A stretch of 64,000 nt of DNA from Haliotis rufescens (GCF_023055435.1 NW_025963846.1:28954001-29018000), one strand, 5' to 3'. Positions 1 to 64,000 are shown, counted from the stretch's first letter. Notes: a model not told the origin generated them from the letters alone. Numbers and translations are program-made.

Positions 1-5
1 CATTT

Positions 6-208
6 AATCACAAGCTGTCAATATACAATACATTATAATACATCAAGATGGCAGTTTGCATGTAAAGATTAAGTATTTCTAAGCAACTTAAAGATATGCA
101 CAATATCTAGATATATGTATCTTTAATTTGCTTAGAAATACTTAATCTTTACATGAAAACTGTCATCTTGATGTATTATTCTGTTTTGTATATTGACAGC
201 TGGCGATT
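6..208. repeat. ~200-bp near-perfect palindrome (foldback/MITE-like)
   Basis: Left arm aatcacaagctgtcaatatacaa...catgtaaagattaagtatttctaagcaa is the reverse complement of ttgcttagaaatacttaatctttacatg...ttgtatattgacagctggcgatt. Centre is atatctagatat (103-114). Confidence 0.85.
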
Positions 209-667
209 GATTACGAGGTTATACTGTATCATTTTTACTGTTTTGATATTTTTCAATATGTTGTGGTCATCAGTTATGCAAATCAGTTTCGGTGTGTCTT
301 TTTAACAAGGTGTTTTTCATTAAGATTCACCGCCAGCCCGATTGTAACAATTACATTTGCACTTTGCTTTGAAGATGCCGGTTGATGTTGTTCAATACAG
401 GCTGGTGGTGGGTGTTTTAGAATTTATTCTACATGCTAATCATTTCGGGAAGATGATACACATTTCTCTGTATTTTGGGTTACTTTGCTTATAAAATTTC
501 CGATTATCATTCTTAGTTTTACTTTTTCTCTTTTGCTGCGATAAAATAGTCCGAATCCAGGACCTTTGCATAGTCCAGATTTAACGAGTATGCATCTAAA
601 CGTACGCTGTCTTAAAGACACAGTAGATTTAACCACTGCTGCATTAGATAGTTATGATGTTGTATGT

Positions 668-885
668 TTAAAGCAAGGACTGGTCGGCTCGGAGTCAGTA
701 TACTGTGTATGAGTGGGGTATTCATTCAACTGCGGCATGGTATCTCAGTGAACTAGCATATAAGTCGGCATCAGTCCGGACTAGTACAAGCAGCCACACA
801 CACGCACACGCGTGCATGCACGTCGCTATATAAGTGCAATAATCTTGGACGCGACGTTAAACCCCATTTCACCTCACCTCACCTA
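668..885 (+). mobile_element. SINE family 2, 3' portion with (CACCT)n tail
   Basis: Reverse complement of the 3' half of the full copies at 7480-7835 and 15930-16281. Confidence 0.8.
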
Positions 886-1499
886 CACCGATACCATTTT
901 CAAATCGTAGCCTGTATTAAGGAATATATTTTAGATCTTAAATCAGAGTATAACGGACAGCGTGAGCTGGAGGCGCGCGTGGATATGTTGACAGTTTTTA
1001 CGTGTTAAAACCGAATGTTTGCGAGGATTAATAAGATTTCTGAATTTCAGTTACAACAGTAACCGTACATGTATTTGTCACATTAAGTTAATTTTAATTC
1101 AAATTTGTTTGGTATGATTATGTCTTATAATTATTTTAGGATAGAAGGTACAGTTACCAAATAACATATGCTGAAATATCAATTCATTATGACCATATTT
1201 CATAATCTATATTTTAAAGTAACCCTCCTTACATTAAAGATAACTATTGAAAGAATATAGTACTTAAAGACATTGCAACAAACCGAATAATCAGGGGGGA
1301 GACTTTATACTGAGGGGGGCGCGAAATATATCCGCCCGGGGGAGATTTTATTTCACAACAGATTCTCCGTGGGAGAATCTGTACCGGTATAAAATCTCCG
1401 GGGGGAGAATTTGTACGGGGTAGTGTTTATACCGGGACACCGGTGTCAGTACAATTTTCGTAGTTAAAAATATGTATCTACAAAATATAATCTGAAGCA

Positions 1500-1930
1500 G
1501 CCAAGTAGTCTGTCTTACAGACCCTGATACAAATATATATCAAATACAGCCCATGCAAGTCTATAATGTTTGGCAAGTCTAGATCACTGCAGTATCAGCT
1601 TGCTCTCAAAATAGATTTCTGGACATTTGATACTTACTGCCCTCTAAACTGACCCCATGCTTCTACTGGGAGGGTTGTGTGTTTGGGGAGAGGTGGTGGG
1701 GGCAATAAAATTTCCTGTCACACACACTTTCAATGGCACGCCAGTGATGGGTGATAGGATCATTTACACGTGTCGTAAAATTCCAAGAAATTATAGCTCT
1801 GCAGATTTGTTTAGTCTCTGAAAATGAAGAGAGTCACTGGGCTCCTTTTTATTATATTTTTATTAAGATAACTGAACAACTGTTTTTTTATGTACGATAT
1901 GTTCATTTCAGAGACTAGATTTTAGTCTAG
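1500..1930 (+). repeat. Dispersed AT-rich repeat of unclassified family, with an internal insertion
   Basis: Segments match, in reverse complement, 4290-4440 and 16510-16690 plus 16958-16990. A partial copy lies at about 3590-3670. Confidence 0.55.
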
Positions 1931-2899
1931 CAGCCAAGAACAATATTTTTTATTAACGCTTACTTTCATTGATAGCATTGAGGCAATCTAGGCTTGACAA
2001 ATAGTTCTAGACTTGAGTTGGATTCCTTTTAAATTATTCTCTATGGACTGGGAGACGTACAAGAGCGACAGTATCGCATGGAGAACTGGAGGACTGGGTC
2101 AGTGTAATCGGATAAGGGCTGTTTCGGGTTTGGGCTGTTGGCTGAATAGAACAAGGGCTCACGAACATGGGCACAATGTAGAGATTAAACCATTAGCACC
2201 TCTGTTTATATAAGATATGTTATTGTGATTTGAAATCTCTTTTGAACAATTGCGAATTATTGTATACTCTGCATTCTTTCGTTATGATAGAATATATAGT
2301 TTCTACTTTTGCTTGTTGAATTATCCACAAATAATGAGAACTACAATGTAAACCTCTCTCTGGATATATACAATAATACTACTGAAGGGCATATCTGACT
2401 AATCGACTAATATTCTTTCTTAAATACTGTCCGTTACAGGAATTCTCATCATTATATTATACTTTGTACAGTATTAACGTCAAATAATGGCAAATTGTGT
2501 ATCTTTCTACAGTTTGAATTCATTATAATTTCTGCAATTAAACCTTAACATCAGATAGTGATATAAACGAATATGATCTATACTGTGATAAATGACTTAT
2601 TAATTTCGTATTATGAATTAAATAAACTGAAATATGATAGTAAAAACAAATTATTTTAATCTGTTCGTGTGAGAAGGTAACGAGAGATCTAGACAACTCA
2701 CTAACGTAACCATTATTAAAAAAAATCAAATATTCAAAGATTAGGGGTTTGAACATGTACATTGAATGACAGACAAGAAAGCAATGCAATAATTAAATTA
2801 TAAATCAAATTATGTTATAAATATAACAGAATATATAGAAAATATAAGTTTAATTTCTCATTGTTGGAAGGTGTTTAATAATAGTTTTTGTTTGAGTGT

Positions 2900-3101
2900 T
2901 TGTTGCTATATGACGGTGGTTCGTAAATAATCCAGTCTAGACCAGACAATCCAGTTATGATCATCAAGAGCACCGATCAACACAATTCGGATACGATGAC
3001 ATGCATCAACCAAGTCAGCGAGCCTGACCACCCGATGATGTGAGTCGCCTTTGCACAAGCAAGGGTTGTTGAAGACCTATTCTAACCCATATCTTCACGG
3101 G
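2900..3101 (-). mobile_element. SINE family 3, diverged copy
   Basis: accagacaatccag...catcaaccaagtcagcgagcctgaccacccgat core is shared with 14228-14460 and 24449-24685. Confidence 0.7.
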
Positions 3102-4289
3102 TATTTTTTAAAATAATATGTTGCAATGAAATTATGTACATGTCAATAATAAATATGTATAAGTAGATGGATAATATGTCCATACACGGCAATTAGGTGG
3201 GTTAGACTGCAAATGGTTCAATGATGGGTTCTGTTACAAGTCCATATTTCAAGACATGTATTTGATATTCATAGCAACTCCACAAAAGCTACACAAATGA
3301 GACAAAACGGTACCAGCACCACAGATACCAATAATACATTTTTTTTAACATGAGATACATATAATTACTTTAAAGTTAAAACTTGTATCTAAATAGAAAA
3401 TTAGAAGGATTAAGATGAAACACTTCTGACATTTTTCGTATTTTATTTTCGTTTGGAGAGAGAAGTAGTGACTTGAATCTGATGGGTGTAAACAGCTTTT
3501 TTCTTCCGCCCAGGCCTCACTGCAATGCTATAGCCCCAAATGAAACAAGCCTAGATGTTCAACAGGTTCAGGCTGAAATGTCCATCCCACTGGGGCTCCT
3601 TTAAATTTAAATATAGTTTCTCGTTTTAATCAAAGTAATATATTTTCAGAGACTGAGCGTTAGTCTAGCCGTAAGGTACAAATATCCAAAAGATCCCATG
3701 CGTGTCTATATATCTTCAGACAGACTCTCCATGTTCCTATCGATATGTGTCAAAATACAAATAAATTAAATATTACAGCAATGGTGAATAGGTTACTAGT
3801 ATATGCGCATGTCAGCGTCGATCCTACAATATCCTTTTGCGCAAAATACATATATACTGATGAATTAACATTCGTGCTTTAAGCTCTTTTTCTACAGGAT
3901 ATTATGGGGTGTTACATCATACCAGAAAGCCAGTTCCAAATTCAAGTCATAATTTCATGATCCGTCTTGTATGTTGGAAACCAATATCGCAATATGGCTG
4001 AATATTGCTAAACGTGGTATTAACCCGATTACTCACATTATTATTCCATTTTCTTCATGCACGTTCTACAATCATCTACGAACACTATCTATAAGGAGGT
4101 ATATCTATATTCATCCAAATGTTCATACATATATGTCTAGACATATCTGTATAAAGCAAGTCGTCCTGCACTCTTCCTTAAAAGGTAGATGCTAAGCATT
4201 TCCTCTGTATGTATTTATATATGTAAATATCGTTTTAATGTCAACTCTGATGTAGTGAACGTACCACATACCTGGTGCTAGAATAGCAT

Positions 4290-4440
4290 CTAATCTCTGA
4301 AAGGAACATATTTGACAGAAAAAAACAGTTATAAAAGAATAGTTATAAAATATAATAAAAAGGAGCCGAGAGACCTTCTTCATTTTGCCAAATATTGGGC
4401 TGTATTGGACATATTTGTTTCGGGGTCTGTATGACAGACA
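4290..4440 (-). repeat. Dispersed AT-rich repeat, same family as 1500-1930, opposite orientation
   Basis: aaaatataataaaaaggagccgagagaccttcttcatttt...gggctgtattg...gtatgacagac matches 16570-16690 and 16960-16990. Confidence 0.55.
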
Positions 4441-6141
4441 GCACTGATGCTTTTAAGTATAAAGATAAGCAAGTACAGCTGTTGTATATATTCAAATATG
4501 TTGGTGATAACCCAACCTTGAAACATATTGAAAGATGAGTGGTAACTATTTATGTCCTTATTTCAAATTATGATGATAACACATCAGGAAAGCATGGCAC
4601 TTTAATATACGTATCTTGTTAACCCAACAGGTTTTTTTAAGTAAGCGCAGCATGTATATCGAGAGTATAGGTTTGGTGCGTGACTTATCACTCATTACTT
4701 TCAGAAAGTGTGCATATTCTGTTTATCGGCAATAAATGACATAAGACGATTCATACGGGTAAATACGATTTACTTCAGAACTAGGATATATTACTTAAGG
4801 TTAGGGGAAAATGTAAAAACTATGTTATTAACACAACTGTGGGCGGTTTTAAAGGATTAGGGTCCTTGCTTGGGCTTTGTGTTGGACGTGTAGACGACAT
4901 TTCAAGGTTTGACGTATCAATGACCAAAATGATGTCTGATGCAATTCTCTGCCTTTTCAGGTGAACAATTTGCTTGCCTTTGCGGGTGCCACTTGTGGAG
5001 CGGATTGAGCTCGCGTTTTTGCGAGCACCCAGTGTCATCATTTTTATGGTGAATCATGAAACATGCTCCTGGTCTTGTCGTAATCGTGCAGTTGGCGCTA
5101 CTTTTGGCAAGGGTTTCTTATGGTAATGGAAATGCTTATGTCGCTTTTGTTGACTGATAAACATGAAAAGATATAATGCTAGTGTATATGGTCATGTAAT
5201 TAAGACACAAACGACGAGTAGGAGTTGTTTATTGTACCATAAACAACGACCACGACTCGTTATTTCTATATGAGATATCCACATTATTTACAGCCTCTTT
5301 TAAGGGTGTTAAATTAGGAAAAAGTACACGTTTTAAAATATTTATCCTACAGTGAAGTAGTCCTCCACACTTTACATTCAGTGAAGAAGCCCATGAACAT
5401 ATTAACTATGTAACATACATTAATGGAAATTAGATGAACAGTTGAAGTTAGCAAATGATATTTTTCGGTCGAACGTCTATCAGCCAATACTACATTATTG
5501 AATTGTGACTCCACAGTGATTTTGCAAGGCTACCTTCATAAATGTCATGACGCATTTTAGGCCAGGGTTCTATACTCGCATTAATGTGCTGTCTTATGAT
5601 TGCATTAATTTCATGATTTACAGTATATATGAAGAACATTTCACGTGGGACCAACAGAGGGACTTATGAATATCGACTTGCTAATTATTTTTTTATATTC
5701 ATGCTAGCTCAAACGATCCATTGGTTTGATTTATTTTTATGGTATCCACAAAATAAGTAGGATCCGATTTTTTTCCGTTTTTGTTGAAATAAAACTGAAT
5801 TATATTTGCTGTTGCCAAATTGTTACAAAATGTTTGGCCACAGCAAGGCTACGTATTCACAACATTTGTGGTGGGCACAGTATAGCTGGACTGAAGGAGG
5901 GCCGTATTCCTCCTTGTGGGTGACCTGCTTGGCAATATGGGATGGGAAAACTGCAGGGGCTGAGGGCAGTCAAGTTGATGGTGCAGACAGATAAGAGAGA
6001 TCATTTTACAAATGTGAAACCTCATTCCACAAAGGAATAGGCGAAAGCTGAAACTTGGTGAGATTTACAGAAGAAAGGCAGTTAGTTCTAGTTTCTTACT
6101 GATACTCGATGATACATTTAATCACGGACTTGTCCATGATT

Positions 6142-6323
6142 NNNNNNNNNNNNNNNNNNNNNNNNNNNNNNNNNNNNNNNNNNNNNNNNNNNNNNNNNNN
6201 NNNNNNNNNNNNNNNNNNNNNNNNNNNNNNNNNNNNNNNNNNNNNNNNNNNNNNNNNNNNNNNNNNNNNNNNNNNNNNNNNNNNNNNNNNNNNNNNNNNN
6301 NNNNNNNNNNNNNNNNNNNNNNN
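6142..6323. other. Assembly gap (182 N)
   Basis: Run of N. Confidence 1.
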
Positions 6324-6648
6324 TGTTAACTATAAGAAGAAGTGTGTGTGTGAAGAAGAAGAAGAAGTAGAAGAATTGTACAGCATAAAAATGACTACGT
6401 AGTTCGAATAGATATGTAGAATGCCCGGTCAGTATGACCTTTGAGACACTACATATTCAGTCATTAAAATCCGTAACACATTTTTTTGAGTAAAAGAAAA
6501 CACTACAAGTGAGTGAAACAAAAGACATCAGAACAGGCACACCATGTCCCCCAACCCCAAGTCTGCATGTATCAATACTCATACCTGCCACATCCTCACC
6601 CACTTAACTTACTCACACAATCATCTCACAACATGTTCGCCAACAACA

Positions 6649-6649
6649 A

Positions 6650-6704
<55 letters not shown>
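6649..6704. repeat. (GCAC)n(AC)n microsatellite
   Basis: Seen directly. Confidence 0.95.
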
Positions 6705-6705
<1 letters not shown>

Positions 6706-7479
6706 TCGCATTGTTCTTTCCCCACCATTATGTCTACGTTAGCCATTATGGATCCATGCGCATGCTTACATACGTAATCCATCCTCCCACCATTCCCCAA
6801 CATCCATCGAACAATAACTATATCCGCCGTCATGTATCGGTATTCGTGCTTACATACATTCACCCTCCTACCATTCCCCTATATACATCGCCCTATAACT
6901 ATGACTATAACCGCCTTCGTGCATCCGCACTTATGTTTACATTGCATGCATCAAATAACACGTTTCAAATATTTTACAATATGTACATATTATATATCAG
7001 CAAACAGAGATTATCATAACGCAAAAGATTTCATTCGTCAAAACATCACAGAAAGAAGGGCAGCCTGGAATTTTCCAATGGCATCTGAATGCACTAAGAA
7101 GTTCAACTGGTCAGGAGGTGAGAGTTGCGGAAGATTACGATAAACATACAGATCTCCATTTCGAATATCTAAAGTGTGAATAAAGATCACAGCTTGCTAT
7201 AACGTGTACTGCATTCCTGCAGATTTAGCAATGTCATCAGCTATAAAATTTATGTCTAAATACTCAAGTAGACAAAGACCCAAATGTTTATAGGCATGAC
7301 CATATTATATTCTAAGCAAATATCTCCACATTTAAAAAACAAAGCTAGATTGAGTCTTTGAAGGGCATTAAGAAGTGATACACATAAGGAAAAAAATATG
7401 AATGTCAACGTCTTTATTATGAGGAACACAACGTTTCGGTGTATATACTCACCCCTTCATCGGGTGAATAAATGCTATG

Positions 7480-7835
7480 GTGAGGTGAGGTACAATTGGG
7501 TTTAACGTCGCGTCCAAGATTATTGCACTTATATAGCGACGTGCATGCACGTGTATGTGTGTGTGTGGCTGCTTGTACTAGTCCGGACTGATGCCGATTT
7601 ATAGTGCTAGCTCACTGAGATACCATGCCGCAGTTTAACATGAATACCCCACTCAGACACAGTATACTGACTCCGAGCCGACCAGTCCTTGTTTTAGCCC
7701 CTTAATGCCGAGCGCCAGACAGGGTAACAACAAGTACAATCTTTTAACGTCTTTTTGTATGACGCGGCCCGGGATCGAACCCTGGACCTTCCGCTCTCCG
7801 GGCGGACGCTCTACCACAAGACCATGGAGGCGGTC
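7480..7835 (-). mobile_element. Full-length tRNA-derived SINE, family 2
   Basis: Minus-strand head GACCGCCTCCATGGTCTTGTGGTAGAGCG (A-box-like) and GGTTCGATCCC (B box), CACCT tail, 15-bp TSD tgaataaat(g/a)ctatg at 7465-7479 and 7836-7850. Confidence 0.9.
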
Positions 7836-8369
7836 TGAATAAATACTATGAGGCAGAGAACATATACATGTATCTGTAAGAACAACAAAAGTAAAAAGAT
7901 AGCAAAGAAGGAAACGTAACAAGGGAAGCCAACAGATAATTAGCGCTGATTACCCCGGCCTCCCGTTTGCCCATTTTCCATTGCCCATTACCGATCATTC
8001 ATAAGTTAGGTTTTGGCTTTAATTTGTCCACCAACGTCCATTATCTCAACCTTAAATATTACGAGAATATGTAGTTTAGTGAGAATGGATTAGATCGCTG
8101 ACTTGTTTCCTGGCGATTGGGTGCCTCACTCACAGTGTGGGCTCAAACCCCGGACGGGAGTCAACCCAAAAAAGTACGAGAATCTGTACTTTACTAAAAA
8201 AGTGTTATCCCAATTATGACATTTGTCGTCAAGAAAGCACAATAAATATATTCGGCTTTGGATGGGTAATAATATCACGGACATTTACGGATATTGATGA
8301 CAACTTGGTAACGACTTCGTAACGCACGTCTTTTCATTTCAGGGATTGGTAAATCAAAATTCATCTTGG

Positions 8370-8911
8370 GCGGGATAGTAGTTCGAGTTGGATAAGCATG
8401 TTAACTATGATCTTCTTAATGTAAAGAATGCCGCGCATGAATGTATTAATGAGATTCCCAGGTACATGCATGGGGCCTTTTCGTCCCAAGGAATACGCAC
8501 AGTGGAGATTTAAATGGGGATATGGTGTACATAATGTCATCAAACCAGACAACGTTGGTCCTGATTGTGGCGTAAGACACACTTATTCATTTACTTGTAT
8601 CGGAAATTGAATGTTCATCTCAATTGTTATTCATGAACACGTTATATATTTTTAAAGAAATAAAACAGTGCCATAATACCTACAACTTTATTGACTTTAT
8701 TGGGTAATCAAAAAAGAGATCGCGACGTAAAATAGCCCAAATATCATACGATTTCACTTGTCCACCATCTTGGGGGCAAGGCGAAAACATTTCAGGGCGT
8801 TTGAAGCCACTGCGAATGCCCCATGCAGAGTTGGACGAACATTCTGCGGTAACGCGGTTGTGTTGACCAGAGGCTATCAGCAGTATTTCCTGTCCAGGTT
8901 ATTTAGGCCCG

Positions 8912-8995
<84 letters not shown>

Positions 8996-9505
8996 GATTT
9001 TTGAGCGGCATGATAGTTCGACTTGGATAAGCATGTTAACTATATAATCTTCTAGAGGTAGAGAATGCCGTGCATGAATGTTTTAATGAGATTCCTAGGT
9101 ACATTATGCCTTTTTGTCACCAGGAATACGCACAGTGGAAACTTAAATGGGGATAGGGTGTACACAATGTGCTACCTGGTAGATTGTGTGTCATCAAACC
9201 AGACAACGTTGGTCTTTGACTAATTGTAGCGTTAAACACACTTATTCATTTACTGGTATCGGAAATTGAATGTTGAAGTGACTTTATTGAGTAATCAAAA
9301 AAGAGACAGCGACCTATAATAGCCAAATTTCATACGATTTCACTTGTCCACCATCTTGGATGCAAGGCGAAAACATTTCAGTGTGTTTGAATGCCCCATG
9401 CAGAGTTGGACGAACATTCTGCGGTAGCGCGGCTGTGTGACCAGAGGCTATCAGCAGTATTTCCTGTCCAGGTTATTTAGGTGTGTTGGGGGGGGGGGGG
9501 GGGGG
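8370..9505. repeat. Local direct duplication (~630-bp period) with (GT)~40 at 8913-8992 and poly-G at 9488-9505
   Basis: gatagt..ttcga.ttggataagcatgttaact through cagcagtatttcctgtccaggttatttagg occurs twice (about 8375-8907 and 9012-9481). Confidence 0.9.
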
Positions 9506-9994
9506 AAGAATATGCCTTAGTGTGAATAGGCATCACCAGTTTGGAATTGTACGATTCCGAACTTTCACGAGACTGTGTTTATGAATCATTGTCAAATAGG
9601 GGTGACATGAAATCTCGGAAACAATACGCGAAAACGCGCATGCACAGAACGGAAAATTTGGACAAGGCATTAAGTAATCCGCATGCGCAGTACGATTGAT
9701 TTCAATACTTCCGCTAAGCGCTTCGAGTGCAGCGTCAAACGCGGGCCTGTAATCTAACACGCGAGAACTGACCAATGAAATCTGAGAAGTAGAAATACCG
9801 GTAGACGCTGTTGCTTGATTGACAATGTAAATCAAGAAAGGGAGGAGCTTGATGATATCGTTCTCTCCTAGTAAATTCCGATGTCAAATAACGACGTTAT
9901 TTGGACGGAAATACGATGGTTTGAAAACGTCCAAATAACGTCGTTTTTCCGTCCAATGACCATATACGGAAATAAACGACGTTTTCGTGTTTGC

Positions 9995-10805
9995 AGTGAT
10001 ATGTTCTAAGTTTGTTACCGTTTATAAGCCCTCGATCGTTCCACAGCTGACGTTGCCAGTCGTGGTAATCATTTGATATAAGCCAAGTCTTTATGTAGTC
10101 CATGTCAGGGGGTGTTAAATTAAATATATCCAAAATAGGTAGTTGCCACGACTTGATAAGTGTAAAAACCTTATTAGTCCATGATTTACGATAATTACGT
10201 GACCATAGATGGACTTTACTACTCACTCGAATGTTGTCACAGTTTTGTAGACGATACCATAGTTGTAAAATTTCCAACTTTTGCTTGGTATAAGGCGAAG
10301 TCCAGCCCATATCCCCTCGAACTGACAAGTTTGGTGACTTACAGCCCACTCCGAGAAAGAATCTACATGCTCGGTTTTGTACAGCATTGATACAACTGAA
10401 CTGACGTGTGCCCCACACAGCAGCTCCGTATGAGAGAATCGGTTGCACAAGGTTTTAATATAACTTTTTAAATACATCGTAAGCCGTTCCTCCACTGGCT
10501 TTGAATTTACACACAATCACACCTAGAGCACGATGAGCTGACTTGGCTATTTCCTTGGCTGTGAAATTAAGATCTAGGTGTTCATGAAACCAAACAGCAA
10601 GATATTTATATGCATGAGTATAACACACTTCATTTTCACCAATAGTGAAAGTAACACTTGATATACTGGAACCTCTAGACCGGAAATGGACAACTTGTGT
10701 TTTCTTCAAATTAACAGACATACGCCATTTACACCAGGTTTTTACACAATTTAACATCTTCTGTAGACAACTTTCGTCGGGTGCAATTAAGGCAATGTCG
10801 TACAT
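9995..10805 (-). mobile_element. Non-LTR retrotransposon RT C-terminal fragment, frameshifted
   Basis: ORFs 10455-10871 and 9897-10448 give DIALIA, SVNLKKTQVVHF, YKYLAVWF, PILSYGAAVWG and AVQNRACRFFLG, which are typical late-RT/thumb motifs. Confidence 0.85.
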
Positions 10806-11604
10806 ACATATACATGACACACGAATATTTTCTAAGTTGATCATCATTTTACCTGTAAATGTACATTTCAAGGGTAATCACAGTGTCAGTTAGGACAGGC
10901 TAGATTAGGGCAAGTTGCGTTATTTTGATATATGCTCTTTTTATAGTCCTATGACTCGTATTTATTAAATTAAGCCAGAAAAGCAGTTTTCTAGCATTTT
11001 CGACAGTACTTTTAGTTGCTCTTCAGCATCCTGTTCCCCAAGCTATCAATTGTCTGAATTTTGGTTTACGTGGCACAATTCACAGACAGTGTGGTCAACT
11101 GATCTCCTATTCACGATGTTGGTGGCTGCCTTCGTCAAGCTGACTTGTGCTGTAGACTCAGGATGGAAGGATATCGTCCGCAGCTGGCTCCCTACATACC
11201 ACATACACAGTGTCACTTCATATTGGAGTAATGGTCGTGTCCCAGAAATGCTTCATCCATTGTAATATTTAGGAAGAATAATCCAGTGAACTTTGAAACA
11301 ATGGCGACAAGTTAGAAGGATATAATTTCAGTCTTATTTCTCAAACCATTGAACATCGAGTTCACTGCCCTGTTCACTTTAGTGAAACTAAAGTGCGTCT
11401 ATTTAAATGCGATGAAACTGTTTTACTAGATGCACAGTAGGAGCAAACATCCAATGTATACCATTGTATGTATGACAAGATTCGTTAAAGTGTTCTCATG
11501 CATAAACATTATTTGGACAACTGTAGTCTAGGCTAATGTAGGTGATAATGTGCACTACTGTCGAATTCAAGTAATTTCCTCAATGATCTACTGCTAAAGG
11601 TGTA

Positions 11605-11666
11605 TCGCTATATAAGTGCAATGATCTTGGACGCGACGTTAAACCCCATTTCACCCCATTTCACCA
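11605..11666 (+). mobile_element. SINE family 2 3'-end fragment abutting the pseudogene stop codon
   Basis: tcgctatataagtgcaatgatcttggacgcgacgttaaaccccatttcacc matches 822-873. Confidence 0.75.
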
Positions 11667-11668
11667 CG

Positions 11669-13321
11669 CTAAATGAATGAAGGTTTAAATGCGTCCAAAA
11701 ACATGTTTAGGAACTTTGTAATTATACCTGTATACAGCTTTAAACGAACATTCTCTGCTGTTGGGCGTCTGGATATCTCTCTCTGTAAGGCTGCCTTGAT
11801 GCAGTCTCCAAGGCGCCGGTCAGCGACACCAGGGAGTTCTATTTCCCCTCTCACTTCGGCCAGACGGCGTCCAGTGTAGTAGGCAACTAGTTTGTTGTGG
11901 TCAAATTCCTGACGCAATAAAGCATAGGCGACAGCTCCAAGAGAGAAAATATCACTTTTCTTGTCCACAGCCTCTTCAGGGGGTGAAAAAAAAGTGTTTC
12001 TTGTCCCATCGTCCCCGTCACGCTCTCTGTCAAGCTCTCCGTCACGCTCTCCGTCACGCTCTCCGTCGCGCTCTCCGTCACGCTCCCCGCCATGCTGCCG
12101 TCACGCTCTCCGTCACGCTCTCCGTCACGCTCTCCGTCGCGCTCTCCGTCACGCTCTCCGTCACACTCTCCGTCACGCTCTCCGTCACGCTCCTCGCCAT
12201 GCTGCCGTCACGCTCTCCGCCATGCTCTCCGTCACGCTCCCCGCCATGCTCTCCGTCACGCTCCCCGCCATGCTCTCCGTCACGCTCCCCGCCATGCTCT
12301 CCGTCACGCTCTCCGTCGAGCTCTCCGCCATGCTGCCGTCACGCTCTCCGTCACGCTCTCCGTCACGCTCTCCGTCGCGCTCTCCGTCACGCTCTCCGTC
12401 ACGCTCCTCGCCATGCTGCCGTCACGCTCTCCGCCATGCTCTCCGTCACGCTCCTCGCCATGCTGCCGTCACGCTCTCCGCCATGCTCTCCGTCACGCTC
12501 CCCGCCATGCTCTCCGTCACGCTCCCCGCCATGCTCTCCGTCACGCTCTCCGTCGAGCTCTCCGTCACGCTCCCCGCCATGCGCTCCGTCGCGCTCTCCG
12601 TCACGCTCCCCGCCATGCTCTCCGTCACGCTCCCCGCCATGCTCTCCGTCACGCTCTCCGTCGAGCTCTCCGTCACGCTCCCCGTCACGCTCTCCGTCAC
12701 GCTCTCCGTCACGCTCCCCGCCATGCTCTCCGTCACGCTCCCCGCCATGCTCTCCGTCACGCTCCCCGCCATGCTCTCCGTCACGCTCTCCGTCGAGCTC
12801 TCCGTCACGCTCCCCGCCATGCTCTCCGTCACGCTCTCCGTCACGCTCTCCGTCGCGCTCTCCGTCACGCTCTCCGTCACGCTCTCCTCCATGCTCTCCG
12901 TCACGCTCCCCGCCATGCTCTCCGTCACGCTCCCCGCCATGCTCTCCGTCACGCTCTCCGTCACGCTCTCCGTCGCGCTCTCCGTCACGCTCTCCGTCAC
13001 GCTCCCCGCCATGCTCTCCGTCACGCTCTCCGTCACGCTCTCCGTCGCGCTCTCCGTCGCGCTCTCCGTCACGCTCCCCGCCATGCTCTCCGTCACGCTC
13101 TCCGTCACGTTCCCCGAACTGCCCCCCGTCACGCTCCCCGAACTGCCCCCCGTCATGTTGCCCATCTTCCCTGACATGTTCCTGGGTCAGGCGACGAGCT
13201 GCCGATCCAAATCCTCCTATTTGAAAACTCGGTCCAAAGTACCGTGTCAATAGGATGTTTTCTGGCTGTATATTTCCGTGTATGATACCAATGTTATGAA
13301 GAAACTGTAAACCACTGGCAA
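11669..13321 (-). pseudogene. Type A pseudokinase pseudogene (K0): N-lobe and promoter deleted, activation-segment repeat expanded and frameshifted
   Basis: ASGLQFLHNIGIIHGNIQPENIL...IGGFGSAARR (ORF 12399-13463) and DKKSDIFSLG...RRPTAE (ORF 11669-11968) lie in different frames. The 5' end is fused to a LINE fragment at 13321. Confidence 0.9.
12010..13155. repeat. 12-bp coding minisatellite (ccgtcacgctct and variants), ~95 units
   Basis: Seen directly. Encodes ERDG/EHGG on the minus strand and contains five 11-nt variants (ccatgctgccg). Confidence 0.95.
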
Positions 13322-14225
13322 GAGAAAATGATTCATTATGATATTCCAACTTGTCAGGAGTGTAATAATAAGAAGAAGAACAAGATGCTGTTGTTTTCAC
13401 TAATTTATTTGCGATGTCTTGTTTACTTGTCAGAATAGTATCATGAACTTTGTGATGATGCACACCGTGTCACGATCACTTGCCCTTCATTTTCTGTATC
13501 ATGTTCCACACTTTATTTAGAGGCGTTTGAGTACTTGTTTTAGAAACAAATGCATGCCAGGAAGAACGTTTTGTTCCTTTCATCGTCATATGAGCTTTTG
13601 CTCTTAACATTTAAGGTTGTTGAGATGAGTCGGTGATGGATTAGTATTAAAAACGTTTTCAGCCTTTTCTAGCTTGTCTGCAGTCATCATTTAACCGTGG
13701 CTTTCTAATACGTGGAACTGTGGAGGATTTAGGAATAGTGGTCATGGCGAAATCATTGACATCCTGTGAAAAGGATTCAATAGGATCAACATTCTGATAC
13801 GATTCAGATACAAATTTGTCAGTACATAACTTCTGGAATAGAGTCTAGTTAGCTTCACTGAAATTTCATCGAGAAACTGGAATCTCTTTGGTAGGTGTAA
13901 CGATTTTAAGAAGTGTTGGAAAATGATAGCTCCAACAAAGATCATTATGTACTGTCCATTCAAAATCATTCAAAAGTGAAGGATCTGCAATTGTAAGATC
14001 GAGGGCTGAATTTGTCCTTGTAGCTGGATGGAGGTAGGTATTTGAGTCATCATTACAAATACAGAATATTGTTGATAAGAAATTGTTCTATGACGCTGCC
14101 TTTGTTGTTCAATGGGTTGCTGCCCCAAAGGGGAATGTGTCCATGCAAATCGCCCATTATTAGGAAGGGTATGGGAAGTTGATCGACCAAATTCTGAAAT
14201 GTCACGAGTTGTGTAAAAGAAGAAA
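13322..14225 (-). mobile_element. Degraded LINE fragment (endonuclease and downstream region, I/Nimb-like)
   Basis: LVDQLPIPFLIMGDLHGHIPLWGS resembles the APE-domain motif GDFNAH.xWGS. Duplicated at 23453-24445. Confidence 0.7.
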
Positions 14226-14227
14226 GT

Positions 14228-14460
14228 TTGGTGGTTTGTTGTTTAACGCAGCACTCAGCAATATTACAGCTATATGACGGCGGTCTGTAAATAATCGAGT
14301 CTGGACCAGACAATCCAGTGATTGACTTCATGAGCATCGATCCACGTAATTGGGATCAATGACATGCATCAACCAAGTCAGCGAGCCTGACCACCCGATC
14401 CCGTTAGCCGCCTTTTACGACAAACATAGTTGCTTTTTACGGCAAGCATGGGTTATTCAG
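14228..14460 (-). mobile_element. SINE family 3
   Basis: gttgtttaacgcagcactcagcaatatt...ggtctgtaaataatcgagtctggaccagacaatccagtg... A duplicate lies at 24449-24685. Confidence 0.75.
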
Positions 14461-14869
14461 AAAGAGTATAAATCCCGCGTCAATGAACCGTGTCTGAGCC
14501 CTTACTGGTCCCGGGAACGCCAAGAGGAGTTTTCCTCCTAAATATCACATTTGGCGCTCCGGGCCAACACCTTCTATTCAGAATGTTCTTCATAGAAATT
14601 GAGTTTCCCCATAGATCAATAAATTATTTATCAGTTGACCTCAAATGGAGCTTCCTGAATTTCAAGCGAACATATTCAGTGCCGTAGCCAGCCGGGGGCA
14701 GGAGGGGCAGTTGCCCCCCTGGATTTTTTATAGAAAACATTTTTCCTTATGTGAACCTATTACTAATGTGACTAGGAGCATTATATAAAGAAGGAAAGAT
14801 TTTATAACCTCTGGTTAATTGCTGTATTCAAAGGAACATAGGCAGACGTAAAAGATACCATTATTATTT

Positions 14870-15150
14870 GGGACCGGTCATTTATTACATGGTGGGGTGA
14901 GTCAGAGGGTTTGGTTGCACTACCGTACCGAAAATAATAACCCTCCCTTAATGCTTGTCATGAACAGTTTTGAATGACCCTCCCCATGTCCTTGTACATT
15001 TTTACAGTACACCCCCCCCCCCCCCCAAATGTGACCCTCCCCTGATTCCCTCTGACCTGACCCCCCCCCCCCCCCCCCCACAACACATACACACACACAC
15101 TGCCTGCCACCACCACCACCCTACACCACCCCTAAAAAATGACTGGTCCC
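14870..15150. mobile_element. MITE with 18-bp TIRs (duplicate at 25094-25387)
   Basis: gggaccggtcatttatta ... taaaaaatgactggtccc, 16/18 inverted match. Confidence 0.65.
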
Positions 15151-15394
15151 TTGATCTAAACTTTAAAGAAAGGTAAAAGATGTTTTGTTACACTTGAATG
15201 ACATGTCAACCTGAATAAAACAGTATTTTTTAAACATAATACCTGAAACATTTTGTTCCTTCAAATGTCATATCACAAATGCAAGAATATTCTTAAGGAT
15301 AAATATGATCAAACGATTCAGAGAAAAAGAAAAAGAAAGACTCACAGAAAAAGTCAATATTACAGTACGTTTTCACCTTAACACTAAAATGCAG

Positions 15395-15530
15395 CGGATC
15401 CGGTCGTCAGGCTCGCTGATTTGGTTTATGTATGTCATTGTATCTCTGGATTGTCTGGTCCAGACTCGATTAATTACAGACGACGTCATGTAGCTGGAAT
15501 ATTGATGAGTGCGGCGTAAACAACAAACAA
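15395..15530 (+). mobile_element. SINE family 3 fragment, opposite orientation (counterparts at about 25652-25822, 34275-34443, 42053-42221, 49829-49997)
   Basis: caggctcgctgatttggtt...ctggattgtctggtccagactcgattaattacaga is the reverse complement of the family 3 core. Confidence 0.7.
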
Positions 15531-15929
15531 AGTTGCAAAGTGCGGAATAGAAACCTAGCTGAAAACAACGAATTCTTGGCAGCTTCCAATTCGGAACATT
15601 CTGTCGTACCCTATCAGTAATTATCGGTTAGTGTGTTTGTATTAGACCCCTTTTATTGTCTTTATTAAGTGGAAACCTAAAACTCTGTTGAATTTAATTG
15701 TTAATTGCTCATTGATCGTGATCGGTCATTTACTGATTTCACAGTTTAGTTCTTTACCTACAGATTTCATTCAGTCTTATAGCTCGGCCTTGAGTCGGCA
15801 CACATCTGTATATTTCGTTGTCAACAGGCTATATTAAGGAGGGGACTGGCCACAGTAACAACGTGTGAACATAGGCATAATGACAGAAAGCGCACGTAAA
15901 ATCTCAAAATAGTCATGACAGTCAAAGCA

Positions 15930-16281
15930 GGTGAGGTGAAATTGGGTTTAACGTCGCGTCCAAGATTATTGCACTTATATAGCGACGTGCATGCACGTGT
16001 GTTTGTGTGTGTGGCTGCTTGTACTAGTCCGGACTGATGCCGATATATAGGGCTAGCACACTGAGATACCATGCCGCAGTTTAACATGAATACCCAACTC
16101 AGACACAGTATACTGACTCCGAGCCGACCAGTACTTGGTTTAGCCCCTTAATGCCGAGCGACAGACAGGGTAATAACAAGTACCATCTTTTAACGCCTTT
16201 CGGTATGACGCGACCGGGGATCGAGCTCCGGACCTTCCGCTCTCCGGGCGGACGCTCTACCACTAGACCACGGAGGCGGTC
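15930..16281 (-). mobile_element. Full-length SINE family 2 (orthologous copies 26210-26561, 34471-34831, 42249-42599, 50025-50393)
   Basis: tRNA-like head GACCGCCTCCGTGGTCTAGTGGTAGAGCG. TSD gacagtca(a/t)agca at 15917-15929 and 16282-16294. Confidence 0.9.
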
Positions 16282-16691
16282 GACAGTCATAGCAACTGAT
16301 TCAGGACACCAACCATGGGCTCAGTTAACCGAAATACACAGAAGTAGGTGCGATAGTCACAACAATTGAATGAGTTAATACAGAACGTCGCGACAAAAAC
16401 ATTTCCATAATCACAAGGAATCTCTGCTAAAATTGGAGTCCATTGTTCTATTCCGCCTATATCGTAATCAAGCACGTGTTGTTAATCACTATAGCGATGC
16501 TACTTGACTAACATCTAGTCTCTGAAATGAACATATCTTACAGTAAAACAACAGTTGTTAAATTATCTTAATAAAAATATAATAAAAATGAACCCAGAGA
16601 CTCTCTTCATTTCGTAGATGCCTTATAATGCAGTAATCTAGACTTGCCAACGTTATAGACTTACATGGGCTGTATTGAATATATTTGTGTA

Positions 16692-16957
16692 AGTGAGTTG
16701 GATTTAACGCCGCTTTTAACAGTATTCCAGTTATATCGCGGCGTGTCAGCTTAATGTGGGAGGAAAGCCCGAAGTGATGCACACCTCAGACGTTTACCAC
16801 TTCGGTGAAACCCACGAGCACGTTCTGACAAACCTAGAAACATAATTAGGGCGAACCGGGATTCGAACCCACAATCATAAGTTTCTGGTGTGCCCAAGGG
16901 ACGCAACTCTGCAGAGCGAATCGCTGGGCCTTAGACGACTGGGCCACCCGTGCCCCC
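16692..16957 (-). mobile_element. tRNA-derived SINE family 1 (orthologous copies about 26970-27243, 35243-35521, 43011-43289, 50805-51083)
   Basis: Head GGGGGCACGGGTGGCCCAGTCGTCTAAGG (A box), GGTTCGAATCC (B box), (CACT)n tail. TSD tatttgtattag is visible at 35231-35242 and 35523-35534. Confidence 0.9.
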
Positions 16958-16993
16958 TTATTTGTATTAGGGTATGTATGACAGACTATGATT

Positions 16994-17165
16994 CTACCAG
17001 GTATTCTTGATAAGGTGAGCGTATCCTAAAACTTCCCTATTAAGGCCTTCTATGTTGAAACCCTGATCAAACAACTTTTGGCCAAGAGTCTTACGACGCT
17101 GTTTAAAATCTACATAGAAAGGGCATGCTCGGACCACAAATGCTGTGGCTGCTGGAATATTGCTC
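16994..17165 (-). mobile_element. Penelope-like element fragment (post-RT helical region)
   Basis: SNIPAATAF...RACPFYVDFKQRRKTLGQKLFDQGF resembles the PLE linker SNIP...RACS.Y.DF..R...L..KL..QG. Repeated in every spacer. Confidence 0.6.
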
Positions 17166-18281
17166 CGGGTACGTGTTATCATGCTGTAGCTGCTGGAATA
17201 TCGCTCCGGGTAAGTGTTATCATGTTGTAGCTGCTGAAATATCGCTCCGGGTACGTGTTATCATGCTGTAGCTGCTGGAATATTGCTCCGGGTACGTGTT
17301 ATCATTCTGTAGCTGCTGGAATATCGCTCCGGGTACGTGTTATCATGCTGTAGCTGCTGGAATATTGCTCCGGGCACGTGTTATCATGCTGTACCTGCTG
17401 GAATATCGCTCCGGGTACGTGTTATCATGCTGTATCTGCTTGAATATTAATCCGGAGACTTGTTATCATGCTGTAGCTGCTGGAATATCGCTCCGGGTAC
17501 GTGTTATCATGCTGTAGCTGCTGCAATATTGCTCCGGGTACGTGTTATCATGCTGTAGCTGTTAGAATATTGCTCCGGGTAGGTGTTATCATGCTGTAGC
17601 TGCTGGAATATCGCTCCGGGTACGTGTTATCATGCTGTAACTGCTGGAATGTTACTCCGGGTACGTGTTATCATGCTGTAGCTGCTGCAATATTGCTCCG
17701 GGTACGTGTTATCATGCTGTAGCTGCTAGAATATTGCTCCGGGTACGTGTTATCATGCTGTAGCTGCTGGAATATCGCTCCGGGTACGTGTTATCATGCT
17801 GTAGCTGCTGGAATATTGCTCCGGGTACGTGTTATCATGCTGTAGCTGCTGCAATATTGCTCCGGGTACGTGTTATCATGCTGTATCTGCTGGAATATCG
17901 CTCAGGATACGTGTTATCATGCTGTAGCTGCTGCAATATTGCTCCGGGTACGTGTTATCATGCTGTAGCTGCTGGAATATCGCTCCGGGTACGTGTTATC
18001 ATGCTGTAGCTGCTGGAATATCGCTCCGGATACGTGTTATCATGCTGTAGCTGCTGCAATATTGCTCCGGGTACGTGTTATCATGCTGTAGCTGCTGGAA
18101 TATCGCTTTGGGTACGTGTTATCATGCTGTAGCTGCTGCAATATTGCTCCGGGTACGTGTTATCATGCTGTAGCTGCTGCAATATTGCTCCGGGTACGTG
18201 TTATCATGCTGTAGCTGCTGGAATATCGCTCCGGGAACGTGTTATCATGCTGTATCTGCTGGAATATCGCTCCGGATACGT
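17142..18281. repeat. 41-bp minisatellite, ~28 copies
   Basis: Unit gctgtagctgctggaatatcgctccgggtacgtgttatcat, head-to-tail with no spacers. Confidence 0.95.
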
Positions 18282-18473
18282 CTTGATAACACAAGTCCGT
18301 CTGCGGGTGAACAATGTTTTATTGTGAGCTCTTCACCGGGTGCTCAACTCCCAGTTCCAAACTGCCCAACTTGCGCTCGTTTACATGCTCTTACCTTCAC
18401 CTGCTTCTGTTCAGCGAGATATCGCCCGGCGCACACTGCATGCGACACACTCTTATAGTACATGTGGTATACT

Positions 18474-18756
18474 GGAGTGGGTGAGTGAGTTGGATTTAAC
18501 GCCGCTTTCAACAGTATTCCAGTTATATCACGGCATGTCAGCTTTATGTGGGAGGAAAGCCCGAAGTGATGCAGGTCTCTGACGTTTACCACTTTGGTGA
18601 AATCCAAGAGCACGGGTATGGTGCTGACAAACCTAGAAACATCATCGGGGCGAACCGGGATTCGAACCCACAATCATAGTATTCTGGCATGCCCAAGGGA
18701 CTCAACTCTGCATAGCGAATCGCGGCGCCTTGGACGACTGGGCCACCCGTGCCCCC
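18474..18756 (-). mobile_element. SINE family 1 (orthologous copies about 28724-28997, 36312-36593, 44081-44362, 51874-52156)
   Basis: A and B boxes as above. TSD ggtatact at 18466-18473 and 18757-18764. Confidence 0.9.
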
Positions 18757-19193
18757 GGTATACTAGATATTGCACTTGATAAACGGTATACTGCATGTAA
18801 TATACGTTTCGGTCGTGACAAAGGTCATGCCCTCACGTCCTCAATAAGGGTTGTGAATGATGTATAGTGGACAATCGATATGAGTGCATAAAAAAATGAA
18901 TTGTTTGCAAACATTGTCTTATTGCTGAGCAATAATTATTATAGATAGACATGGATTTTGAATTGAATTTGCTGTGGACCACTTTTTTATTTAATAATGT
19001 ACAATACGACTAACTAAATACATTGACATACATACATCCATGATACAGAATCAAGCAAATATACATACGAATGCTTATGCTGGTTGATAAGAATTGGGCA
19101 TCAGCAATGAAAACATTGCTTGATACGAGGGCTGGTCAAAAAGCTCTAAGCCTGACTAACTTTCATCTATGGGCCATTACAACAATCAATGTA

Positions 19194-19368
19194 CAGTGAA
19201 CTACGGTTATAACGAACACGCTTATAACGAACTAACGGATATAACGAACTAACTTTTTAGTCCCAACTATTTGCTGTAGCTATACTGTATATATGCTTAT
19301 AACGAATTACGGTTATAACGAACTAAAATTAGTAGTCCCTTTGAGTTCGTTATAACCGTAGTTTACTG
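19194..19368. mobile_element. Tc1/mariner (Tigger/pogo-like) MITE; duplicates at 29409-29583, 37031-37205, 44800-44974, 52594-52768
   Basis: TA TSD, TIRs cagt(g/a)aactacggttataacgaac and gttcgttataaccgtagtttactg, internal TATAACGAA repeats. Confidence 0.85.
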
Positions 19369-20466
19369 TAGTACATTGTTTGAGTAGTTCATTGCCCGTG
19401 TATTTGATCTGTTGAGGCCGTTTGCATATTTGTGATGGCCAGTTGAACATAATTAAAGTTTAGTGCGTCAACATTTTCCTCAGTCTGATGCTATTCAAAT
19501 GGTGATGGGTGGGGTGGTGTGGGGGGGGGGGGGGGGGGGGTTATGAATGGGGCAACGGCGATCGGAGGGAGTAGAGATGACAGGCTGGACGGGAGTAGAT
19601 GGGATATGGGATACATTGGGAGGAGGGGGGGTTGTGTGTGTCATTGTAACTTACAGACTTAACAAGAATGACAAAGTTGTATTCACACTTACCCAGAGGA
19701 AATATAAAACTGTAAACACAAAACACTAAAAGTCACAAAGTCACTGACACATGGCATTGAGTTCAGTTGGAATGTTTTGCCTTTGATGAAGTCCTTGGTT
19801 TTCTTTTAGTTTCTGCGCAGATAGGGCTTCGCATGTAGGGTTCGTTGTTCATGCGTTTCTTGCAGCTGTGGAAAGTGGAGTCCAAGGGTACTAGTTGTTC
19901 TTCACATCAGTTTGCCGTAAACCACACATCACAGTTAAAATATGTGACAGAATCCTTTACACCAAGCTACAAAGTGTCTGATTTGTGGTTTACGTGGCAC
20001 AATTAACAGACAGTGTGGTCAACTGATCTCCTATTCACGATGTTGGTGGCTGCCTTCGTCAAGCTGACTTGGGCTGTAGACTCAGGATGGAAGGATATCG
20101 TCCACAGCTGGCTATCTACATACCACATACACAGTGTCACTTCATATTGGAGTGTCCCAGTGATGCCTCATCCATAGAAATAGATTGGCACAATGATCCA
20201 GTGAAGTTTGAGAAATATATCCCTCTATCAAGTCGTGATTGTTGTGATGAACATGTTTCACCAGATGCACAGTACGAGCAGACTTCCAACAAGGATATTC
20301 CTTTATATTTATGACAATAGTAATCTCCTGCATGAAAATGATTTGCGTTAACTATAGATACTGTAGGAGACAATGTAGACTACTTCAGAATTCAAGTCAT
20401 TTCCTCGGTGATCTGTTTGAGTAAATGCAAGACAGGCTCCCTTTTTCACTTGTGACTCAGTAATAG

Positions 20467-20749
20467 TGAGTGAGTGAGTGAGTTGGGTTTAACGCCGCTT
20501 TTAACATTATTCCAGTTATATCACGGCGTGTCAGCTTAATGTGGGAGGAAAGCCCGAAGTGATGCAGGTCTCAGACGTTTACCACTTCGGTGAAACCCAC
20601 GAGCACGGGTATGGTGCTGACAAACCTAGAAACATAATCGGGGTGAACAGGGATTCGAACCCACAATCATAGGTGTCTGGCGTGTCCAGGGGACGCAACT
20701 CTGCACAGCGAATCGCGGCGCCTTAGACGACTGGGCCACCCGTGCCCCC
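20467..20749 (-). mobile_element. SINE family 1 inserted into the last codons of K1
   Basis: TSD cagtaatag at 20458-20466 and 20750-20758. Supplies the codons GGTGGPVV and the stop. Confidence 0.9.
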
Positions 20750-21940
20750 CAGTAATAGAGTAAGACCACCAACACCAAAACAACCCAAAACGAAACCCAA
20801 CCCAAAGCTTTCACAAGCCTCTCTTTTCCGAATAGCATTCAAGTAATCTCTATTCAGCCTTTCCCAAACTTCTTCTGCTGTTGGGCGTCCAACTATATCT
20901 CCTTTTAAGGCTTCATTGATGATGTCTCGCAGTCCCTGGTAAGTGATGTGAGGGAGGTCTATTTCCCCTGCCATCTCGGCCAGACGGCGTCCAGTGTAGT
21001 AGGCAACTAGTTTGTTGTGGTCAAATTCCTGACGCAATAAAGCAAAGGCGACAGCTCCAAGAGAGAAAATATCACTTTTCTTGTCCAGAGCCTCTTCAGG
21101 GGGTGAAAAAATAGTGTTTCTGGTCCCATCGTCCCCGTCACGCTCCCCGCCACGCTCTCCGTCACGCTCTCCGTCGCGCTCCCCGCCATGCTCTCCGTCA
21201 CGCTCCCCGCCATGCTCTCCGTCACGCTCTCCGTCACGCTCCCCGCCATGCTCTCCGTCACGCTCCCCGCCATGCTCTCCGTCACGCTCTCCGTCGCGCC
21301 CCCGACCATGCTCTCCGTCACGCTCTCCGTTGAGCTCTCCGTCACGCTCTCCGTCACGCTCTCCGTCACGCTCCCCGCCATGCTCTCCGTCACGCTCTCC
21401 GTCACGCTCCCCGCCATGCTCTCCGTCGCGCTCTCCGTCACGTTCCCCGAATTGTCCCCCGTCATGTTGCCCATCTTCCCTGACGTGTTCCTGCGTCGGG
21501 CGACGAGCTGCCGATCCAAATCCTCCTATTTTATAACTCGGTTCATCGTACCGTGTCACTAGGATGTTTTCCGGCTGTATATTTCCGTGTATGATACCAA
21601 TGTTATGAAGAAACTGTAAACCACTGGCAATGTTGGCCATGACATAAAGACAGTCGACCTCGCCTAGAGGACTCTTCATGGTTAAACGTTTACTCACATA
21701 CTGGTCCAGGTTGCCCATCTCGCAATATTCAAAGGTCAATGTGAAGTCTTCTGTAGTAACATGGATATCACCAATCATCTTTAGAATGTTTTTCGATTCT
21801 GCACATTTTTGTAGTATGTCCCTTTCGGTGGCTACACATATTCGTGAACACACAAGGTTTTTTTCAAGAACCGTTTTACTACCTTTTTTACCCTTTCTCA
21901 CTGTTGAGAACTGACCCTGGACAAGATCTGTTTCCGCCAT
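20723..21940 (-). CDS. Type A tail-anchored pseudokinase (K1), 405 aa, ERDG/EHGG repeat in the activation segment
   Basis: ATG at 21940 (MAETDLVQGQF), aligned with the paralog starts. Motifs: VLEK, TERDIL, FEYCEMGNL, HGNIQPENIL, KIGGFG, SPPE, KSDIFSLG, RPTAE. C-terminal FGLGFVLGCFGVGGLTLLL. Confidence 0.9.
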   Translation of the reverse strand: MAETDLVQGQFSTVRKGKKGSKTVLEKNLVCSRICVATERDILQKCAESKNILKMIGDIHVTTEDFTLTFEYCEMGNLDQYVSKRLTMKSPLGEVDCLYVMANIASGLQFLHNIGIIHGNIQPENILVTRYDEPSYKIGGFGSAARRPTQEHVREDGQHDGGQFGERDGERDGEHGGERDGERDGEHGGERDGERDGERDGELNGERDGEHGRGRDGERDGEHGGERDGEHGGERDGERDGEHGGERDGEHGGERDGERDGERGGERDGDDGTRNTIFSPPEEALDKKSDIFSLGAVAFALLRQEFDHNKLVAYYTGRRLAEMAGEIDLPHITYQGLRDIINEALKGDIVGRPTAEEVWERLNRDYLNAIRKREACESFGLGFVLGCFGVGGLTLLLGGTGGPVV

Positions 21941-22200
21941 TTGTCTTATGGGTAGAAGACTACATCCTCTGAACAGTCTCAAGGAAATGTGACGTAGTAC
22001 ATTCAGTAGTTAGATTCAGTGACGTGTAATTATATTTAGACTGAGCACGTGGCTGGACGTCCCTGTGAGTCAGCCAGTCATGTCGTGCTTTCGTTTTCCT
22101 CTGTTGTCTATGAAAGGCCAGTAGGGCCGCCACCATTCGCCTCTTCCCGTATTAATAACCGTTTTCCCGGAATGACACGAATTTGTTTAAAATGGACCAC
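21941..22200 (-). promoter_or_regulatory. Putative promoter/5'UTR conserved among all intact paralogs
   Basis: TATA-like TAAATATAA (22030-22038), TGAGTCA (22066-22072), TGACGT motifs and TTCCCGGAA (22164-22172). Alignable to 32125-32345 and 33891-34110. Confidence 0.55.
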
Positions 22201-23180
22201 GACTTGTTTCATTAAGCAGCGCCATGTAAATAGTATCTCGTTTATAGCCCAATGTCCAAGCCTGAAAAACAATTTTTTACTGCCTAACTCGAGAAAGTAT
22301 TTCTGTACAGTCAATGGAACTTGGTACATGTGATCACTTAGGGTAGGGTCCAGATCGTGAAAGGCCACGAATCACCTGCGTATAAGGCCAAGGTCACATT
22401 AACGGGTAATTTTACAATATGTTACAAAATGCCCTTTTCTGCAGATATGCTTGTAGCTGTTATGTTATTAAAATACGTATGTGCAACAGATTTTCAAACA
22501 TGTGCATATAAAGAACATAGTAAAAGTATTATGTCAAGGATCATATAAAATATCAGTCATATATCACAGAAAAATAGAAAACTAACTATTTGGGTTCAAT
22601 CCTATATCTTGTCATAGAGATGGCCTTCTTTCAAAAATGACTGACGGTCTTGCTTGACAAGTGTATTAGGATCTATGCCGAAACGTCGCTTTTTACAGTA
22701 TTAAAGTTGTTATCCATAAATTGTGTCATCTTTGTCATCCCTCAACTTCTAACGAATGCCTATCAATAAATATCTGACAAAGCCGATCCTACACGAACTG
22801 GGAATTGTCTAGTGTCAAGGAATCGGGAAATAAAAGCAGGCATGCCAACGGAATCACATTATATAAAGGTCATTCAATATACCATATTTCCAAGTGGTAT
22901 CATAGGTCTTCTCTAAGAAAAAGAATATAAAAAACTGCAGGTTGTTTATTAATAAACAAATGACTCAAGTCGTACAAGATGATCAACTGTAAAACTGTGA
23001 CGCCGGAATCCACATTGGATATCTGTTATTCAAGATGCCAAACACGTCTATTGTTAATCATTCTTTCCAATGTTTTACAAACACTGTAAACACAGCTAGT
23101 CAAGGCATTTGGACAGTAATTTGTTGGCTTCGTATGAACTTTACTTGGCTAAGGAATTGGAATGATGATTGTTTTGTGCC

Positions 23181-23452
23181 AGTGAGTGAGTGAGTTGGGT
23201 TTAACGCTGCTTTTAACAGTATTCCAGTTATATCACGGCGTGTCAGCTTAATGTGGGAGGAAAGCCCGAAGTGATGCAGGTCTCTGACGTTTACCACTTC
23301 GGAGAAACCCACGAGTATGGTGCTGACAAACCTAGAAACATAATTAGGGCGAACCGGGATTCGAACCCACAATCATAGTTTTCTGGCGTGTCCAAGGGAT
23401 GCAACTCTGCACAGCGAATCGCGTATGCCCCGTTTATATCACCCGTGCCTCC
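23181..23452 (-). mobile_element. SINE family 1 with a damaged head
   Basis: Body matches the other copies. Flanked by tgttttgt repeats. Confidence 0.8.
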
Positions 23453-24445
23453 TGTTTTGTTCAGGAATCTGGGAATGTTAAGGATGCTAAGGAGCACTGA
23501 CAACAGAGATGATTCAACAATTGGTAATGGTTCTCATCAGGACCAGTTGCAGTGTCATGGGATTTATCAAGAACTGCAGAGAGTTCATCAAGAGAAAGTG
23601 ATTCATTATGATATTCCAACTTGTCAGGGAAGTGTCAGGAGTGTAATTAGGAGAAGAAGAACAAGATGCTATTGTTTTCACTACTTTACTTTACGATCAC
23701 TTGCCCTTCATTTTCTGTATCATGTTCCACACTTTATTAAGAGGCGTTCGAGTACTTGTTTTAGAAACAAATGCATGCCAGGAAGAACGTTTTGTTCCTT
23801 TCATCGTCATATGAGCTTTTGCTCTTAACATTTAAGGTTGTTGAGATGAGTCGATGATGGATTAGTATTAAAAACGTTTTCAGCCTTTTCTAGCTTGTCT
23901 GCAGTCATCATTTAACCGTGGCTTTCTAATACGTGGAACTGTAGAGGATTTAGGAATAGTGGTCATGGCGATATTATTGACATCCTGTGAAAAGGATTCA
24001 ATAGGATCATCAACATTCTGATACGATTCAGATACAAATTTGTCAGTACATAACTTCTGGAATAGAGTCTGGTTAGCTTCACTGAAATTTCATCGAGAAA
24101 CTGGAATCTCTTTGGTAGGTGTAACGATTTTAAGAAGTGTTGGAAAATGATAGCTCCAACGAAGATCATCATGTACTGTCCATTCAAAATCATTCTAAAG
24201 TGAAGGATCTGCAATTGTAAGATCGAGGGCTGAATTTGTCCTTGTAGCTGGATGGAGGTAGGTATTTGAGTCATCATTACAAATACAGAATATTGTTGAT
24301 AAGAAATTGTTCTATGACGCTGCCTTTGTTGTTCAATGGGGTGCTGCCCCAAAGGGGACTGTGTCCATGCAAATCGCCCATTATTAGGAAGGGTATGGGA
24401 AGCTGATCGACCAAATTCTGAAATGTCACGAGTTGTGTAGAAGAA
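23453..24445 (-). mobile_element. Degraded LINE fragment (longer version of 13322-14225)
   Basis: Nearly identical to 13322-14225 from 23589 onward. Contains the GDLHGHSPLWGS motif. Confidence 0.7.
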
Positions 24446-25278
24446 GAAGGTTGGTTGGTTTGTTGTTTAACGCAGCACTCAGCAATATTACAGCTATATG
24501 ACGGCGGTCTGTAAATAATCGAGTCTGGACCAGACAATCCAGTGATTGACTTCATGAGCATCGATCCAAGTAATTGGGATCAATGACATGCATCAACCAA
24601 GTCAGTGAGCCTGACCACCCGATCCCGTTAGCCGCCTTTTACGACAAACATAGTTGCTTTTTACGGCAAGCATGGGTTATTCAGAAAGAGTATAAATCCC
24701 GCGTCAATGAACCGTGTCTGAGCCCTTACTGGTCCCGGGAACGCCAAGAGGAGTTTTCCTCCTAAATATCACATTTGGCGCTCCGGGCCAACACCTGCTA
24801 TTCAGAATGTTCTTCATAGAAATTGAGTTTCCCCATAGATCAATAAATTATTTATCAGTTGACCTCAAATGGAGCTTCCTGAATTTCAAGCGAACATATT
24901 CAGTGCCGTAGCCAGCCGGGGGCAGGAGGGGCAGTTGCCCCCCTGGATTTTTTAAAGAAAACATTTTTCCTTATGTGAACCTATTACTAATGTGACTAGG
25001 AGCATTATATAAAGAAGGAAAGATTTTATAACCTCTGGTTAATTGCTGTATTCAAAGGAACAAAGGCAGACGTAAAAGATACCATTATTATTTGGGACCG
25101 GTCATTTATTACATGGTGGGGTGAGTCAGAGGGTTTCGTTGCACTACCGTACCGAAAATAATAACCCTCCTTTAATGCTTGTCATGAACAGTTTTGAATG
25201 ACCCTCCCCATGTCCTTGTACATTTTTACAGTACCCCCCCCCCCCTCCAAATATGACCCTCCCCTGATTCCCTCTGAC

Positions 25279-25329
<51 letters not shown>

Positions 25330-27487
25330 ACACACACTGCCTGCCACCACCACCACCCTACACCACCCCTAAAAAATGACTGGTCCCTTGATCTAAACTT
25401 TAAAGAAAGGTAAAAGATGTTTTGTTACACTTGAATGACATGTCAACCTGAATAAAACAGTATTTTTTAAACATAATACCTGAAACATTTTGTTCCTTCA
25501 AATGTCATATCACAAATGCAAGAATATTCTTAAGGATAAATATGATCAAACGATTCAGAGAAAAAGAAAAAGAAAGACTCACAGAAAAAGTCAATATTAC
25601 AGTACGTTTTCACCTTAACACTAAAATGACATTTTGTGCAGATATGTACGCAGCGGATCATGTGGTCAGGCTCGCTGATTTGGTTTATGTATGTCATTGT
25701 GTCCCAATTGCGTGGATCGATGCTCATGATGTCAATCACTGGATTGTCTGGTCCAGACTCGATTAATTACAGACGACGTCATGTAGCTGGAATATTGATG
25801 AGTGCGGCGTAAACAACAAACAAAGTTGCAAAGTGCGGAATAGAAACCTAGCTGAAAACAACGAATTCTTGGCAGCTTCCAATTCGGAACATGCTGTCGT
25901 ACCCTATCAGTAATTATCGGTTTGTGTGTTTGTATTAGACCCTTTTATTGTCTTTATTAAGTGGAAACCAAAAACTATGTTGAATTTAATTGTTAATTGC
26001 TCATTGATCGTGATCGGTCATTTACTGATTTCACAGTTTAGTTCTTTACCTACAGATTATAGCTCGGCCTTGAGTCGGCACACATCTGTATATTTCGTTG
26101 TCAACAGGCTATATTAAGGAGGGGACAGGCCACAGTAACAACGTGTGAAAATACGCATAATGACGGAAAGCGCACGTAAAATCTCAAAATAGTCATGACA
26201 GTCAAAGCAGGTGAGGTGAAATTTGGTTTAACGTCGCGTCCAAGATTATTGCACTTATATAGCGACGTGCATGTACGTGTGTTTGTGTGTGTGGCTGCTT
26301 GTACTAGTCCGGACTGATGCCGATATATAGGGCTAGCCCACTGAGATACCATGCCGCAGTTTAACATGAATACCCCACTCAGACACAGTATACTGACTCC
26401 AATCCGACCAGTACTTGTTTTAGCCCCTTAATGCCGAGCACCAGACAGGGTAACAACAAGTACCATATTTTAACGTCTTTTGGTATGACGCGGCCGTGGA
26501 TCGAGCCCCGGACCTTCCGCTCTCCGGGCGGACGCTCTACCACTAGACCACGGAGGCGGTCGACAGTCATAACAACTGATTCAGGACACCAACCATGGGC
26601 TCAGTTAACCGAAATACACAGAAGTAGGTGCGATAGTCATAACAATTGAATGAGTTAATACAGAACGTCGCGACAAAGCATTTCCATAATCACAAGGAAT
26701 CTCTGCTAAAATCGGAGTCCAGTGTTCTATTCCGCCTATATCGTAATCAAGCACGTGTTGTTAATCACTATAGCGATGCTACTGGACTAACATCTAGTCT
26801 CTGAAATGAACATATCTTACAGTAAAACAACAGTTGTTAAAATATTTCAATAAAAATATAATAAAAATGAACCCAGAGACTCTCTTCATTTCGTAGATAC
26901 CTTATGCTGCAGTAATCTAGACTTGCCAACGTTATAGACTTACATGGGCTGTATTGAATATGTTTGTGTAAGTGAGTTGGATTTAACGCCGCTTTTAACA
27001 GTATTCCAGTTATATCACGGCGTGTCAGCTTAATGTGGGAGGAAAGCCCGAAGTGATGCAGGTCTCAGACGTTTACCACTTCGGTGAAACCCACGAGCAC
27101 GGGTATGGTTCTGACAAACCTAGAAACATAATTAGGGCGAAACGGGATTCGAACCCACAATCATAAGTTTCTGGTGTGCCCAAGGGACGCAACTCTGCAG
27201 AGCGAATCGCTGGGCCTTAGACGACTGGGCCACCCGTGCCCCCTTATTTGTATTAGGGTATGTATGACAGACTATGATTCTACCAGGTATTCTTGATAAG
27301 GTGAGCGTATCCTGTACTATCGGTCATCACAAACACACGCAAGGGCAAATCAAACGTTCACATGTAAACCATAAAACTTCCCTATTAAGGCCTTTTATGT
27401 TGTAACCCTGATCAAACAACTTTTGGCCAAGAGTCTTACGACGCTGTTTAAAATCTACATAGAAAGGGCATGCTCTGACCACAAATG

Positions 27488-28653
27488 CTGTAGCTGCTGG
27501 AATATCGCTCCGGGTACGTGTTATCATGCTGTAGCTGCTGGAATATTGCTCCGGGTACGTGTTATTATGCTGTGACTGCTGGAATATTGCTCCGGATACG
27601 TGTTATCATGCTGTAGCTGCTGGAATATCGCTCCGGGTACGTGTTATCATGCTGTAGCTGCTGAAATATCGCTCCGGGTACGTGTTATCATGCTGTAGCT
27701 GCTGGAATATTGCTCGGGGTACGTGTTATCATTCTGTAGCTGCTGGAATATCGCTCCGGGAACGTGTTATCATGCTGTAGCTGCTGGAATATCGCTCCGG
27801 GTACGTGTTATCATACTGTAGCTGCTGCAATATTGCTCCGGGTACGTGTTATCATGCTGTAGCTGCTGTAATATCGCTCCGGGAACGTGTTATCATGCTG
27901 TAGCTGCTGGAATATCGCTCCGGGTACGTGTTATCATGCTGTAGCTGCTGCAATATTGCTCCGGATACGTGTTATCATTCTGTAGCTGCTGGAATATCGT
28001 TCCGGGTACCTGTTATCATGCTGTAGCTGCTGGAATATTGCTCCGGGTACGTGTTATCATGCTGTAGCTGCTGGAATATTGCTCCGGATACTTGTTATCA
28101 TTCTGTAGCTGCTGGAATATCGCTCCGGGTACGTGTTATCATGCTGTAGCTGCTGGAATATTGCTCCGGTCACGTGTTATCATGCTGTATCTGCTTGAAT
28201 ATTAATCCGGATACTTGTTATCATGCTGTAGCTGCTGGAATATCGCTCCGGGTACGTGTTATCATGCTGTAGCTGCTGCAATATTGCTCCGGGTACGTGT
28301 TATCATGCTGTAGCTGCTAGAATATCGCTCCGGGTACGTGTTATCATGCTGTAGCTGCTGGAATATCGCTCCGGGGACGTGTTTTCATGCTGTAACTGCT
28401 GGAATGTTACTCCGGGTACGTGTTATCATGCTGTAGCTGCTGGAATATCGCTCAGGATACGTGTTATCATGCTGTAGCTGCTGCAATATTGCTCCGGGTA
28501 CGTGTTATCATGCTGTAGCTGCTGGAATATCGCTCCGGGTACGTGTTATCATGCTGTAGCTGCTGTAATATCGCTCCGGGTACGTGTTATCATGCTGTAG
28601 CTGCTGGAATATCGCTCCGGGTACGTGTTATCATGCTGTAGCTGCTGGAATAT
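27488..28653. repeat. 41-bp minisatellite, ~28 copies
   Basis: Same unit as 17142-18281. Confidence 0.95.
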
Positions 28654-29983
28654 TGATCCTGTTCAGCGAGATCGCCCGGCGCACACTGCATGCGACACAC
28701 TCTTATAGTACATGTGGTATACTGGAGTGGGTGAGTGAGTTGGGTTTAACGCCGCTTTCAACAGTATTCCAGTTATATCACGGCATGTCAGCTTTATGTG
28801 GGAGGAAAGCCCGAAGTGATGCAGGTCTCTGACGTTTACCACTTTGGTGAAATCCAAGAGCACGGGTATGGTGCTGACAAACCTAGAAACATAATCAGGG
28901 ATTCGAACCCACAATCATAGGTTTCTGGCATGCCCAAGGGACTCAACTCTGCACAGCGAATCGCGGCGCCTTGGACGACTGGGCCACCCGTGCCCCCGGT
29001 ATACTAGATATTGCACTTGATAAACGGTATACTGCATGTAATATACGTATAATATATAATAAGGGTTGTGAATGATGTACAGTGGACAATAGATATGAGT
29101 GCATACAAAAATGAATTGTTTGCAAACATTGTCTAATTGCTGAGCAATAATTATTATAGATAGACATGGATTTTGAATTGAATTTGCTGTGGACCACTTT
29201 TTTATTTAATAATGTACAATACGACTAACTAAATACATTGACATACATACATCCATGATACAGAATCAAGCAAATATACATACGAATGCTTATGCTGGTT
29301 GATAAGAATTGGGCATCAGCAATGAAAACATTGCTTGATACGAGGGCTGGTCAAAAAGCTCTAAGCCTGACTAACTTTCATCTATGGGCCATTACAACAA
29401 TCAATGTACAGTGAACTACGGTTATAACGAACACGCTTATAACGAACTAACGGATATAACGAACTAACTTTTTAGTCCCAACTATTTGCTGTAGCTATAC
29501 TGTATATATGCTTATAACGAATTACGGTTATAACGAACTAAAATTAGTAGTCCCTTTGAGTTCGTTATAACCGTAGTTTACTGTAGTACATTGTTTGAGT
29601 AGTTCATTGCCCGTGTATTTGATCTGTTGAGGCCGTTTGCATATTTGTGATGGCCAGTTGAACATAATTAAAGTTTAGTGCGTCAACATTTTCCTCAGTT
29701 TGATGCTATTCAAATGGTGATGGCAGTATCGTGAAATGTACAGAAGCTAACATATTCGTGTGTATTTATTCAAGTAAGATATGAGTAAGGACCTGGTTCT
29801 ATGCCACAATAGTTTGTAATGTTGTTGTTTGTTATATATGATTGTTTTTATGACAACAGTGTGTGACATTGTGAAGCATGCTTAAGTGCGTGTATGTCCT
29901 ATTTCACTGAAACCCAGTAATGCGGTTCAATACCACTGGAGATAGAACTGGGTCGATCCCAACGCCCACCGACTACTGGAACG

Positions 29984-30090
29984 TGGGGTTGGGGTGGGGT
30001 GGGGTGGGGTGGGGTTGGGATGGTGCGGTGTGGGGTTGGGTGGGGTGGGGTGGGGTTGTGGTGGGGCGGGGATGGGGCGGGGTGGTGTGG
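29984..30090. repeat. (GGGGT)n-like G-rich tract (also about 37611-37735, 45380-45504, 53174-53298)
   Basis: Seen directly. Has G-quadruplex-forming potential. Confidence 0.85.
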
Positions 30091-31110
30091 AGTACAATGG
30101 TTATGAATGGGGCAACGGCGATCGGAGGGAGTAGAGATGACAGGCTGGACGGGAGTAGATGGGATATGGGAAACATTGGGAGGAGGGGGGGGGGGGGTTG
30201 TGTGTCTTATTTGCACGTTTGGGTGTTTTCGGCGGATCCTCAAAGGAAAACAAGATTTACTGGTGGGTGCACCATCATCGGAGCTTGTAGTTTTAAACGA
30301 GGAAAGAGACATTGTAACTTACAGACTTAACAAGAATGACAAAGTTGTATTCACACTTACCCAGAGGAAATATAAAACTGTAAACACAAAACACTAAAAG
30401 TCACCAAGTCACTGACCATGGCATTGAGAGTTCAGTTGGAATGTTTTGGCCTTTGATGAAGTCCTTGGTTTTCTTTTAGTTACTGCGCGGACACGGGATT
30501 CGCATGTAGGGGTCGTTGTTCATGCGTTTCTTGCAGCTGTGGAGGGTGGAGTCCAAGGGTACTAGTGGTTGGTCTTCACATCAGTTTGCCGTAAACCACA
30601 CATCACAGTTATAATATGTGACAGAATCCTCTTCACCAAGCTACAAAGTGTCTGATTTGTGGTTTACGTGGCACAATTGACAGACAGTGTGGTCAACTGA
30701 TCTCCCATTCACGATGTTGGTGGCTGCCTTCGTCAAGCTGACTTGTGCTGTAGACTCAGGATGGAAGGATATCGTCCACAGCTGGCTCCCTACATACTAT
30801 ATACACAGTGTCACTTCATATTGGAGTGTCCCAGTGATGCCTCATCCATAGAAATAGATTGGCACAATGATCCAGTGAAGTTTGAGAATTATATCCCTCT
30901 ATCAAGTCGTGATTGTTGTGGTGAAAATGTTACACCAGACTTCCAACAAGGATGTTCCAATAAATTTATGACAATACTCGTTTAAAGTAATCTCCTGCAT
31001 GAAAATGATTTGCGCAACTATAGATACTGTAGGAGACAATGTAGACTTCTTCAGAATTCAAGTCATTTCCTCGGTGATCTGTTTGAGTAAATGCAAGACA
31101 GGCCCCCTTT

Positions 31111-32124
31111 TCACTGGCGACGCAGGAACACACCAATACCAACACCAATTCCAATCGCACAGATTGCAAGGTAGCCATAAGCCAGTTTCATCAAAACAGG
31201 ATCCGAGTAAACTGTTTTCAGCATTTCACAAACTTGTTCTGCAGTTGGGCGTTTGGACATGTCTCTCCGTAAGGCTGCCTTGATCACGTCTCCCAGTCCC
31301 TGGTCAGCGACATGACGGAGTTTCATTTCCCCTCTTACCTCGGCCAGACGGCGTCCATTGTAGTAGGCAACTAGTTTGTCGTCGTCGAATTCAGAACGCA
31401 ATAAAGCAAAGGCGATAGCGCCAAGAGAGAAAATATCACTTTTATCTGTCAGAGCCGCTTCAGGGGGTGAAAAACAAGTGTCTCCTGTCCCATCGTTCTC
31501 GTCATGTTCCCCATCTTCCCCGTCATGTACGCCAAAATGTCCCTCGTCATGTACGCCAAAATGTCCCCCGTCATGTACGCCAAAATGTCCCCCGTCATGT
31601 ACACTAAACTGTCCCCCGTCATGATCCCCGCCATGTCTCCTGTCACGTTCCAGGCCACGTCTCCCGTCATATTCCGACAACGAGCGAGCCGATCCAAATC
31701 CTGCTATTTTATAAACCGCTCGATTGTACCATGTCACAAGGATGTTTTCTGGCTGCAGGTTACGGTGTTCTATACGCAAGTTATGAAGAAACTCCAATCC
31801 ACTGCCAATGTCGGTTACGACAGAACGACAGTCGGCCTCGTCTAGAGGATTCTTCGAGTTTGAACGTTTACTCACATACTGGTCCAGGCTGCCTTCCTCG
31901 CAATATTCAAAGGTCAGTGTGAAGCCATCTGCAGTAAAACTATCACCAGTCATCTTGACAATGTTCTTGGCCCCTTCAGATTCTGCACATTGTCGGAGTA
32001 TGTTCTTTTCGGCGGCTGCTTGACGTTGTGAGCAGACAAGTACTTTCTCAACAACCATTTTGTTACCTTTCTTTTCCTTGCGCACTCTTGAGAACCGACC
32101 AGGAACAAGTTCTATTCCCGCCAT
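31111..32124 (-). CDS. Type B tail-anchored pseudokinase (K2), 337 aa
   Basis: LVPGRFSRV, VVEK, AEKNIL, HRNLQPENIL, KIAGFG, VHDGGHFG-like repeats (8 aa longer than the other B copies), SPPE, KSDIFSLG, RPTAE. Tail LAYGYLAICAIGIGVGIGVFL followed by RRQ. Confidence 0.92.
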   Translation of the reverse strand: MAGIELVPGRFSRVRKEKKGNKMVVEKVLVCSQRQAAAEKNILRQCAESEGAKNIVKMTGDSFTADGFTLTFEYCEEGSLDQYVSKRSNSKNPLDEADCRSVVTDIGSGLEFLHNLRIEHRNLQPENILVTWYNRAVYKIAGFGSARSLSEYDGRRGLERDRRHGGDHDGGQFSVHDGGHFGVHDGGHFGVHDEGHFGVHDGEDGEHDENDGTGDTCFSPPEAALTDKSDIFSLGAIAFALLRSEFDDDKLVAYYNGRRLAEVRGEMKLRHVADQGLGDVIKAALRRDMSKRPTAEQVCEMLKTVYSDPVLMKLAYGYLAICAIGIGVGIGVFLRRQ

Positions 32125-33023
32125 TCTTCGTATTCGTGGAATACAACTCCTCTGAACAGTCTCAAGGAAATGCGACGTAGTAGTTAGATTCGGTGACGTG
32201 AAGTTATATTTAGACTGAACACCTGACCGAGAGTCAGTAGGTCAGGTCGTGGTTCAGATAACCCCTGTTGTTATCTAAGGCCATCAGGACGACCATCCTT
32301 CGTCACTACTCGCCTCTTTCCGTAGCTTCTCCCGGAATGAACCACGACATGTGGTATTCAGCAGAACCATGTAAACAGTTTATCAAGGACAATGATCGAA
32401 AAATACTGATTACCTCGTAATTTGATGAGGATTTACTGTACAGTCAATTACTTAGCGTGGGATCCAAAGCGAGAAGGGCCAGAGTCACCTGTGTATAAGG
32501 TCATGTCACAGTAAAGGTCAATATTACAGAATGTTTGCAATGCAGGGTTGTTATTTGAATACTTAACACTTATGAGCGACGAGTGTTGACAATCTTATGA
32601 TACGAGGAGTTGGTCATGGTCTTGGCCTTTGATGGAGTCCTTGGCTTTATTTTTGGTCCTTTGCTTATTTTGGTTTTCGCACGGACACGGGATTTGCATG
32701 TAGGGGTCGTTGTTCATCCGTTGCTTGTGGCTGTGGAAGGTGGAGTCCAAGGGCACTTGTTTTTGGTCTTCACATCGATTTGCCGTAAACCACACATCAC
32801 AGTTATAATATGTGACAGAATCCTTTTCACAAAGCTACAAAGTGGCCGAATTGTGGTATCCGTGGCACCATTGACAGACAGTGTGGTCAACTAAATCTCC
32901 CATTCACAATGTTAGTGGTTGGTTGTATTGTGGACTCCACAGCTGGCTCTCTACATATCCACACAGTTTCACTTCATATTGATCCATAGAAATATATTGG
33001 GATAATGATCTCGTTAATTTTTT

Positions 33024-33890
33024 CTAAATTATATCCCATTGTTTCAGTGTTATTTCTGAAATATATGCAGACACAACTACAACGCCGCCAAAAATCAGAA
33101 TATTCCACCACGTGTAACCTGTATTCAGCATTGAACAAACTTGTTCTGCTGTTGGGCGTCCAGCTATATCTCCTTTTAAGGCTTCATTGATGATGTCTCG
33201 CAGTCTCTGGTCAGTGATGTGACGGAGGTCTATTTCCCCTGCCATCTTGGCCAGATGACGTCCACCATAGTAGGCAACTAGTTTGTCGTTGACAAATTGC
33301 GGACTCCATAAAGCATAGGTGACAGCTCCAAGGGAGAAAATATCACTTTTCTTGTCCAGAGCCCCTTCAGGGGGCAAAAAACAAGAGTCTTCAGTCGCAT
33401 CTAACCCACCATGTTCCTCAACTCTCCTGTTATTTCTCCTGGCCTTGCGACGAGCTGCCGATCCAAATCCTCCTATTTTATAAACAGGTTTACTGTATGA
33501 CGTCACAAGGATGTTTTCTGGCAGTAGGTTGCCGTGTATGATATCAATGTGGTGAAGAAACTGCAAACCACTGGCAATGTCGGTCATGAAAGAACGACAG
33601 TCCGCTGCATTCGGAGGTTTCTTCATGAATAAACGTTTACTCACATATTGGTTCAGGTTGCCTTCCTCGCAATATTCCAAGATCATTGTGACGCCTTTTG
33701 CAGGAAAAGCGTCATAAATCTTGACAATGTTTTTGGCCCCTTCAGATTCTGCGCATTGTCGGAGTATATTCTTTTCGGCGTCTGCAATCGGCTGTGGACA
33801 CGAAAATGCTTTCACAAGCACCGTTTTGTTACCTATGTTAAAGTTCCTCAATGTTGAGAACCGACCTTGAACCAGCTCTGTTTCCTTCAT
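33024..33890 (-). CDS. Type C pseudokinase with C-terminal hydrophobic segment (K3), 288 aa
   Basis: LVQGRFSTL, VLVK, AEKNIL, HGNLLPENIL, KIGGFG, basic insert RRKARRNNRR, LPPE, KSDIFSLG, RPTAE. Tail WWNILIFGGVVVVSAYI. Confidence 0.92.
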   Translation of the reverse strand: MKETELVQGRFSTLRNFNIGNKTVLVKAFSCPQPIADAEKNILRQCAESEGAKNIVKIYDAFPAKGVTMILEYCEEGNLNQYVSKRLFMKKPPNAADCRSFMTDIASGLQFLHHIDIIHGNLLPENILVTSYSKPVYKIGGFGSAARRKARRNNRRVEEHGGLDATEDSCFLPPEGALDKKSDIFSLGAVTYALWSPQFVNDKLVAYYGGRHLAKMAGEIDLRHITDQRLRDIINEALKGDIAGRPTAEQVCSMLNTGYTWWNILIFGGVVVVSAYISEITLKQWDII

Positions 33891-34520
33891 TTTTCGTATG
33901 CCTGGAATATGACTCCTCTGAATAATCTCAAGGAAATGCGACGAAGTACAGTTAGATTCAATGGCGCGTAGTTATATTTAGACTGAACACCTGACTGTGA
34001 GTCAGCCAGTCAGGTCGTGGTTCAGATAACCCCTGTTGTTACCTAAGCCCGTCAGGACTACCATCGTTCGTCACTACTCGCCTCTCTCCGTAGCTTGTCC
34101 CGGAATAACACGAGTTGGCCACGAATGAATCACTTGATATATTTAGTAACACAATGTTAATATTATCTCCATTATAGCCCAAGGCCATAGCCTGAAGAGC
34201 TCACACCAAAAAATCGATATTACAGTACGTTTTCACCTTATCACTAAAATGCCATTTGGTGCAGATATGTACTCAGCGGGTCATGTGGTCAGGCTCGCTG
34301 ATTTGGTTAATTCATGTCATCGTGTCCCAATTGCGTGGATCGATGCTCATGACATCAATCACTGGATTGTCTGGTCCAGACTCGATTAATTACAGACGGC
34401 GTCATGTACCTGGAATGTTGATGAGTGCGGCGTAAACAACAAAGTTGCAAAGTACAGAATGGAGACCTAGTTGAGGTGAGGTGAGGTGAAATTGGGTTTA
34501 AACGTCGCGTCCAAGATTAC

Positions 34521-34560
<40 letters not shown>

Positions 34561-35771
34561 TCTGCTGCTTGTACTAGTCCGGACTGATGCCGATTTATAG
34601 TGCTAGCCCATTGAGATACCATGCCACAGTTTAACATGAATACCCCACTCAGACACAGTATACTGACTCCGAGCCGACTAGTCCTTGTTTTATCCCCTTA
34701 ATGCCGAGCACCAGACAGGGTAACAACAAGTACTATATTTTAACGTCTTTTGGTATGACGCGGCCGGGGATCGAGCCCCGGACCTTCCGCTCTCCGGGCG
34801 GACGCTCTACCACTAGACCACGGAGGCGGTCGACAGTCATAACAACTGATTCAGGACACCAACCATGGGCTCAGTTAACCGAAATACACAGAAGTAGGTG
34901 CGATAGTCATAACAATTGAATGAGTTAATACAGAACGTCGCGACAAAGCATTTCCATAATCACAAGGAATCTCTGCTAAAATCGGAGTCCAGTGTTCTAT
35001 TCCGCCTATATCGTAATCAAGCACGTGTTGTTAATCACTATAGCGATGCTACTGGACTAACATCTAGTCTCTGAAGTGAACGTATCTCACAGAAAAACAA
35101 CAGTTGTTAAATTATCTTAATAAAAATATAATAAAAATGAACCCAGAGACTCTCTTCATTTCGTAGATACCTTATGCTGCAGTAATCTAGACTTGCCAAC
35201 GTTATAGACTTACATGGGCTGTATTGAATATATTTGTATTAGTGAGTAAAGGAGTTGGATTTAACGCCGCTTTTAACAGTATTCCAGTTATATCGCGGCG
35301 TGTCAGCTTAATGTGGGAGGAAAGCCCGAAGTGATGCACGCCTCAGACGTTTACCACTTCGGTGAAACCCACGAGCACGGGTATGGTTCTGACAAACCTA
35401 GAAACATAATTAGGGCGAACCGGGATTCGAACCCACAATCATAGGTTTCTGGTGTGCCCAAGGGACGCAACTCTGCAGAGCGAATCGCTGGGCCTTAGAC
35501 GACTGGGCCACCCGTGCCCCCTTATTTGTATTAGGGTATGTATGACAGACTATGATGCTACCAGGTATTCTTGATAAGGTGAGCCTATCCTGTCCTATCG
35601 GTGGCAACCCGTCACAAACACACGCAAGGGCAAATCAAACGTTCACATGTAAACCATAAAACTTCCCTATTAAGGCCTTCTATGTTGTAACCCTGATCAA
35701 ACAATTTTTGGCCAAGAGTCTTACGACGCTGTTTGAAATCTACATAGAAAGGGCATGCTCGGACCACAAAT

Positions 35772-36244
35772 GCTGTAGCTGCTGGAATATCGCTCCGGGT
35801 ACGTGTTATCATGCTGTAGCTGCTGGAATATCGCTCCGGGTACGTGTTATCATGCTGTGGCTGCTGGAATATTGCTCCGGGTACGTGTTATCATGCTGTA
35901 GCTGCTGGAATATCGCTCCGGGTACGTGTTATCATGCTGTAGCTGCTGGAATATCGCTCCGGGTACGTGTTATCATGCTGTAGCTGCTGGAATATTGCTC
36001 CGGGTACGTGTTATCATTCTGTAGCTGCTGGAATATCGCTCCGGGTACGTGTTATCATGCTGTAGCTGATGGAATATCGCTCCGGGTAAGTGTTATCATG
36101 CTGTAGCTGCTGGAATATTGCTCCGGGTACGTGTTATCATGCTGTAGCTGCTGGAATATCGCTCCGGGTACGTGTTATCATGCTATAGCTGCTGGAATAT
36201 CGCTCCGGGTACGTGTTATCATGCTGTAGCTGCTGGAATATTGC
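35772..36244. repeat. 41-bp minisatellite, ~11.5 copies (also 43540-44012 and 51334-51806)
   Basis: Same unit as 17142-18281. Confidence 0.95.
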
Positions 36245-38912
36245 TTCTGTTCAGCGAGATCGCCCGACGCACACTGCATGCGACACACTCTTATAGTACA
36301 TGTGGTATACTGGAGTGGGTGAGTGAGTTGGGTTTAACGCCGCTTTCAACAGTATTCCAGTTATATCACGGCATGTCAGCTTTATGTGGGAGAAAGCCCG
36401 AAGTGATGCAGGTCTCTGACGTTTACCACTTTGGTGAAATCCAAGAGCACGGGTATGGTGCTGACAAACCTAGAAACATAATCAGAGCGAACCGGGATTC
36501 GAACCCACAATCATAGGTTTCTGGCGTGCCCAAGGGACTCAACTCTGCACAGCGAATCGCGGCGCCTTGGACGACTGGGCCACCCGTGCCCCCGGTATAC
36601 TAGATATTGCACTTGATAAACGGTATACTGCATGTAATATACGTTTCGGTCGTGACAAAGGTCATGCCCTCACGCCCTCAATAAGGGTTGTGAATGATGT
36701 ATAGTGGACAATCGATATGAGTGCATAAAAAAATGAATTGTTTGCAAACATTGTCTTATTGCTGAGCAATAATTATTATAGATAGACATGGATTTTGAAT
36801 TGAATTTGCTGTGGACCACTTTTTTATTTAATAATGTACAATACGACTAACTAAATACATTGACATACATACATCCATGATACAGAATCAAGCAAATATA
36901 CATACGAATGCTTATGCTGGTTGATAAGAATTGGGCATCAGCAATGAAAACATTGCTTGATACGAGGGCTGGTCAAAAAGCTCTAAGCCTGACTAACTTT
37001 CATCTATGGGTCATTAGAACAATCAATGTACAGTGAACTACGGTTATAACGAACACGCTTATAACGAACTAACGGATATAACGAACTAACTTTTTAGTCC
37101 CAACTATTTGCTGTAGCTATACTGTATATATGCTTATAACGAATTACGGTTATAACGAACTAAAATTAGTAGTCCCTTTGAGTTCGTTATAACCGTAGTT
37201 TACTGTAGTACATTGTTTGAGTAGTTCATTGCCCGTGTATTTGATCTGTTGAGGCCGTTTGCATATTTGTGATGGCCAGTTGAACATAATTAAAGTTTAG
37301 TGCGTCAACATTTTCCTCAGTCTGATGCTATTCAAATGGTGATGGCAGTATCGTGAAATGTACAGAAGCTAACATATTCGTGTGTATTTATTCAAGTAAG
37401 ATATGAGTAAGGACCAGGTTCTATGCCACAATAGTTTGTAATGTTGTTGTTTGTTATATATCATTGTTTTTATGACAACAGTGTGTGGCATTGTGAAGCA
37501 TGCTAAAGTGCGTGTATGTCATATTTCACTGAAACCCAGTAATGCGGTTCAATACCACTGGAGATAGAACTGGGTCGATCCCGACGCCCACCGACTCCCC
37601 TACTGGAACGTGGGGTTGGGGTTGGGGTGGTGTGGTGTGGGGTGGTGTGGGGTGGGGTGGTGTGGGGTGGGGTGGGGTGGGGTGGGATGGTGTGGGGTGG
37701 GGTGGGGTGGGGTGGTGTGGGGTGGTGTGGGGTGGTTATAACCGTAGTTTACTGTAGTACATTGTTTGAGTAGTTCATTGCCCGTGTATTTGATCTATTG
37801 AGGCCGTTTGCATATTTGTGATGGCCAGTTGAACATAATTAAAGTTTAGTGCGTCAACATTTTCCTCAGTCTGAGAGAGAACAATGGTCATTTCAGTTAT
37901 GAATGGGGCAACGGCGATCGGAGGGAGTAGAGATGGCAGGCTGGACGGGAGTAGATTGATATGGGATACATTGGGAGGAGGAGGGGGGGTTGTGTGTGTC
38001 TTATTTGCACGTTTGGGTTTTCGGCGGATCCTCAAAGGAAAACAAGTCTTACTGGTGGGTGCACCATCATCGGAGCTTGTAGTTTTAAACGAGGAAAGAG
38101 ACATTGTAACTTACAGACTTAACAAGAATGACAAAGTTGTATTCACACTTACCCAGAGGAAATATAAAACTGTAAACACAAAACACTAAAAGTCACCAAG
38201 TCACTGACACATGGCATTGAGTTCAGTTGGAATGTTTTGCCTTTGATGAAGTCCTTGGTTTTCTTTTAGTTACTGCGCGGACAGGGCTTCGCATGTAGGG
38301 GTCGTTGTTCATGCGTTGCTTGCAGCTGTGGAAAGTGGAGTCCAAGGGTACTAGTTGTTCTTCACATCAGTTTGCCGTAAACCACACATCACAGTTATAA
38401 TATGTGACAGAATCCTTTTCACCAAGCTACAAAGTGTCTGAATTGTGGTTTACGTGGCACAATTGACAGACAGTGTGGTCAACTGATCTCCTATTCACGA
38501 TGTTGGTGGCTGCCTTCGTCAAGCTGACTTGGGCTGTAGACTCAGGATGGAAGGGTATCGTCCACAGCTGGCTCCCTACATACCACATACACAGGGTCAC
38601 TTCATATTGGAGTGTCCCAGTGATGCCTCATCCATAGAAATAGATTGGCACAATGATCCAGTGAAGTTTGAGAAATATATCCCTCTATCAAGTCGTAATT
38701 CTTGTGATGAAAATGTTACACCAGATGCGCAGTACGAGCAGACTTCCAACAAGGATATTCCTATATATTTATGACAATACTCGTTCAAAGTAATCTCCTG
38801 CATGAAAATGATTTGCGCAACTATATATACTGTAGGAGACAATGTAGACTACTTCAGAATTCAAGTCATTTCCTCGGTGATCTGTTTGAGTAAATGCAGA
38901 CAGGCTCCCTTT

Positions 38913-39902
38913 TCACTGGCGACGCAGGAACACACCAATACCAACACCAATACCAATCGCACAGATTGCAAGGTAGCCATAAGCCAGTTTCATCAAAACA
39001 GAATCCGAGTAAACTGTTTTCAGCATTTCACAAACTTGTTCTGCTGTTGGGCGTTTGGACATGTCTCTCCGTAAGGCTGCCTTGATCACGTCTCCCAGTC
39101 CCTGATCAGCGACATGACGGAGTTCTATTTCCCCTCTTACCTCGGCCAGACGGCGTCCATTGTAGTAGGCAACTAGTTTGTCGTCGTCGAATTCAGGACG
39201 CAATAAAGCAAAGGCGATAGCGCCAAGAGAGAAAATATCACTTTTCTCTGTCAGAGCCGCTTCAGGGGGTGAAAAACAAGTGTCTCCTGCCCCATCGTTC
39301 TCGTCATGTTCCCCATCTTCCCCGTCATGTACGCCAAAATGTCCCCCGTCATGTACGCCAAAATGTCCCCCGTCATGTACGCCAAAATGTCCCCCGTCAT
39401 GATCCCCGCCATGTCTCCTGTCACGTTCCAGGCCACGTCTCCCGTCATATTCCGACAACGAGCGAGCCGATCCAAATCCTGCTATTTTATAAACCGCTCG
39501 ATTGTACCATGTCACAAGGATGTTTTCTGGCTGCAGGTTACGGTGTTCTATGCGCAAGTTATGAAGAAACTCCAATCCACTGCCAATGTCGGTTACGACA
39601 GAACGACAGTCGGCCTCGTCTAGAGGATTCTTCGAGTTTGAACGTTTACTCACATACTGGTCCAGGCTGCCTTCCTCGCAATATTCAAAGGTCAGTGTGA
39701 AGCCATCTGCAGTAAAACCTTCACCAATCATCTTGACAATGTTCTTGGCCCCTTCAGATTCTGCACATTGTCGGAGTATGTTCTTTTCGGCGGCTGCTGT
39801 ACGTTGTGAGCAGACAAGTACTTTCTCAACAACCATTTTGTTACCTTTCTTTTCTTTGCGCACACTTGAGGACCGACCAGGAACAAGTTCTATTCCCGCC
39901 AT
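38913..39902 (-). CDS. Type B pseudokinase (K4), 329 aa
   Basis: Intact paralog of K2 with the same motifs. Confidence 0.92.
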   Translation of the reverse strand: MAGIELVPGRSSSVRKEKKGNKMVVEKVLVCSQRTAAAEKNILRQCAESEGAKNIVKMIGEGFTADGFTLTFEYCEEGSLDQYVSKRSNSKNPLDEADCRSVVTDIGSGLEFLHNLRIEHRNLQPENILVTWYNRAVYKIAGFGSARSLSEYDGRRGLERDRRHGGDHDGGHFGVHDGGHFGVHDGGHFGVHDGEDGEHDENDGAGDTCFSPPEAALTEKSDIFSLGAIAFALLRPEFDDDKLVAYYNGRRLAEVRGEIELRHVADQGLGDVIKAALRRDMSKRPTAEQVCEMLKTVYSDSVLMKLAYGYLAICAIGIGVGIGVFLRRQ

Positions 39903-40801
39903 TCTTCGTATTCGTGGAATACAACTCCTCTGAACAGTCTCAAGGAAATGCGACGTAGTAGTTAGATTCGGTGACGTGAAGTTATATTTAGACTGAACAC
40001 CTGACCGAGAGTCAGTAGGTCAGGTCGTGGTTCAGATAACCCCTGTTGTTATCTAAGGCCATCAGGACGACCATCCTTCGTCACTACTCGCCTCTTTCCG
40101 TAGCTTCTCCCGGAATGAACCACGACATGTGGTATTCAGCAGCACCATGTAAACAGTTTATCAAGGCCATTGATCGAAAAATACTGATTACCTCGTAATT
40201 TGATGAGGATTTACTGTACAGTCAATTACTTAGCGTGGGATCCAAATCGAGAAGGGCCAGAGTCACCTGTGTATAAGGTCATGTCACAGTAAAGGTCAAT
40301 ATTACAGAATGTTTGCAATGCAGGGTTGTTATTTGAATACTTAACACTTATGAGCGACGAGTGTTGACAATCTTATGATACGAGGAGTTGGTCATGGTCT
40401 TGGCCTTTGATGGAGTCCTTGGCTTTATTTTTGGTCCTTTGCTTATTTTGGTTTTCGCACGGACACGGGATTTGCATGTAGGGGTCGTTGTTCATCCGTT
40501 GCTTGTGGCTGTGGAAGGTGGAGTCCAAGGGCACTTGTTTTTGGTCTTCACATCGATTTGCCGTAAACCACACATCACAGTTATAATATGTGACAGAATC
40601 CTTTTCACAAAGCTACAAAGTGGCCGAATTGTGGTATCCGTGGCACCATTGACAGACAGTGTGGTCAACTAAATCTCCCATTCACAATGTTAGTGGTTGG
40701 TTGTATTGTGGACTCCACAGCTGGCTCTCTACATATCCACACAGTTTCACTTCATATTGATCCATAGAAATATATTGGGATAATGATCTCGTTAATTTTT
40801 T

Positions 40802-41668
40802 CTAAATTATATCCCATTGTTTCAGTGTTATTTCTGAAATATATGCAGACACAACTACAACGCCGCCAAAAATCAGAATATTCCACCACGTGTAACCTGT
40901 ATTCAGCATTGAACAAACTTGTTCTGCTGTTGGGCGTCCAACTATATCTCCTTTTAAGGCTTCATTGATGATGTCTCGCAGTCTCTGGTCAGTGATGTGA
41001 CGGAGGTCTATTTCCCCTGCCATCTTGGCCAGATGACGTCCACCATAGTAGGCAACTAGTTTGTCGTTGACAAATTGCGGACTCCATAAAGCATAGGTGA
41101 CAGCTCCAAGGGAGAAAATATCACTTTTCTTGTCCAGAGCCCCTTCAGGGGGCAAAAAACAAGAGTCTTCAGTCGCATCTAACCCACCATGTTCCTCAAC
41201 TCTCCTGTTATTTCTCCTGGCCTTGCGACGAGCTGCCGATCCAAATCCTCCTATTTTATAAACAGGTTTACTGTATGACGTCACAAGGATGTTTTCTGGC
41301 AGTAGGTTGCCGTGTATGATATCAATGTGGTGAAGAAACTGCAAACCACTGGCAATGTCGGTCATGAAAGAACGACAGTCCGCTGCATTCGGAGGTTTCT
41401 TCATGAATAAACGTTTACTCACATATTGGTTCAGGTTGCCTTCCTCGCAATATTCCAAGATCATTGTGACGCCTTTTGCAGGAAAAGCGTCATAAATCTT
41501 GACAATGTTTTTGGCCCCTTCAGATTCTGCGCATTGTCGGAGTATATTCTTTTCGGCGTCTGCAATCGGCTGTGGACACGAAAATGCTTTCACAAGCACC
41601 GTTTTGTTACCTATGTTAAAGTTCCTCAATGTTGAGAACCGACCTTGAACCAGCTCTGTTTCCTTCAT
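40802..41668 (-). CDS. Type C pseudokinase (K5), 288 aa
   Basis: One amino-acid difference from K3 (GDIAG->GDIVG). Confidence 0.92.
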   Translation of the reverse strand: MKETELVQGRFSTLRNFNIGNKTVLVKAFSCPQPIADAEKNILRQCAESEGAKNIVKIYDAFPAKGVTMILEYCEEGNLNQYVSKRLFMKKPPNAADCRSFMTDIASGLQFLHHIDIIHGNLLPENILVTSYSKPVYKIGGFGSAARRKARRNNRRVEEHGGLDATEDSCFLPPEGALDKKSDIFSLGAVTYALWSPQFVNDKLVAYYGGRHLAKMAGEIDLRHITDQRLRDIINEALKGDIVGRPTAEQVCSMLNTGYTWWNILIFGGVVVVSAYISEITLKQWDII

Positions 41669-44600
41669 TTTTCGTATGCCTGGAATATGACTCCTCTGAA
41701 TAATCTCAAGGAAATGCGACGAAGTACAGTTAGATTCAATGGCGCGTAGTTATATTTAGACTGAACACCTGACTGTGAGTCAGCCAGTCAGGTCGTGGTT
41801 CAGATAACCCCTGTTGTTACCTAAGCCCGTCAGGACTACCATCGTTCGTCACTACTCGCCTCTCTCCGTAGCTTGTCCCGGAATAACACGAGTTGGCCAC
41901 GAATGAATCACTTGATATATTTAGTAACACAATGTTAATATTATCTCCATTATAGCCCAAGGCCATAGCCTGAAGAGCTCACACCAAAAAATCGATATTA
42001 CAGTACGTTTTCACCTTATCACTAAAATGCCATTTGGTGCAGATATGTACTCAGCGGGTCATGTGGTCAGGCTCGCTGATTTGGTTAATTCATGTCATCG
42101 TGTCCCAATTGCGTGGATCGATGCTCATGACATCAATCACTGGATTGTCTGGTCCAGACTCGATTAATTACAGACGGCGTCATGTACCTGGAATGTTGAT
42201 GAGTGCGGCGTAAACAACAAAGTTGCAAAGTACAGAATGGAGACCTAGTTGAGGTGAGGTGAGGTGAAATTGGGTTTAAACGTCGCGTCCAAGATTACTG
42301 CGTGCGTGCGTGCGTGCGTGCGTGCGTCTGCTGCTTGTACTAGTCCGGACTGATGCCGATTTATAGTGCTAGCCCATTGAGATACCATGCCACAGTTTAA
42401 CATGAATACCCCACTCAGACACAGTATACTGACTCCGAGCCGACTAGTCCTTGTTTTATCCCCTTAATGCCGAGCACCAGACAGGGTAACAACAAGTACC
42501 ATATTTTAACGTCTTTTGGTATGACGCGGCCGGGGATCGAGCCCCGGACCTTCCGCTCTCGCCGGGCGGACGCTCTACCACTAGACCACGGAGGCGGTCG
42601 ACAGTCATAGCAACTGATTCAGGACACCAACCATGGGCTCAGTTAACCGAAATACACAGAAGTAGGTGCGATAGTCATAACAATTGAATGAGTTAATACA
42701 GAACGTCGCGACAAAGCATTTCCATAATCACAAGGAATCTCTGCTAAAATCGGAGTCCATTGTTCTATTCCGCCTATATCGTAATCAAGCACGTGTTGTT
42801 AATCACTATAGCGATGCTACTGGACTAACATCTAGTCTCTGAAGTGAACGTATCTCACAGAAAAACAACAGTTGTTAAATTATCTTAATAAAAATATAAT
42901 AAAAATGAACCCAGAGACTCTCTTCATTTCGTAGATACCTTATGCTGCAGTAATCTAGACTTGCCAACGTTATAGACTTACATGGGCTGTATTGAATATA
43001 TTTGTATTAGTGAGTAAAGGAGTTGGATTTAACGCCGCTTTTAGCAGTATTCCAGTTATATCGCGGCGTGTCAGCTTAATGTGGGAGGAAAGCCCGAAGT
43101 GATGCACGCCTCAGACGTTTACCACTTCGGTGAAACCCACGAGCACGGGTATGGTTCTGACAAACCTAGAAACATAATTAGGGCGAACCGGGATTCGAAC
43201 CCACAATCATAGGTTTCTGGTGTGCCCAAGGGACGCAACTCTGCAGAGCGAATCGCTGGGCCTTAGACGACTGGGCCACCCGTGCCCCCTTATTTGTATT
43301 AGGGTATGTATGACAGACTATGATTCTACCAGGTATTCTTGATAAGGTGAGCCTATCCTGTCCTATCGGTGGCAACCCGTCACAAACACACGCAAGGGCA
43401 AATCAAACGTTCACATGTAAACCATAAAACTTCCCTATTAAGGCCTTCTATGTTGTAACCCTGATCAAACAATTTTTGGCCAAGAGTCTTACGACGCTGT
43501 TTGAAATCTACATAGAAAGGGCATGCTCGGACCACAAATGCTGTAGCTGCTGGAATATCGCTCCGGGTACGTGTTATCATGCTGTAGCTGCTGGAATATC
43601 CCTCCGGGTACGTGTTATCATGCTGTGGCTGCTGGAATATTGCTCCGGGTACGTGTTATCATGCTGTAGCTGCTGGAATATCGCTCCGGGTACGTGTTAT
43701 CATGCTGTAGCTGCTGGAATATCGCTCCGGGTACGTGTTATCATGCTGTAGCTGCTGGAATATTGCTCGGGGTACGTGTTATCATTCTGTAGCTGCTGGA
43801 ATATCGCTCCGGGTACGTGTTATCATGCTGTAGCTGCTGGAATATCGCTCCGGGTACGTGTTATCATGCTGTAGCTGCTGGAATATTGCTCCGGGTACGT
43901 GTTATCATGCTGTAGCTGCTGGAATATCGCTCCGGGTACGTGTTATCATGCTATAGCTGCTGGAATATCGCTCCGGGTACGTGTTATCATGCTGTAGCTG
44001 CTGGAATATTGCTTCTGTTCAGCGAGATCGCCCGACGCACACTGCATGCGACACACTCTTATAGTACATGTGGTATACTGGAGTGGGTGAGTGAGTTGGG
44101 TTTAACGCCGCTTTCAACAGTATTCCAGTTATATCACGGCATGTCAGCTTTATGTGGGAGGAAAGCCCGAAGTGATGCAGGTCTCTGACGTTTACCACTT
44201 TGGTGAAATCCAAGAGCACGGGTATGGTGCTGACAAACCTAGAAACATAATCAGAGCGAACCGGGATTCGAACCCACAATCATAGGTTTCTGGCGTGCCC
44301 AAGGGACTCAACTCTGCACAGCGAATCGCGGCGCCTTGGACGACTGGGCCACCCGTGCCCCCGGTATACTAGATATTGCACTTGATAAACGGTATACTGC
44401 ATGTAATATACGTTTCGGTCGTGACAAAGGTCATGCCCTCACGCCCTCAATAAGGGTTGTGAATGATGTATAGTGGACAATCGATATGAGTGCATAAAAA
44501 AATGAATTGTTTGCAAACATTGTCTTATTGCTGAGCAATAATTATTATAGATAGACATGGATTTTGAATTGAATTTGCCATGGACCACTTTTTTATTTAA

Positions 44601-46688
44601 TAATGTACAATACGACTAACTAAATACATTGACATACATACATCCATGATACAGAATCAAGCAAATATACATACGAATGCTTATGCTGGTTGATAAGAAT
44701 TGGGCATCAGCAATGAAAACATTGCTTGATACGAGGGCTGGTCAAAAAGCTCTAAGCCTGACTAACTTTCATCTATGGGTCATTAGAACAATCAATGTAC
44801 AGTGAACTACGGTTATAACGAACACGCTTATAACGAACTAACGGATATAACGAACTAACTTTTTAGTCCCAACTATTTGCTGTAGCTATACTGTATATAT
44901 GCTTATAACGAATTACGGTTATAACGAACTAAAATTAGTAGTCCCTTTGAGTTCGTTATAACCGTAGTTTACTGTAGTACATTGTTTGAGTAGTTCATTG
45001 CCCGTGTATTTGATCTGTTGAGGCCGTTTGCATATTTGTGATGGCCAGTTGAACATAATTAAAGTTTAGTGCGTCAACATTTTCCTCAGTCTGATGCTAT
45101 TCAAATGGTGATGGCAGTATCGTGAAATGTACAGAAGCTAACATATTCGTGTGTATTTATTCAAGTAAGATATGAGTAAGGACCAGGTTCTATGCCACAA
45201 TAGTTTGTAATGTTGTTGTTTGTTATATATCATTGTTTTTATGACAACAGTGTGTGGCATTGTGAAGCATGCTTAAGTGCGTGTATGTCATATTTCACTG
45301 AAACCCAGTAATGCGGTTCAATACCACTGGAGATAGAACTGGGTCGATCCCGACGCCCACCGACTCCCCTACTGGAACGTGGGGTTGGGGTTGGGGTGGT
45401 GTGGTGTGGGGTGGTGTGGGGTGGGGTGGTGTGGGATGGGGTGGGGTGGGGTGGGATGGTGTGGGGTGGGGTGGGGTGGGGTGGAGTGGGGTGGTGTGGG
45501 GTGGTTATAACCGTAGTTTACTGTAGTACATTGTTTGAGTAGTTCATTGCCCGTGTATTTGATCTATTGAGGCCGTTTGCATATTTGTGATGGCCAGTTG
45601 AACATAATTAAAGTTTAGTGCGTCAACATTTTCCTCAGTCTGAGAGAGAACAATGGTCATTACAGTTATGAATGGGGCAACGGCGATCGGAGGGAGTAGA
45701 GATGGCAGGCTGGACGGGAGTAGATGGGATATGGGATACATTGGGAGGAGGAGGGGGGGTTGTGTGTGTCTTATTTGCACGTTTGGGTTTTCGGCGGATC
45801 CTCAAAGGAAAACAAGTCTTACTGGTGGGTGCACCATCATCGGAGCTTGTAGTTTTAAACGAGGAAAGAGACATTGTAACTTACAGACTTAACAAGAATG
45901 ACAAAGTTGTATTCACACTTACCCAGAGGAAATATAAAACTGTAAACACAAAACACTAAAAGTCACCAAGTCACTGACACATGGCAATGAGTTCAGTTGG
46001 AATGTTTTGCCTTTGATGAAGTCCTTGGTTTTCTTTTAGTTACTGCGCGGACAGGGCTTCGCATGTAGGGGTCGTTGTTCATGCGTTGCTTGCAGCTGTG
46101 GAAAGTGGAGTCAAAGGGTACTAGTTGTTCTTCACATCAGTTTGCCGTAAACCACACATCACAGTTATAATATGTGACAGAATCCTTTTCACCAAGCAGC
46201 AAAGTGTCTGAATTGTGGTTTACGTGGCACAATTCACAGACAGTGTGGTCAACTGATCTCCTATTCACGATGTTGGTGGCTGCCTTCGTCAAGCTGACTT
46301 GTGCTGTAGACTCAGGATGGAAGGGTATCGTCTTCGTCCACAGCTGGCTCCCTACATACCATATACACAGTGTCACTTCATATTGGAGTGTCCCAGTGAT
46401 GCCTCATCCATAGAAATAGATTGGCACAATGATCCAGTGAAGTTTGAGAAATATATCTCTCTATCAAGTCGTAATTCTTGTGATGAAAATGTTACACCAG
46501 ATGCGCAGTACGAGCAGACTTCCAACAAGGATATTCCTTTATATTTATGACAACACTCGTTCAAAGTAATCTCCTGCATGAAAATGATTTGCGCAACTAT
46601 AGATACTGTAGGAGACAATGTAGACTACTTCAGAATTCAAGTCATTTCCTCGGTGATCTGTTTGAGTAAATGCAGACAGGCTCCCTTT

Positions 46689-47678
46689 TCACTGGCGACG
46701 CAGGAACACACCAATACCAACACCAATACCAATCGCACAGATTGCAAGGTAGCCATAAGCCAGTTTCATCAAAACAGAATCCGAGTAAACTGTTTTCAGC
46801 ATTTCACAAACTTGTTCTGCTGTTGGGCGTTTGGACATGTCTCTCCGTAAGGCTGCCTTGATCACGTCTCCCAGTCCCTGATCAGCGACATGACGGAGTT
46901 CTATTTCCCCTCTTACCTCGGCCAGACGGCGTCCATTGTAGTAGGCAACTAGTTTGTCGTCGTCGAATTCAGGACGCAATAAAGCAAAGGCGATAGCGCC
47001 AAGAGAGAAAATATCACTTTTATCTGTCAGAGCCGCTTCAGGGGGTGAAAAACAAGTGTCTCCTGCCCCATCGTTCTCGTCATGTTCCCCATCTTCCCCG
47101 TCATGTACGCCAAAATGTCCCCCGTCATGTACGCCAAAATGTCCCCCGTCATGTACGCCAAAATGTCCCCCGTCATGATCCCCGCCATGTCTCCTGTCAC
47201 GTTCCAGGCCACGTCTCCCGTCATATTCCGACAACGAGCGAGCCGATCCAAATCCTGCTATTTTATAAACCGCTCGATTGTACCATGTCACAAGGATGTT
47301 TTCTGGCTGCAGATTACGGTGTTCTATACGCAAGTTATGAAGAAACTCCAATCCACTGCCAATGTCGGTTACGACAGAACGACAGTCGGCCTCGTCTAGA
47401 GGATTCTTCGAGTTTGAACGTTTACTCACATACTGGTCCAGGCTGCCTTCCTCGCAATATTCAAAGGTCAGTGTGAAGCAATCTGCAGTAAAACCTTCAC
47501 CAATCATCTTGACAATGTTCTTGGCCCCTTCAGATTCCCCGCATTGTCGGAGTATGTTCTTTTCGGCGGCTGCTTGAAGTTGTGAGCAGACAAGTACTTT
47601 CTCAACAACCATCTTGTTACCTTTCTTTTCCTTGCGCACTCTTGAGAACCGACCAGGAACAAGTTCTATTCCCGCCAT
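46689..47678 (-). CDS. Type B pseudokinase (K6), 329 aa
   Basis: Intact paralog of K2 and K4. Confidence 0.92.
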   Translation of the reverse strand: MAGIELVPGRFSRVRKEKKGNKMVVEKVLVCSQLQAAAEKNILRQCGESEGAKNIVKMIGEGFTADCFTLTFEYCEEGSLDQYVSKRSNSKNPLDEADCRSVVTDIGSGLEFLHNLRIEHRNLQPENILVTWYNRAVYKIAGFGSARSLSEYDGRRGLERDRRHGGDHDGGHFGVHDGGHFGVHDGGHFGVHDGEDGEHDENDGAGDTCFSPPEAALTDKSDIFSLGAIAFALLRPEFDDDKLVAYYNGRRLAEVRGEIELRHVADQGLGDVIKAALRRDMSKRPTAEQVCEMLKTVYSDSVLMKLAYGYLAICAIGIGVGIGVFLRRQ

Positions 47679-48577
47679 TCTTCGTATTCGTGGAATACAA
47701 CTCCTCTGAACAGTCTCAAGGAAATGCGACGTAGTAGTTAGATTCGGTGACGTGAAGTTATATTTAGACTGAACACCTGACCGAGAGTCAGTAGGTCAGG
47801 TCGTGGTTCAGATAACCCCTGTTGTTATCTAAGGCCATCAGGACGACCATCCTTCGTCACTACTCGCCTCTTTCCGTAGCTTCTCCCGGAATGAACCACG
47901 ACATGTGGTATTCAGCAGAACCATGTAAACAGTTTATCAAGGACAATGATCGAAAAATACTGATTACCTCGTAATTTGATGAGGATTTACTGTACAGTCA
48001 ATTACTTAGCGTGGGATCCAAATCGAGAAGGGCCAGAGTCACCTGTGTATAAGGTCATGTCACAGTAAAGGTCAATATTACAGAATGTTTGCAATGCAGG
48101 GTTGTTATTTGAATACTTAACACTTATGAGCGACGAGTGTTGACAATCTTATGATACGAGGAGTTGGTCATGGTCTTGGCCTTTGATGGAGTCCTTGGCT
48201 TTATTTTTGGTCCTTTGCTTATTTTGGTTTTCGCACGGACACGGGATTTGCATGTAGGGGTCGTTGTTCATCCGTTGCTTGTGGCTGTGGAAGGTGGAGT
48301 CCAAGGGCACTTGTTTTTGGTCTTCACATCGATTTGCCGTAAACCACACATCACAGTTATAATATGTGACAGAATCCTTTTCACAAAGCTACAAAGTGGC
48401 CGAATTGTGGTATCCGTGGCACCATTGACAGACAGTGTGGTCAACTAAATCTCCCATTCACAATGTTAGTGGTTGGTTGTATTGTGGACTCCACAGCTGG
48501 CTCTCTACATATCCACACAGTTTCACTTCATATTGATCCATAGAAATATATTGGGATAATGATCTCGTTAATTTTTT

Positions 48578-49444
48578 CTAAATTATATCCCATTGTTTCA
48601 GTGTTATTTCTGAAATATATGCAGACACAACTACAACGCCGCCAAAAATCAGAATATTCCACCACGTGTAACCTGTATTCAGCATTGAACAAACTTGTTC
48701 TGCTGTTGGGCGTCCAACTATATCTCCTTTTAAGGCTTCATTGATGATGTCTCGCAGTCTCTGGTCAGTGATGTGACGGAGGTCTATTTCCCCTGCCATC
48801 TTGGCCAGATGACGTCCACCATAGTAGGCAACTAGTTTGTCGTTGACAAATTGCGGACTCCATAAAGCACAGGTGACAGCTCCAAGGGAGAAAATATCAC
48901 TTTTCTTGTCCAGAGCCCCTTCAGGGGGCAAAAAACAAGAGTCTTCAGTCGCATCTAACCCACCATGTTCCTCAACTCTCCTGTTATTTCTCCTGGCCTT
49001 GCGACGAGCTGCCGATCCAAATCCTCCTATTTTATAAACAGGTTTACTGTATGACGTCACAAGGATGTTTTCTGGCAGTAGGTTGCCGTGTATGATATCA
49101 ATGTGGTGAAGAAACTGCAAACCACTGGCAATGTCGGTCATGAAAGAACGACAGTCCGCTGCATTCGGAGGTTTCTTCATGAATAAACGTTTACTCACAT
49201 ATTGGTTCAGGTTGCCTTCCTCGCAATATTCCAAGATCATTGTGACGCCTTTTGCAGGAAAAGCGTCATAAATCTTGACAATGTTTTTGGCCCCTTCAGA
49301 TTCTGCGCATTGTCGGAGTATATTCTTTTCGGCGTCTGCAATCGGCTGTGGACACGAAAATGCTTTCACAAGCACCGTTTTGTTACCTATGTTAAAGTTC
49401 CTCAATGTTGAGAACCGACCTTGAACCAGCTCTGTTTCCTTCAT
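48578..49444 (-). CDS. Type C pseudokinase (K7), 288 aa
   Basis: One amino-acid difference from K5 (VTYAL->VTCAL). Confidence 0.92.
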   Translation of the reverse strand: MKETELVQGRFSTLRNFNIGNKTVLVKAFSCPQPIADAEKNILRQCAESEGAKNIVKIYDAFPAKGVTMILEYCEEGNLNQYVSKRLFMKKPPNAADCRSFMTDIASGLQFLHHIDIIHGNLLPENILVTSYSKPVYKIGGFGSAARRKARRNNRRVEEHGGLDATEDSCFLPPEGALDKKSDIFSLGAVTCALWSPQFVNDKLVAYYGGRHLAKMAGEIDLRHITDQRLRDIINEALKGDIVGRPTAEQVCSMLNTGYTWWNILIFGGVVVVSAYISEITLKQWDII

Positions 49445-50074
49445 TTTTCGTATGCCTGGAATATGACTCCTCTGAATAATCTCAAGGAAATGCGACGAAG
49501 TACAGTTAGATTCAATGGCGCGTAGTTATATTTAGACTGAACACCTGACTGTGAGTCAGCCAGTCAGGTCGTGGTTCAGATAACCCCTGTTGTTACCTAA
49601 GCCCGTCAGGACTACCATCGTTCGTCACTACTCGCCTCTCTCCGTAGCTTGTCCCGGAATAACACGAGTTGGCCACGAATGAATCACTTGATATATTTAG
49701 TAACACAATGTTAATATTATCTCCATTATAGCCCAAGGCCATAGCCTGAAGAGCTCACACCAAAAAATCGATATTACAGTACGTTTTCACCTTATCACTA
49801 AAATGCCATTTGGTGCAGATATGTACTCAGCGGGTCATGTGGTCGGGCTCGCTGATTTGGTTAATTCATGTCATCGTGTCCCAATTGCGTGGATCGATGC
49901 TCATGACATCAATCACTGGATTGTCTGGTCCAGACTCGATTAATTACAGACGGCGTCATGTAGCTTGAATGTTGATGAGTGCGGCGTAAACAACAAAGTT
50001 GCAAAGTACAGAATGGAGACCTAGTTGAGGTGAGGTGAGGTGAAATTGGGTTTAAACGTCGCGTCCAAGATTAC

Positions 50075-50122
<48 letters not shown>

Positions 50123-53100
50123 TCTGCTGCTTGTACTAGTCCGGACTGATGCCGATTTATAGTGCTAGCCCATTGAGATACCATGCCACAGTTTAACATG
50201 AATACCCCACTCAGACACAGTATACTGACTCCGAGCCGACTAGTCCTTGTTTTATCCCCTTAATGCCGAGCACCAGACAGGGTAACAACAAGTACCATAT
50301 TTTAACGTCTTTTGGTATGACGCGGCCGGGGATCGAGCCCCGGACCTTCCGCTCTCCGGGCGGACGCTCTACCACTAGACCACGGAGGCGGTCGACAGTC
50401 ATAGCAACTGATTCAGGACACCAACCATGGGCTCAGTTAACCGAAATACACAGAAGTAGGTGCGATAGTCATAACAATAGAATGAGTTAATACAGAACGT
50501 CGCGACAAAGCATTTCCATAATCACAAGGAATCTCTGCTAAAATCGGAGTCCATTGTTCTATTCCGCCTATATCGTAATCAAGCACGTGTTGTTAATCAC
50601 TATAGCGATGCTACTGGACTAACATCTAGTCTCTGAAGTGAACGTATCTCACAGAAAAACAACAGTTGTTAAATTATCTTAATAAAAATATAATAAAAAT
50701 GAACCCAGAGACTCTCTTCATTTCGTAGATACCTTATGCTGCAGTAATCTAGACTTGCCAACGTTATAGACTTACATGGGCTGTATTGAATATATTTGTA
50801 TTAGTGAGTAAAGGAGTTGGATTTAACGCCGCTTTTAGCAGTATTCCAGTTATATCGCGGCGTGTCAGCTTAATGTGGGAGGAAAGCCCGAAGTGATGCA
50901 CGCCTCAGACGTTTACCACTTCGGTGAAACCCACGAGCACGGGTATGGTTCTGACAAACCTAGAAACATAATTAGGGCGAACCGGGATTCGAACCCACAA
51001 TCATAGGTTTCTGGTGTGCCCAAGGGACGCAACTCTGCAGAGCGAATCGCTGGGCCTTAGACGACTGGGCCACCCGTGCCCCCTTATTTGTTTTAGGGTA
51101 TGTATGACAGACTATGATGCTACCAGGTATTCTTGATAAGGTGAGCCTATCCTGTCCTATCGGTGGCAACCCGTCACAAACACACGCAAGGGCAAATCAA
51201 ACGTTCACATGTAAACCATAAAACTTCCCTATTAAGGCCTTCTATGTTGTAACCCTGATCAAACAATTTTTGGCCAAGAGTCTTACGACGCTGTTTGAAA
51301 TCTACATAGAAAGGGCATGCTCGGACCACAAATGCTGTAGCTGCTGGAATATCGCTCCGGGTACGTGTTATCATGCTGTAGCTGCTGGAATATCGCTCCG
51401 GGTACGTGTTATCATGCTGTGGCTGCTGGAATATTGCTCCGGGTACGTGTTATCATGCTGTAGCTGCTGGAATATCGCTCCGGGTACGTGTTATCATGCT
51501 GTAGCTGCTGCAATATCGCTCCGGGTACGTGTTATCATGCTGTAGCTGCTGGAATATTGCTCCGGGTACGTGTTATCATTCTGTAGCTGCTGGAATATCG
51601 CTCCGGGTACGTGTTATCATGCTGTAGCTGCTGGAATATCGCTCCGGGTACGTGTTATCATGCTGTAGCTGCTGGAATATTGCTCCGGGTACGTGTTATC
51701 ATGCTGTAGCTGCTGGAATATCGCTCCGGGTACGTGTTATCATGCTATAGCTGCTGGAATATCGCTCCAGGTACGTGTTATCATGCTGTAGCTGCTGGAA
51801 TATTGCTTCTGTTCAGCGAGATCGCCCGACGCACACTGCATGCGACACACTCTTATAGTACATGTGGTATACTGGAGTGGGTGAGTGAGTTGGGTTTAAC
51901 GCCGCTTTCAACAGTATTCCAGTTATATCACGGCATGTCAGCTTTATGTGGGAGGAAAGCCCGAAGTGATGCAGGTCTCTGACGTTTACCACTTTGGTGA
52001 AATCCAAGAGCACGGGTATGGTGCTGACAAACCTAGAAACATAATCAGAGCGAACCGGGATTCGAACCCACAATCATAGGTTTCTGGCGTGCCCAAGGGA
52101 CTCAACTCTGCACAGCGAATCGCGGCGCCTTGGACGACTGGGCCACCCGTGCCCCCGGTATACTAGATATTGCACTTGATAAACGGTATACTGCATGTAA
52201 TATACGTTTCGGTCGTGACAAAGGTCATGCCCTCACGTCCTCAATAAGGGTTGTGAATGATGTATAGTGGACAATCGATATGAGTGCATAAAAAAATGAA
52301 TTGTTTGCAAACATTGTCTTATTGCTGAGCAATAATTATTATAGATAGACATGGATTTTGAATTGAATTTGCTGTGGACCACTTTTATATTTAATAATGT
52401 ACAATACGACTAACTAAATACATTGACATACATACATCCATGATACAGAATCAAGCAAATATACATACGAATGCTTATGCTGGTTGATAAGAATTGGGCA
52501 TCAGCAATGAAAACATTGCTTGATACGAGGGCTGGTCAAAAAGCTCTAAGCCTGACTAACTTTCATCTATGGGTCATTAGAACAATCAATGTACAGTGAA
52601 CTACGGTTATAACGAACACGCTTATAACGAACTAACGGATATAACGAACTAACTTTTTAGTCCCAACTATTTGCTGTAGCTATACTGTATATATGCTTAT
52701 AACGAATTACGGTTATAACGAACTAAAATTAGTAGTCCCTTTGAGTTCGTTATAACCGTAGTTTACTGTAGTACATTGTTGTAGTAGTTCATTGCCCGTG
52801 TATTTGATCTGTTGAGGCCGTTTGCATATTTGTGATGGCCAGTTGAACATAATTAAAGTTTAGTGCGTCAACATTTTCCTCAGTCTGATGCTATTCAAAT
52901 GTTGATGGCAGTATCGTGAAATGTACAGAAGCTAACATATTCGTGTGTATTTATTCAAGTAAGATATGAGTAAGGACCAGGTTCTATGCCACAATAGTTT
53001 GTAATGTTGTTGTTTGTTATATATCATTGTTTTTATGACAACAGTGTGTGGCATTGTGAAGCATGCTTAAGTGCGTGTATGTCATATTTCACTGAAACCC

Positions 53101-54476
53101 AGTAATGCGGTTCAATACCACTGGAGATAGAACTGGGTCGATCCCGACGCCCACCGACTCCCCTACTGGAACGTGGGGTTGGGGTTGGGGTGGTGTGGTG
53201 TGGGGTGGTGTGGGGTGGGGTGGTGTGGGGTGGGGTGGGGTGGGGTGGGATGGTGTGGGGTGGGGTGGGGTGGGGTGGTGTGGGGTGGTGTGGGGTGGTT
53301 ATAACCGTAGTTTACTGTAGTACATTGTTTGAGTAGTTCATTGCCCGTGTATTTGATCTATTGAGGCCGTTTGCATATTTGTGATGGCCAGTTGAACATA
53401 ATTAAAGTTTAGTGCGTCAACATTTTCCTCAGTCTGAGAGAGAACAATGGTCATTACAGTTATGAATGGGGCAACGGCGATCGGAGGGAGTAGAGATGGC
53501 AGGCTGGACGAGAGTAGATGGGATATGGGATACATTGGGAGGAGGAGGGGGGGTTGTGTGTGTCTTATTTGCACGTTTGGGTTTTCGGCGGATCCTCAAA
53601 GGAAAACAAGTCTTACTGGTGGGTGCACCATCATCGGAGCTTGTAGTTTTAAACGAGGAAAGAGACATTGTAACTTACAGACTTAACAAGAATGACAAAG
53701 TTGTATTCACACTTACCCAGAGGAAATATAAAACTGTAAACACAAAACACTAAAAGTCACCAAGTCACTGACACATGGCATTGAGTTCAGTTGGAATGTT
53801 TTGCCTTTGATGAAGTCCTTGGTTTTCTTTTAGTTACTGCGCGGACAGGGCTTCGCATGTAGGGGTCGTTGTTCATGCGTTGCTTGCAGCTGTGGAAAGT
53901 GGAGTCCAAGGGTACTAGTTGTTCTTCACATCAGTTTGCCGTAAACCACACATCACAGTTATAATATGTGACAGAATCCTTTTCACCAAGCTACAAAGTG
54001 TCTGAATTGTGGTTTACGTGGCACAATTCACAGACAGTGTGGTCAACTGATCTCCTATTCACGATGTTGGTGGCTGCCTTCGTCAAGCTGACTTGTGCTG
54101 TAGACTCAGGATGGAAGGATATCGTCCACAGCTGGCTCCCTACATACCACATACACAGTGTCACTTCATATTTGAGTGTCCCAGTGATGCCTCATCCATA
54201 GAAATAGATTGGCACAATGATCCAGTGAAGTTTGAGAAATATATCTCTCTATCAAGTCGTAATTCTTGTGATGAAAATGTTACACCAGATGCGCAGTACG
54301 AGCAGACTTCCAACAAGGATATTCCTTTATATTTATGACAATACTCGTTCAAAGTAATCTCCTGCATGAAAATGATTTGCACAACTATAGATACTGTAGG
54401 AGACAATGTAGACTACTTCAGAATTCAAGTCATTTCCTCGGTGATCTGTTTGAGTAAATGCAGACAGGCTCCCTTT

Positions 54477-55466
54477 TCACTGGCGACGCAGGAACACACC
54501 AATACCAACACCAATACCAATCGCACAGATTGCAAGGTAGCCATAAGCCAGTTTCATCAAAACAGAATCCGAGTAAACTGTTTTCAGCATTTCACAAACT
54601 TGTTCTGCTGTTGGGCGTTTGGACATGTCTCTCCGTAAGGCTGCCTTGATCACGTCTCCCAGTCCCTGATCAGCGACATGACGGAGTTCTATTTCCCCTC
54701 TTACCTCGGCCAGACGGCGTCCATTGTAGTAGGCAACTAGTTTGTCGTCGTCGAATTCAGGACGCAATAAAGCAAAGGCGATAGCGCCAAGAGAGAAAAT
54801 ATCACTTTTATCTGTCAGAGCCGCTTCAGGGGGTGAAAAACAAGTGTCTCCTGCCCCATCGTTCTCGTCATGTTCCCCATCTTCCCCGGCATGTACGCCA
54901 AAATGTCCCCCGTCATGTACGCCAAAATGTCCCCCGTCATGTACGCCAAAATGTCCCCCGTCATGATCCCCGCCATGTCTCCTGTCACGTTCCAGGCCAC
55001 GTCTCCCGTCATATTCCGACAACGAGCGAGCCGATCCAAATCCTGCTATTTTATAAACCGCTCGATTGTACCATGTCACAAGGATGTTTTCTGGCTGCAG
55101 ATTACGGTGTTCTATACGCAAGTTATGAAGAAACTCCAATCCACTGCCAATGTCGGTTACGACAGAACGACAGTCGGCCTCGTCTAGAGGATTCTTCGAG
55201 TTTGAACGTTTACTCACATACTGGTCCAGGTTGCCTTCCTCGCAATATTCAAAGGTCAGTGTGAAGCCATCTGCAGTAAAACCTTCACCAATCATCTTGA
55301 CAATGTTCTTGGCCCCTTCAGATTCCCCGCATTGTCGGAGTATGTTCTTTTCGGCGGCTGCTTGAAGTTGTGAGCAGACAAGTACTTTCTCAACAACCAT
55401 CTTGTTACCTTTCTTTTCCTTGCGCACTCTTGAGAACCGACCAGGAACAAGTTCTATTCCCGCCAT
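54477..55466 (-). CDS. Type B pseudokinase (K8), 329 aa
   Basis: Intact paralog. Last gene of the array. Confidence 0.92.
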   Translation of the reverse strand: MAGIELVPGRFSRVRKEKKGNKMVVEKVLVCSQLQAAAEKNILRQCGESEGAKNIVKMIGEGFTADGFTLTFEYCEEGNLDQYVSKRSNSKNPLDEADCRSVVTDIGSGLEFLHNLRIEHRNLQPENILVTWYNRAVYKIAGFGSARSLSEYDGRRGLERDRRHGGDHDGGHFGVHDGGHFGVHDGGHFGVHAGEDGEHDENDGAGDTCFSPPEAALTDKSDIFSLGAIAFALLRPEFDDDKLVAYYNGRRLAEVRGEIELRHVADQGLGDVIKAALRRDMSKRPTAEQVCEMLKTVYSDSVLMKLAYGYLAICAIGIGVGIGVFLRRQ

Positions 55467-56224
55467 TCTTCGTATTCGTGGAATACAACTCCTCTGAACA
55501 GTCTCAAGGAAATGCGACGTAGTAGTTAGATTCGGTGACGTGAAGTTATATTTAGACTGAACACCTGACCGAGAGTCAGTAGGTCAGGTCGTGGTTCTGG
55601 TTAACCCCTGTTGTTATCTAAGGCCATCAGGACGACCATCCTTCGTCACTACTCGCCTCTTTCCGTAGCTTGTCTCGGAATGAACCACGACATGTGGTAT
55701 TCAGCAGCACCATGTAAATAGTTTATCAAGGCCATTGATAGAAAAATACTGATTACCTCGTAATTTGATGAGGATTTACTGTACAGTCAATTACTTAGCG
55801 TGGGATCCAAAGCGAGAAGGGCCAGAGTCACCTGTGAATAAGGTCAAGGTCACAGTAAAGGTCTATATTACAGAATGTTTGCAATGCAGGGTTGTTATTT
55901 GAATACTTAACACTTATGAGCGACGAGTGTTGACAATCTTATGATAAGAGGAGTAGGTCATGGTGACGTACCAGCAAATACATGTCAAACACGTGGTACT
56001 TTAATCTAGGTTAGGTTGTACATCACAGGCTTAAGATACCCACATTGAAATAGCAGAGCAGAAATACACAATAGGCGCTGTAGCCATACAAATTATATGA
56101 GCTAATATGTGACGTCACACCACCATCGTTTCGGCATATTGCAATATCAAACATTACATTCAGTAAACTTCACACACTATCTATAACCTATGACCCAACA
56201 TACCAAGTTCTTAACATGTATATA

Positions 56225-57540
56225 TACTGAACCAAATTAAAAACTTCACAATCCTAAAATTTTAACATTTTGACTAGTTATCATTGTGGGCCCTTATTGT
56301 GTATTTAAACAGTAATGGCCACGTATTGTCTTTAGATAACACCCGTTTTTGTGCAGGTGAATCGATCAAAATCATGTGCACAGCACTATAGTGGCAAAGG
56401 TGTTTTTTCAGCCATACTTGTTAGCAGTCATTAACAAAAAAAGGAAAAACACAAGAAAACAAAAGTCTTTACGGCCATTTGTAATGCCACGCCTTTCAAA
56501 TGTGCAACGTGAACGTGCCATCGGCATGTTGCAGACGGGAACGTCCGTAGCTGAAGTCGCAAGGACGATGGGTTGTAGTCGACGGACTGTTTATGATTTA
56601 CAGACGCGTCTACAGAAAACGGGTACCACCGCTGATCGCCCTCGGCCAGGTCGACCACGTGTGACGTCACATGCAGAGGATCGTCAGATTGTCTTACGTC
56701 ACCTCCGTAACCGATTTTTGACGGCTACATCAACCAGAAATAAACTGTTTAGGGGTAGACTGAGTGCGCAAACTGTTCGAAACCGTCTGAGAACTGCTCA
56801 CCTTCAAGCACGACGGCCATACTGCGGGCCGATTCTGACTCAATTACACAGACGTCAACGTCAATTGTGGGCACAGCGACACTTAAGATGGTCTCAGAGG
56901 AATTGGAATCAAGTCGTCTTCAGTGATGAATCCCGATTTAATCTTCGATTTGCTGATGGTAGGGCGAGGGTGTGGAGGCGCCGTCATGAACGTTACGCCC
57001 AGTATTGTATACAGGAAGTTGACAGATTTCGAGGCGGAAGTGTCATGGTGTGGGGTGCTTTCTGTGGCAATGCACGTTCCAGGTTTCTTGTCATCCATGG
57101 CAACCTCAACGCTGCTGCTTACCGCGACCAGGTACTGGCACCAGAACGTCTGATTTTATGGCAGCACATGGACCCGGTTTGATCTTCTAACACGACAATG
57201 CCCGACCCCACACAGCAATTTTGACAAGGAATTTCCTTCAGAATGCGGGAGTCAACGTCATGGACTGGCCGTCAAGGTCTCCTGACCTCAATCCCATCGA
57301 ACACGTCTGGGATGCTCTTGGCAGAAGTCTGCGCACTCTCCAGAACCAACCACAGAATTTGCAACATCTTGTCACCATTTTGCAGTAACAATGGCGTCGT
57401 CTTCCCAATCATGTGTTCACAAGCATCACAAGGTCCATGCGGAGGCTTTGTGTGGCAGTTGTCAACGCACATGGTGGCCATACACGCTACTGAACTTGTG
57501 TGCCATCAGATTCTCGTGCTTGGGACTTATGATTTAAACT
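56225..57540 (+). mobile_element. Defective Tc1 (DD34E) transposon; transposase pseudogene 56484-57493
   Basis: MPRLSNVQRERAIGML HTH, GRPRVT, VVFSDESRF, then after a frameshift F*HDNARPH...WPSRSPDLNPIE (34 residues between D and E) and HTRY-stop. Two in-frame stops. Left end ta-tactgaaccaaa; no right TIR found. Confidence 0.92.
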
Positions 57541-58255
57541 GTTGATGTTATTACCGAATACCGTAGGTGCTTGGAACAAATTATGGTTACCACCGTTAAT
57601 TAAAATCCTTCTTTGGACACATATGGGATTACTTTCAACATGATTCATGATTGTTTATGTAACTATAATCTTCATATACAAACATACGAAAAAACAAGTA
57701 TATTAATTATAACATATCTTCTCGAAATTACGAGCTTTTATTGTTTTTCTTGTGTATGTGCGGATGAGTACGGCACAATGGGGTGTCTAACTGTGTAGCA
57801 ATACTGCGGAAAGATTCCATGAACATAACAACAAAAGAACGTGAAACATGGACATGGAGGTTGGGGGTGGGTCTAGAATGTAGGTTGAGGTGAGGAGTTG
57901 AGGAGGGGGGAGGGGAGGAGGGGGAGGGGAGGAGGGGGGAGGGGAGGAGTGACACAAGTGGGTTTCAGGTACTAGCAGGCTGTAGGGAATGCGCCATGGA
58001 TCAAGAACATTCATGTATTAAAGTATAAAGTTTGCTATGACCTATTGTCCTTAAAGCACGAGGATGCTTGCGTCCGAGTGCTTTGACGTTTTAATAGTTC
58101 AGAAAAATATACTTTATAACGTTACATATGGAGGTAGAGCAAACTTTATTTCTTTTCTAAGATGCCGAATTTAAGACTGCAATAAGCAATAAGGAGCGCC
58201 GTAAATTGAAAATCCATGATGGGCTTGTTCCAACCTAATCGCCTGCGCCCTATCG

Positions 58256-58522
58256 TTAAGAGACAAGGGAGAGAAAGGATAACGTCAACGGCGGCGGCGG
58301 CGGATGTGCTTGTAACGGCGGGTTGGCTTGACGCAGCGGCGACGGTGGGTGGACTTGCGGCGGCGGCGGCGTTAGCGGGTGGTCTTGTAATGGCGAGTGG
58401 ACTTGCGGCGGCGGGTGGGCTTGTAACGGCGGCGGTATGCTATGTTTATTTCTCCTGTGTCGTAACATGACATCTCTCCTTGAAAACATTTTTTCACAGT
58501 CCGGACAGGTGGCAACCCCCAT
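58256..58522 (-). other. Short ORF with one C2H2 zinc finger and Pro-rich octapeptide-like repeats; probably TE- or virus-derived
   Basis: CPDCEKMFSRRDVMLRHRRNKH fits C-x2-C-x3-F-x8-H-x4-H, followed by PPLQAHP/PPPQVHP repeats. Confidence 0.5.
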
Positions 58523-59547
58523 GGTGATCCAATACGGTGTGCGATTAGAGGGTATGAAGCTTTCTTTTATACCCTTGACTCTGTTGACGCTTCAAGGCAG
58601 CAAATGCCCGTTCCACCACAGCCTTCACCTCCGACACATGTTGTATTTTCACGGGTTGGGTGTTGTCTTCGATCCCTCACTCACTGATACCAATACATCT
58701 AAAAAGTAATGTCATCATTTAAATGGTGAGTTTAAACGCGTATTTTACCCTTACACACCCTTCCTGTCTGTTATCAATGTGTCACTGTTTACAGTTCGGG
58801 CGATCATAACCCTATAGACATGTGTGCGGGCGAGTTCATTCATCAGAAATCTGTCATTTACGATGTGTTTATAAATATGAACTGCTAACCACGCTCATAG
58901 TCATGTTGCGTGTCGTGGTTAGAACCACGATCTATTGAAAGGTGTCATACATTCGTGTTCGGATATAGGTACAACATCTACAAGCACATACTTTCCTACA
59001 TCATTCAAATGTTTTAAATACCGGATACGTTTAATAGACACCAACGAAAGAAAGGTTTAATGAGGAGAATACCCATATATATACTCTCTGAAATAACTCC
59101 CTTTTAAAATAACAAATGTACAACACATGTTCCCTAACATATAATAAATACGGGACACTGGTCACACAATTTATGAATGGGAAGCTTCAGGCGAGGCTGT
59201 TATGTTAACATTATTGTAAGGCCGGGGTATGTTGACATTGTTATGGGCGGTCGGTCGCTTAGTCTCTCTGCTATACATTAGCTCATTCTTGCGCGCTAAA
59301 TGTAAACTACACTGCTAGCTTGCTGATTGTGTAGTCTTATCTATTTTGTCTATATTTTTTTCTATACAGGTTGTCTAACGTTCATGGTGTACAACTTGTA
59401 GACCGTACAAGATGAATTTGATCCAGCTAGACGTACATTTATTATTCCTACATTACCCGGCGTATATCATGTTGACTCAACCCGTCTCTATAGTGCTACT
59501 TGTACTTTCAACACACACCCTGCATTCATCAAACCAGGTCGCACGCT

Positions 59548-59820
59548 CTAGTGCGGTGTCACGCTCTGATAGGGGGTGGGGGGTGGGGGGTAGAAAACAC
59601 AGTCATAGGCTGGATTGGATTCAGTAGAATGCAGTTGAGAAATGTAATGTAACGATAACTTTATGCGACATTTAAGTGACGGTTCATCAGCCTCCACATA
59701 CAGACAATCCATCGGAGAAGTTCTGAAGGCCCAAAGGCAAAGCCTCAGACCTTGATGAATTTTTTTCAAATTCACTTTACAAGCACCACCATAGATATAG
59801 AGCGGATGAGCGCTCTGTAC
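59548..59820 (-). mobile_element. LINE fragment (region between RT and RNase H, I/Nimb-like)
   Basis: [28 protein letters not shown] resembles the conserved GAFRTSP...L..EA motif. Confidence 0.75.
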
Positions 59821-59835
59821 AGTGGGAGGGGTGTT

Positions 59836-61132
59836 TTTGGGAGTGGGTGTGGGTGTGGGTGTGGGTGTGGGTGTGGGAGTGGGTGTGGGAGTGGGTGTGG
59901 GTGTGGGAGTGGGAGTGGGAGTGGGTGTGGGTTTGGGTGTGGGTGTGTATTGTGGGAGTGGGTGTGGGTGTGGGTGTGGGTGTGGGTGTGGGTTTGGGTG
60001 TGGGTTTGGGTGTGGGTTTGGGTGTGGGTATGGGTGTGGGTGTGGGTTTGGGTGTGGGTGTGTATTGTGGGAGTGGGTTTGGGTGTGGGTTTGGGTGTGG
60101 GTTTGGGTGTGGGTTTGGGTGTGGGTTTGGGTGTGGGTGTGGGTTTGGGTGTGGGTGTGTATTGTGGGAGTGGGTGTGGGTGTGGGTGTGGGTGTGGGTG
60201 TGGGTTTGGGTGTGGGTTTGGGTGTGGGTTTGGGTGTGGGTTTGGGTTTGGGTGTGGGTTTGGGTGTGGGTGTGGGTGTGGGTGTGTATTGTGGGAGTGG
60301 GTGTGGGTTTGGGTGTGGGTTTGGGTGTGGGTGTGGGTGTGGGTGTGGGTGTGGGTGTAGCTGTGTATTGTGGGAGTGGGTGTGGGTGTGGGTTTGGGTG
60401 TGGGTTTGGGTGTGGGTGTGGGTGTGGGTGTGGGTGTGGGTGTGGGTGTTGGTGTGGGTGTGGGTTTGGGTGTGGGTTTGGGTGTGGGTGTGGGTGTGGG
60501 TGTGGGTGTTGGTGTGGGTGTGGGTGTGGGTGTGGGTGTGGGTGTTGGTGTGGGTTTGGGTGTGGGTTTGGGTGTGGGTGTGGGTGTGGGTTTTGGTGTG
60601 GGTTTTGGTTTGGGTTTGGGTGTTGGTGTGGGTTTGGGTGTGGGTTTGGGTGTTGGTGTGGGTGTGGGTGTGGGTGTGGGTTTGGGTTTGGGTGTTGGTG
60701 TGGGTGTGGGTGTGGGTGTGGGTTTGGGTGTTGGTTTGGGTGTGGGTGTGGGTGTGGGTTTGTGTTTGGGTGTGGGTGTGGGTGTTGGTGTGGGTGTGGG
60801 TGTGGGTATGGGTTTTGGTGTGGGTGTGGGTTCGGGTGTGGGTTTGGGTGTTGGTGTGGGTGTGGGTGTGGGTGTGGGTTTGGGTGTGGGTGTGGGTGTG
60901 GGTTTGGGTGTGGGTTTGGGTGTGGGTTTGGGTGTGGGTTTGGGTTTGGGTGTGGGTTTGGGTGTGGGTGTGGGTTTGGGTGTGGGTGTGGGTGTGGGTG
61001 TGGGTTTGGGTGTGGGTGTGGGTTTTGGTGTGGGTGTGGGTGTGGGTGTTGGTGTTGGTGTTGGTGTGGGTGTGGGTGTGGGTGTGGGTGTGGGTTTGGG
61101 TGTGGGTGTGGGTGTGGGTGTGGGTATGGGTG
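59836..61132. repeat. 1.3-kb hexamer satellite (GGGTGT/GGGTTT)n
   Basis: Seen directly. A gtgtattgtgggagt interruption recurs five times. Confidence 0.97.
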
Positions 61133-61631
61133 CGTGAGTGCTTGTATATGACCCATTTTATAGTCTTTATTAAGTGTAAACCTAAAACTGTGTTGCATGT
61201 TATGTGTTAATTGCTCATTGTTCTTGGCCATTTACAGATTTCACAGTTTAGTTCTTTACCCACAGATTTCAGGATTGGACTTTCAATTAGGGAAATCACC
61301 TCGTAACATCGGTTTCAGTTCAGTCTAATTGCTCGGGCCTGAGTCACCAACAGCCTGTGTTTTCAATAGGCTATAAAAGGGAGGCGACAGATAATAGCAA
61401 TTGGTTCTGGGTACCTACCACAGGCTTAGATAACCGACCCACATTCAAAAAGCAGTGCAGAAATACACAAGAGTAGGTGCGAAAGTCATACCAAATGAAT
61501 GTGTTAATTTTGAATGTCGCGACAAAACCATTTCCATATTCACAAGGAATCACTGCTGAAAGCAGAGTCTATTGTTTTATTATATACTTCAGTGTGAAAG
61601 ACTGAGTTTTCTGAAGTTGAGAAAAGTGTTA

Positions 61632-61800
61632 TTTTCATTGCAGTGAACATAACACCTGATATTTCACTGCAGTGAACATAACACCTGATATTTCACTGCA
61701 GTGAACATAACACCTGATATTTCATTGCAGTGAACATAACACCTGATATTTCACTGCAGTGAACATAACACCTGATATTTCACTGCAGTGAACATAACAC
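61632..61800. repeat. 29-bp tandem repeat, ~6 copies
   Basis: Unit ttcactgcagtgaacataacacctgatat, containing the palindrome TTCACTGCAGTGAA. Confidence 0.9.
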
Positions 61801-62108
61801 GTTGACCGTACTATGTTAGCCTACACGAGACAGCTCGTACACAAACTGTTGATTTACGTCAGTTCAACGTTGACAAGTCATAGACAGATGGTCATTTATG
61901 TAGTTAATACCGATTCTTACCGTTTGTTATTTTGTTGAAAATGATTTGTATTAAACTGTGAATTTCTCTTCTGATTTGTCAGTTGATACTTTACGTTTCG
62001 CAAAGCTCCATTTTGTTACTTGAATTGCGTGTATTCTTTCGCTTCGAACAACGTTAACCGTCTCATTGATTTGAAATTTATTTTTTGATGAAGTTGATTT
62101 TGTATATA

Positions 62109-62283
62109 CAGTAAACTATGGTTATAACGAACACGCTTATAACAAACTGACCAATATAACCAACTTATTTTTTAGTCCCGGCCTTTTGTTGTATATATGC
62201 TGTATATCTTTTTATAACGAACTACGGATATAACGAACTAAAATTAGTGGTCCCTTCGAGTTCGTTATAACCGTAGTTTACTG
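62109..62283. mobile_element. Independent copy of the TA-flanked Tc1/mariner MITE
   Basis: ta-cagtaaactatggttataacgaac ... gttcgttataaccgtagtttactg-ta, with flanks different from the array copies. Confidence 0.85.
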
Positions 62284-62844
62284 TAATCATATCCAAATGT
62301 ATATTAAAGAATTTTAGTGACATCAAATATTTTTGGTTACTTTTGTTTATATTTTTTAAGATTTAGCAAAGACGGAACTACATTTTTAGTCGTACTTACA
62401 GGGGTTGGAGTGGCGAGTCACTCAGTAAGAGAAACATGATATTTCACTCGACACATGAAATATCCTCTATCTATTCCGACTATATGTTAATAATGCTCTT
62501 GTTATTAATCACCATAGTGATGCTACCAGGTGTTCTCGAAAAGGTGAGCGTATCCTGCCCTGTCGGTGGCAACCCGTCACAAAAGCATGCTAAGGCAAAC
62601 CAGATTCAATCTGAAAACACATGGAAATATGTCAGAATAGGGAATTGCATCGGATATGATTTTGCGTCAAATTTGGAAATGTCCTGCACATGTATACCAT
62701 AAAACTTTACAATCGAGGCCTTCAATGTTGGGACCCTGATCAAACAATTTTGGACAAAGAGTCTTACGACGCCCTTCCGTAGCAGCTGTAACGTAGCTGC
62801 TGGAATATTACTCCACATAAGGGTATGTTGACTATTGGAATATA

Positions 62845-62997
62845 TAGAGGTTATCACGCGAGTGTGTTTGGGGATGGTAAATATCATGTATTAGGAATAA
62901 GCATTGTATTTAACGAGCCATGGCGAGCTAAATACATACTGTTTATTCCTAATACAGGATATTTACCATCCCCAAACACAAAAGCGTGATAACCTCT
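62845..62997. repeat. ~150-bp foldback palindrome
   Basis: agaggttatcacgc...gggatggtaaatatcatgtattaggaataa pairs with ttattcctaatacaggatatttaccatccc...gcgtgataacctct. Confidence 0.85.
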
Positions 62998-63274
62998 TTA
63001 TCATATAATATCATTCTTCAATTCTGTGCTTGAAAATCGCTTCCCCTAACTCACAAACATTACCTAAACATTGCGAGTTTTCCTGGAATGCGCGCATTAA
63101 TATTTATTACGTCACAGGGTAAGTGATGTGTCAGTCGGACAGTGACAGTAGCCAATATAGTTCCAACTGAAATCTCTTTCTTACACAGTGGCGAAGCAAC
63201 TTATACTCAAAACAACAATTGTTTTTACTTGCCTTTCGCGGCAATCCATCGGTCTTTCCGCTAGAGTAACTGCC

Positions 63275-64000
63275 CTTTGTCAAAGGACCTCGGTCATCAT
63301 CATCGCCCCAGCAGACAAAGGCAAGGCAACTGTCATCATGGACACTACCCACTTCAACACCTTAACCGACAACATCCTCAACGATCAATCAACCTACAAG
63401 CAGCTAAAGAAAGACCCCACCAACAGCCTACAGAAAGAGCACAAGAACTTCCTCAACCAACTTCGGGACAGCAATGAAATCGGCCCCACCCTCCACAAAA
63501 AACTCATCACCAGTCACCCCAAACCACCTTATGCCCGGGCAACCATAAAAATTCACAAAGACCCCGTCAAAGCCCGTCTCCTAGTCTGCCCCAGAGACAC
63601 CGTCCACTACAATACGGCCCAGCACCTAGCCCGCCTCCTCGCACCTCTTGGCAAGACTGCCAAGTCTTTTGTGAAAGATTCGTCAGAATTCTGTAAGAAG
63701 ATTCTCGACATCCCCCAACCAGGAACCCTCATAAGCTACGACGTTGTCGACCTATTCACGAATGTACCCCGGGACGAGGCCATGGAAATCATCAGAACCC
63801 GCGTTGAGGAAATCCTCCCATCCCTAGACACCCGCCTAACAACTGACAGCATCATCCGACTCATACACTCCTGTATCAGCTCTACATACTTTACCTGGAA
63901 AGACACATTCTATCAACAAACCCACGGCCTCCCAATGGGATCCCCACTATCACCCTTGTTCACCGAGATATTTATGACCCACCTGGAAGAAAAAGCCCTG
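63275..64000 (+). mobile_element. Penelope-like retroelement reverse transcriptase, open to the window end
   Basis: Manual translation gives IIAPADKGKATVIMD, YKQLKKDPT, KIHK, SYDVVDLFTNVP and FYQQTHGLPMGSPLSPLFTEIFM, with no stop before 64000. It is absent from the ORF track. Confidence 0.9.

What the first reader, a model, noticed from the sequence alone, without database searches (positions are those of the whole stretch)
11669..55466. Amplified cluster of intronless, membrane-tailed pseudokinases with a hypervariable activation segment
Seen: nine co-oriented kinase-fold genes, eight intact. All intact copies keep the beta3 Lys, the alphaC Glu, a PE motif, SDIFSLG and RPT, but have lost the catalytic Asp (HGN/HRN), the catalytic-loop Lys (Q/L), the DFG Asp (GFG) and most Gly-loop glycines. 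Each ends in one hydrophobic segment. Known: HRD and DFG Asp residues are required for conventional catalysis; HGN occurs in JAK JH2, HRN plus AGF in mouse MLKL, and GFG in CASK. Tandem pseudokinase clusters act in host-pathogen conflict elsewhere (plant ZED1/ZRK decoys, Toxoplasma ROP5). Inference: a lineage-specific family of organelle- or membrane-anchored decoy, sensor or scaffold proteins, plausibly for immunity or stress. I do not recognise this architecture as a named family.
Basis: partly seen in the sequence, partly recalled or inferred. Interest (0 to 1): 0.92.

Follow-up and report, generated by a model that had tools for sequence, protein, structure and literature searches.

The report
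Abalone tail-anchored pseudokinase gene array
A red-abalone chromosome carries a tandemly amplified, abalone-restricted family of single-ORF genes for catalytically dead kinase domains with a C-terminal membrane anchor; they stay open reading frames while changing very fast, and their function is unknown.

Summary
The window (Haliotis rufescens, G000:C68) holds nine co-oriented minus-strand kinase-fold ORFs. Eight are intact and one is broken by a LINE and by frameshifts. They are part of at least 24 loci spread over about 254 kb.

Every copy has HGN, HRN or HAN in place of HRD and GFG in place of DFG. The Gly-loop is degenerate. The probable beta3 Lys, the alphaC Glu, the catalytic-loop Asn, PPE, SDIFSLG and RPT are kept. 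A hydrophobic segment lies 3-19 residues from the C-terminus.

Types A and C carry in-frame coding minisatellites of 24 and 12 nt between GFG and PPE.

Three results argue against neutral decay:
- ORFs are retained across a tree of 0.61 substitutions per site.
- Indels in the CDS are all in frame, while most flank indels are not.
- About a quarter of N-lobe codons have omega near 0.

No relative closer than generic kinases was found outside H. rufescens and H. cracherodii. RefSeq gives the members inconsistent automatic names. Transcription is likely but not proven.

An immune or decoy role remains speculation. The same window carries sibling notes from this scan (s1-810294, s1-810441, s1-810440, s1-810255). 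I class it as a new variant of a known kind, the pseudokinase.

The parts
11672..13469 (-). Broken family copy (pseudogene). The catalytic-loop piece (HGNIQPENIL, GFG) lies in the open frame 12402-13469. The C-lobe piece (SDIFSLG, RPTAE) lies in another frame at 11672-12100. The N-lobe is replaced by LINE-like sequence upstream.
   Evidence: 12-nt array 12015-13140
12015..13140 (-). Expanded 12-nt minisatellite of 94 copies (G-E-R-D / G-E-H-G codons) inside the broken copy, with frame changes
20723..21940 (-). Type C gene, 405 aa from the ATG: HGN, GFG, a long GERD/GEHG repeat between GFG and PPE, and a Gly-rich hydrophobic tail
21135..21449 (-). Coding 12/24/36-nt minisatellite in the activation segment of type C
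31111..32124 (-). Type A gene, 337 aa: HRN at 120-122, GFG at 142-144, PPE at 220-222. The tail YLAICAIGIGVGIGVFL is followed by RRQ and the stop.
31528..31623 (-). Coding 24-nt repeat (HDGGHFGV). This copy has 4 units; the 329-aa type A copies have 3.
33024..33890 (-). Type B gene, 288 aa: HGN at 119-121, GFG at 141-143, PPE at 173-175, no repeats, and a hydrophobic segment at about 262-278
38913..39902 (-). Type A gene, 329 aa, identical to a RefSeq H. rufescens protein in cluster P0004
40802..41668 (-). Type B gene, 288 aa
46689..47678 (-). Type A gene, 329 aa
48578..49444 (-). Type B gene, 288 aa
54477..55466 (-). Type A gene, 329 aa
31111..54476 (-). Three tandem A+B units of 7,776-7,802 bp, 98.7-99.0% identical over their whole length
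33971..33980 (-). TATA-like TAAATATAAC about 80-90 nt upstream of the type B ATG, inside a roughly 215-nt 5' flank alignable between types
32203..32212 (-). The same TATA-like box upstream of the type A ATG
32717..32776 (-). Small alternative 3' exon used by RefSeq type B models such as P0001. It replaces the membrane tail.

Best explanation
What it is. This is an abalone-restricted family of single-ORF genes. Each encodes a bare kinase domain that cannot catalyse conventional phosphotransfer, because the HRD Asp and the DFG Asp are missing in every copy. A short linker and one C-terminal transmembrane segment follow, so the protein is tail-anchored.

Shown here:
- the kinase fold;
- the motif losses;
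- the tails;
- the tandem amplification, as 7.8-kb A+B units inside a cluster of about 254 kb;
- the in-frame coding minisatellites between GFG and PPE in types A and C;
- very fast protein evolution together with preserved reading frames.

Inferred:
- The protein is inserted after translation, with the pseudokinase domain on the cytosolic face of an internal membrane. For type A, the short Gly-rich segment followed by RRQ suggests the mitochondrial outer membrane or the ER.
- There it acts as a non-catalytic docking or decoy module.
- Its surface, and the length of its disordered activation-segment arm, are diversified by duplication, gene conversion, repeat slippage and selection.
- The most likely ancestor is one of the intronless PDIK1L/STK35-like kinase genes scattered in the same genome.

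Odds: that this is a protein-coding, tail-anchored pseudokinase family, about 0.85. That it works as a docking or decoy module in some evolutionary conflict, about 0.3.
For: - Fold: Pfam Pkinase; PDB profile hits to ULK, MNK, Aurora and PLK4 at 1e-13 to 1e-15; AF2 pLDDT 87.8 and generic kinase fold matches, MLKL among them.
- Motifs: all 35 ORF entries of the census (about 24 distinct loci) have HGN, HRN or HAN; GFG was found in all but two, where the motif pattern found nothing.
- Tails.
- Amplification.
- Repeats.
- Coding status, stops: the simulated chance of staying stop-free is 0.05-0.08 on the type C and D terminal branches alone. The product over terminal branches is 3e-4, and the whole tree is 0.61 substitutions per site.
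- Coding status, indels: real CDS indels are 3, 6 or 9 nt, while flank indels are mostly 1, 2 or 10 nt and denser.
- Coding status, site heterogeneity: M1a beats M0 in the N-lobe (p = 2e-5) with about 25% of codons at omega near 0. The catalytic-loop windows have omega 0.4-0.47.
- Fast evolution: omega 0.6-1.2 pairwise. M2a beats M1a at p = 6.5e-4 in the N-lobe and p = 0.022 in the C-lobe.
- Restriction: a profile search of 1.84 billion representatives finds only the family's own cluster above 215 bits. Word-based searches find only H. rufescens and H. cracherodii proteins.
- Origin: the best relative by name is an H. rubra pdik1l-A-like protein at 33% identity. The in-genome places that match the family at 32-38% also match that protein at 35-42% as single open frames of 294-369 aa.
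- Likely expression: contigs from four small runs, guessed to be RNA, from four studies tile 30100-33990 unspliced. RefSeq gene models exist.
Against: - Omega is not distinguishable from 1 under M0.
- The CDS is no better conserved than its flanks: 78-81% against 81-83% between types A and B.
- Several copies are truncated or broken.
- Most intact copies are duplicates about 99% identical, so they are not independent evidence.
- Gene conversion, seen as mosaic identity between A and C, can inflate site tests.
- The kind of the sequencing runs is only guessed, and no silent control stretch was available.
- RefSeq type B models drop the tail.
- The beta3 Lys register is ambiguous in one alignment.
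- No data on localisation, partners, nucleotide binding or phenotype.
Confidence: 0.55

Rival explanations
1. It is a decaying array. A kinase retrogene lost its catalytic residues, was amplified recently by unequal crossing-over, and now drifts neutrally. The intact ORFs reflect youth and gene conversion, not function.
For: - Omega is about 1.
- The flanks are as conserved as the CDS.
- Units are 98.7-99% identical.
- Broken and truncated copies exist.
- TE and satellite-rich surroundings.
Against: - The catalytic losses are shared by all types, so they predate a divergence of 0.61 substitutions per site. Over that divergence five or six distinct types stayed stop-free.
- CDS indels are in frame only, whereas flank indels are frequent and mostly out of frame.
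- Omega is heterogeneous, and the kinase core motifs are invariant.
- Hydrophobic tails are kept even where the tail sequence was replaced or frameshifted.
Confidence: 0.15
2. They are atypical but active enzymes. They would use the retained Lys, Glu and catalytic-loop Asn for Mg-independent phosphotransfer or another nucleotide-dependent reaction, as some proteins once called pseudokinases do.
For: The probable beta3 Lys, the alphaC Glu and the catalytic-loop Asn are invariant, and the catalytic-loop region is the most constrained part, with omega 0.4-0.47.
Against: The catalytic base and the metal-binding Asp are both missing in every copy. Only one Gly-loop glycine remains, and the catalytic-loop Lys is L or Q. 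Such fast overall evolution is unusual for enzymes.
Confidence: 0.07
3. The copy number is partly an assembly artefact: a duplicated haplotype block and collapsed or expanded tandem units. The 'amplified cluster' would then be much smaller than it looks.
For: Blocks about 128.6 kb apart are 99.8-99.95% identical.
Against: - Inside the window the three 7.8-kb units differ by about 1% and by indels.
- Distinct types A, B, B2, C, D and E coexist.
- Independent runs from several species labels hold the sequence.
- At most this would about halve the census. It does not remove the family.
Confidence: 0.2

Closest known systems
PDIK1L / STK35 (NKF4) type small kinases, here the intronless 'pdik1l-like' genes of Haliotis (for example H. 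rubra P0085)
   Same: - A single bare kinase domain of about 300-370 aa, encoded as one open frame.
- The best named relative at 33% identity.
- The same genomic places match both queries.
- One RefSeq member is named STK35-like.
   Different: P0085 has HRD and an Asp at the DFG position (DLG), and it has no hydrophobic tail. Identity is only 33%. Descent from this group is inferred, not shown by a tree.
ULK3 / ULK1/2, MNK, Aurora A, PLK4 kinase domains (best solved structures)
   Same: Kinase fold. Sequence E-values down to 2.6e-15.
   Different: All of these are active kinases with HRD/HLD and DFG, extra domains and no C-terminal anchor. The matches are generic and the fold search ranks many families equally.
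MLKL and other pseudokinases lacking the HRD and/or DFG Asp
   Same: A kinase fold with substitutions at the catalytic motifs. MLKL pseudokinase domains rank 8 and 10 among the fold matches.
   Different: No four-helix-bundle executioner domain and no specific sequence relation. Membrane contact would come from a C-terminal TM segment.
Conflict-driven pseudokinase expansions (plant ZED1/ZRK, Toxoplasma ROP5), from general knowledge
   Same: Tandem, fast-evolving, catalytically degenerate kinase folds.
   Different: No homology beyond the fold, a different architecture, and no evidence here for any pathogen link.
Branchiostoma 'pdik1l-B-like' protein P0256
   Same: 332 aa, with the catalytic Asp lost (HGG), the catalytic-loop Lys lost, and a C-terminal hydrophobic tail.
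   Different: It keeps DFG. It appears as one protein 87% identical between Branchiostoma species, with no close paralogues found. It is only 28% identical to type B. The likeness is probably convergent.
Tail-anchored proteins as a class
   Same: No signal peptide, and one hydrophobic segment 3-19 residues from the C-terminus.
   Different: Insertion and target membrane are untested. RefSeq type B isoforms omit the tail.

Membership tests
Eukaryotic protein kinase superfamily (Pfam PF00069) | Significant match to the kinase-domain profile and a bilobal kinase fold | tested here: met
   E = 6e-26 to 6.5e-21, above the gathering score. AF2 pLDDT 87.8. All 500 counted fold matches have E <= 0.001, and every listed one is a kinase or pseudokinase domain.
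Pseudokinase (operational class) | Loss of at least one of the beta3 Lys, the HRD Asp or the DFG Asp | tested here: met
   The HRD Asp is N and the DFG Asp is G in every copy where the motif was found.
Pseudokinase (operational class) | Lack of phosphotransfer activity | not testable with these tools
   Needs a kinase assay on recombinant protein.
Tail-anchored membrane proteins | A single TM segment within about 30-40 residues of the C-terminus and no N-terminal signal sequence | tested here: met
   Kyte-Doolittle means 1.7-2.35 with 3-19 residues after the segment, in types A, B, B2, B3, C and D. The N-termini are hydrophilic.
Tail-anchored membrane proteins | Post-translational insertion with the N-terminal domain in the cytosol | not testable with these tools
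   Needs localisation and protease-protection experiments.
PDIK1L/STK35 (NKF4) kinases | Orthology or clear subfamily grouping with PDIK1L/STK35 | tested here: inconclusive
   The best named relative is a pdik1l-A-like protein at 33% identity, and genomic matches are shared. No tree with reference NKF4 sequences was built.
ULK3 | Active HLD/DFG kinase domain plus C-terminal MIT domains | tested here: not met
   The alignment shows HGN against HLD and GFG against DFG. Pfam finds no domain other than Pkinase.
MLKL | N-terminal four-helix bundle plus brace before the pseudokinase domain | tested here: not met
   The proteins start at the beta1 strand (residues 4-8 in the model), so there is no N-terminal extension.

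The most novel reading that the evidence does not exclude
This is a germline repertoire of membrane-anchored pseudokinase decoys or sensors in north-east Pacific abalones. Tandem duplication, gene conversion and slippage of coding minisatellites in the activation segment would keep generating surface and length variants under diversifying selection. It would be an animal counterpart of the plant ZED1/ZRK or Toxoplasma ROP5 arms-race pseudokinases, possibly aimed at effectors or kinases of abalone pathogens.
Probability: 0.17. Interest if true: 0.8.

Novelty: new variant of a known kind. Interest (0 to 1): 0.55.

Why it matters
Pseudokinases are known as scaffolds, allosteric switches and decoys. 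A taxonomically young, tandemly amplified family that adds a tail anchor and minisatellite-encoded activation segments has not been described, as far as the searched papers and databases show.

If functional, the family offers a natural series of variants for asking two questions: what a naked pseudokinase domain on a membrane can do, and how coding repeats diversify a signalling fold.

It also matters for annotation. RefSeq names these paralogues after six unrelated kinases and builds chimeric models across neighbouring copies.

For abalone biology it is a candidate locus for disease or stress studies, but nothing here links it to either.

Tried and rejected
- A first AF2 run with a 7-sequence family alignment failed (pLDDT 33). 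A 40-sequence alignment worked.
- The viral-origin check on IMG/VR found no relative.
- The ESM Atlas gave only generic kinase clusters.
- The top non-family hits of the exhaustive profile search are multi-kinase proteins from Tritrichomonas, an oomycete, echinoderms and a legume. They rank high only because scores of several domains add up.
- The profile search with A1 drifted to relatives of P0006, which are USP-kinase fusions from metagenomes, and added nothing.
- The search with Branchiostoma P0256 showed a separate conserved protein, not a shared family.
- Paper searches for Haliotis plus pseudokinase, tail-anchored plus pseudokinase, PDIK1L/STK35 expansion and the RefSeq names found nothing relevant.
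- I looked briefly at the 'fossil Cys/His-rich domain' in the 3' flank (note s1-810255). The flank has many stops in every frame and holds the small alternative exons of the RefSeq models. I did not pursue it.
- AATAAA sites did not settle the transcript ends.
- One search was an empty script.
Full report
WHERE AND WHAT

The window is G000:C68:28954001-29018000 of a 1.33-Gb, 615-contig assembly. One type A ORF (38913-39902) is identical to a protein that NCBI holds on a 35,286,876-base contig. The window is therefore red abalone.

All nine kinase-like ORFs lie on the minus strand:
- type C: 20723-21940;
- type A: 31111-32124, 38913-39902, 46689-47678, 54477-55466;
- type B: 33024-33890, 40802-41668, 48578-49444;
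- a broken copy: 11672-13469.

In the broken copy the N-lobe has been replaced by LINE-like sequence. The catalytic loop and the C-lobe sit in different frames on either side of a 94-copy 12-nt array. The count 'nine, eight intact' is right.

THE PROTEINS

Pfam finds only Pkinase / PK_Tyr_Ser-Thr, at E = 6e-26 to 6.5e-21. With a 40-sequence alignment AlphaFold gives type B a confident kinase fold: pLDDT 87.8 and pTM 0.84, with a long C-terminal helix at 248-287. Foldseek matches hundreds of kinases about equally, with MLKL pseudokinase domains at ranks 8 and 10. There is no specific structural relative.

The ULK3 alignment sets HGN against HLD, L against the catalytic-loop Lys, N against N, and GFG against DFG. 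Across every copy I could read, the catalytic triplet is HGN, HRN or HAN. The DFG position reads GFG wherever my pattern found the motif, which is all but two entries.

In the 40-sequence alignment K27 and E39 fall in the nearly invariant Lys and Glu columns. N126, E175 (PPE), D183 and G188 (SDIFSLG) fall in invariant columns. One HMMER alignment to ULK2 puts K22 rather than K27 opposite the VAIK Lys. The VLVK/VVEK context and the predicted beta3 strand at 22-29 favour K27.

The Gly-loop keeps one glycine. The proteins begin at beta1, so there is no N-terminal extension or signal peptide.

Types A, B, B2, B3, C and D all end in a 17-residue window of mean hydropathy 1.7-2.35 that stops 3-19 residues before the C-terminus. 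Only 3-14% of random ORF ends in the window do as well. The type B tail is frameshifted relative to type B2 and is still hydrophobic. Type E has lost the tail.

This is the architecture of a tail-anchored protein with the kinase fold in the cytosol. That topology is inferred, not shown.

REPEATS

Between GFG and PPE:
- Type A carries three or four 24-nt units (HDGGHFGV).
- Type C carries a 315-nt array of 12-nt units, about 26 copies (GERD/GEHG).
- The broken copy carries 94 units.
- Types B and D have a segment of ordinary length with no repeats.

All unit lengths are multiples of three. 'Hypervariable activation segment' is therefore true for part of the family only.

SCALE

In the window, three A+B units of 7.78-7.80 kb are 98.7-99.0% identical over coding and non-coding DNA alike. 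Each unit also holds a 41-nt satellite and high-copy repeats.

The family continues outside the window. At least 24 loci lie between 28.943 and 29.197 Mb, all on the minus strand, and include further types (B2 with HAN, D, E) and more broken copies.

A distal block recurs 128.6 kb away at 99.8-99.95% identity. This is either a very recent segmental duplication or an assembly duplicate. If it is an assembly duplicate, the census is roughly halved.

IS IT CODING OR DECAYING?

Pairwise dN/dS between types is 0.6-1.2, with dS of 0.08-0.43. I wrote my own GY94 codon likelihood script for the model tests. Under one-ratio models omega is 0.82 in the N-lobe and 1.40 in the C-lobe, and in the fits it is not different from 1. 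Between types A and B the CDS (78-81% identical) is no better conserved than the alignable flanks (81-83%).

Three results argue against neutral decay.

1. The catalytic losses are shared by all types, so they predate the family tree. That tree is 0.61 nucleotide substitutions per site long. Simulated neutral mutation leaves a type C or D ORF stop-free with probability 0.05-0.08 on its terminal branch alone. The product over terminal branches is 3e-4, and the long internal A and B stems are not even counted.
2. Real indels in the CDS between types are 3, 6 or 9 nt. Indels in the flanks are several times denser and mostly 1, 2 or 10 nt.
3. Omega is heterogeneous. M1a beats M0 in the N-lobe (p = 2e-5) with about a quarter of codons at omega near 0. 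Windows over the catalytic loop have omega 0.4-0.47.

M2a beats M1a at p = 6.5e-4 in the N-lobe (4% of sites, omega about 8) and p = 0.022 in the C-lobe (18% of sites, omega about 4). Only six sequences were used, and there is clear mosaicism: the C-terminal end and 3' flank of types A and C are 90.6% identical, against 75% in the N-lobe. I therefore treat positive selection as suggestive only.

My reading is that these are protein-coding genes under selection for an intact fold and frame, with most surface positions free or driven to change.

EXPRESSION

The index found 14 small contig sets of 49-117 Mb, guessed to be RNA, from four studies and four organism labels. Each holds 0.34-0.47 of the sampled words. 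Laid on 29900-35700, contigs from four of these runs tile 30100-33990 without a listed splice joint. They cross the type B tail region unspliced and stop 70-100 nt upstream of the type B ATG, next to a TATA-like box that types A and B share.

The run kind is a guess. The neighbouring stretches are repeats, so there was no silent control, and contigs cannot show strand or ends. Transcription is therefore likely, not shown.

RefSeq has models for the family. The type A model equals the plain ORF. The type B models all use a donor after RPTAEQ (CAA|GTTTGT) and small exons in the 3' flank, which removes the tail. Two models are chimeras of neighbouring copies.

RELATIVES AND ORIGIN

A profile search of 1.84 billion representative proteins returns the family's own cluster at 502 bits. 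Nothing else scores above 215 bits, and the next hits are multi-kinase proteins from unrelated eukaryotes. Word-based searches of 5.8 billion proteins find only H. rufescens and H. cracherodii members. H. rubra RefSeq proteins are in the database, so the family is either absent or unannotated there. IMG/VR holds no relative.

The closest named protein is an active H. rubra pdik1l-A-like kinase at 33% identity. In the red-abalone genome the places that match the family at 32-38% also match that protein at 35-42%. They are single open frames of 294-369 aa on C445 (a cluster at 13.76-13.93 Mb), C1, C501 and C101. I infer descent from this intronless PDIK1L/STK35-like group, but I could not read those loci.

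A Branchiostoma protein (HGG, DFG kept, hydrophobic tail) shows that the architecture can arise elsewhere. It appears as one protein conserved between Branchiostoma species and is only 28% identical to type B.

MECHANISM

Committed reading:
- These are tail-anchored, non-catalytic kinase folds displayed on the cytosolic face of an internal membrane.
- They act as docking or decoy modules.
- The Lys-Glu pair and the catalytic-loop Asn may still hold a nucleotide without metal.
- The repeat arms are disordered, charged and His-rich spacers of variable length.
- Diversity comes from unequal crossing-over, gene conversion and slippage.

The family identity stands at about 0.85. The docking or decoy mechanism stands at about 0.3. 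A link to immunity is no more than a guess.

VERDICT

No paper in the library describes the family.

It is a new variant of a known kind, the pseudokinase. It is of moderate interest now, and of higher interest if a function in conflict is shown.

No stretch written N (6142-6323) was touched.

Noticed in passing
window 17140-18281, 27485-28653, 35770-36245, 43538-44013, 51332-51807: A 41-nt satellite with 11.6-28.5 copies at 91-96% matches. It recurs once per unit between the kinase genes.
   Followed up: no
window 56376-57182 (+): A Tc1/mariner-type transposase remnant (HTH_29, HTH_Tnp_Tc3_2, weak DDE_3) just beyond the last type A gene.
   Followed up: partly
window 59838-61132: A (TGGGTG)n hexamer array of about 215 copies with extreme GC skew. 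The long ORFs there are repeat artefacts.
   Followed up: no
window 13479-14200 (-): LINE-like endonuclease and reverse-transcriptase fragments directly upstream of the broken copy. They probably caused the loss of its N-lobe.
   Followed up: partly
window 29899-30330: A Pro/His-rich low-complexity stretch (PTPPHP-like) at the far end of the type A 3' flank. The reads tool skipped it as a repeat.
   Followed up: no
window 34000-35500: High-copy interspersed repeats upstream of type B. Summed contig depth reaches 1e5-1e6 in all four runs.
   Followed up: no
G000:C68 29.03-29.07 Mb vs 29.16-29.20 Mb (L013/L014, L029/L030, L021/L022, L007/L009): A block repeated 128.6 kb away at 99.8-99.95% identity: a very recent segmental duplication or an assembly duplicate.
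   Followed up: partly
RefSeq proteins P0296, P0290, P0001, P0295; window 32717-32776 and 40225-40260: Two RefSeq models are chimeric: two B2 genes joined, and a type A N-part joined to a type B C-part. Other type B models use small 3' exons that drop the membrane tail.
   Followed up: partly
G000:C445 13.76-13.93 Mb, C445 47.12 Mb, C1 12.81 Mb, C501 2.39 Mb, C101 11.87 Mb: Further single-ORF PDIK1L-like kinase genes of 294-369 aa, one group of them clustered. They are probably the wider family from which the pseudokinases arose. Note s1-805588 may concern one of these.
   Followed up: partly
P0256, P0304, P0305 (Branchiostoma): A 332-aa kinase-fold protein conserved between Branchiostoma species, with HGG in place of HRD and a C-terminal hydrophobic tail. 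It looks like an independent tail-anchored pseudokinase.
   Followed up: partly
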